Shown here piece by piece: positions 1 to 64,000 of a stretch of 64,000 nucleotides of DNA; within the stretch, counting starts at the first letter, position 1; each line of letters begins with the position of its first letter. The position numbers and the translations under genes are program-made. The DNA lies in the NCBI RefSeq assembly GCF_002113885.1, contig NW_018405596.1, forward strand, positions 745,718 to 809,717, written 5' to 3'. This DNA comes from Mizuhopecten yessoensis (taxonomy: Eukaryota). The notes below the pieces were generated by a model. It did not search any database, was not told the origin of the DNA, and saw only the letters and a list, made by a program, of their open reading frames with translations.

Positions 1-272
1 ATTGGTACGTGTTATAGAACCCATTTATATGATACAAATTGGTACGTGTTATAGAACCCATTTATATGATACAAATTGGTACGTGTTATAGAACCCATTT
101 ATATGATACAAATTGGTACGTGTTATAGAACCCATTTATATGATACAAATTGGTACGTGTTATAGAACCCATTTATATGATACAGATTGGTACGTGTTAT
201 AGAACCCATTTATATGATACAGATTGGTACGTGTTATAGAACCCATTTATATGATACAAATTGGTACGTGTT
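1..272. repeat. 37-bp minisatellite (attggtacgtgttatagaacccatttatatgatacaa), ~7.3 copies, truncated by the window edge
   Basis: Unit restarts at 1, 38, 75 ... 260; copies are nearly identical. Confidence 0.97.
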
Positions 273-959
273 GGGAGATGGCTTAATATAAGAGCCTGAT
301 CGCTTACATTACATTCTGTATAATTTTATATTATGAACTGCATATATGTAAATAAAATATTGGTGGTTTTTTTTTAAATTGAACCATTTACAATAAAAAG
401 TACATGTTACTATTTGGCGTGTAGGTGCCGTTTTGTCAAGAAAAACAAAACAAAACCTTGAAAATCAGCCATCCTCAAGCCGCGATATAATGCCTCTCGT
501 CCCATTTGGTATTTTGATATACAAAAGTCCAATGTTTTGGTTATATCCCTGTTTTGTTTTTCCTGTTTTTATGCATGGTCCGGAACTCCGGATTCATTTT
601 TTGTTTTTGACGAATGACATAGGCGATCATTTCGAATGGGACACTTAGTTTCGTGAAATTTCAGTCAATCTTTATTATATATTTTTTTTTTTATGATTAG
701 GCCTCATTACGGATGAAATAAGATTTTTTTTATGGTCTTTATTTCCATCAAAAAAGTGAGAATATCTTTTTCGTTGTCTCTATGACTACAATAAAATGTC
801 ATTACAGGGTGATCTGGTACCACAGCCTTAATGTTAGCGGTTAGAAGACGGTAATGCTGAAAACGTTCCGATGATCCCGACTTCACTGTGTGCCGTACCT
901 CCCTTCTCATAAACCTCTGCAGTCTGTGACAGTGGATTACCTAGCTGTGTAAACATTTC

Positions 960-1650
960 ACTTTACATTAGAGTAGAGGTAAGCCAGACAGTGTTACTTA
1001 TATACAATCTACCTGCTCCAAACGCCCAGTGTTATCCGCCAATGGCCGACGCTGCTGCACCGTCGTCAGGTGGCAGGAAAAGATTCGGGGTTCGTAATAA
1101 ATTCGCCTCCGGTTATTATAAATGATTCACGTGCATGTGAGTATGGCCGGGAGAAGAGAAAAATAGAAAGAAGATACAAATTATCGAAAATATAGTTATG
1201 TCATACATTTACCGAAGCACACTCTGATCGGTACAACACACAGGAATCAAGTTCAGGGGTAACCTACGTCAACCGGCGGAGATCACGGACACACGTTTTG
1301 GCCAGCATTGTCCGGGAAAGAAACGTTACTTTTTCCGAAAAACGGCAAATGTTGACCGCAAACCACTTAAGAACTATCGTTAAAATTCACACTTATCCGA
1401 ATATTATGATTGTTTCCCGTTGACTCTTAAAGTATGAGTGAAAAACACGAACGGTTAAAAATTGGAAAACGTTCATTGCTTTAGGTCTTTCGTTCATGGA
1501 GTCATAACAACAGTTTAATTAGTCGAGTTTATCTACAGGATACGATAAAAAGTTGACGCTAGAAAACACTGGGTTTCATTGGTAAAAACAGAAGATTGGC
1601 GCCCTTGAACTTTGTACTACTCCGCTGTTGACATTTATCCGCGACGTAGT
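960..1650 (-). promoter_or_regulatory. CpG-rich candidate promoter, possibly of a leftward gene
   Basis: High CpG density, CCAAT at ~1039, reverse CCAAT at ~1595, CACGTG at ~1128, and TATATAAG on the minus strand at ~998-1005. There is no transcript evidence. Confidence 0.3.
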
Positions 1651-1793
1651 GCAATAATGAGTAATTAAATATTGCATGTTGTTAGTTATAAGTACATACA
1701 GAATTGATAAAAATAGAACAACACCAAAATATTAAAAGTATCGTTAAATGAAATTTGAGTACAAATCTCCAGACGTTTATGTGGGTGTCAACC

Positions 1794-1935
1794 TGTTAAA
1801 ATATTAGCCGCTTCCTACCGCCTTGGTTAGAGAGTATTTCTGTTTAGCTCATTCGGTAGAGCGTAAGACTAGTAAACCAGGTCCCGGGTTCGACTCCTAG
1901 CGGAGGCATTGAACAAAATAATGACCTCTGTTATA
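1794..1935 (+). mobile_element. tRNA(Thr-AGT)-like pseudogene / tRNA-headed repeat (tRNA-like core 1837-1908)
   Basis: A box TAGCTCATTCGGTAGAGC, anticodon-like loop ctAGTaa, B box GGTTCGACTCC. The acceptor and anticodon stems are degenerate. It is bounded by tgttaa...ctgttata. Confidence 0.6.
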
Positions 1936-2139
1936 TGTGCAATGTCGTACCACCCCAGAAAAATTCATACAAGGTCTTACTCAAAGAACGCCCATTATTT
2001 AAAAATGTCGCTAAAGCTAGATTTCGTAAAAAATGAAATTCACAAATTTGAATTAAATATGATAAACAATTGTTAAAGGGAAGTCTCAATATAAAACATG
2101 ATATCAATTAACTGTGTCACTTTTATATTAATGATATAT

Positions 2140-2476
2140 CCAAGTATCTAAGGACTTCTGGTATATGTATACTATGCGTGTCATGCCCTCGTTTTATAGG
2201 GAAACACAATTCTTTGTTTCCCTTCGACTATCCTTTTTCACGGACACACGATATTTTGTTTTTCCCGATATAAATTATGTTACACGAAACATGGATTATC
2301 GAAGAGAATTTTTCTATGTAAAAATAAAACAATAACATAACAGTAAAAATGATCAGATTGACGCCAATGGGAAATATGACCGGGGGAACTCGAGCGCGCG
2401 AGATACCGAGACGCTCCATTTTCCTGTCATGTGATGAACATAATCCAATCAGACACGCTTTTATATAAATGAGGTT
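2140..2476 (-). mobile_element. Non-autonomous DNA element (Crypton-like), same family as 16088-16628
   Basis: Minus strand reads cctcat..agcgtgtctgattgg..catcacatgacagg, matching cctcat..agcgtttctgattgg..catcacatgacagg at 16097-16147. The superfamily call is from memory only. Confidence 0.5.
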
Positions 2477-4329
2477 AAATATTGTATATTATCGACACAT
2501 GAAAGTCATTAAGTTAACTTCAACAGTCAAAACAAATCAATGCTATTTAGCATTATCTCGCGCCTGCTCAACATACATTGACGTTCAAAATGACAGTCAG
2601 ATAAACGGATTTACGGACAGTCACTTAACAGATAAAACCTCGCTTTAAAGTATGTGATTATTTCTACACCACTTCGTCTTTACCGAAATGACTCCACGTG
2701 ATGGTATGTCCCCGACGTAACTAGGAATGCTCAAAGTGAGAGGAGACACCATAAACTACCTTAAAGGATTTCGCTCCTACATATTTACATTAGAATCAAT
2801 TTTAACATCTTAGAGACGAACTTTATGTACGAAGCGTACAAACAAAGTTGACATAACATTCGGCACAACTCCTAAACAACATGATAAATCCATAATGATT
2901 GCACACTTGACAAAAAGCATGCACAGAATGCATTTCTTTACAGCTATATAAACCCCGTCTCCAAGTTTTTTTCTTAATTCTGCCCATTATGCGGACATAT
3001 TATACTCAATATCACACGTTCCTTGTCTGACAGCAGTAATTATTTTTACGACAGCAGTGAATTATTAGTTCGGTTTGCTGCAGTGTGAAATTCCGAAACA
3101 AACGAGGTCACTGGAGCGGAAGGATATTGTTTACGGTTATTTGATACGAACTACTTATGAAATGACACTTCGTTTATGGAAATTTACAGATTCCGCCCTT
3201 TAAAGTAGTCCAAACACTTGTGAGCTTTTCTCGCTGCTTTCCGCGACACTTTTCTAATTGAGGATGTTGTCTGCTTAGTATACAAATAGATCTACGAGTA
3301 GGGTAGACCTAGATAAATACTTCAACTTTCTGCTTCATTAAACTGTATTGTGTTCCTCACGCATCGCGGTGACTAGGGCAATAATAGGTACTTAACTCCC
3401 ACTGCCGTTGTCCTTCTGCGGCGTTAAATAGGTACGTTGTATATATATATATATGCCATGAAATCCGGGGGGTCCCGAGGGCCTTGTCATATTTTGGCAC
3501 GTGTAATAATAGTGTATATCGCCTATCCATCTGCCAGATTGCTCATGGTGGTCATAAGATTCCATTGTGAACATCCAAGGTAAAGACCAAAGATATCAAT
3601 TCGTATACAGTTGGAAACTTACTTTCGAACGGTTTAATATTTAAGCGAACATTTCAACGGTTTTGAATAAATATGTGTTTTTACCTGAAAGGATTTTATC
3701 ATCATACAACCGAGTTTACCAAAATCAAGAAACGTTGGGCAAGAACAGAACTTGGGTGGATGACCACTTAGTGTTGAAGTATCCTCTACATATTACCAGG
3801 GACGATACATTATAGATCGTTGAAATTTCGCGAGAAAACACCTTCGTTGTATTTGTGATTCTTTGGTAAGACTAACAGTGACAAACGAATACCTTTTGTT
3901 ATGTTTGTTACATGTAGGTACTGGTCAGACAATTGAATTCGAGATCGACACGCGAAAATTAAAGCATGCATATATTATGTAAATAGTTTAATTAACGTAG
4001 GTGTTATATCTCGGGATAAAGACATATTTGCGTTGATTCAAAAGAAAAAATCGGTCGTGAATTCAAGTAATTCACAAACTTTATTAGCAGACAATACTAT
4101 CTGTTCTTCTGTTATTGCTTATCTGGCGAACTCATATATACGCAAATAAGTCGTTGGTGCATGTAGCACAATAACAAAAGTAACTGTCATGATAAAGAAG
4201 TGATTAGACATATTCCCTATCTACGTGTCAAGTTTGTAGTACATAGCATGTCATATATAGTTCATATAGTTGTAGACGACAATGGTAAGCCCTGTGCTTC
4301 TTAAGGCGCATTTTGATATAATAATAATA

Positions 4330-4836
4330 TACAACATTTGATATAGCGCCCTATCTAGCTAACACAAGCCACTCTTTGTATACAGTACATAGGCATACAA
4401 TTAATACAATTAGGTTATACAATTTTTGAGGAATTCGCAGGAGCTGCCTTATCGGGCGCTAACTACTAGTCCTATGCCACCTGGCTAATATCTCCCTATG
4501 TGTGTATGCTTGCATGTGTGCTGGAGATGTATTGTGTTCTGTTTGTAGTGGGACCGTGCTTCCAATGGCATCTTTTATAGTGCCACCTCACTTGAATGCT
4601 ACATCACAGATACCGCAACATCCACCCAAGACCATTGTATACTCCACCTGGGTTGTTGGATATGTCGTGAGAGATGAATAATGTTGGCGCACCAGTAGAA
4701 TATGGGATGTCATTCTTTCTCTTCTGCTTTGCAACTAGGTATCTCACTCTTTTCTGGATGGTTTTTCCTCGACACCCGTCTTCATGTGACCTTGGCTATT
4801 GCAAGGACGTTTAACCCAAAACAAACAGCAACAAAC
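4330..4836. mobile_element. Cluster of degraded SINE fragments
   Basis: Nin-like tail atatagcgccctat at ~4342; Meta-SINE-like middle ttttatagtgccacctcact at ~4573; SINE 3' tail gtgaccttggctattgcaaggacgtttaaccc-(aaac)n at 4787-4836. Confidence 0.5.
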
Positions 4837-5948
4837 GTGACCTTCAATGTACCTTTGTCTATAACGTACGCCTGGGTAATGGAACTCAGGAAGGTGAAGG
4901 CAGGATGATGACCAGCAGAGAAATGGATGAGGAACTGTATGTTAGGAAACGGATAAGAAGCAAGATTGTAGACTAGTACTGCATATCGTTTAAATTTCGC
5001 GAACACTTATTTTTCGGGGTTACGTTTATTGAATTCTTTACTATTTCAATCACAAACTTCATCCCTATTTTAGAGCATATATGTGAAGGGGTAATGTCAA
5101 GAGCAGAAACGATGAATGTTTGAACGCTCGCGTAATACATTTCTTCGACACTCTTCACGAGTTACCCCGCAAACATACATGTTCATGCATCTGTCTGCAA
5201 AAAAAGGTGTGATTTAAAATTGACTGGAGATAAAATATCATGTCAATCATATAGATATGTTTATAGTAAATGAAATATTCTCACAAATGTTTATTGTATT
5301 ACATTGTTAAAGTAGATCACATTTCGTATGACTGTGACTTTCAGTGATCGGCTTTCATACATCTAAATTCACTGGAGACTTACAAAAATCACTCCCCTTG
5401 TGTAGAGTATCAAAATTTAATGTTCCGTCAAGATCCCCACAGAGTCGGGTAATGTAGCAGAAAAATAGGCTGAGACCTATTAAAGGTTTCTACCTGTGTG
5501 TGATCGATGATTAAAGTAATTAAGAATGATTGATTACGTTAGACAGGTATGGGTACGACAGGTAACCGAGCAGGTAGAAATTAACACAGGTAGATTATCT
5601 CCCGTGAGGCAGGTAAAAATACACGGTAGAAATATAGATAGCATTCGCATTGTTTCCTTCGACGTGTGACAATGTTTAAAAAGAAATAAATTGCAATTTT
5701 GGTCTTCATGATATTTCTAATGACAATTTCAGATTATTGGTCTGTCTTTTGATGCAACTGCTAAAAAGGTAACATCTTTTTTAACATCAAAAATAGTTAC
5801 TTTACACTTCATTAAAGCATGTAAAACATTCCGTGTCTGATTGATTCATTCTTTATTACATTAAACCTTTCGGTTGATCAGTACAGTGCATATATACAGT
5901 ACAAATTATACAGTAAAGACATATACAAACAGACAATACAACAAAATT

Positions 5949-6005
5949 GATGATGATGACAACAACGACGAGGAGGAGGAGGATGAGGAGGAGAAGGAGG
6001 AGGAG
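5949..6005. repeat. Compound trinucleotide microsatellite (GAT/AAC/GAG)
   Basis: gatgatgatgacaacaacgacgaggaggaggaggatgaggag... Confidence 0.85.
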
Positions 6006-8572
6006 TGAATATCTCGGTCAGTGTTAGGTGCATCACAGCAAGCCTCTTGAGACAATAGGTTAGCGTAATATGAATTAAGTGGTTGTCCCTACTGACTTCT
6101 GACTAGTAATCAGTGTCACGAGGTCACTTCTAAGTCCTCTTCACGCTCTTAATTATCGTCAGGTCATATACCGGAAGTAAAATCCCGAGATCTTCAAGTC
6201 TCTTTGTCACGAGACTTGAGGGTTCGATGAGTTTGTTTGAGACGAATGACTTACGTTTGATGTAAACGAAAATATTCTTTATTGTTTTTACAGTAAACTG
6301 CAATGCTACTGACCCTGCCAAATGTCTGTCCTCTAACGTTTAAATTCATATGTGTTCAGTATTAAATCCGTCAATATTCCTACTTATGACTTTATATATA
6401 TATATATATTTATATAAATATTCCTGCTGAATCAATGCTGAAAAAGGCCAAAGTTATGGAGAAACAAATAAGCGTTCTGAAGTATCCACTGAAAAGCAAA
6501 CATTACGAATGAATGTCCTAGTTCTTTTGTAAAAACCTTGACAACCTGGTGTTATTTGGACAAACAGATGCTTTTTTCACTTGTTCATTATTTTTCTAAA
6601 ACGAAAAAGACCATTAAAAAAGTGTTGAAAGATTTGGGGCAGATGCACAGTTCCGATGTCACGCGTTTCCGGTGAGGGCGGTGTCCGCATTCCGTTTTGT
6701 TATTATACACCACCTTACGTTGAGATTCGGTTGGATAATGTCACTCATAGCGGTTTAATACCGAGTCAACGACTTGTTTTCTTCAACACATTCACGTCCA
6801 AAATCATCTATATACTTTTGTTCGCGAGGAAGAATGATTATCTTAAAATTATAAACTGGCATGGCATTTAACAGTCATTTTGTATTTTTTTACATTACTT
6901 TCTAGTGTCAAACTTCATGTTTTTTGTTCGCACATAATGAAAGAGAGCTTGTCGCAAATACAGCTGTTCCGTAGAGCTTATCGGGTTTTTTTTCTCTCGC
7001 GTGTAACATCTTACACGTGTGGTCCTTCACACCAGCCACTGCCGACAAAACACACACGACATTTCACATCTTAGAGGCTACATCGTCATTGTCGGTTCCA
7101 ATACTGTCACTCAGACACGGCCATGGTTTGAAAACATTTCACTTTTTAGACGCTACATTGGCACTGTTTGTTTCTGCTTCAGTCACTCGGCCATACTCCT
7201 GGTTTGTGAACCATTGGCCTTCTCTACCCCTATCACACTTTTAGAGAACTTGGCATGCAGCTGTAATTTAACCCTTCTATACCTATAACACTGAACCATT
7301 GTGATAAGGTGTCGACGGACTTTCAATACATCAAGGTATACAGGCTCATCAGGTCATTAACACTAAGTGTGAGGGTATTGCTAGGGGTCGGCGGACCAAA
7401 CGCACGGTGCTCCCTTAGCAGGTTACACATTCAAGTCTGCTCAGTCCACCTCATCAGTCTATTTACTCCGAACCTCAAACAGATTCAGGGATTTTTGTCA
7501 GGCTCTGCTTGATAGAACCACCACATATCTGCTTGTCTCGGAAAGTATGAGACCTAATTTGTTCATTATCATTAATCTAACGTAACATTTTGACTAGCTT
7601 TCACCTGCATCTGGTATTATGCCTGCTATTAATACCGAAATGTGTGATAAGTATGTGTGAGATTTTCAGCTATTACAAATGTACTTTGCATGGCATAAAA
7701 AAAAAATGAAAATAAAACGAATACAAAAAACAAAAACCGAAATGTCAAAAAAAGACAATAAAACGATAAAACTAGGGCAAAATATGAAATATGAAAATTT
7801 ACATAGAGACCCCTTCGAAAAGTTACAATGAGAACAGGAACCAGCTATTCAGGAAAGGTCAACATCTCTGCTTCTAGTACAAATCTAATTAATGTCATGT
7901 ACTCAAACGGAGAACCGGAGATGTCACAATGACGATGAAGAATATTTTGTCCATGTATGTTGACGTTGTGGTATATTTTGTATTCTACCACAATATGCTG
8001 TGTTATTCCACTCTCAGATCATTGTATAAACATGCAGACTGTTAGATAAATATGAGTTATACACCACACGTGGTATATGACCTTCTAGAGTTTTGATTGG
8101 TCGAGAAGATAAACTTTGACCAAGACGACTTTTTCCACGCGCTTTTTGCCACGTGCTGTTTTGTTTACGTCGTCTGCTGTCAGCATTCGGCAAATTTTGG
8201 TGACTTTGTGAAGTTATGCGATGGGGAAAAGGGGGTTATTAAGGCAATAATAAAAGAAGATGATACTTAAAGATTTGATCGCTAGTTTCAGGCAAAATTG
8301 CTACAGACGCTCGATATCGTTTCGACTTCACATCGTCGCGTGTCCAGGTCGTTAAACAAAAACATGATCTGTTACAGTATCGGAAATTATTTCGTTCTCC
8401 CAACGTCCCGTTATCGCTATTTGGAGGGTCTGACTATGGCTGAACTTTCACAATAAACGTCAACCATAGAACCGTCACGAAGAAACGTCCCAGGCCAATG
8501 GTTTTGGACATTGACAGCGATTAGTTCGTGTTCATCACTTGGCGGGAGGCAGACTTCGTACGATATGCGTAA

Positions 8573-10403
8573 GTGTTGTCGCTGTGGTATATGTTGTCAT
8601 TTTGTGTTGACGCCGTGGTATATGTTGTTATTGTGTGTTGACGCTGTGGTATATGTTGTTATTGTGTGTTGACGCTTAGAAATATTTTCTCATTGTGTGT
8701 TGACGCTGTGGTATATGTTGTTATTGTGTGTTGATGCTATGGTATATGTTGTTATTGTGTGTTGACGCTATGGTATATGTTGTCATTGTGTGTTGACGCT
8801 GTGGTATTTGTTGTTATTGTGTGTTGACGCTGTGGTATATGTTGGTATTGTGTGTTGACGCTGTGGGATATGTTGTTATTGTTTGTTGACGCTGTGGTAT
8901 ATGTATATTTTGTTATTGTGTGTTGACGCTGCGGTATATGTTGTTATTGTGTGTTGACGCTGTGATATATGTTGTTTTTGTGTGTTGACGCTGTGGTATA
9001 TGTTGTTATTGTGTGTTGACGCTGTGGAAATTGTTGTTATTGTGTGTTGACGCTGTGGTATATGTATATTTTGTTATTGTGTGTTGACGCTGTGGTATAT
9101 GTTGTTACTGTGTGTAGACGCTGTGGTATATGTTGTTATTGTGTGGTGACGCTGTGGTATATGTTGTTATTGTGTGGTTACGCTGTGGTATATGTTGTTA
9201 CTGTGTGTAGACGCTGTGGTATATGTTGTTATTGTGTGTTGACGTTGTGGTTTATGTTGTCATTGTGTGTTGACGCTGTGGTATATGTTGTCATTGTGTG
9301 TTGACGCTGTGGTATATGTTGGCATTGTGTGTTGACGCTGTGGTATATGTTGTGATTGTGTGTTGACGCTGTGGTATATGTTGTTATTGTGTGTTGACGC
9401 TGTGGTAAATGTTGTCATTGTGTGTTGACGCTGTTGTATTTTTTGTCATTGTTTGTTGACGCTGTGGTTTATGTTGTTATTGTGTGTTGACTCTGTGGTA
9501 TATGTTGTCATTTTGTATTGACGCTGTGGTATATGTTGTTATTGTGTGTTGACGCTGTGGTATATGTTGTTATTGTGTGTTGACGCTGTGGTAAATGTTG
9601 TCATTGTGTGTTGACGCTGTGGTATATTTTGTTATTGTGTGTTGACGCTGTGGTATATGTTGTTATTATGTGTTGACGCTGTGGTATATGTTGTTATTGT
9701 GTGTTGACGCTGTTGTATATGTTGTCATTGTGTGTTGACGCTGTTGTATATTTTCTCATTGTGTGTTGACGTTGTTGTATATGTTGTCATTGTGTGTTGA
9801 CGCTGTGTTATATTTTCTCCTTGTGTGTTGACGCTGTTGTATATTTTCTCATTGTGTGTTGACGCTGTGTTATATTTTCTCCTTGTGTGTTGACGCTGTT
9901 GTGTATTTTGTCATTGTGTGTTGACGCTGTGGGATATTTTGTCATTGTGTGTTGATGCTGTGGTATATTTTGTCATTGTGGGTTGACGCTGTTGTACATT
10001 TTGTCATTGGGTGTTGACGCTGTTGTGTATTTTGTCATTGTGTGTTGATGCTGTGGTATATTTTGTCATTGTGGGTTGACGCTGTTGTACATTTTGTCAT
10101 TGTGTGTTGATGCTGTGGTATATTTTGTCATTGTGTGTTGACGTTGTTGTGTATGTTGTCATTGTGTGTTGACGATGTGGTATATGTTGTCATTTTGTGT
10201 TGACGCTGTGGTATATTTTGTCATTGTGTGTTGACGCTGTTGTACATTTTGTCATTGTGTGTTGACGCTGTTGTGTATTTTGTCATTGTGTGTTGACGCT
10301 GTTGTATATTTTGTCATTGTGTGGTGACGCTGTTGTACATTTTGTCATTGTCTGTTGACGCTGTTGTGTATTTTGTCATTGTGTGTTGACGATATTGTAT
10401 ATG
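8573..10403. repeat. 31-bp satellite (ttgtgtgttgacgctgtggtatatgttgtta), ~58 copies
   Basis: Period 31 (e.g. 8631, 8662). Variant composition drifts from the 5' to the 3' end. Confidence 0.97.
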
Positions 10404-10538
10404 TATATTTGTTTCCATATTGTCCTATTGCAAGGACAGCATCGTTTCGTTCAGAATCCTTTACTCAGGCCAGACGTATATACTCTTCACTATAATCTCC
10501 GCTAGGTACCGTTCTTTGTACGGGTATAAATAGTTATC

Positions 10539-10708
10539 GTGTTACTGACTACCGTTCGGTGTCTCTCCTCTCTTCTTCACTTCAATAATGACGTGTCACT
10601 GACTACCGTTCGGTGTCTCTCCTCTCTTCTTCACTTCAATAATGACGTGTCACTAACTACCGTTCGGTGCCTCTCCTCTCTTCCTCAGCTCAATAATGAC
10701 ACTTCACT
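10539..10708. repeat. 54-bp tandem repeat, ~3 copies
   Basis: gtgtcactgactaccgttcggtgtctctcctctcttcttcacttcaataatgac repeated; gives the 18-aa periodicity of ORF 10539..10763. Confidence 0.9.
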
Positions 10709-11509
10709 CGCTGTTAATCTATTCTCCTCCCGTGCAATGGTAGAAACAATGTACTTCTCCTGAGCTGATGTATAATTCTCACTAACTTATAATAATGTGC
10801 ATTCTCCCTTTTTAATTGACAAGCTTTACTTTTGATGAGAATAGACTGCATCTCCTCGAAACGATCTTGACACCGGTATTACTGTACCAGATCCCTCCCA
10901 CAATATAGTTGGATATTTTTTTTTGCTGTCTCTGAGAGTGAGTTTGTCATAGGTATGTGGCTTCATCATGTTAGAGAGATGTCATTATTTCTTGGGATTC
11001 CATACAGATCAGTCACAGAATGTATACCTGTTGGTGGATGCACGCCATGCTTGTATTTCGGCGTAACACTAACGCTGAACTACTCCGGTACATATAGTTC
11101 GCGATGTCGACATTCCAACTGTGTCAAAGGGATCATACAGGCAATATATTATTATACAGATATTGCTAAACAGGATTTTATAATTCAAAAGCATGTTTTA
11201 AGAAAATACTTTGATATATGATAAAATCTCGAACAAACATAAGATATGCAAAACGATAACCGTACGCTTCCTAATTTTTAGTATAACTCTTAACATCTTT
11301 TTGTGACTTATAGCGTGAAGATTTATATTCACAAAAATAAGAAACACATTAGCACCTTGTTTACATGTGCATGAATTCATATTACCGACATCACTAAGGT
11401 AGTGACAATAAAACATCAAGACACAAATAATCACACTAAACAAATAACATCTACCTTTATATAACAGAGAGACAGCGTATTTCCAAATTATATCATTATG
11501 ATGGTCATG

Positions 11510-11790
11510 AAAATTGTCCATGGTCTTTTTGTAAGTTTGTCAATCAGCAGTCGATATCTAACACATAAATCATGATATTCGGAGCAGAGCAAGCTTTGGA
11601 ATACCGAATTATACGACATGTAAATACCGTCTGTATACAGAGTTGTTACAATCAAGAAAATGTTCACGACGGGCTGTATAACACCCCCAGTCACTTTTGT
11701 TTTGTTACATGTAACATTCTGGACTAGGAACAAGATTGGGGACGCAAAGATGTTACCATCAAGAAAGGGAAAGTTCAGGACTAGGTACTG
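11510..11790 (-). mobile_element. Degenerate Penelope-like retroelement, RT C-terminal fragment
   Basis: Translation VLNFPFLDGNIFASP...GIYMSY...CSEYHDLCVRYRLLIDKL resembles the Penelope motif VNFPFLxSNIPxSPAYGVYISQL..CSxYxDF..R..LL..KL. Confidence 0.75.
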
Positions 11791-23592: not shown

Positions 23593-25595
23593 GTAAGTGA
23601 TCATATTTATAATATATCATATGTATACCTGGGACCTAATATATGTATTTCAAGGTGTCGTATCGTCTGCTTAATTATATTATACCTGCTTCTTTACGTA
23701 TTTCTCCACTCCCATTCATTCATACTCAACACAGTTTGTAAACCCTATATCACTAGTGTACTAGAACTGTGTATAGGACCTTCAGACATACCGTGTTATA
23801 CCTGTGTATGTTACCTGTGTGCACAGGTAGGTCCCCTTTACCGAGGCTCTGGGGTAGGGTTGTGCCGACCCATCAAGCTAATTAATCGCTTTTATTTAGA
23901 ACGGACGGGACGTTATATAGATGAAGATTCAACAGCCCTTTGGCAATCTGATAAGTTACGCAAACTTTGTATATATATAGAGAGAGAGATCTACAAAGAG
24001 AGTGTAAAGCAAGATTATAGATAAATAAAGGTACATATATACAGAAATCAACATCTCCAGACAGTCTGGCTTGAATTCATTATCCTTCTACAGATGTGTA
24101 CAAATTGATAAGTTATGTCAAGAAAGCATGTTTTTGTTTACTACAAAACATTTAAATCGGTGCTGGAGGCAGAAACTGATAAAACTTATCAGTGATGGGT
24201 TAATACAACTTTTGGAATTGGGGAAGGGAGGAGATGTACAATGTTAGGCAAGTCATCCATGTTCCTTTGAGTGTGTAGCATGTCTATCACGATACACTCT
24301 CGAGAGTGTATGGTCTGTCAAGGTTTCATTTGAGTCCCAGCCGTGCCAGTTGCAATTTTCTGATGTCATTTAAATTTATTCCTGACAAAATTTCTATCTA
24401 ATCCATCTATAGCTCTGGTAGTGTGCCAGGTTGAATATTTATTGTCATCCCTTTCCCCATGGCAGTCCTATATTACATTAAAACTTAGCCATGATGTAAT
24501 CATGAATGTCCAATAAACTGCCTCAATTCGTTTTTGCCACTTATTCAACATTTTTCGTTTAATATTCATAACTTGATGCTAGTGAATCTTCGTGAGATTT
24601 CGACTGGACCGATGTCTGACTCTATTATATAATTTTTCTTAACATTCTTTTGTCATTTTTTAAGTCAAAGACAAAATTGTTGAAGTTCTTATAGCTGAAA
24701 CTTGCTAAACTCATCTATCCAATGTTCCAGTTTTCTGTATTTAGAAATGAAAGTGTTTGTATGTTTTATTTTCATTCCCAAACGGTGAAAACCAGAGATT
24801 TATTCCCCCGAATTCATGCTTTTTGTATGCAATATATTTTCCCAAAGTCACAAGGCACAAGTCCCTTTAGAAAGAAGATAAAAAAAAATCACTGAAAACT
24901 TGCAGAGGGAGGGTGTGTGTTTATGCAGTCAAATATGGTTTACATACTGTACTAGCAAAATAATCCTTTAACATCACAGCCCAGTGGTTGTGACAAACTG
25001 ACCTAGACTATAGTTATAATCTGTGATGTCCTAAATGCCATAGGGCAGTTATTATTAAGTTGGATTTTACACCAGTATACAGGTATATATGGAATTTACC
25101 GTATTCACTCAAAAAAAATCTTCCAGTGTACATGCAACAATATTAGAAATAATATATATATATATATAGTAGATAATAAATAAATAAGTCCTTGCGAAGG
25201 AAAATATAGAATAAAAACATAATGTTTTCAGATCGTCCGCTAGGCCTCTCTGCCTTCTACTGTGGGCTTCTTCAGGCGGATTCTATATATAAGCTTATTA
25301 GCTCTTTTGGATAATCTGGATGTACCGTAATGAGCCTCTTAAAAAGTTGACTGAACTACATTATTAAAAGTTAATTAACTGAGTCACTCTGTAGAGTATT
25401 GGGAAATATGGAATGTACCGTATCCATGCAAACGATAGCCTAGTGTTACATATCTTACAACATGGGTTAGTCAGGATTTGATGGTTGATCTGGAACCTAC
25501 TGTAGTCTCTGTGTGAAGCTGTATTTTATATACCGAATGTATATTGCTAGAGTTTCTTTTTCATGTAATTTATAGCCCATTCCTTTTCATTTTTG

Positions 25596-25686
25596 TTAAT
25601 TCATTCACCCCTGTAGACACATTTGAACTCTTCCAAATCAAAAGTTGGAAAAGTTCATTATGAAATTTCAGGGGTGAATGAGTTAA
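25596..25686 (+). mobile_element. TTAA-flanked 83-bp hairpin MITE, subfamily A
   Basis: ttaa-ttcattcacccctg...caggggtgaatgag-ttaa. Confidence 0.9.
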
Positions 25687-26571
25687 TATACAGTTTTTAA
25701 GGATCCTTTGTTTGAAGTCCCCGCAAGATATATTTTTAATTGCTTATATCTTTCTCTATGGTAAAATAAATGCACAACAAACCCAAGGAGCCTTAGAAAA
25801 ATCTATTCATTTTCAATAAACGTGATCAAATATATCAAAAGTTTCCTCGATTGTGACGATCTAAATGGCCTCCCTGAAATTGAAGACCTTGTCAGAATGG
25901 TATGTTAAATTGCATAATGACTGATGTCTGAGAACTACGGAATCATTGGTCTAAATGTGTCTCGCATAGTAAATATGTGACCTGGGGAAAATGACTGTCC
26001 AATTAGTTTATGAATGTACCTGTGTGTAGTTGTGTAATAAAGTACACAGAGGAAAAGTAATAACTGCAGGCTACTTCGCCTAAACTGATTGAATTTGTAG
26101 TTTACTAAGATAATTTATATATCATATCATTCATTAAATTTGTGCACAACAAGTAACAATTGGTAATTGTGTCTGTAATCTACTTACAGATCTGTCAATG
26201 AATTCTTTAAAATTCAACCTACGCTACCTCTTGTGTGGTATTTTGAAATATGACAACATCGACGGTCTACAATATTAAATATATTCGTATACAGAGGTAT
26301 ATGAACACATTGAAATAAGAACTTAATTTCAAGGATGGAGAAAAATACTTGACACAGTTTATTACTTATTGTAATTTAATTCTTATTTATGGACATTTTT
26401 TCTCTCTCATTTTTTTGTCCAATGTGTTGTGAAGTAGACGAGTCACATCCGAGGCTTTACACCATTACGCTAGCTCATATATACCATAACTCATAGTCCA
26501 CTCCAAAAGCCTAAAAAATGGCATTGAGGAATGATGCTGGTTATGCTGAGATGTAATACTTTGAATTAAAC

Positions 26572-26662
26572 TTAACCCTTTCACCACTTTAGACTATAAT
26601 GGACTCATCCATATCAATGCATGGTAGAGTCTACGAGAGTTACATAGGGGTGAAAGGGTTAA
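26572..26662 (+). mobile_element. TTAA hairpin MITE, subfamily B
   Basis: ttaa-ccctttcacc...ggtgaaaggg-ttaa; 91 bp; aligns without gaps to subfamily A. Confidence 0.85.
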
Positions 26663-26909
26663 AGTGGTACAATTCTGTTATTGTTACTAAATATCTGTGG
26701 TGAGGGGAAATAGTTCAGCCTTCAGCGGGCAAAGTGTCAATCCCAGGGATTTGATCATGATTGCAGGACCTCTTGATTATAAAACACGAAATTTATCCGC
26801 TGGACTTGCAGCATCATTTTTGTAGTATAAATACGTGTATTGTTTTTAACCAAATTAAGAAAAGTTGAAAAAAAGTTCTTACTCTTGCAGACTATGATTG
26901 TCTTTGTAT

Positions 26910-27003
26910 TGTAGGGAAACTGGACTGGTAGCTAAATTAGTAGAGCGTCCGTCTAGAGTTTGGAGGGTTCCGGGATCGAATCCTTGTCTGGCCATTGCAT
27001 TTT
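26910..27003 (+). mobile_element. tRNA-promoter element starting TG (solo-LTR/TRIM-like family)
   Basis: tgtagggaaactggactgg, then A box tagctaaattagtagagc and B-box-like gggatcgaatcc. Confidence 0.65.
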
Positions 27004-27262
27004 AGAGAAATTAACACAAGTTCGCTGAATAATAACTCCACAGTGACTGTACGTAGTAGAAAAAATAAAACTATTTGAAAGGACATCAGATACATTTGAT
27101 CAGCGATATGGAGCGTGGATTACAGATTAAAACCAACAATACAATATCATACAAAATTAACGTTCATTATATTCAATATATTTCAACTGAATATCATGAA
27201 TATAACATAATAAAATAAAATGACTGATCTAACAGGGTGCCTTATTAAGGTAACATGTATAC

Positions 27263-27350
27263 TTACCTCATACAACCCTGAAGACACATTTGAACTCTTC
27301 CAATTCAAAGGTTGGACAAGTTTATATGGAACTTCAGGGGTGAATGAACA
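27263..27350 (+). mobile_element. TTAA hairpin MITE, subfamily A (degenerate ends)
   Basis: ccctgaagacacatttgaactcttccaattcaaaggttgg...caggggtgaatga. Confidence 0.85.
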
Positions 27351-28683
27351 AACTTGTGCTCATTGAAAAGTTCACCAGTTTACCGGTATTTATGAAATTT
27401 CTTAAGTGATTAAAGGAAGTGAAGGAGTGTGAGAATATAATCTGATTTCTCACAGTTTTTGAGCAATTCAGTACATTGCAGTTTTATTTTTACATTAGAA
27501 TAATATGTTAACGACAAAACGAGCATTTGCAATTTTTTGTAACATGTTAATGAATATATCATGCAATGGTATATAGCTGTGTTGGAGGCTATTACGATAA
27601 CTTTTAATCTATACATGTCGGTTTGACGTACTTGAGGGATTGCAGGACCGGTCTTTAGAAATTACAACTCAAGAGTGCAGACTTCCAGGTTTATCAGAGA
27701 GTATTTAAACAAGATGGGAAATGAATGAGACGAGCGTTTTTCGGTGTTAATAAGCATGCACCTGTGTTTAACATGTTTGAAGTCCCGTTTAAGTAAAAAA
27801 GACAAACTTCGACCTTTTCTTTCAGAGGAATGTTGACACTGAGCTGTACGGCATGTTCCAATTGAAAATAGTAAATTTCCCCAGCAGATTTCACAGCAGT
27901 ATGACGTCTGATTAAATTTCTCTAACAAATTCCAGATATATATGTAATAAATATTTACTCTTTATTAAATTTAATGGGGTTTAAGCGTCTCTTAGGTTGT
28001 ATATGTTTTTTGTGTAAAATTTGTTACATAAAACTGCTGAGAGTTATCAAGCGCAGAAAGTTTTATAAGGGTGTACCTCAGCTGCAAAAAAAATCAACTG
28101 ATAAGAGTATTTGACTGCTTAAGTCTATATAACTATTGAGGGCAGATGGCTCTTGTAACCGATTCAATAGAATATGATTTGTTAACTGTTTCTATCAACA
28201 CATTTGAGGGGTAAAATTTTGGCAGGAATTTTCATTTCTATCTCGTGTTGCTTCTAAAATGCTGATATGAAAGAATATAAAAATAAATTTTGATATGGTT
28301 AATAAATTCTGGGAGAATTAAAACATGATGTGAAATAAATGTGTAAATTTATTGTGTACTACCATATTGAAAAAAATAATAACCCAACAGGGAAAGTGTC
28401 ATACTGTATTTATGAGTCTATAATTGCACTAGCTCTTGCTGTGTATGACCATTGATAAGCCCATGTCTAATAGTAAGCCGTCCTACTTATGTGAAACTAT
28501 TCACATTCATGTGCTTATATTTTGTGGATATCAGAAACTTGCTTTTTTGGTTGGGACATGAAAGTTGTTCCAAAGATCTAACTTTCAACATGAAAATAAT
28601 TCTTGTGCGAGATGTTTTACCTTTGCACTGCATTGCATGCATGGTCACGTAATTTTGAAGAACATAATAGAATCTTGGATTTA

Positions 28684-28774
28684 TTAACCCATTCACCCCT
28701 GAAATTTCTGAATGAACTATTCCAACCTTTGAATTGGATGAGTTCAAATGTGTCTTCAGGGGTGAATGAGTTAA
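28684..28774 (-). mobile_element. TTAA hairpin MITE, subfamily A
   Basis: Full length with both TTAA flanks. Confidence 0.92.
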
Positions 28775-29998
28775 GCAGATTTTACACTTACATTGTATGT
28801 TATTTCCGATACCAAACCCTTTCTGTATTAACAGGTTCAAATAAGGGGATTTGGATGAGGGTTAAATGGTTACCATGGGGTTATAATTAATCTTCGCAGT
28901 AATTAAGTATGCAAGGTCATGATGAAGCTTTATCGTAGGTAAATTAAGTTTTTATAAGCAGGTCAATTTTAATTATTAATCAAGTTTAATTCTACCATAG
29001 AAATGAAAATTTATTTCTCTTTAAGCTGACTTAATAACACCTTACTTTGTAAATAATCAGTGTGCTTAAGGTCAAATACAGTCATGTTAATTATGTAAAG
29101 TGCAAATTTTAAAATGGAAAGAGGAAGTCTAAAATAAAAGGAAAGGACAGGAAAAGGAAGTTAAATGTTGAGAACATGAGATTTAGAGAAGCGCGAAGGT
29201 TTTGAGACCTTCAGGGAAAGTAAACCCATAGTAAAAGGTAAAGTCTTGAGAATACAGGCAGCTTTTAACTTTGGTCTTGGTTTTCCCTCGGAGACAGGTA
29301 TAACTTACCTGGTAATGGTTCTTTGCAGACAGGTATGACTTAACAGATAATATAGTTTTCTGACAGAGACAGCTGTTTGATCAAAAGTTGAGTTACACCT
29401 TTAACTTTTGGACAATAACTGTTTGTACATGTATGTAACACAGATAAACATTGTCTGTTGGGAAGTGAACAACTATGCAAGCCTTTGTCCCCTTTATTTA
29501 AACTGTTGAGCGACAGTTGCTGTCTGTAAGCCAAAGTAAAGCTAGCAAATTCCATAGAGGTGCAGTCATACATTGATCTGGGGATAGTTTTGGATGGTTG
29601 TCATACAGACAGTAGCTGAAAGATTTAGGCAGCACAGCAACTCTATAAGCCCTTCAAAACCAATTTATGTTATATCTATCTGGATTTTTTTATTTTTTTT
29701 TGGTTTTAGCAACCTATGTTTATTATCTGTTTTCTAAGGCTAATGGTTAATATATATACATAAGAATTAACCTTCATTTTGACGGCGTATACAGTAGTAT
29801 GAACGCAGTTTAAAACGAACATATTCTATAGTGCGCGTTAGGAAGAGATGTTAATATAATTGTATAAACAGGGGTGAAAACATTAAGGTGGTTGTGTAAC
29901 CCAAAATTGAATGATCTCTTGGGTTAAACAAGCGGCATGTCTCCCTCTAAATCTGTCAATAACTGTTGCCTTAATTGCACTCCCCTGGTCCATGGATC

Positions 29999-30089
29999 TT
30001 AATTCATTCACATCTATATATCTAAACTAGACTTTCCCAGTCTTTGATTTGGTAAGGTTTAAATGTGACTTTAGGGGTGCATGGGTTAA
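29999..30089 (-). mobile_element. TTAA hairpin MITE, subfamily C
   Basis: Internal cccagtctttgatttggtaaggtttaaatgtgactttaggggtg; 91 bp. Confidence 0.85.
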
Positions 30090-31808
30090 GGTTTAGCAAA
30101 GCGTCTGTTTTCACCTGATGCTGGCCATGGTGATGCAAGGGGGTTCAGGCTATTAGTTTTGCTGCCTGCTTCAGCGAGGCCTGCATGATGTGGGGTATCA
30201 CATAAGGACTGCCTGTCTGAACCAGTCAGGGGGGGGGGATTAATTGCAAGTGTACAGCCTTATCTACCTATGTGCTAAGTCTGTGGAGAGACAAACTTCA
30301 ACTTCATTTACATGCTTGATTAATTTACTAGGTGTGTTTTATGGTAGATTTTCTAGGCTCTATTGTCTTATCAGAGATTTAGGAGTAAATGATGGGAAAA
30401 TGCTGGTTTAAGGATCCATGTGCCATGTATCGGAGACTTAATCCTAGTCCTGACTTTGTAGGGGAAGAAAGTGTTTTAAGGATGCATGTCTTTTTTTTTT
30501 TTTTTTTTTTAAAGAGCCTCTAAAACCTTAACAATAGGGAGGTGTTGTATTTTATTCAAAATATAATATCGATCAAATTTTTATTATGAACAAGTAACAT
30601 ATACATAAGATTGAATCTTGATTGGCTCATTTAAGGGAGCAATATGTCTGTCTCACGGAAATATCTTCAGAATATATATCTGTTGAATGCAACCATGTGG
30701 AAGTCCAGTAGCGTCAATTGACAAATTAATCTGTCTTTAGATTAGGATAATCTTCATCTGTCCAATCTGTTTTAAAGACGGGATAGACTTAAACCCATTT
30801 ATGGGCTTATCATTGGTAAATAGGGGGTAGATAGGGTAAATTTCATCTATCTTAGTTGTGGGTCATGTTAAATGTTATTTCTGTATTTGAAATGAGAAAA
30901 GAGTGGTTAACTATTAAACAATTATGAACACTTCAGGCTTTTTCGGTCCTTCCTTAATATTCATTTGAAATTTTAAATGTTTTAGAAAATATCAGATACA
31001 CGCCCTTAAAGCGCCAAGCATTTCATTTTATGACATAGGTACTTTCTAGTTTCGTGTGATGGTTATAAAAAAAATATTTCTTCTGCTTCTCATTTAGTGT
31101 AGAGTTTCATTGTCTAGAAATTACCAGCAGGCATTCGCTAGGTATACTCACCTCTATAAAAACAGTGTCCTGGATTTGTTAAGGTTTCATTTGAAGCAAT
31201 ATATGTTTCAGTAAGTCATGACCTGTCCGTATAAATTTATACAATATACATCCCTAAGCAAATCTTTATAGATTCCTCGGCCGATTAATCTAGGATTTTA
31301 CTCGACCAATAGGTTTAGGTGGGGTTTAACATTGTTATAGACTTACAGTACATAGTCAAGGAGATTATAGCAGGTCTTAGTTATTACAGAGAGAGCAATG
31401 GACCAAAAGAAGTCAAAAGTTAGCCAACACTCTTATATATATATACATATTATCTATATCTACCGAGCACACTGTACATCAATTTAAATGAATTTGTGTT
31501 AATTTACATACATTATATACCGGAGGCTCCTGCCTGTACATACAGCCCTATAATTAGCATGTTTTATGCATGAGTGCAGCGTTTCTTGCAGGCTTTTGTC
31601 GACGGCAAAAATTACATGTATTTGCTTCAAGGATTAAAGCCTAACATTTAATGCACCATGCAATGCATTCTCAATTTACTACAATGTTGAACAATCTTGT
31701 TATTTTGTATAAATAAAAAGTTAATGCACCGTGCAGTGTAAGCTTCATTTATAACAATGTTGTACATTCTCGTTACTTTGTATAAACAATGTCGCAATGT
31801 TTACGTCA

Positions 31809-31858
31809 AAGCCCAGGTAAACACAGGTCATCGAAGCCCAGGTAAACACAGGTCATCG
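31809..31858. repeat. Exact 25-bp tandem duplication
   Basis: aagcccaggtaaacacaggtcatcg x2; an older ~73-bp duplication lies just upstream (~31648-31786). Confidence 0.85.
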
Positions 31859-32317
31859 TTACATGCACATGCACTGCATGCTGTGTTCGTTTGTTTTGCT
31901 ATTTTCTTATCCCTTTGATCACTGCTTGTGAAACATGCATACTTTAGGATCGTAAAAAAGGTATATAAAAATCAGTAACCGGTTGTTTAGATCGAGGGAA
32001 ATCGTAACATCCTAATTCAGAAATGATAGCCGTACATGTATGTTTAATCCCCCTTGCAAAAACAGAACAATGTTACATTTAAAAGGAGTTTTTGGTGTTC
32101 GTGACAAAACATTGGAGATAAACAAGTTGTACAAGTATTCAATTATCTGTTAACTTTCATGACCAAATAAGGACCTTTCTCCAGATACCTAAAATGTTCT
32201 TAAGGTAGGGAGCTCGAGTCCCTGAGTGCTTGTGTTATTACTATGTCTTGCAACTACAAAAAATGACAAAATAAATTGTAGAGGTTTCCTGTAATTTCAA
32301 ACTCACACTGTTGAGGT

Positions 32318-32408
32318 TTAACTCATCTACCCTTGAAGACACAATTGAACTCTTCCAATTCAAAGGTTGGAATAGTTCACTATAAAATTTCAGGGGTGAA
32401 TGAGTTAA
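32318..32408 (+). mobile_element. TTAA hairpin MITE, subfamily A
   Basis: Full length with TTAA on both sides. Confidence 0.92.
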
Positions 32409-32716
32409 GTAGCAGAGTCTCCATATTTTGGAAGGGAACTCTCAATGTTTTATCCATATTTTTAAATGCAAACTTTACCAGTACAGTTGTGTTTCTGTGC
32501 TAAGCACTGACTGTTTTCGCAAACATTTTCATCGGTTCAAAAAAGACGGCAATAGAAACAACACTTATTGGCAGAATGCATAGCCTAACCATTGATAAAA
32601 CTTGCTAACATGAAGAATTGAAGATCCTTAAAAAACATGACAATTATTGACCAGTCAGAGCTGTCTGCGCAGAAGTGATTCTGTTCTGTTTAAACATATA
32701 TACAGACCAGCATTAA

Positions 32717-32807
32717 CTAACTCATTCACCCCTGAGATTTTATAATGAACTATTGCAACCGTTGAATTGGGAGAGTTCAAATGAGTGTTCAGGGGTGAAT
32801 GAGTTAA
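32717..32807 (-). mobile_element. TTAA hairpin MITE, subfamily A
   Basis: Full length. Confidence 0.9.
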
Positions 32808-32918
32808 AACAACGTAAGGAATTAACATGAAATATTTGGCTTTCTGGTTGACTATTTTTTCCCTATTTCTTCTTTATTGTAAAATATGAGAGGGTGACGA
32901 GTATTGGGGGAACTTAAT

Positions 32919-33009
32919 TTAACTCATTCACCACTGAATCTTTATAATGCACTAATCCAACCTACGAATTGGAAGAGTTCAAATGTGTCTTCAGAGGTGA
33001 ATGAGTTAA
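32919..33009 (-). mobile_element. TTAA hairpin MITE, subfamily A
   Basis: Full length with TTAA on both sides. Confidence 0.9.
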
Positions 33010-34688
33010 AGAAGGAAGACACAATTGATTTAGTGTTTTATCTTGAAATAAATAAGTATGAATACAATGAAATTTTATTTCAAAATATTTCCAAGACTAA
33101 ATTATTTAGCCTACACATACATTACTTATTAGATATGAACTCATTTGTTGATGTCTAAGTAGGGATCTTAGGAAGATGTCTCATCGCTATGCGACGCCTC
33201 GAAATAAGCAGTAAATAAGCAATATGTCTGTGCGAATATGTTGAATCATTACAAAGCCCTAATTGACTCCGGGTCAAGGGGATGCTTGCAACTAACCTGA
33301 AAAAAGTGTGGGAAAGGAAGAGGGCCCTTGAACAAATTAAGATAGCGGTTGATACCTGGACACACTAGGTACTTGTAGTACTAGTGGGATAACAACATGC
33401 CCAAACATCACTTAATTGGCCACATTTGTACTACTGTATTACCGCACAGTGGACCCAGTAGGTCCATGTGTAATTGAGAAATTTTCTCTCAAGTGGGCAA
33501 CCGGATCAAGAATGTTCAAGTACATTTTGACTTCACATTCTTAAAATTTCTGTTTCTAGACCTACGTTGCTGTTCATTGTGACAGAATGATTACCAGTAT
33601 GAATAAAAAATATAAAGCAATACAGTAATTGAAGAGACGCTAAAACAAAAGAAAAGCCAACATAATTGCCTAGTCAGTGAAAAAACCTAAAAATTATAAC
33701 ATCAAATTAATTGGTTACTTTTCTTGAAAAGAAACGAAATAAATATTCAGTGTGGGTATCTAGTGCAATGCATTGAAAATTCAAGGGTGAATGAGTTCAA
33801 GTTGGTTCACCAATAAATATTTGGGTCCAATTTGTTCCAAGTGTTGTCAGTTTAGTTAATCATTAAGGAATCATTTTTAAATGTGATTTTTGATAAGTTT
33901 CTATAACAAATTACATATATTTTGATGTCTTCTGTCTAAAAGATAGCAGTGTGAATTCCTATACAGTAAATTTTAGTTTTGAACTTCATTATTTTGTACA
34001 TAAACTATATAGGAAGTTTGCGATAAGTTATCATTAAGTTGAGCAAACTCTTAAAAAGAGTATTACATGCATTTGTCACTTGTTTGTACACGATATATTC
34101 ATCTTCTCTTTCTGCATATATTGTCGCAAAAATAACAGGATAATGTTAATTACACATACATTTGGCGCTATGTAATTTATAACTCAAGTACACTATAGTT
34201 CTAGTGGTAATCCTTTGTTGATTTTTTAAATTCTGAAATAGTTGTTTTAAGCCCTTTTCCCTCATTGGTTATACATGTTATTAGGGCTGTAATGGTAGGA
34301 TAAAGGATGTCTTTTTAGTTTTATGACCACACATATCACTCAACCTAATGGAGGCAGCATTAGCTTATGTAATAGTTAATTGCTGTGCAGAATGGGCAGG
34401 GCTAGTTTAGAGCTGCTAACAGTCTCTGACAGTGTTGTCTGCATTGAAGCTGGAGAAATTACGGTGTAGATATTGCCTATCAATCAAATGCTACACATGT
34501 TGTCCAACTCGGACACAAAATATTAATCAAAATTGCATACTTTCTGGTATCTTTTTCCATCTTTTCTGTCGGAATCCAAATTGCTTCCTTGTGTTACTGT
34601 CATAAAATATTATAGATACATTTTGATCATTGTGGCATTCAAAGCGTTCAGAATTATTGACCGTGTGTCCCAGCAACAACAAATGCTA

Positions 34689-34779
34689 TTAACTCATTTA
34701 CCCCTGAAGACACATTTGAACTCTTCCAGATCAAAGGTTGGAATAGTTCATTATGAAATTTCAGTGGTGAATGAGTTAT
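34689..34779 (+). mobile_element. TTAA hairpin MITE, subfamily A
   Basis: Full length. Confidence 0.9.
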
Positions 34780-35469
34780 TAGTCTTTGATTTTTCTCCCA
34801 GATAAGAAAAGAACTGTTGCTGTTATAGACAGAAATGGAACAAAAGATATGATGCAAGTTAACATATAAATAAATGACAGATCGTATCATGACTTGGAAA
34901 TCTCATTGTGTCGGGACTGAAGTATCAATCTAATTATTGTCAATTTTGTATGATTTTGAACTACAAACCACAAATGACTGGAACTAGATCACATACGTTA
35001 CGTACAGTGTTTGAATATATGGCCGTTTATAAATATAGAATATCAGAGTTTTCCAGATTTTTGAAATGCCTGTTATAGAAAATATTATCAGACTTTTGAT
35101 GATAGACTGTTCAGGTTTTGAAATCATCGAAAGTTGATCTTTATGTTAAAGTAAGCTCAGCTTGTCGGTCAATTTTAAAAAATAACTTCAGAAAAGGCAC
35201 TCATGTCTTTGGTAGATTTTTAAAATTATATTTAACCCCAACTGATTTCAGCATATGTAAGAAAGCAACTAAAACCCCTCTTTTGGAAGTCAAGGTAATT
35301 TCTGCTAATTGATAATATTTTGTCTTAATTTCATCTTCAACTTTGTGTGAGCTTGTTGGAAATCAATGAGTATTTTCTGCTAATTGATAATATTTCGTCT
35401 TTATTTCTAATTGCATGAACAGCATATGCATGTATGTTGTAATATTTTACAATGTGTATGTTGTAGTAT

Positions 35470-36285
35470 TTTGTCTTAATTTCTAATTGAACGACGTGTA
35501 TGTGTGTAATATTTGTCTTAATTTCTAATTGAACGACGTGTATGTGTGTAATATTTGTCTTAATTTCTAATTGAACGACGTGTATGTGTGTAATATTTGT
35601 CTTAATTTCTAATTGAACGACGTGTATGTGTGTAATATTTGTCTTAATTTCTAATTGAACGACGTGTATGTGTGTAATATTTGTCTTAATTTCTAATTGA
35701 ACGACGTGTATGTGTGTAATATTTGTCTTAATTTCTAATTGAACGACGTGTATGTGTGTAATATTTGTCTTAATTTCTAATTGAACGACGTGTATGTGTG
35801 TAATATTTGTCTTAATTTCTAATTGAACGACGTGTATGTGTGTAATATTTGTCTTAATTTCTAATTGAACGACGTGTATGTGTGTAATATTTGTCTTAAT
35901 TTCTAATTGAACGACGTGTATGTGTGTAATATTTGTCTTAATTTCTAATTGAACGACGTGTATGTGTGTAATATTTGTCTTAATTTCTAATTGAACGACG
36001 TGTATGTGTGTAATATTTGTCTTAATTTCTAATTGAACGACGTGTATGTGTGTAATATTTGTCTTAATTTCTAATTGAACGACGTGTATGTGTGTAATAT
36101 TTGTCTTAATTTCTAATTGAACGACGTGTATGTGTGTAATATTTGTCTTAATTTCTAATTGAACGACGTGTATGTGTGTAATATTTGTCTTAATTTCTAA
36201 TTGAACGACGTGTATGTGTGTAATATTTGTCTCAATTTCTAATTGAACGATGTGTACGTTGTAATGTTTTGTCTTAATTTCGTAC
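35470..36285. repeat. 42-bp minisatellite (tttgtcttaatttctaattgaacgacgtgtatgtgtgtaata), ~19 nearly identical copies
   Basis: Period 42; diverged related units extend left to ~35305; source of the spurious 333-aa ORF. Confidence 0.97.
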
Positions 36286-39200
36286 TGAACCACGTGACTG
36301 TTTGAACCGAGGCGATATATGTACCGCGGCGAGTTCACAGCTCATTGTTTCCTCCTATGTAAGTCACTGTCAAGGAATACACTCGCATTGTCCCAGCTAT
36401 AACTGTCATTTGTGGTGTGAACCGCCGCACGCTTGTATCCATTACAGACTTTTAACTCGGCTCTTTCAAAGTTTCTTTAGGTCAGAAAAATCCAACAATG
36501 ACACTGACGAACACCATGTCAACTGACTAGTCCACACATAAATGTTCAATGTCACGCTCCGTTCGACACGTCAATCATGCCATTGTGTTACCTTGATTCT
36601 ATTGTTTTGTTGTTAATCAGTTTCAACAGGTGAAATAATGAAATGAATTAAGAGCTCACTATAAATACCCCCAATCGCTTGAGGGTATCGTATGAAGATA
36701 TATACATAGATTTATATATGTGAGGACCGAGTCGTTTCGAACAAAGGGTTCAATTTCACCAGCATGATCTGTATGTACGTATGTTATCTTACGATCAACT
36801 TTATGACAGGTATATATGGTTTGGTATGTGCTCATGGTTGTAGGTGTTTGCTTGACAGGTTGAAGTCAATGTTTGTTCTGAATGTCTGCACCTTTGCAGG
36901 TGTTTCTGAAAAGGTAACAATTTGACGGTGCATTGCATGAGAGCTTTGTGTCCATCTCCGCTCTTCTCCCATAGACAAAGACGTCAACTCCAGCCTGCCA
37001 TAAATCAAGGCGATATTCCACAGTTTTCAAAATTCATTTGTTGATTGATGTATTATCACTGGCTTAATCACATGCAGTGTTATTTGGTCTAAATACATGA
37101 ATAGCAACATTTTTACAATGTTTGGTTTGCTTCACGGAATCTTTGCTGAAAATATTATCAATATTATTCCTAGAAGGAGGGCCTGCTTGAATTAGGATTC
37201 AAAATGGTGACCTTCTACAGATACGAATTGTACAGATGACTGTATTTTTCTAAACGCTGAAGAGTAAAGAAGTAAAAAACCTTGTATTTTGTATCGTAGT
37301 TTTAAGCTTGCCTGCCTGTCGGTGTAATGTTTTACCGGTGTGTTGAGAAATGTAGGTCAAAGCATAATTTTGCCTTGTTATATGATTAATGGATTTTTGT
37401 ACTCTTTATAGGTCAATTTGTCTGACTAATTATAATAAATAGATTGTTACTCTCATAATAGAACCTAGGATAAGCTTTCGTGTAAATTATGGGAACATAC
37501 AGAAATAAACGCTGTCTGATCTTTTAACTGTTTTAAATGTCTTTGAATATATCATTAAATCCTTTTTACAATGAAACACTTATACATTTACAGAGAAAAA
37601 AACTCATTCATTGGTATCAAGAAAAATTTGGAACAATTTCTTAAACTATATAATAATTGGTAAATGTTGTTCCAAGGATTTAGTATTTATAATGAAACTG
37701 CAATGAAACTCGAGACAAGTATAGAGAACAGAGCGCACATTTGTACAGAGATACAAGCTTTATTAATTACGGATATTTTTTTAAGACAGAGTGTCTAATT
37801 GGCTCAAATGCATAATTTAAATTACATCTTTAACGATTCTACAGAATCGTCCTAAGACACGTATAGATATATTTGTAATTTTTGAAAAAATAGATTGAAT
37901 AAATTTGATTTGAAAATTTGATTTAATGACATTTAAAGCTGACCAAGTTTTAAAAACACTGAACAGAGCTGTGAAAATTAGGCAGATGGTGTGGTAGCAA
38001 GTGAAGCGATTAATAACATTAATTTATGACACTCTAGAGACTAAGTGAACGTGTGGACGTTTATCCCCAGAAATATTTATGGGTTATGGGTGTCAATTTT
38101 GTGAAATTCAAAACTGTTTCTTTGGCATTAACAAAAGGTCGACAGATAAATTGCAATAGCTTTAAAGCAGCTTAGGGCCCTTTAGAGGTTGTTAAATTCT
38201 CCTTTAGGACAAATGATAGAAATCAGAGATTGGATACATTTTGAGTATTTCATGGAGGGTTACAGCTTAATTGAACCGGCTGTATTAAAGAAAATCTTAT
38301 AGACTGATGATTATTTCTGTATAGACTGGCTACCACGCAGCATCTAATTTTGTATGAAGAATTTCTCAACTGCATTTAAACCACTAGCTTATCGCCCCCT
38401 AGTTTAGGATTTAGAATCGGACATCCAAGTGATCAAAATTATTTCAGTTCATTTTTTTCTAAATAACTCAATATTCTAGAGACGGGGGGGGGGGGGGCAG
38501 GGCAGGGCAGTACAATTTCGGTAATAAAAGCCTTAATACTATCAGATACAATTGTATATGTGTATACAACTGTCTGGACCGTTCAGTGTCCAAGTAATGG
38601 TAGAGTAGACAGAATGAAAGGGTGATTTTTTATTCACGATAGTGTATATTTATCACATATAATCACTAATTAATTACGGCAGAGATTAGGTGGCTGAATA
38701 GCTTTCTTATCTAGAAGTTTCCTATGCGACCTTATCTTCACTCCTTGGAAACTAATTCCAGTATATCTCCACCAAATTCACTTCTATTGACATTGTATAT
38801 ATTTATACAGCTAATACTTGCTATGGTCTATAAAACTAACAGATTATGAAGCTACAATTACCGAGGATATCAATATATCAATTTGAGTGGGGGAGGGTGG
38901 TTGGTATAGTGGGAGGGCATTGGAGTAGGGTAGAGTTGGGGGGGGGAGTGGAATTTTAAGTTAGTAATTAATGGAGAATGGATAGGGGTGAGAAGATTTG
39001 CTGGTATGTTGGATGTGACTAGGGTTAATCACTTAAGATAAGACTTTTCTACATTCTAATTTATTGGTATACTTAGTTGCTTAACCAAGGTTGACCTACA
39101 GTGTGTTTCTGTTGCTTGAACTACGTATTTAAACTGGCCATTGAATTAAAAGAAATTTTCTGGGTCAACTGCTAATTGGGCAATTGAATTCATGGAAGTT

Positions 39201-40908
39201 GCAGATTTAACAGTACATGAAGCATAGAATTGAAACACAAGAATTTCGAAACTCTCTCATTATCACATAAACAATTGCATTGCTAGGTATATTTGCATGC
39301 TATATCTGGTGTCCAGGAGGAATACCTGGTACAAATCTTTAGTATATTTAATGCACCTCCCTGCTTTTGCCCTGACTTTGTTGCACAGGGAGTTAGTCCT
39401 CCTTCAGCCATGTTATAGTCTGACAACTAGGACAACTGCTGCAGACTAACTCCTACAGATGCTGTTAGAAGGTTGCTTTTTTAAAATTCCACTTGTTTTG
39501 TGTTCGTATAATACAGTCAAAAGTCTCGAATTTTGGGAATTGGGGATATAGCTTCTGGTTCCCCTCAATTGGCCCTTTTTCCCTTTAAGCTTTGCCTTGG
39601 GAAGAATATTTTGTTACTTTATCTCTCAAGCATATACTTCAACTATTCTCTAGTATGCTAGATATTGGTCAGCTGAGGTTGATGGCCTTCTAGAGAAAAG
39701 GTCACTGTACAATTAATCATCTGAAGATCAGATTTAAGATCAGATCCTGGTCAGGGCTTTTTTTTACATGAATTACTGTATGTTAATAAACCCTGTCAAG
39801 GGCTAGGAGTAAATCTGCAACCCTATCTGAAGGTTTGCCTGGAATGCATTACAGTGGGTAGTGGCTATGATACCCTATAAGTGTTGGTAGGTCTCACTAT
39901 TCTTTGTGACTAATAAGCTATCTCATGGTATTTGAGAACACACATTTATCTTACTAAACATGGGGATATATATATTCTTTAACAAAACACCCACTCAGCT
40001 TGTTTTTTGGGGGAGATTTTCACTTTCATTACATTTCTTTATTTTTGGCAGAATAAATCATTTACGTGACAGATACATATGTATACACAAGGGAACACCG
40101 TGCATAACAATAAAAGTGGAGAAATGTGGTCTGTTTTACAGGGGAGTAGTGAAAGGCAGAAATAATTAGGAAAACCTTCCTTGCTCTTCATCTCGGAATT
40201 CCAGCATCTGACACATTGTATGAGAGTTTTTAGGTTATCTGTGGTATGCTAGCCAGTCTTCAGATATGGTATGTCCAGGATGTCAGGGGTCGTTTAGGGA
40301 TACTGACCCGTGATCAATCATAAATCTAGATTTTGTTACCATGGTAGCCACAGTAAATGACCATTAGAATGACATTTCTGATTGTCCAGCTGACGTCTCT
40401 AAAGGGCTGGTCAAGTGATCAAATTCCTCCCATGTGCCCCATGACTGAAGATGAAACTCGTGAGAAAGCATTAAACCCTGTAGTAAAATGCATTTTGTGA
40501 CTGTGATATCCAGTATGTTTTAAGAACCTGGTGTTCACTAGATCAATTCATAATAAAACCCTGTTATTTCAGACAAATAATTCTGTATACTTAGTATGCT
40601 TAGCTCGTAGTGGGTGCAATTAAAAACACATCTTGTCTTATTCACCGTGTGCAAGTAGCGTCCCAGCCCTGGAAGATATATCACAGTTTTAATGTTCCGT
40701 GGTAGTTAGTGATATTCCCCCCTCAGCTGGTTACATCCTACATGATAAATACTAAAACGTACCTTTTGCACCCAGCGACAGAAAGTCCATGATACTGTGA
40801 AGTAGAAGCAGGTCTACATCCAGACTTGACCTGGCTTTTCGTTTAAAGAGAACATCTTTTGTTTCACCTTGATGGAGATTTGATGAAGAAATTACGGCCA
40901 AACCAGTA

Positions 40909-40999
40909 TCAACCCATTCACCCCTAAAGTCACATTTAAACCTTACCAAATCAATGACTGGGCAAGTCCAGTTTAAATATGTAGGGGTGAATTAGTTAA
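40909..40999 (+). mobile_element. TTAA hairpin MITE, subfamily C
   Basis: cccattcacccctaaagtcacatttaaacc...taggggtgaattag-ttaa. Confidence 0.88.
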
Positions 41000-41067
41000 G
41001 AAACCACCCTCAGGAAGTCACAAAAGTGGTCTCTTATTGGAACAGGTGTTCTCTTAATCCAGGTTCA

Positions 41068-41170
41068 CAGGAGACCAGCTAGCTCAATTAGTGAGGGCGC
41101 CATCTATAGATCGGAGGTCCCAGGTTTGAATCCCAACATAGCTGTTGTGTTTTTCCTTTCCTGTTGTATA
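41068..41170 (+). mobile_element. tRNA-promoter element (solo-LTR/TRIM-like family), degraded
   Basis: A box tagctcaattagtgagggcg, B-box-like ggtttgaatccc, ends ttcctgttgtata. Confidence 0.55.
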
Positions 41171-41239
41171 AATCAAAATGGAGTCTGACTGACCATTTTA
41201 TTGTGTGTCATTAGTTATTGGCTGTACGGAAAAAAAATG

Positions 41240-42081
41240 ATCGTCTACTTATTAACCCTACGTATAGCAAGGCAACAGATTTTCTTAAATGCTGTCAAGA
41301 CAAGGTCCAAAGACAGGGACAAGGTCCAAAGACGGGGACAAGGTCCAAAGATGGGGACAAGGTCCAAAGACAGGGGACAAAAGGTCCAAGACAGGGACAA
41401 GGTCCAAAGACGGGGACAAGGTCCAAAGACGGGGACAAGGTCCAAAGATGGGCACAAGGTCCAAAGACGGGGGACAAGGTCCAAAGACAGGGGACAGAAG
41501 GTCCAAAGACGGGGACAAGGCCCAAAGACGGGGACAAGGTCCAAAGACAGGGGACAGAAGGTCCAAAGACGGGGACAAGGCCCAAAGACGGGGACAAGGT
41601 CCAAAGATGGGGACAAGGGCCAAAGACGGGGGACAAGGTCCAAAGACGGGGACAAGGTCCAAAGACAGGGGACAAGGTCCAAAGACAGGGGACAAGGTCC
41701 AAAGACGGGGACAAGGTCCAAAGACAGGGGACAAGGTCCAAAGATGGGGACAAGGTCCAAAGACGGGGGACAAGGTCCAAAGACAGGGGACAGAAGGTCC
41801 AAAGACGGGGACAAGAGGACATTCGAAAAAACTGTTTCTACATGCAGCATTATAAACTGAATATCAGAAAAAACTCTTTTGGTCTGTGCGTAGTCAAAAT
41901 ATGGAACAATCTCCCAGAACAAGTAATCTCGGCAAACAGTAAATTATTCCAAAAACAGATTAGATAAGCATTGGGAAGATCAAGAACTTTTATATAATTA
42001 TAAGTCTGAAATTCTATAGAAATTTGAACTGTTGTCACAATTGATTTATTTGATCCTGTACCGGTAATAAACTTAACTTAA
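41240..42081 (+). mobile_element. 5'-truncated CR1-type LINE 3' end (ORF2 C-terminus and tail), interrupted by a minisatellite
   Basis: TRGHSKKLF...LNIRKNSFGLCVVKIWNNLPEQVISANS...RLDKHW (with frameshifts) matches the CR1 ORF2 C-terminal pattern; ends aataaacttaacttaa. Confidence 0.85.
41298..41815. repeat. 19-22-bp purine-rich minisatellite (ggggacaaggtccaaagac)
   Basis: About 26 units; stop-free in all six frames, which explains the six overlapping ORFs. Confidence 0.97.
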
Positions 42082-43244
42082 TCCTGTTGGATACAATGTT
42101 TTACCTGTATTACAACCTCAGTTAGTGACATTCTCTGAAAACTATCTAACTTTGGTAATGTTATTAGATTTGATGGAGTGCTTGTCAAAAAAGTGCCGTC
42201 ATGGCAGGAAACATGCAAAAGAATTAAAACAGTAACAGGAAACACAGTCTTTAGAAATTTTGCCTTCCATAGATACACCTGTAATCAACTTGGTGGCTAT
42301 TTCTTGTACAAATGCAACTGGGAGGTGGATGCAATATTTAAACAGTTTCAAATGTTTTATTTGTTTAGGATAGAAATGAATTGAAAGGATTGACAAGATT
42401 ATATGTTATTCGAATCTGTTTCATATGGAGTGTTATTCTGAATACACAATGCTGTCTTGCCGATCTGTAATACAAATTCAAAAGTTCTTTTGTGCATGTA
42501 GCTAGGTGTACATTGGAAGTTGGCAAATGAAATTTTGCAAGCTTGCCATTTTTATCAATGACATTTGTAATGTGTATTTTTTATGTTAGATTCAATAAGT
42601 TCAACAGAAATCAAGCGATAAAATGAATTTGATAAATGCCAGGTGTATGTGTCCCTATAGGGATATCAGTCTTGATATCAATGAAAATGAGATCTGAATC
42701 ACAACCTTTCCGGTAACACTGCCAAATCACCTCCGGGCATGCAACAAATTTAACACTAAACGAGGCGGTTAAATAATGTATCGTACCATACGGCCATATC
42801 CAGTTTGTTTGACGTATTTACACCTGCCCATATCAAGTCACACACAAATTAATGTTTTAATATTGCAGATAAAATCTCCAGTTTAGTCGGAAAGGAAAAC
42901 GTTAATTGAATTTTGAGCTTGTTTTATTCCATATAACATGGAAAGGCCAGACAATCTATTTCAAGGCTTTATATAATAGATAGTTTTTTAAATACATCAG
43001 TAATCCTGTACTCGGAGGTGTCCATATAGATGATTGAAAGCCATAGGAAACATCCAGATCAATTTGACTTCTTTGAAATTCTGTATAGTTTTTGATACAA
43101 ACGAAGTTAGTCACTTTGGTTAGGCAAAGTTATGCGACAAAAAATATTTTCTGGCTATTCAATTCCCATATAATCATTGTAACATGAAAAGAAATACAAC
43201 AGTTAGACCAAACGATTCTAACCGGGCCTTCTAACCTCTAATAT

Positions 43245-43442
43245 AAACTTTATTTATTTTACAACAATTATGAAACAAGTTTTTACAACTTATACAAATC
43301 ACTCTTGTTGGCCCGGAAGTCTTTCTGTGGGAGAAACCAGAGTACCCAGAGAAAACCCACGTGGTCGGACAAACTGGTGACCCTATATACCTTTTCACGC
43401 CCAATCGGGGAATCAAACCCTGGCCGCCTTTGTGAAAGGCAA
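43245..43442 (-). mobile_element. 5'-truncated V-type SINE inserted in the 49-bp array
   Basis: Minus strand: gggtttgattccccgattgggcgtgaaaagg...gtgggttttctctgggtactctggtttctccc (V-domain-like), tail tttcataattgttgtaaaataaataaagttt. Confidence 0.85.
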
Positions 43443-43447
43443 CCCTT

Positions 43448-43995
43448 ACTTCTAAAATATGACAGTTAGACCAAAAGATTCTAACCCGGTCCTCTAACTT
43501 CTAAAATATGACAGTTTGACCAAAAGATTCTAACCCGGTCCTCTAACTTCTAAAATATGATAGTTAGACCAAAAGATTCTAACCGGGTCCTCTAACTTCT
43601 AAAATATGATATTTAGTCCAAAAGATTCTAACTGCGTCCTCTAACTTCTAAAATATGATATTTAGACCAAAAGATTCGAACCAGGTCCTCTAATTTCCAA
43701 AATATGACAGTTTGACCAAAAGATTCTAACCCGGTCCTCTAACTTCTAAAATATGATAGTTAGACCAAAAGATTCGAACCAGGTCCTCTAATTTCTAAAA
43801 TATGATAGTTAGACAAAAAGATTCTAACCGGGTCCTCTAACTTCTAAAATATGATAGTTAGACCAAAAGATTCGAACCAGGTCCTCTAACTTCTAAAATA
43901 TGATGTTTAGACCAAAAGATTCGAACCAGGTCCTCTAATTTCTAAAATATGATAGTTAGACCAAACGTTTCGAACCAGGTCCTCTAATTTCTAAT
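43448..43995. repeat. 49-bp tandem repeat, ~11 copies plus one at ~43200-43244
   Basis: gttagaccaaaagattc(t/g)aacc.ggtcctctaacttctaaaatatga(c/t)a; period 49 (43465, 43514). Confidence 0.95.
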
Positions 43996-46299
43996 TGGAC
44001 GCCCTGAGCTGCCATCTCTGGCAATCGACCCAGTCAACTTCTGCCACACCATTAAACCGCTGTTTCCAATTACTCTGGAATCTAAGATGAATTAATTCAA
44101 TTTTTCAATATTGTATACTCATCTCTCTTCCACACACACATCCCACTATATATACACACATCTCCAATCCAAACACAACTCCGACAAATTAAACATCTCC
44201 TAAATATATTTTTATATCAATACAATATGTACCTATTTAGCTGAAAAGTCTATAGGTAGTATGGACTTAATTACAGTACCCACAATCTTCAATTGATAAT
44301 TGTCAGCCGAAGGTTAGAGTACAATATTTAAGCAACGGATTACGGAAAATATACACAATGGAATGTTAAGACTGAGCACAAAAATATAGGATATATACAA
44401 CAGGTGCCCAGCTTTAGGCATACAATTGTGTATGCCTAACATGATTTTTAATACAAACATTTACAAAGCGTATTCATTTGTATATATACACTACAGTCTG
44501 ATAAAGTGTATATATGTGTACGATCCAGGGCAGATTGTCCAAACGAATTGACCCATACCTTTTGGGGACAAGGTCTGGAAAGGTCAGTTTAAAGTGACCA
44601 CAATAGACTCAGACCACTGGCTGAATTGTCTGACCAGTAGTAGATAAGCTGAGCGGTAGTACAATATCTCGGAATTGACTTGTGAAAATTAACCCAGTGG
44701 TGTCGGACAGATTTCATGCTTTGGTAACTCAGATGAAAAACAAAACTGACCATAGAAGATTGTGTGGCTGTCTATAACTGGCCACTGGTGTTACCTGTAG
44801 GGACAAGATTTACCTGTAGGGAGATCGTTAGAAGTTAATTTGTCAAGGGGTTTAACTTGAGGTGGTCAGCTAGAGCTTGTTCAACTTTACAATACAGTTC
44901 CTCTTGATTTTAGTATCTGTCAATTTTTCTCCAAGTTTTCTCAGAAAATTTAGAAATAAAATTACTATAAAGTTGACATGCTCTTAAGGTTGAGAACATT
45001 TTCCATAGACTGAGGTGTTGAATGATTTTTTTCGTAATGGAGAGTTTCGGATTTGGAGTACAAAGCTAAAAGGCTTTCATTTGTTTGCTGTGATACACTG
45101 TACTTAACATATCTATTGCAAGCATGGTTAGCTTGTGTTGCTGTTATGATTATAAATACCAACTGATCATCAGGGCTATTTTAAAAAATATTGCACTTTA
45201 TTTGCTTGTACATAATATGTGTTTGTTGTGAATGGCCAAAAAGTATAGCAAAATTAAGACAAAAACATGTATGTCGATAACGTATATTAAAGAATTTAAT
45301 GAATTGTTTTTTTTTATTGTGATTAGTGAAGATGACAATGCTTTTAAGAATTAAGTCCAGGTCAGGTTAGCCTGCTTTGTAACACTGACCTCTCAGTAGG
45401 GGGTTTCCCCATAACTCTAACGAGGAATCTCCCCACCTGTGTTGTCCAGTGTTTGCTATTGTCATTTTAAAAGCATAATTATTACTCTGTTTGTCAAACG
45501 TTCTCCTAATAAGCATGGCCAGTTAAGGTTGACACTTAGGCAGTTCCGATCTATTGTATCTAAACATGAATAGATTGTCTCGCTATTGTCCTTGTTAAAT
45601 CTAAAATTCATAAATGTTTTAATATAATTTTTCGATAGTTAAATACGACGATTTACATCGGAGGAGGTTCCATGATGCTCTGTGTCAAAAGTAACAGAAG
45701 GGTTATGTTCAGATGTTGATTTGAAATAAAATTTAATCCTAAAAATAAATGTGTGTTTCTGTTTCATCTTTAAGATACTTAATTCAGTTTGGTAGGTATG
45801 GAAATATTTGTATGCCTTAATTAACCAAGGCAGATTGCTGTTTGCTGTCTTTGAACCAAGTTTAAGGCATTAAGTGGTTAAATGTGTCGAACAGTCTTGA
45901 CTTCATGACACTTATGTCAATGAAAGAAAAGTTTCAATTTGTTTGACATTTTGCTTACTTACTTGCTAATTTATACTATGGCAACAAGTTTTATTGAAAG
46001 AAATCTATTCTTTTTATTTATTTAAAAAAAAAAGCATCTTTGTTGCTGGAATTTGAACTGCAAACCCCTTGACTATAAAGCAGCGTTTATCCGGATCCAC
46101 CAGTCCTGATATTTGTAATGGAACTATTTTTATTCAACATAACTGGAACTTAACAGAAAATAATTCAACTTTTTTCAGTTCCCTAAAAACACCCAGCAAC
46201 CTAGAATTGTCTTCGATTTAACAAAGAACCCCCTCTCCCCCCATGAATTTAACAAGAGAACAACTTATTAGGGCCTGTATTCAGTGATACCGCTACCAA

Positions 46300-46394
46300 T
46301 TAACTCATATATACACCCCTGAAGACGCATTTGAACCCTTCCAATTCAAAGGTTGGAATAGTCCATTATGAAATTTCAGGGGTAAATGAGTTAA
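46300..46394 (+). mobile_element. TTAA hairpin MITE, subfamily A (4-bp insertion in left TIR)
   Basis: TTAA on both sides. Confidence 0.9.
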
Positions 46395-46577
46395 AATCCC
46401 TCACACTGATGTGGGCCCTGTGTTTATTATGAAGATCTTCTGTACTCTATATCCTGGAATAATCCAACCATATGTCATATTTCTAACCATCAACAAACTT
46501 CTCACTCGAAGGCTGTAAGGTAATGATAAAGATTATTAGGCTGTCGTCAGTCGACTTATTTCAACTTACAAAGGTGG

Positions 46578-46666
46578 TTAATCATTTACCCCTCCTATTT
46601 AATATGGACTTGCCCAGTCTTTGATTTGGCAAGGTTCAAATATGACTTTAGGGGTGAATGGGTTAA
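46578..46666 (-). mobile_element. TTAA hairpin MITE, subfamily C
   Basis: ggacttgcccagtctttgatttggcaaggttc...taggggtgaatggg-ttaa. Confidence 0.88.
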
Positions 46667-47799
46667 TTAACAAACACAATTCACCATGTGGCAATATTTG
46701 TTTGCCATATATATTTATGTAATATTTGTTTCTAGATTAGTGATATCATGTTGGGATTTAGACTCCGATATCGTTGACCAGGAATACTGGACACTAAAGA
46801 TAATGGTCACTGGGTACCAGGCACAATAGTTCAAGGTGTATTTAGGTTAACCAGTCATTCACTCGAAGTTTCAATTTTTCAAAATATGTTCATTTTTTTA
46901 AAACTTTTTATTTTGTAAAATACAGATGAAAACTGCAATCAAGTAGCAGAATCTCTATAGTGTTAATGTAATCCTTTGATCATGGTGTGATTACCAAGTA
47001 AGATTTATGATGTTTGTAGCTTAATTACCATTCAACAGATGTTAACAAGTATTTGCTTTATCATACACACTTGTGTGTCAAAGGACAGTGACTTTGTATA
47101 AACCCTTCTTTTAGAGAGATCTGACTTCAGTACTTACCAAACTGCAAAACCGATTTCATTCGAACAGGTTCCTAATCAGTTCAAACATTTGAAAATGGAT
47201 AAAAGATTGATTATTTTATATCAGTTTTTGAAAAGATAACCTTAGTTCAGAGCTACGATTTAGTGATTGATATAAATGCAAACAGGTGTTTCAGCACAGA
47301 GATCTGATACGCTATTATCAAATACCATACATAAGTGAATACCCAGGGAATCTGTATTTCAGCAGACCATGGGGCTACTTTATCTATTTTGTTTGTGTAC
47401 CAAAACTTCTCTAATGACAGCTTAGCCTCCCTTAGATATTATGAAGAATAATAAACAACCTTTCTTTGCAGTACAAATTACTTGAAGTGTCTAGACTTGC
47501 TATGCAATGCAATGAAAACCATTCGTATGCAAGGCGTAGTTATTCAGAAATGTTATACTAAAATGTGCAATTCAACTTTTTGCTGTACTGGTATTTTGTG
47601 TCATACTTTGCAAACCTATTGTGCAGTTTTCTATGAATGCACATTTTTGGAATATTTATGGAAAGATGAGAAATAGAATTTCAAACACTTCAAGCCCATT
47701 TTAAGATTTCTGGGGGAGGGGGACAACTAATTCGGCTCCATTCACTCTAATATATTTGTTATAAAGTTTAATTTAATTCTTTAACCCTCAAATTTGGGC

Positions 47800-47890
47800 T
47801 TAACTCATTAATCCCTGAACTTCCATAATGAACTATTCCAACCTTTGAATTGGATGAGTTCCAATGTGTCTTCAGGGGTGAATAAGTAAT
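47800..47890 (-). mobile_element. TTAA hairpin MITE, subfamily A
   Basis: Full length with a degenerate right end. Confidence 0.88.
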
Positions 47891-48654
47891 TAGCAGACTG
47901 GACATTGGCGTCATTTGTACTTTTAATTTCCCATGAGTGTTTCCCTAATGACATCATGGACTGTGTTTCAAGCAAGTAGGTATCAAAATGTGCAATTCAA
48001 ACATAGAATCTTGTAAAAGCACACCCCATGATATTTCTCGAAATTTAATGCACTCCATCCCAGACCGTGTTTAATCGCTGGAGGAATGTTTTTAACTAAT
48101 GTGATCGTTCGTATTTGCTTTGATATGTTTTTTGACATAGTGTGAAGTCTGCCCAGATTATATCATCTTGAATGGAATCTGTAATGTAAAATATTTCGGC
48201 AGGAAAAACGATACAGAGAATTTCATCAGTGATAGTGTAGATTTTCATTTACAGATATGTATGTCGTAAACTATATTACGTTCTTACTCGCGATATAAAC
48301 AGCAGTATCAAAGTGAAACTATTTTTTGTTTCACTTTGATTCTGGAGATTATTCTCTGTTCATCTTCTTCACAGCTATTGTTGGCTTTTCAATTTGAAAG
48401 GGCCATCTATCTACCTACAAGATTTAATGTACAATTCGGAATTGCTTAATGTTAGATGTGAATGAGGAGTTATCTCTACCAGTGTTTATCAATGTCATTG
48501 AGACGGTTTGTATAGCTTTCCATCTGTCTGATTTTATCCCTGTCAAATAGTACAGGCATGGTTAAACATGTGAAATGTGTGTCTAGATCGTCCTTGTTAA
48601 CAGTATATAGGCAGAGGAACCTGTGTTCAGTACTGGAATACATAAATTTCAAAC

Positions 48655-48820
48655 TCAGGATTATACTTCACTTCTTCTTGTGCTCAAAAGTTATGGACAG
48701 CAAGCTATATATAGTTCAAGGATGTAGACTTGTTTTTGTGCTCATAAGATGTGGACAGCTAGTTTAGGATATAGACTTGTTTTTGTGCTCATAAGATATG
48801 GACAGCCAGTTCAAGATATA
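48655..48820. repeat. ~47-48-bp tandem repeat, ~3 copies
   Basis: ggat.tagacttgtttttgtgctcataagat.tggacagc repeated. Confidence 0.8.
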
Positions 48821-50088
48821 CTTCTAATACACAGTAATATGGGCATGCCTGGTAATAAGCCCACCCCTTGCTAAACACATTTTATCAATGATAAAACCAG
48901 GGGGGAAAGGATCATAAGGCTTTTCTGTTTTATTTGTTGATTTCTTGCTTACTATTGTTGTCGTTCGCAATTTTGGAGCCCCAACTTTATCATTGGGTGT
49001 ACCTCACACCCTTGGCATATCAGGAGCAAACTGCATCATTTGAATTTTAATGCAAATGTACTTTATTTGTGTATAGGTAGAATATGTGACTCAACTTCAT
49101 TATTGCCATTGGCTTTTCAATAATGGGAATATTTGAAATAAAATCCTTTGTGAAGTTTGACCTTGATGAAAGGTTGAGCACTTGACCTTGAGAAAGGTTA
49201 ACTTTCTAAAGGGAGACCACTTTAACCTCTGTTTGTGTCTCACCACATCTGTCATAAACAGTTTGCTCATGATGGGTGCCATCATGTAACAACACCTTTT
49301 GTTGTTTGACACTGAGCTGATTACCTGAGGCACAGGTGATCCAGCCTGTCTACCTGTTATATACAAATCAACGTTTGATATCCTTGTTGATGCCTTTAGC
49401 TTCCTCTGACTCACTGCCATGTCAGTTATATGTGAATACTCGCACTTCAAACATTCAAATGTGTCTAAAACTGTTTCTTTATGTATCAAAACACCTTCTG
49501 TACAGCTATGGGTCGTTATTGTGTGTGTTTAAATGTTGTTACGAAAATCTTTTATTTTTCTCTTTCAGACATTGTTTATTGTTCAACCGTGAAACTTGTA
49601 AAACATCACAACTTCAATTCCTTTTGTAAAATATAAACAATCTAACAATTAAACTACTGAATGTTCTGTTTTATTATTTTTATCGTCTGGATTACAAAGA
49701 TCAGATTATGTCTGAACTCAAGGCTCTTGTTAGTGCAGAATTGCAGTAAAAAGGTCAGCGTAAAGGCCCCGTAAAATGGAACACCTTTTTTTGCCCAGAA
49801 AGTCGGCTTTGTGGGATTTAGGTTAATGCACTGATCTCAAAGTGGGGTTCTGATTAAGGTGCATCTACTAGAGATAAGTCGGGAACATTACCTACGGATG
49901 AAAGGCACAGAATTTAACTGTCTATAATGCTGAGGTATACTGAGGGACTACAGATAATGATCTGGCCTGGATTCATCACTGAGTTGCTAATCGTAGGAAT
50001 GACTGTTATTGATACAGAACTTGTACGATAGTTTTCAATGTTTTTCACCATCTAGCTGTTAACTAACGCTGTGTTGCATCAATATATA

Positions 50089-50182
50089 TGTAACAGAAGT
50101 GGTAAAATGAATGGCTAGACTGGGGTTAAAACCTGGGACCCTCCGAACTCGCAGATGATCGATCCAGTCCAGTTCCGCTACA
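50089..50182 (-). mobile_element. TG..CA-bounded tRNA-like element with TA-rich target duplication (internally deleted)
   Basis: tgtaacagaa...ttccgctaca (8/10 terminal inverted match), flanked by tatata on both sides. Confidence 0.7.
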
Positions 50183-50351
50183 TATATATTCATATATGAT
50201 ACTAAGTAATTTCAACAATTCGATTTACAGTATTCATCCTTCGTTGTAATTGAGTGAACCTCAATTTGCTGAATGTTTCTTGTAATTTGATTTCCTTATT
50301 TGTTCACCTTATCTGTCTGATCCTTGTTGAGCTTATAGGATTCAACCTCTC

Positions 50352-50810
50352 TTTGAGTTCCCATTGTTTGGCCCCATTGTTTGATTTCCCCTTGTTTGCC
50401 CTCGTTTTTTTGAGTTCCCCTTGTTTGGCCTCGTAGTTTAAGTAACCCCATGTTTGACCTTGTTGTTTGAGTTACCCCTTGTTTTTTGAGTTCCCCTTGT
50501 TTGGCCTCGTTGGTTGAGTTACCCCTTGTTTTTTGAGTTCCCCATGTTTGGCCTCGTTGTTTGAGTTACCCCTTGTTTTTTGAGTTCCCCTTGTTTGGCC
50601 TTGTTGGTTGAGTTCCCCTTGTTTGGCCTTGTTGTTTGAGTTACCCCTTGTTTGGCCCCGTTTTTGAGCTACCCTTGTTTGGCCTCGTTGTTTGAGTTAC
50701 CCCTTGTTTAGCCTCGTTGTTTGAGTTACCCCTTGTTTGACCTCATGGTTTGAGTTACCCCTTGTTTGGCCTCTGGTTTGAGTTACCCCTTGTTTGGCCT
50801 CTGGTTTGGG
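50352..50810. repeat. ~29-bp minisatellite (ttgagttaccccttgtttggcctcgttgt)
   Basis: Period 29 (50692, 50721) with interspersed shortened units. Confidence 0.93.
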
Positions 50811-52678
50811 TCACCATGATATTGTTTATCTGACATACTTATTGAGTATTAATGATGGTATGGTCAATTTGTGAAGAACAAGTTGTAAAATAAACAGTAA
50901 ACGTTTCAAGTCTGAAGATATTTTACAGACAAAACCCCAAAGTAATCATTATAAAGAATAAAAAATTCTTTGAGAATAGATAATAGCAGACCATTAAAAC
51001 CCAACCCTCATATTTGTGTTGATGATTCAGCCTATATAAACCTTTGCCAAATTTTACAGGTTTTGAGTTTGATTTTCATTGTTCTTCGGAATTTAGTCAC
51101 TGAAATAGATAGAAAATCTTGTGCATCTGTTGTGCATTTTATCCTGTTTTAAATTAAAAAGTTTGTATTTGTTTTAAAAAGTAGTCTCCATTTCAATTAA
51201 AGTAAGTATGATTTGAAAATAAGCAAACAGTCATGCACATCTAGGGTGGGTAAAAAGTGTACAGGAGTTATACCCTAACCCTATAACCCTATCATGGGGA
51301 TGAAAATTAATTTGTCTGCATTTTGATTCCTTTTTATATAGAGTGTGTTGGCTGCAATAATGAAATTTGTTATGTTGTTATTGGTGCACCGTCTTACAAC
51401 ATTTTAACCTGCTACAGAACAAAATCTCATTGATAAATTGCCATCTGTGGTTAAAAAAAGTATTTAATCGAATTTAAAAAGCTTGGCAACGGCCACCTAG
51501 AGACAGTAAATGCGGAAACTACTTGAAATTTCTACTTTTACAACTCTGATTTTAAACAATTAGACTTATTGGCCTCACTAAAGTGCATTCAGCGCAATTA
51601 TGTTCATGAGTTGCCGGAGTATTTGGAAATCCAAATAAACAATGCTGTGGTAGAACGGAAGTCGGGGTATAATTGTAAAAGCAGGTGGAAACGCCTTTCT
51701 GTGTAAAGTACAGAGTATTATAGAATAGGGAAGGTTTGTATATAGATCTTACTGATGAGTTCATGCACATCCCAAATAGACGTAACTTCTGAACGTCTGG
51801 TCAGCTTTAACAAAGATTAACGGAGATTTGAATGAAGTTATTTCTTCAAATAGCATTCTATAATTTTTAACATAATATAAATTCTGGGATTTCTGTTGAT
51901 CATATGAAGGTAAAATGCTTGAAAATTCACACAAATACAAGTGGATGAGCTACGAAGAGGACAAGTTGACCATACCTGGATTGTGTGGGGTCATGGATGC
52001 ACTGCAGTGTTGATGTGGGGTCTATAGATATGATGTATGGTAGACCTGATTTATGTCAGGGTTGTAGTTGGACTGATATACAGGGAGTAGCCTGGTGTAG
52101 ATAATATACTGTACAATGTAATGCAGCAACCCCTACTTGTGGAGAATGCATAAATTGGGCATGTTCTTATACCGTGGAACACACTTATAATGATATCGTT
52201 TATTATGATATTTTTCCCATGTACCGATTTTTTCCTTCTTTAACTTCGTTAGCAAAAATAATCAAGGAAGTGCTAAAAAATTACAATCGATAAACTGATA
52301 AAATAATGGGTTTGTAAAAACATGTTTCACTGCATATGGTAGGAAGAGAACCTCTAGTGCTAAGGGCTTAAGGTTATATGATACTTTGAACATTTTAAGT
52401 TTAATTTGTATTAGAGTTATCTCCCTTTAACATGGTTTATTTTATCAAACAATGCTCCATTTCTAATGACAATAAGGTTTTTCATCACCAATACACTATG
52501 GAGATTCTAAAAGTGGACATTGACCAGGGATTCTTCTGCTTAAATATCATTTCGGCTACTTAATTCTCTGATAAATGCTTTAAAACAAGATAGATTGTTA
52601 AGAAGGACCTTTATTAAAAAAAATAGGTAAAAATGAAAGCAGATTAAGACGCTTTGATATCCAATAATTTTTCCCAAA

Positions 52679-52769
52679 TTAAATCCTTCACCCCTGAAAT
52701 TTCATAATGAACTAGTCCAACCTTTGAACTGGAGGAGTTCAAATGTGTCTTCAGGGGTGAATGAGTTAA
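52679..52769 (-). mobile_element. TTAA hairpin MITE, subfamily A
   Basis: Full length. Confidence 0.9.
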
Positions 52770-53268
52770 GGAAGATGGCGACTCTCAAAATATCCACCAA
52801 AACACTGACAGCTTTCTTGGTGCTACAATAGATCCATTGTTCCATTGTTATAGAATGGTTTGCTGGCCTGGGTGTTGTAAAATACATCTGTATTGTTCCA
52901 GGTAGAGAGGATGCTGTATCACCAACACAATGCAAGCAGTACAGGAAGATGCCTAAATCTGTTCAGCATGTAGGGCATGATTTATAGCCATCCTTGCAGT
53001 ATGTCTAGTTGATGTACTACGAGGGAGAAGAACCATAGGTTATACATTATATGCATATTCTACATGTATTTACACAGGCTGAAGATCAGCACATAACTAC
53101 CAAAATAAAAGTACAGATGTACGGAGACTGAAAACGACAAAAATTGACGAGCTATCAAAACAGCTTTGTTAATGATGTAGTGAAAGATTCATTGGAAAAA
53201 ACATGAAATCAGACTTTCCTTTTCACCTGCTGTTGTTCCCTCAGATACTGGAAAAAAGTTGGCTCGGT

Positions 53269-53359
53269 TTACCTCCCTCACCCATGAAGATGCATTTGAA
53301 CTGTTCCAATTCAAATGTTGGACTAGTTCATTATGAAATTTCAGGGGTGAATGAATTAA
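53269..53359 (+). mobile_element. TTAA hairpin MITE, subfamily A (diverged)
   Basis: Full length. Confidence 0.87.
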
Positions 53360-53931
53360 TCAAGTTTCATAAGGATAACAGTAATGACACAGCAAAGCTG
53401 TATGAACTTTCACTTTATGTTTCACTTTCCAGATAATTCATGTTGTCTTCCTGTTTGTTTTGGTAAAGATCTGCTTTTCACCTCCCAATGCATCTATTTC
53501 CATGACCCTTTCAACCTTTAAGTACTAATCATCAAAACTAGAAATGCTACACAATTCAAGCCATAGGCAATATTGTTTTCTGTCATGAGGCCCTTCATTT
53601 TCTCTTTATTTTCTTAAAAGACCACATTATTTGTCCTAAGAATTCTGTAATTCAATTTACAGCCTTAAACAGTAGGTGTATCTAATTAGTTCTAGATATT
53701 GTGAGGGAACTCTTTTCTTTTCTTCCTAAACGCTAATCACATGACTTTTACAGCCATTTTGTACTCCGTGACCTCTGAAATAATTTAGATGCACATAACC
53801 TAACATTACGGCAAACATATAAAGGACTTTGTGTCAAAGGATCATTGTTACGTCTCATAACTCGAATTTAGGATTTCCATACAGATCTGCCTTTATCATT
53901 CAGTGTTATTCTTATGCAGATAATTTCAAAA

Positions 53932-54022
53932 TCAAACCTTTCACTCCTATGTAACTTTAGTAGACTCTACCATGTGTTTATGGGGGTTAGTCCTTTATGG
54001 TCTACGGTGGTGAAAGGGTTAA
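53932..54022 (-). mobile_element. TTAA hairpin MITE, subfamily B
   Basis: Reverse complement of 26572-26662 (tatgtaact...tagactctaccatg...ggtgaaaggg-ttaa). Confidence 0.85.
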
Positions 54023-54210
54023 CATATATAGCTAGATACATCTAAGATTGATGGTGGTGGTTAAATGATTATGGATGTGTTCATGGGAAACCCCCTGACC
54101 AAGGAAATGATCTGAAGAGTGGCTTATAAACAAAAAGATCGCTGTCCTTTATGCACTATAGTTTTTCTAATATTACAGTAACTTCTCCTCCATTTTGTTT
54201 TGAATATAAC

Positions 54211-54482
54211 TGTAGCAGATTTATACGGGCCAGGACACTTCCAATGACCATGTGTAGCTCAGTCGGTTGGAGTAGTAGTATACTCTGAATTCTAGGGTTT
54301 GAATGGGGTCAAACCAGTTCCCAATGACTAATATTTTAGTGGGTTGGAACAGTAGTGCTACAATATTAAGGCCAGGGTTGGAGCAGTAGTGCTACAATAT
54401 TAAGGCCAGGGTTGGAGCAGTTAAGTGCTACAATATTAAGGCCAGGGTTGGAATCTTTGTCTAGCCACACTACCTTGTTATA
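54211..54482 (+). mobile_element. tRNA-promoter element (TG start) with an internal 33-bp triplication
   Basis: tgtagcaga..., A box tagctcagtcggttggag, then gggttggagcagtagtgctacaatattaaggcca x3, ends cttgttata. Confidence 0.6.
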
Positions 54483-55031
54483 TTCAGAACACTGTTGTTG
54501 ATTATGTTTTGTTTATTTCATCTTAATTATTTTTCATAAAAATCCTGCAAGTTATGGTTTTCTTTACAGAAACGATTTATCAAAGCTATAGTCATCCGGG
54601 AAAAAAACAGTTCTCAATACTTAGTTAAGAGTTTTTGCCGGTGGAAGGTGGATCCTTGAAGGAGACAAATGCTAGCAACGAGTGAAACTTTGTACAAGTA
54701 GGATAATGAATTGGCCTAGCTAACACCTATATTATATACAGAGTTAGGTTGGGGAGTGATAACATTTGATATATGACTGTAATCGCCGATGGTACATTAC
54801 TCTCACACACAGGTGTCATTGAACTAAGTTAGTGCTGCGCTGCTGCAATTGTGAAATCCATTGAAAAGATTTTTCATTTTTTTTAGCTTCATTATAGTTC
54901 TTATTCAAGAAATTGTGAAATATTCTTGTATGTCATAATGTCTATAAGTAGATGTTTTCATTTCAAAATATTTTATTAAAACAATCAGATTTAATAGGAA
55001 TTGGGCATATTAGAGGTCATTGTTTCTCATC

Positions 55032-55122
55032 TTAACTCATTTACCCCTGAAATTTCATAATGAACTATTCCAACCTTTGAATTGGAAGAGTTCAAATGTG
55101 TCTTCAGGGGTGAATGAGTTAA
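55032..55122 (-). mobile_element. TTAA hairpin MITE, subfamily A (near consensus)
   Basis: Full length with TTAA on both sides. Confidence 0.93.
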
Positions 55123-55936
55123 TATCTTCCCGATTATATTTTCTTTGTCTTGGTGGGTTTATCGTTTTTCTAATAGAGATTTTCTTTGCTCGTCTCTCCT
55201 TGTATCTGTTTTAGCTTATACTGATACACAAATTATCTTCCGTACTTTTTATGTATTAGTCAGCTTGTATAACTGATGGATTCCTGTTTTTGTATCTCGG
55301 TCAGTTTTTATAGAACAATTTCTATATGGTTCTCATGGAGTCATAAATAGTTGATCCTGCTCCGAGTGTGACCCTTTATGTAGCTGAACATTTCAGTCGA
55401 CACCCAGGCAGTCATCATGTCGCTCCAACACATGGAGGAGGTCGAAGGTCGTGATGAGGGATAAAGAGTCTGGTTGATATACATGTGATTACAATTGTGG
55501 TACAGTTAGGGGAATGACGTAACACAATAACTGTCAGAACCGATATACTTCGGAGTAGGAACATCATATTCATAGTGTCTGTACCATTGTTTCACCCACT
55601 GTGTAGGCTGATGAACAGGTTTACTTGTACTGTCCAAGTGGCAAAAACATTTTTAGGGAAGAAAATTATATAAATCAAGAGTGCAATTTCTGTGTTCCAA
55701 AATATTTCAAAAGTTGTGTAGTTTTCAAAGAAATGCCATTCATTGAAATAAAAATGTTATTTCACAAAGAAAATCCAAAATGTTGCACAAAAAACTTGAA
55801 AATACTAGTAAGGTGCAAAACATCGACTCCAAAGTTTGGGGGTGAATTTGGCGGGGACAGAGAATTGGTGTATCTGGGTAAATGAGATATCAAACTATAT
55901 TTATGCAGAATCCTTTTTAAATTGTCCGATCTGTAG

Positions 55937-56027
55937 TTAACGTATTCACCCCTGAAGACACATTTGAACTCTTCCAATTCAAAGGTTGGAATAGTTCATT
56001 ATGAAACTTTAGGGGTGAATGAGTCTA
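55937..56027 (+). mobile_element. TTAA hairpin MITE, subfamily A
   Basis: Full length. Confidence 0.9.
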
Positions 56028-58056
56028 CAGAAGTGTCTTAGATACATTGAATATTTTAGATAAACCTTTAAAACGGAAACATATCTAGTGGTGCTGATAT
56101 TTATTGGGGCCTAAAGATAATCTTTCATGAAGTGTTGGAGTCACAAGCTTGAGAAGGCTTCTGTAAAGACATCCTTTTAGAAAAATGGCTGCATGGGGTG
56201 ATAAAAATACTTAGACGTGCAACATTTCTGAAGTTATTACAGCTCTTTAAGCTTTAAGTCTTTAAGAAATGTATGAAGAATTCATGGAATATTTAACAAG
56301 TTTACAAATTACTGAAATACTTCCCGAAATAATCTCCCAGGCACGTGTAGAAAGCTGCATCCTGTAGATTTGGTAGTACGAGTATATAAGTATAGATTTG
56401 ATCTTTATTATACACCTGACCTGGATACCCAGAAATAATCGGCACATTCTGTTTCAATTTTCAGCACTTGATTAAAGATGTTTCCTCTTTGTTGGGTAGT
56501 ATCAGTAAGGCAGTGGATCAAACACTATTCATCAATGGAAAAAAATCTTAACAATTATTGGGGATCGTCATCTTTTGAAGTCTGTAGGAGCTATGTATAT
56601 TAGGCTAATTAAGAAAGTACCACAAGTTTTTTTGTAATATTGTAGAGTGCTTGAAGTTTTATTATGTATTTTGTTGCCTGTTTCTAATACAGTAGGTCAG
56701 TTACTGTAAATATAACTTGTGCGTGTATCACCAATAAACAGTAAATGATTATTTGATTTTGGTAATGCCACTTGGCTCCTTTCTGCTCTCTAGCGATTCA
56801 TTCAGTTTGATCAGGTATTGAATGAAGATTTTCTCTTTTCTTTCTAGTAACTAAGCGACTTTTCTATTAATTGTTGCATTATTTATCTTGTGCTTGGTCC
56901 TGTAATTTGCTTCAAGTAGATTTTTTGTTTCAAACAAGTTCAAAAGTCTTAGAAACATTGTATTTACTGCATCTTATGCACGTCATACGTAAACAGGAAA
57001 TTTAGGGTGAATACGTAAGTGGAATTCAAAATATGACATAAATTAGATCAAATTAGCCACAAATTTATGCCATAGAATAATTTATCATTCATACTACATG
57101 TCATATTAATTTCAATGAAAGCACTATATCGGGAGATGTAATTTAGAAATTCAGAATCCAAATTTAATCAAATTGGCAATAACGTTTATGACCTTGAAGT
57201 TTATTTTTTATTTTTCTGACTCCCATCTGCTGTACCACATTGTGTTAAACGTTAGGCTGACCTCATCGATGCCTAAATAAGGAAGTATGGCAGTTTTTAC
57301 CCCTCCCTATGTACAGGAAACAAGTGGTGTGTTATATTGACCCTGGGAAAGTGAACTGGGGCGTGCTTCAGGGTCGATTGAAACCATGACTCTATGCAGT
57401 TATTGCCAATCGTCTGTTGTTCTCATCACTGTGGCACATACCACACACAAAAGCTTGCTTCGTCATCACAATCAGGGTCAGCTGATTATGTCATACCCTA
57501 ACTTAAACCATCATAGGATGCAAACATCTTGAAGACCTAGATTTGGCAGGCAGATGGCATGGAAACTCATTTTAAGCATAGAGCATCATGTGAAAGTTGG
57601 TGTCCCTGAAGTATTGTTTCTTTGTCACGTATGATGATTCAGTTGGTAGCAAGATTGAGATATTTCATGACTTTGACCGATTTCCAAACAATGCATTTTT
57701 CTCCGACCTAAATTACACTGATCTTTACACATGTTTGTAACAAGTAGAATGGTAGATCATTTTACATGATTTATTTTCATTTAGCTCTGATGAAATGCAT
57801 ATCTGCTTAATATGTCCTGATGAGGCATTTATAAAAATGGATTTTAAACCGTTTGAAAGTTAACTGAAAGTTTATCCTGGTAGCAATAAGTACAAGTTTG
57901 GAAGATGGACTTAAATTGTAAACTCAATGAGAATGTCAATGATTTTGTATTACAGACTATTTTACAGTTGGGTCAGCTAAGGTGAACCACTAATCGGCAT
58001 CTACATGTCATTATAAATTCACCTAAAGGAGATTCCAGGAGTTAAAAATAGGATTG

Positions 58057-58585
58057 ATTCTACACCCAATCCTTACTTTACCCATAGGACCAATTCCACA
58101 CCCAATCCTTATTTTACCCATAGGACCAATTCCACACCCAATCCTTACTTTACCCATAGGACCAATTCCACACCCAATCCTTACTTTACCCGTAGGACCA
58201 ATTCTACACCCAATCCTTACTTTACCCGTAGGACCAATTCTACACCCAATCCTTACTTTACCCATAGGACCAATTCTACACCCAATCCTTACTTTACCCA
58301 TAGGACCAATTCCACACCAAATCCTTACTTTACCCATAGGACCAATTCCACACCAAATCCTTACTTTACCCATAGGACCAATTCTACACCCAATCCTTTC
58401 TTTAATCATAGGACCAATTCTACACCCAATCCTTTCTTTACCCGTAGGACCAATTCTACACCCAATCCTTACTTTACCCATAGGACCAATTCCACACCCA
58501 ATCCTTACTTTACCCATAGGACCAATTCCACACCAAATCCTTACTTTACCCATAGGACCAATTCCACACACAATCCTTACTTTAC
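58057..58585. repeat. 36-bp minisatellite (att(c/t)acacccaatccttactttacccataggacca-type), ~14.7 copies
   Basis: Period 36; source of the HPILTLPIGPI and CGIGPMGKVRI ORFs. Confidence 0.97.
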
Positions 58586-58845
58586 TAATTTTGCTTTATC
58601 TGGGAAGCGTAAATGCTCAGAATCAAAATGAGAGTTGAATATATAGCAAAAGGACATAACTCAATGCTACTCAAAGCGTTAGTTTCTATATATAACAGAG
58701 AATGCTCAAATAAATAAACAGCTTCTAAGTGGAAATTTTCTGAGTGTATAACTGCATGGTGCAGTGGTACGCTTTACATTAAGTTTGCTGAAATCACTGC
58801 ATGAACAATTCCATTACCTGCATGAGTCTTAGCATTTGGTTGTTT

Positions 58846-58880
58846 CTGGGCCTGGGCCTGGGCCTGAACCTGGGCCTGAA
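58846..58880. repeat. (CTGGGC)n hexamer microsatellite
   Basis: ctgggcctgggcctgggcctgaacctgggcctgaa. Confidence 0.8.
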
Positions 58881-61800
58881 GAAATGAAACAGTTCTCATG
58901 CTCAAGCCTAATTTCTTGTTCCAGTTATAAAATTTCCAAAAAATATAATTTTTCAATGATTTGGAGAAAAAAAAATGAAGAGTCGACTTAAAGCGAGATA
59001 CTGTTTAAATGTTTACATTTGACTTTTTGATTGTTTTACATGATTTAGGTAAGTATCAAGAAATTTGGTTTGGGCACAGAATCCATGCTTGAGCAAAGGA
59101 TTGGTTTCATGAATATCGGCCCTGGTCTTATTAAGAAAATACACAAAAAAGAAGTGTTAGATAATGTGTTGATCAAGTTAACCACACATTGTCCCGGATC
59201 CTGTGTCCTGACAGTGTGGTATTAGTGAGGTAAACTTTCTCTGTTACCTACTTACCGGGGGATAATCTCTTAAAATATAGGTCACCTGGATTTCTATCCA
59301 TACACAGGTACACACCTGTTTTTTTGTTGTTATTTATTGGTTATATACCTGTCATTATTCAACAGGTTTGCTAATATATATATACACATAAGGCTAGGTC
59401 ATTGATCTATTACAGCAACAGGTCTGATGATCAATTTGTTGAACGTAACACAATAAAAAACATTTGTAATAATACATCTGTCAAACCAGCTCTAAACAAA
59501 AATAGGCATTGTTCTATGTGTGTGTTACAGTGATTTTGCTTTTGAACCTGGAGTTTGGAGGTGGGATAGGGAGTAGGGGAATTAGGGACTGTAAGCTTTA
59601 AAGTTTTTTTCCAGCAACCATTCTCAATATAGACAGCACTGCTTTCAAAACCAGGGGCAGCAACAGAAAATAGTTTGCCTGTATTTAAAATCTCATCTGC
59701 ATCAATCTATTCATATCTTAGGTTTGGTTTTGTCCATTTTGAAATTGAAAAAAAAAAGAAAAAAAAATCTATTTACCTAAGTTCTTAATTCCTACATAGC
59801 TATTTTTAATGAATTTACAATTTTGTACCCGGTTCTTACATGTGTTTTTAAAATTTTGAAGAAAATATATTGTGCTGAAAACTTCAGAGTCTTAGTATTT
59901 AAAAAAAAGTTTGGTCCTTATTTAGGTAGATCTGGTGACCCAGATACTATATTACTTAACCTCCGTGTATATTAATAAGTTTGTTCACCCGAGGCTGAAG
60001 TCTGAAGTTTTTTTACTTCATAAATGAAATATCTTTTTTTTTATCTCGGTATAAGGCATTGTGTCCGCCGATTGTCAGAATGATTACCATATTCATGGGC
60101 CGGCAGTGTTGAGATTTTTCGTGGCTTTGCGAACATTGAAACTGACGGACACCGAAACAGAAAATCCAGATGTTTTACACGATACTCTTGAATGACTTGT
60201 CAATCTTCACAATGGTCGCCTGTCTGTTTGAAAAGTTTAGAATTCCTTCAGTCGAAGGCTGATGACCCTTTCGTCCTTCGATGTCAAGAGGAGAAAGCCC
60301 AAACTACTGTAAACGAATATCTTCGTTGATCTTTGGGCGCGTTCTTTGTTGTTAAACAGTGTTTTTGTCCGCTAAGTATTACCTTTTTAAACCAGGTTTT
60401 GTGCTTTGTCAAACACATCTGATGGTAGATATTTAGTACAAACCAGTTGTGTGTCTGACCATTAATAGCAAATTGTTTATTGTACTTGTGCGACTTTGGC
60501 CGGTAATTTATTGCATTCAATCCTACCATCTGTTTATTGACACACCTACCTGAAAATCAATGTTTTATTTCCCGTTTTATAGATCATTACTTCCTTCACG
60601 CTTGTAAAATTTAAAATGGATTTAAATGTTTGTGGCAGATACACTTTATTATTTTATGATAATGGTTGTATTTGAAAGTGTAATTGCATGTTCTATTTTA
60701 TTATAAAAAAACAATGTGTTAGGCAATATTATTTTAATGGGTTTCCAGTTCATATGAAATGATAGAATGTCGAAAAATTTGCATTGAAGAACTTTTAATG
60801 AAAACTTTAAAATACTAGCACCTTGATTTCTAGATATTATAAAGACAATACAATGCTTACTGGTTAATCATTATTTCTTGCATCCTTCACAGGTGTGTCT
60901 CCCGTTTTAGCCGGGAGAGATCATCTTGTCACCCCTAGGGGGAGATAGCCTCATGCCGATTAATTAGCACATGTTTAATTGTGACGTCATTAAATGCGCC
61001 ACCGTAATTGTGAAGTCATCAAAAGTGATTGACGATATTCATACCCCACATGTGTTTTGTTTACAAACATGGCAGATTATCGACGGTGGAATTGTGACTG
61101 AAATGATAGGATGGGAGAAATATAATCATCCCCTACCTTGAGGGTGTGACGGAGAAATTAATCTCTCATCCAATTTATAGTATTGATCGGCAGAATATGA
61201 CTTGAACTCCCTGACATTATAAAATCTGGTTTAAATTTTTATGAATACATTTTTAGATAGGTTCTATGTTTAAACTTAATCACGGAAGATTGCCAAAGGT
61301 GCTTATTACATTTGTACATAGTAATTGTTAATAGAAAAAAAATTGAAACAGTGGTATATATTGCCAACGTGCTAATTCCCTGTGCACCTGTATTTTGATA
61401 TAGAAACTTCTCTAAAACAGAGGTCAAGAATCCGGCAGGACATATCACTATCATGTAGTGCAGTACGTTGCATGTGTAACGAATGTTAAAAAAATTGATC
61501 CGCAGAATTACAGGGTGAAACTGTCCGGAACAATTAGACTGGATCCATTATATGCTTACAGAGATCACAGGCAATTCCATTGTAGTTCAAAGTCAGCCAA
61601 TAATGTCCTTTTTAGGTGAATTGTGTTACCAGTTTTAATTAGCGTTATGTACGCGTAAGGTAAATTTGCACCTAGTGACCTGTTTTGGTAATGTATAAGA
61701 AATCCCCCCTCTGCCAGCTAGATACGTACGTGGTGCATGGCGCAGTGCCGATTCAGGTAATTTGAACAGACATGTACGTACAACATCTTGCATTAAGGGC

Positions 61801-62181
61801 ATATTTCACAAAGACGAAAAAGCATCAGTTCTATACATTTTGTGGACATTTGACCTTAAAAGATAGAAATGCAGTCATTTTTACTGTATTTTATTTAAAT
61901 CTGTATAGAATATTTACAGCTGATTTGGCGAGTGAAGTAAGTTTAGATTATAGATATGTAATACAGTGAACCTAGTGGTACCTAAACCTGTTTATTTGTT
62001 AACATCAGAGAACTCCCAGAATTACCAGATTTGACCTAATAACGAAGCACCCTTCCTCCTCATCATAACCACGTCTGTCACTATCAGGATTTCATTGCTG
62101 GTTAAAATTCTTATATTGACTATGTTGTTCATGAATTCTTCCTTTGAAGTACAAATATCCAGGACCATTTAGGACACTTGT

Positions 62182-62272
62182 TTAACTCATTCACCCCTGA
62201 AGACACATTTGAACTCTTCCAATTCAAAGATTGGAATAGTCCATTATGAAATTTCAGGGGTGAATGAGTTAA
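62182..62272 (+). mobile_element. TTAA hairpin MITE, subfamily A (near consensus)
   Basis: Perfect 20-bp terminal inverted repeat including TTAA. Confidence 0.93.
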
Positions 62273-62388
62273 GTTTACAATTCTTTATTTCAAAAGTCCT
62301 ACTTATCACAAGAATACAGTATTATTCAATAACTCATGTCATATAGTTTGTGGACAAACTGTTGAACTAGGACCTTTTGTGATACCTT

Positions 62389-62479
62389 ATAACCCATTCA
62401 CCCCTGAAGACACATTTGAACTCTTCCAATTCAAAGGTTGGAATAGTTCTTTATGAAATTTCAGGGGTCAATGAGTTAA
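62389..62479 (+). mobile_element. TTAA hairpin MITE, subfamily A
   Basis: Full length. Confidence 0.9.
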
Positions 62480-63573
62480 AATAATATTACATCAATAATA
62501 TCACAATGGAGACAATAGAAATAGGGCCATAAAGTGGAGTTTTAGTTTTACACTTCAAGAATAACAGGTATAGTGTCTAAAGCATCATTATCCTTAAGGG
62601 AGATAACTCCATTATAAATCATCACGGGTGAGCTTTTTATCATAGCATATATATATCCTCAAGTACACTTTCTGTGTTGCTAGGTTACCTCTCCAGAATA
62701 ATGCTATGAACACTAATCAGAACATTCTAAAATATATGAACTTATTAGAATAACCCTTACCTTCATTATTTGTACTGATTGCATTTCCTAGATTACCTCC
62801 CCTGATTACATATGACTGTAGGTAACACATTATTACTACACCAAGTAATAGTACAGGTACAATAAGTTTTTCCACCTATTTTACTTTTTCTGTAACCTTT
62901 AGAAGGAGTATTGAGATGAAGGTGAAACAGTTGACAGAAAAAAAAGCCCATGGCCGATTCATTGGTATAGCAGCTGGTTCATTCATAATTTCTCACCGTT
63001 TGAACCCAAACTAACATAAGATTCATTCAGGATACCTGTCCCCCCAGGCTCGATCCTGTCTGAAGTATCACACGAACCATCAATAAATCATTGTATTTAA
63101 GAGTAAAGCTTTATCCTTTCAGGTTTTTTTATTCAAATGAATTGAAGTAAGCTTTTCTGACATTTAACGTGTTGGTGGAAATGTTTTCAGACTTGATATG
63201 ACATCAATATTACACCTCTAATGTAATTGTCGACACAAAGGTCTGCACAAAATGATACATGTCCTTATGATACAATTTTTTTCAAACTGCCAAAATTTGC
63301 ATAACATTAAACCTTGCATGACACTTTTATGGATGTGCTGCACAGATTTTTATATTGGCTTTATCATTTAAATAGTTTTCATGGAAGATTTTAAAAATCT
63401 ATTGTCATCTATATCACTAAACATGCTTGTAGATTTAAATTTAAGCCTAGGCCGTATGAAAATATTTGCAGAGTAGGGTTTAAATGATTATTTGATGATG
63501 GAAACATTGCATACATGGCCTTATACTTGGTACATTATACGTATTGGCTTCAAAATATCCTTTATTAGATAAT

Positions 63574-63787
63574 GGTGGCCAAGTGGTTAAGGCATCTGAC
63601 ATTCTGTTACCACTAGCCCTCCATCACTGGGTCGTGGGTTTGAGACCTATGTAGAGAAGTCGCCAGGTACTGGCCATTGGTCGGTGTTTTTTCTCCAGGA
63701 ACTCTGGCTTTCCTCCACCACCAAAACCTGGCATGTCCTTAAATGACCATGGCTCTTAATAGGATGTAAAACACACACAAACCAAAC
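63574..63787 (+). mobile_element. V-type tRNA SINE with 11-bp target-site duplication
   Basis: A box ggtggccaagtggttaagg, B-box-like gggtttgagacc, V-domain-like ttttctccaggaactctggctttcctcc, (aaacc) tail; TSD tattagataat at 63563-63573 and 63788-63798. Confidence 0.9.
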
Positions 63788-64000
63788 TATTAGATAATAT
63801 GTATGGAATGGTTAAAGCTTTGTGACTGCTTAAACATCTCGCTTCTAATAAAATCATGTTTTCGTAGATGTTGTTGATTACATTGCAAAACTTACTGAGA
63901 AAAATAATCAGTTGATATTACATTATGAATAAATGTAACTTATATCAAATACAACTGATCTGAAGTCGAAAACATGAATTGTGTTCTATAGACTGAGGTA

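What the first reader, a model, noticed from the sequence alone, without database searches (positions are those of the whole stretch)
25596..62479. Fixed-length 83-bp TTAA hairpin element in three subfamilies with covarying stems
Seen: about 20 full copies (15 A, 2 B, 3 C), nearly all 91 bp including both TTAA flanks, in both orientations. A and B align without gaps despite many substitutions. The element folds throughout: a 16-bp terminal stem, then tgaact/agttca and ttccaa/ttggaa around an 8-nt loop. Between A and the B copy at 26572, paired positions change together: ctcatt/aatgag to cccttt/aaaggg, tgAact/agtTca to tgGact/agtCta, and ccaA..Ttgg to ccaT..Atgg. Known: a TTAA duplication with C-pyrimidine termini is the piggyBac pattern. 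Inference: this is an extremely small non-autonomous piggyBac-like MITE under constraint on both length and internal symmetry, possibly from transpososome geometry. Because it sits in an intron, every copy would be transcribed as a pre-miRNA-sized hairpin.
Basis: partly seen in the sequence, partly recalled or inferred. Interest (0 to 1): 0.7.

Follow-up and report, generated by a model that had tools for sequence, protein, structure and literature searches.

The report
83-bp piggyBac miniature transposon family
This is a tiny, very abundant jumping-DNA element that inserts at TTAA and likely borrowed the enzyme of a larger piggyBac transposon; its fixed length and inner symmetry are likely requirements for jumping as DNA, not a selected RNA hairpin.

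Summary
The observation largely holds: 20 copies (15 A, 2 B, 3 C), 17 of them 91 bp with flanks, all in an 84.8-kb first intron of a collagen XV/XVIII-like gene (splice seen in RNA contigs). Genome-wide, 2,723 of 3,267 perfect-ended copies are exactly 83 bp; the family totals roughly 25,000-40,000. Paralogous empty sites hold one TTAA. A 2.6-kb piggyBac family in the same genome has ends like subfamily B's two different ends, so this is a piggyBac MITE; no exact parent was found. The hairpin reading is weak: the 13-pair inner stem is 12/13 paired in A but 9/13 in B and 8/13 in C, with 2 double-sided swaps against 9 mismatches, no copy-level covariation, and one of the three quoted swaps a minority variant. 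What is kept across subfamilies is a short motif on each arm, part of the loop, and the spacing (zero net indels where 3-4 are expected; modest support). This fits a DNA-level requirement for transposition. Coral CMITEs are a close precedent. Copies are enriched in CpG-poor DNA. New member of a known kind.

The parts
25596..25686 (+). MITE subfamily A, 83 bp plus TTAA flanks
26572..26662 (+). MITE subfamily B (carries the minority T37 variant)
27263..27352 (+). MITE A, decayed, 1-bp deletion
28684..28774 (-). MITE A
29999..30089 (-). MITE C
32318..32408 (+). MITE A
32717..32807 (-). MITE A
32919..33009 (-). MITE A
33760..33799 (+). probable decayed right arm only (weak, E about 1)
34689..34779 (+). 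MITE A
40909..40999 (+). MITE C
46300..46394 (+). MITE A with a 4-bp insertion in the left end
46577..46666 (-). MITE C, 1-bp deletion
47800..47890 (-). MITE A
52679..52769 (-). MITE A
53269..53359 (+). MITE A
53932..54022 (-). MITE B
55032..55122 (-). MITE A (1 difference from the subfamily majority)
55937..56027 (+). MITE A
62182..62272 (+). MITE A; anatomy: TTAA, 13-bp TIR (16 bp paired in A), spacer, inner motif at element positions 25-37, 8-bp loop, mirror motif 46-58, spacer, TIR, TTAA
62389..62479 (+). MITE A
22869..23592 (+). first exon of the host gene (collagen XV/XVIII / multiplexin-like), CpG-rich, ends in a short frame that reads like a signal peptide; GT donor at 23593
   Evidence: RNA contigs of X13 and X15 end here and continue into the next exon; donor and acceptor; Collagen PF01391 and Endostatin PF06482 exons downstream
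23593..64000 (+). first 40 kb of an 84.8-kb intron (acceptor at window-equivalent 108392, in L096); CpG o/e falls from about 0.9 to about 0.45 at its start; holds all 20 copies

Best explanation
This is an 83-bp non-coding, TTAA-duplicating element of three subfamilies that was likely moved by cut-and-paste by a piggyBac transposase of the clade whose decayed 2.6-kb copies lie in the same genome, and its fixed length and inner mirror motifs likely reflect what the enzyme needs on double-stranded DNA. Shown: boundaries, TTAA duplication, 13-bp TIRs, copy number, length peak, B's two arms resembling the left and right ends of that piggyBac family. Inferred: each arm is a minimal transposon end (TIR plus one subterminal motif, T-G/A-x-A-C-n4-C-C-A); the two ends must be brought together over only about 8 helical turns, so only masters that keep this spacing spread; once inserted, copies decay neutrally (6-8% from their subfamily majority). 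The hairpin that A can form in RNA is a by-product of end symmetry. Copies accumulated in CpG-poor DNA such as this intron, by insertion bias or by survival.
For: Empty paralogous sites with one TTAA for copies in L008, L012, L072; neighbours sharing one TTAA in L002, L100, L188. piggyBac family L108 (2,615 bp), L109, L110, L051 with TTAA flanks on L108 and L109, PF13843 match and best solved-structure matches to piggyBat and piggyBac transposases. B right arm vs its right end: 21 of first 26 ungapped, p<5e-5 beyond the TIR; B left 18 of first 20 vs its left end; the same right-end match recurs in a non-autonomous relative (L085) and in an intact 597-aa relative from another record (L267), whose right ends share TACC(A) at positions 34-38, matching the MITE's CCA at 35-37. 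Central 34 bp invariant across subfamilies at 19 positions vs 4 of 23 in the spacers, p=0.006, including 5 of 8 unpaired loop bases. 2,723 of 3,267 perfect-ended copies are 83 bp; the first 50 of 130 82-bp copies have scattered deletions. Indel:substitution ratio 0.073 in 213 copies predicts 3-4 indels among subfamilies; net change is zero, P 0.016-0.047. No excess of double-sided changes in copies (7 seen, 7.3 expected, inner stem). T. ni piggyBac ends carry a subterminal repeat bound by the transposase (PMC7351741 passages); a piggyBac-derived enzyme imposes a 10-bp length periodicity on short substrates (PMC3464196 passages).
Against: No autonomous element with an exact TIR match to A, B or C among about 90 piggyBac loci examined (11-12 of 13 bases at best); all four G000 copies of the best-matching family are broken. 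B-left similarity beyond the TIR is not significant over the whole arm (p=0.07), and A/C left arms resemble a different family, L045 (p=3.5e-4, about 0.05 after 132 comparisons). The length argument rests on only three lineages, and deletion variants may simply post-date transposase extinction. Pairing is kept slightly more than a random-mutation null in B (9 vs 6.2, p=0.041; C 8 vs 6.2, p=0.15). No binding or transposition assay was possible.
Confidence: 0.72

Rival explanations
1. Same piggyBac MITE, but length and inner symmetry are unconstrained history: three masters descend from one palindromic founder and by chance took no net indel; the conserved core is what had not yet mutated.
For: Only three lineages; P(no indel) of 0.016-0.047 falls to roughly 0.06-0.12 if the genome-wide rate (17% of perfect-ended copies changed in length) is used instead; MITE families are generally uniform in size (PMC2872659 text).
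Against: Core vs spacer conservation 19/34 vs 4/23 (p=0.006); best A-B alignment has compensating gaps that restore spacing; 42 strongly shorter or longer perfect-ended variants did not amplify.
Confidence: 0.17
2. One reading: selection keeps a folded stem (DNA cruciform or single-strand hairpin during transposition, or an RNA hairpin from the intron).
For: A folds into a long hairpin (-49.6 kcal/mol RNA; inner z -4.0); two double-sided swaps (pairs 27/56, 31/52); B keeps 9 pairs vs 6.2 expected (p=0.041); cells paired 79.2% vs 76.6% shuffled (a measure inflated by relatedness); family reads are plentiful in RNA-seq.
Against: Nine mismatched states among subfamilies; C's predicted + strand fold does not form the inner stem; pairs with a change on both sides 9 vs 12.0 in shuffles (499 of 500 at least as high); inner-stem positions mutate as fast as unpaired ones in copies (Fisher p 0.26, 0.20, 0.74); orientation in the host gene 29 + vs 30 -; no Rfam family.
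Confidence: 0.08
3. The 13-8-13 centre is a tyrosine-recombinase (lox-like) site of a Crypton-type element.
For: In A the centre is a 13-bp inverted repeat around an asymmetric 8-bp spacer (sequence; likeness to lox/FRT is recalled).
Against: Centre is only 8-9 of 13 symmetric in B and C; TTAA is a true duplication; ends match DDE piggyBac elements. The genome was not searched for Crypton recombinases.
Confidence: 0.02

Closest known systems
CMITE, coral piggyBac MITEs (Wang et al. 2010, PMC2872659; parts 1-3 of 4 of the text read, figures not seen)
   Same: About 100 bp, homogeneous size, TTAA duplication, 13-14 bp C-Y-start TIRs that differ between families, interior conserved across families, one family tied to an autonomous piggyBac, a copy in an intron; authors suggest the interior matters for transposition.
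   Different: CMITEs are 96-108 bp, about 1,600 copies, with a 75-bp near-invariant interior and tandem arrays; here 83 bp, tens of thousands of copies, interiors 24-39% diverged with only a mirror motif and spacing kept. No likeness by eye to the printed CMITE interior consensus.
Trichoplusia ni piggyBac ends LE35/RE63 (PMC7351741, PMC5381638 passages)
   Same: 13-bp TIR followed by subterminal transposase-binding sequence; asymmetric left and right ends; TTAA.
   Different: The two minimal ends total 98 bp, more than this whole element; the MITE stops before the second internal repeat that its candidate partner carries (right end 40-57).
Paramecium IES excision by PiggyMac (PMC3464196 passages)
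   Same: A piggyBac-family enzyme acting on substrates below the DNA persistence length, with length held to helical phase.
   Different: IESs are unique-sequence, TA-bounded, somatically excised by a domesticated enzyme; here only one length peak is seen, so periodicity is not shown.
G000 piggyBac family L108/L109/L110/L051 and relative L267
   Same: TIR 11-12 of 13 identical; B's asymmetric subterminal sequences match left and right ends.
   Different: 2.6 kb, encode a transposase (broken in G000, intact in L267), carry duplicated subterminal repeats; not an exact parent.

Membership tests
piggyBac-superfamily MITE | Inserts at TTAA and duplicates it | tested here: met
   Empty paralogous sites with a single TTAA for L008, L012, L072; both flanks intact in 85 of 150 ungapped copies.
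piggyBac-superfamily MITE | TIR of about 12-19 bp starting C[CAT][CAT] (PMC5381638) | tested here: met
   13-bp TIR CYCWTTCACCMCT; 13, 12 and 12 of 13 pairs in A, B, C.
piggyBac-superfamily MITE | Small, non-coding, uniform in size, high copy | tested here: met
   2,723 of 3,267 perfect-ended copies are 83 bp; 16 copies in 391 kb of evenly spaced stretches.
piggyBac-superfamily MITE | Ends shared with a transposase-coding piggyBac | tested here: met
   B arms vs L108 family ends; transposase PF13843 E 4e-74, piggyBat E 5e-40. Related, not identical, TIRs.
piggyBac-superfamily MITE | Exact cognate autonomous element for each subfamily | tested here: inconclusive
   None among about 90 piggyBac loci fetched from 123 PF13843 matches; search scored 116 of 260 candidates.
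piggyBac-superfamily MITE | Mobilised in trans by the transposase | not testable with these tools
   Needs a cell or in vitro assay.
CMITE (coral) | About 102 bp with the conserved 75-bp CMITE interior | tested here: not met
   83 bp; no likeness by eye to the consensus printed in PMC2872659; no alignment was run.
Structured RNA / pre-miRNA family | Covariation that preserves the inner stem | tested here: not met
   2 double-sided swaps vs 9 mismatches; no excess; weak contrary signal p=0.041 in B. Low power: three lineages.
Structured RNA / pre-miRNA family | Match to a known RNA family | tested here: not met
   No Rfam hit on any copy at gathering score.
Structured RNA / pre-miRNA family | Processed 21-24 nt reads or editing | not testable with these tools
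   No small-RNA run among the 20 listed; RNA reads on the copies are almost all from paralogues.
Kolobok / T2-MITE | TTAA target with purine-purine 5' termini (recalled) | tested here: not met
   Termini are C-pyrimidine in all three subfamilies.
Crypton (tyrosine recombinase) | Ends or core shared with a recombinase-coding element | not tested
   Genome not searched for recombinases; one paper search gave nothing specific.

The most novel reading that the evidence does not exclude
The family is a natural helical-phase experiment: 83 bp (about 8 DNA turns) is the shortest in-phase loop that this piggyBac clade can synapse, three independent master lineages were pinned to it, even through compensating indels, and the conserved mirror motif plus loop is the binding or bending site that lets a sub-persistence-length element out-compete its 2.6-kb parent thousands-fold, with a bias into CpG-poor gene bodies. 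It would define a piggyBac donor smaller than the known minimal T. ni ends, testable with the intact relative L267.
Probability: 0.3. Interest if true: 0.6.

Novelty: new member of a known kind. Interest (0 to 1): 0.32.

Why it matters
As a family it is ordinary: a piggyBac MITE with a close precedent. Its value is as a test case. The coral CMITE paper left open why tiny piggyBac MITEs keep their interior; here three lineages, a candidate partner clade and an intact relative make 'spacing and motif' versus 'hairpin' directly testable, and bear on how short a piggyBac donor can be, which matters for vector design. With tens of thousands of copies concentrated in CpG-poor introns, the family is also a likely source of false pre-miRNA predictions and a marker of gene-body domains in this genome.

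Tried and rejected
Empty sites in other individuals: contigs of DNA runs X4 and X6 (two studies) run into the copies at 26572, 28684, 32318, 32919 and 34689, so those are shared; no 87-bp skip among the 15 joints shown, 494 not shown, table swamped by paralogues: inconclusive. Pfam scan of 149 of 166 window frames of 58 aa or more found no host exon; the gene was found from neighbouring stretches and RNA contigs. MITE pattern in metagenome contigs: 0. Atlas look-up of the TSPN/LamG-like exon gave no result; Pfam and PDB support for that exon is weak (E 0.027, 0.09). Idea that position 19-20 of A is a decayed CpG: 3 CG and 2 TG of 97, like background; dropped. MITE interior (23-62) searched in L108: no significant local match. 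A fourth subfamily: none among 235 copies not picked by a query or in the listed pattern hits. Ends of the 70%-identical fragment L124 were not found. Protein tree (18 of 19 rows, L054 left out) does not group L051 closely with L045 or L042/L043, so similar TIRs do not mark a tight clade. CpG enrichment did not replicate in tiles picked around piggyBac genes (4 copies in 86 low tiles vs 3 in 110, p=0.70). A recalled '55-bp minimum spacer' for piggyBac was not found in the library and is not used. R-scape, Repbase and Dfam were not available. Earlier-finding look-ups by place and sequence were empty.
Full report
Observation. A profile built from nine window copies finds 20 end-to-end copies between 25596 and 62479 and one weak half copy at 33760-33799. 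The window is G000:C2269:745718-809717 in an animal genome of 988 Mb. No call established the host taxon; a mollusc was my untested guess for the literature searches.

Genome-wide. A strict pattern for both ends finds 3,225 places with an inner gap of 42-72, 31 with 11-41 and 11 with 73-103; the reversed control finds 0. 2,723 of these 3,267 are exactly 83 bp; 130 are 82 bp, and the 50 listed have deletions at scattered places. The 31 short and 11 long forms are private deletions, duplications or nested copies, apart from two near-identical sets that may be assembly duplicates. Forty 10-kb stretches taken at even steps in large contigs hold 16 copies in 391 kb (bootstrap 12,000-75,000 genome-wide); the strict pattern catches 7 of 58 unselected copies, giving about 27,000. 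The window is therefore some 13-fold denser than average. Among 235 copies not picked by a query (145 A, 69 B, 21 C), 213 are end-to-end and 154 of those are 83 bp; divergence from the subfamily majority is 5.9%, 7.5% and 7.8% (some stretches were chosen near known copies). No fourth subfamily appeared.

Target site. Removing a copy and one TTAA in the script restores the uninterrupted unit of other repeats for copies in L008, L012 and L072, so TTAA is a duplication. Some copies sit in the TTAA of a neighbour. Both flanks are intact in 85 of 150 ungapped copies. Two other individuals share the five window copies that could be judged in both; polymorphism was not shown.

Partner. PF13843 gives 123 matches in G000. 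Of about 90 loci fetched around them, one family has ends like the MITE: L108 (2,615 bp), L109 (2,584 bp), L110 and the 5'-truncated L051, 90-96% identical, all broken. Its transposase matches piggyBat (E 5e-40) and T. ni piggyBac (E 3e-29). B's right arm matches its right end at 21 of the first 26 bases and, with one gap, on to position 37 (p<5e-5 beyond the TIR); B's left arm matches its left end at 18 of 20 (whole arm p=0.07). A 1-kb non-autonomous relative (L085-L087) and an intact 597-aa relative from another record (L267, 69% identical) share right-end features, including TACC(A) at 34-38, where the MITE has CCA at 35-37; B-right scores p=0.0005, 0.0065 and 0.01 against the three. The MITE ends before the second subterminal repeat of these elements. 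A and C left arms resemble instead the left end of another family, L045 (p=3.5e-4 and 0.002; borderline after 132 comparisons). No TIR matches exactly, so the clade is identified but not the parent.

Covariation. In subfamily majorities the terminal 16 pairs are 16, 13 and 14 Watson-Crick and the inner 13 pairs 12, 9 and 8. Six inner pairs never vary; among the rest there are two double-sided swaps (27/56 A-B, 31/52 B-C), one G-T and nine mismatched states. On 52 of the 150 ungapped copies, pairs with a change on both sides are 9 against 12.0 in shuffles, while the relatedness-sensitive measures exceed all 500 shuffles. The inner 51 nt folds better than shuffles only in A. What is conserved across subfamilies is sequence: TG.AC....CCA on the left arm, its mirror on the right, and 5 of 8 loop bases, 19 of 34 positions against 4 of 23 in the spacers (p=0.006). 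That is the pattern of protein-binding sites (inference).

Length. In 213 copies there are 83 indels for 1,144 substitutions; the subfamily tree is 42-57 substitutions long, so 3-4 indels are expected and none net is seen (P 0.016-0.047; about 0.06-0.12 by my arithmetic on the genome-wide length counts). The best A-B alignment has compensating gaps in both spacers, which would mean spacing was restored. 83 bp is about 8 turns of B-DNA (established value) and well under the persistence length; the Paramecium IES paper (PMC3464196, passages) ties such length constraints to loop formation by a piggyBac-derived enzyme, and the piggyBac structure paper (PMC7351741, passages) shows subterminal binding with a 40-degree bend and gives LE35/RE63 as minimal ends. 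In piggyBat, removing interior binding sites raised activity (PMC11707139, passages). These are parallels, not tests.

Context. RNA contigs from two studies (X13, X15) end at window 23592 and continue with letters found in L096; the donor is GT and the acceptor AG, giving an 84.8-kb intron that holds all 20 copies. Downstream exons match Collagen and Endostatin families: a collagen XV/XVIII-like gene on +. CpG o/e falls from about 0.9 to about 0.45 at 24 kb and stays low for over 100 kb; 41 copies lie in the low part to 124 kb and 1 in the preceding 64 kb. Loci picked for a MITE have median CpG o/e 0.42 against 0.74 (p=5e-9); evenly spaced tiles give 11 copies in 57 low tiles against 5 in 99 (p=0.019), but tiles around piggyBac genes show no difference. 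Low CpG as a sign of gene-body methylation is established knowledge, not measured here. Genic accumulation of short elements is reported for bivalve SINEs (PMC11481361, abstract). Orientation in the gene is 29 + and 30 -. Rfam has no match to the copies; RNA reads on them come from paralogues.

Prior knowledge. The coral CMITEs (PMC2872659, parts 1-3 of 4 read) already show a 100-bp, TTAA, piggyBac-linked MITE group with uniform size and a conserved interior. Eight paper searches found no description of this family; PMC5381638, PMC10294476 and PMC4132734 were read as passages only; supplements were not opened, and TE libraries deposited with PMC10294476, Repbase or Dfam may already hold it.

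Verdict. A real, abundant piggyBac MITE; new member of a known kind. The covarying-hairpin claim is mostly not borne out; a modest constraint on motifs and spacing is, and it is testable. Interest 0.32.

Noticed in passing
window about 24000 onward; G000:C2269:769700-909700: Sharp step in CpG o/e (0.9 to 0.45) at the start of intron 1 of the collagen XV/XVIII-like gene; the MITE cluster begins within 2 kb of the step and all sampled flanks of the candidate partner family are also CpG-poor on at least one side (0.2-0.5).
   Followed up: partly
L093:1848-2177 (+), inside the 84.8-kb intron: A frame reading like a second signal-peptide exon; possibly an alternative first exon of the collagen gene. 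No RNA check.
   Followed up: no
L032-L037 (six contigs): A different piggyBac family, 2,339 bp, with a 591-aa open frame and identical scores in six copies: probably young and possibly active; TIR unlike the MITE's.
   Followed up: no
L267:2445-5067 and L108:1189-3811: An intact piggyBac from another record, 69% identical in protein, has the same length between TTAAs (2,615 bp) and the same end architecture as L108; coincidence not excluded.
   Followed up: partly
L085:537-1590, L086:1501-2573, L087: A non-autonomous element of about 1.05 kb with ends of the same piggyBac clade.
   Followed up: partly
window 26922-26994 (+): Weak tRNA match (29.7 bits); similar tRNA-like heads recur in other loci, likely a tRNA-derived SINE.
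   Followed up: no
window 1-310, 8430-10500, 35300-36400, 41190-41970, 43340-44100, 50300-50800, 57940-58700: Minisatellite arrays with units of 37, 31, 42, 19-20, 49, about 28-47 and 36 bp.
   Followed up: no
L002:1501-1684, L100:4532-4709, L188:8356-8536, L216:7517-7695: Adjacent copies of different subfamilies sharing one TTAA; paired inverted copies could form longer double-stranded RNA than single copies.
   Followed up: no
-44 hits: Many short derivatives look like deletions between short internal matches of the two arms; none amplified.
   Followed up: partly
window 19342-20258: A 917-base run of N.
   Followed up: no
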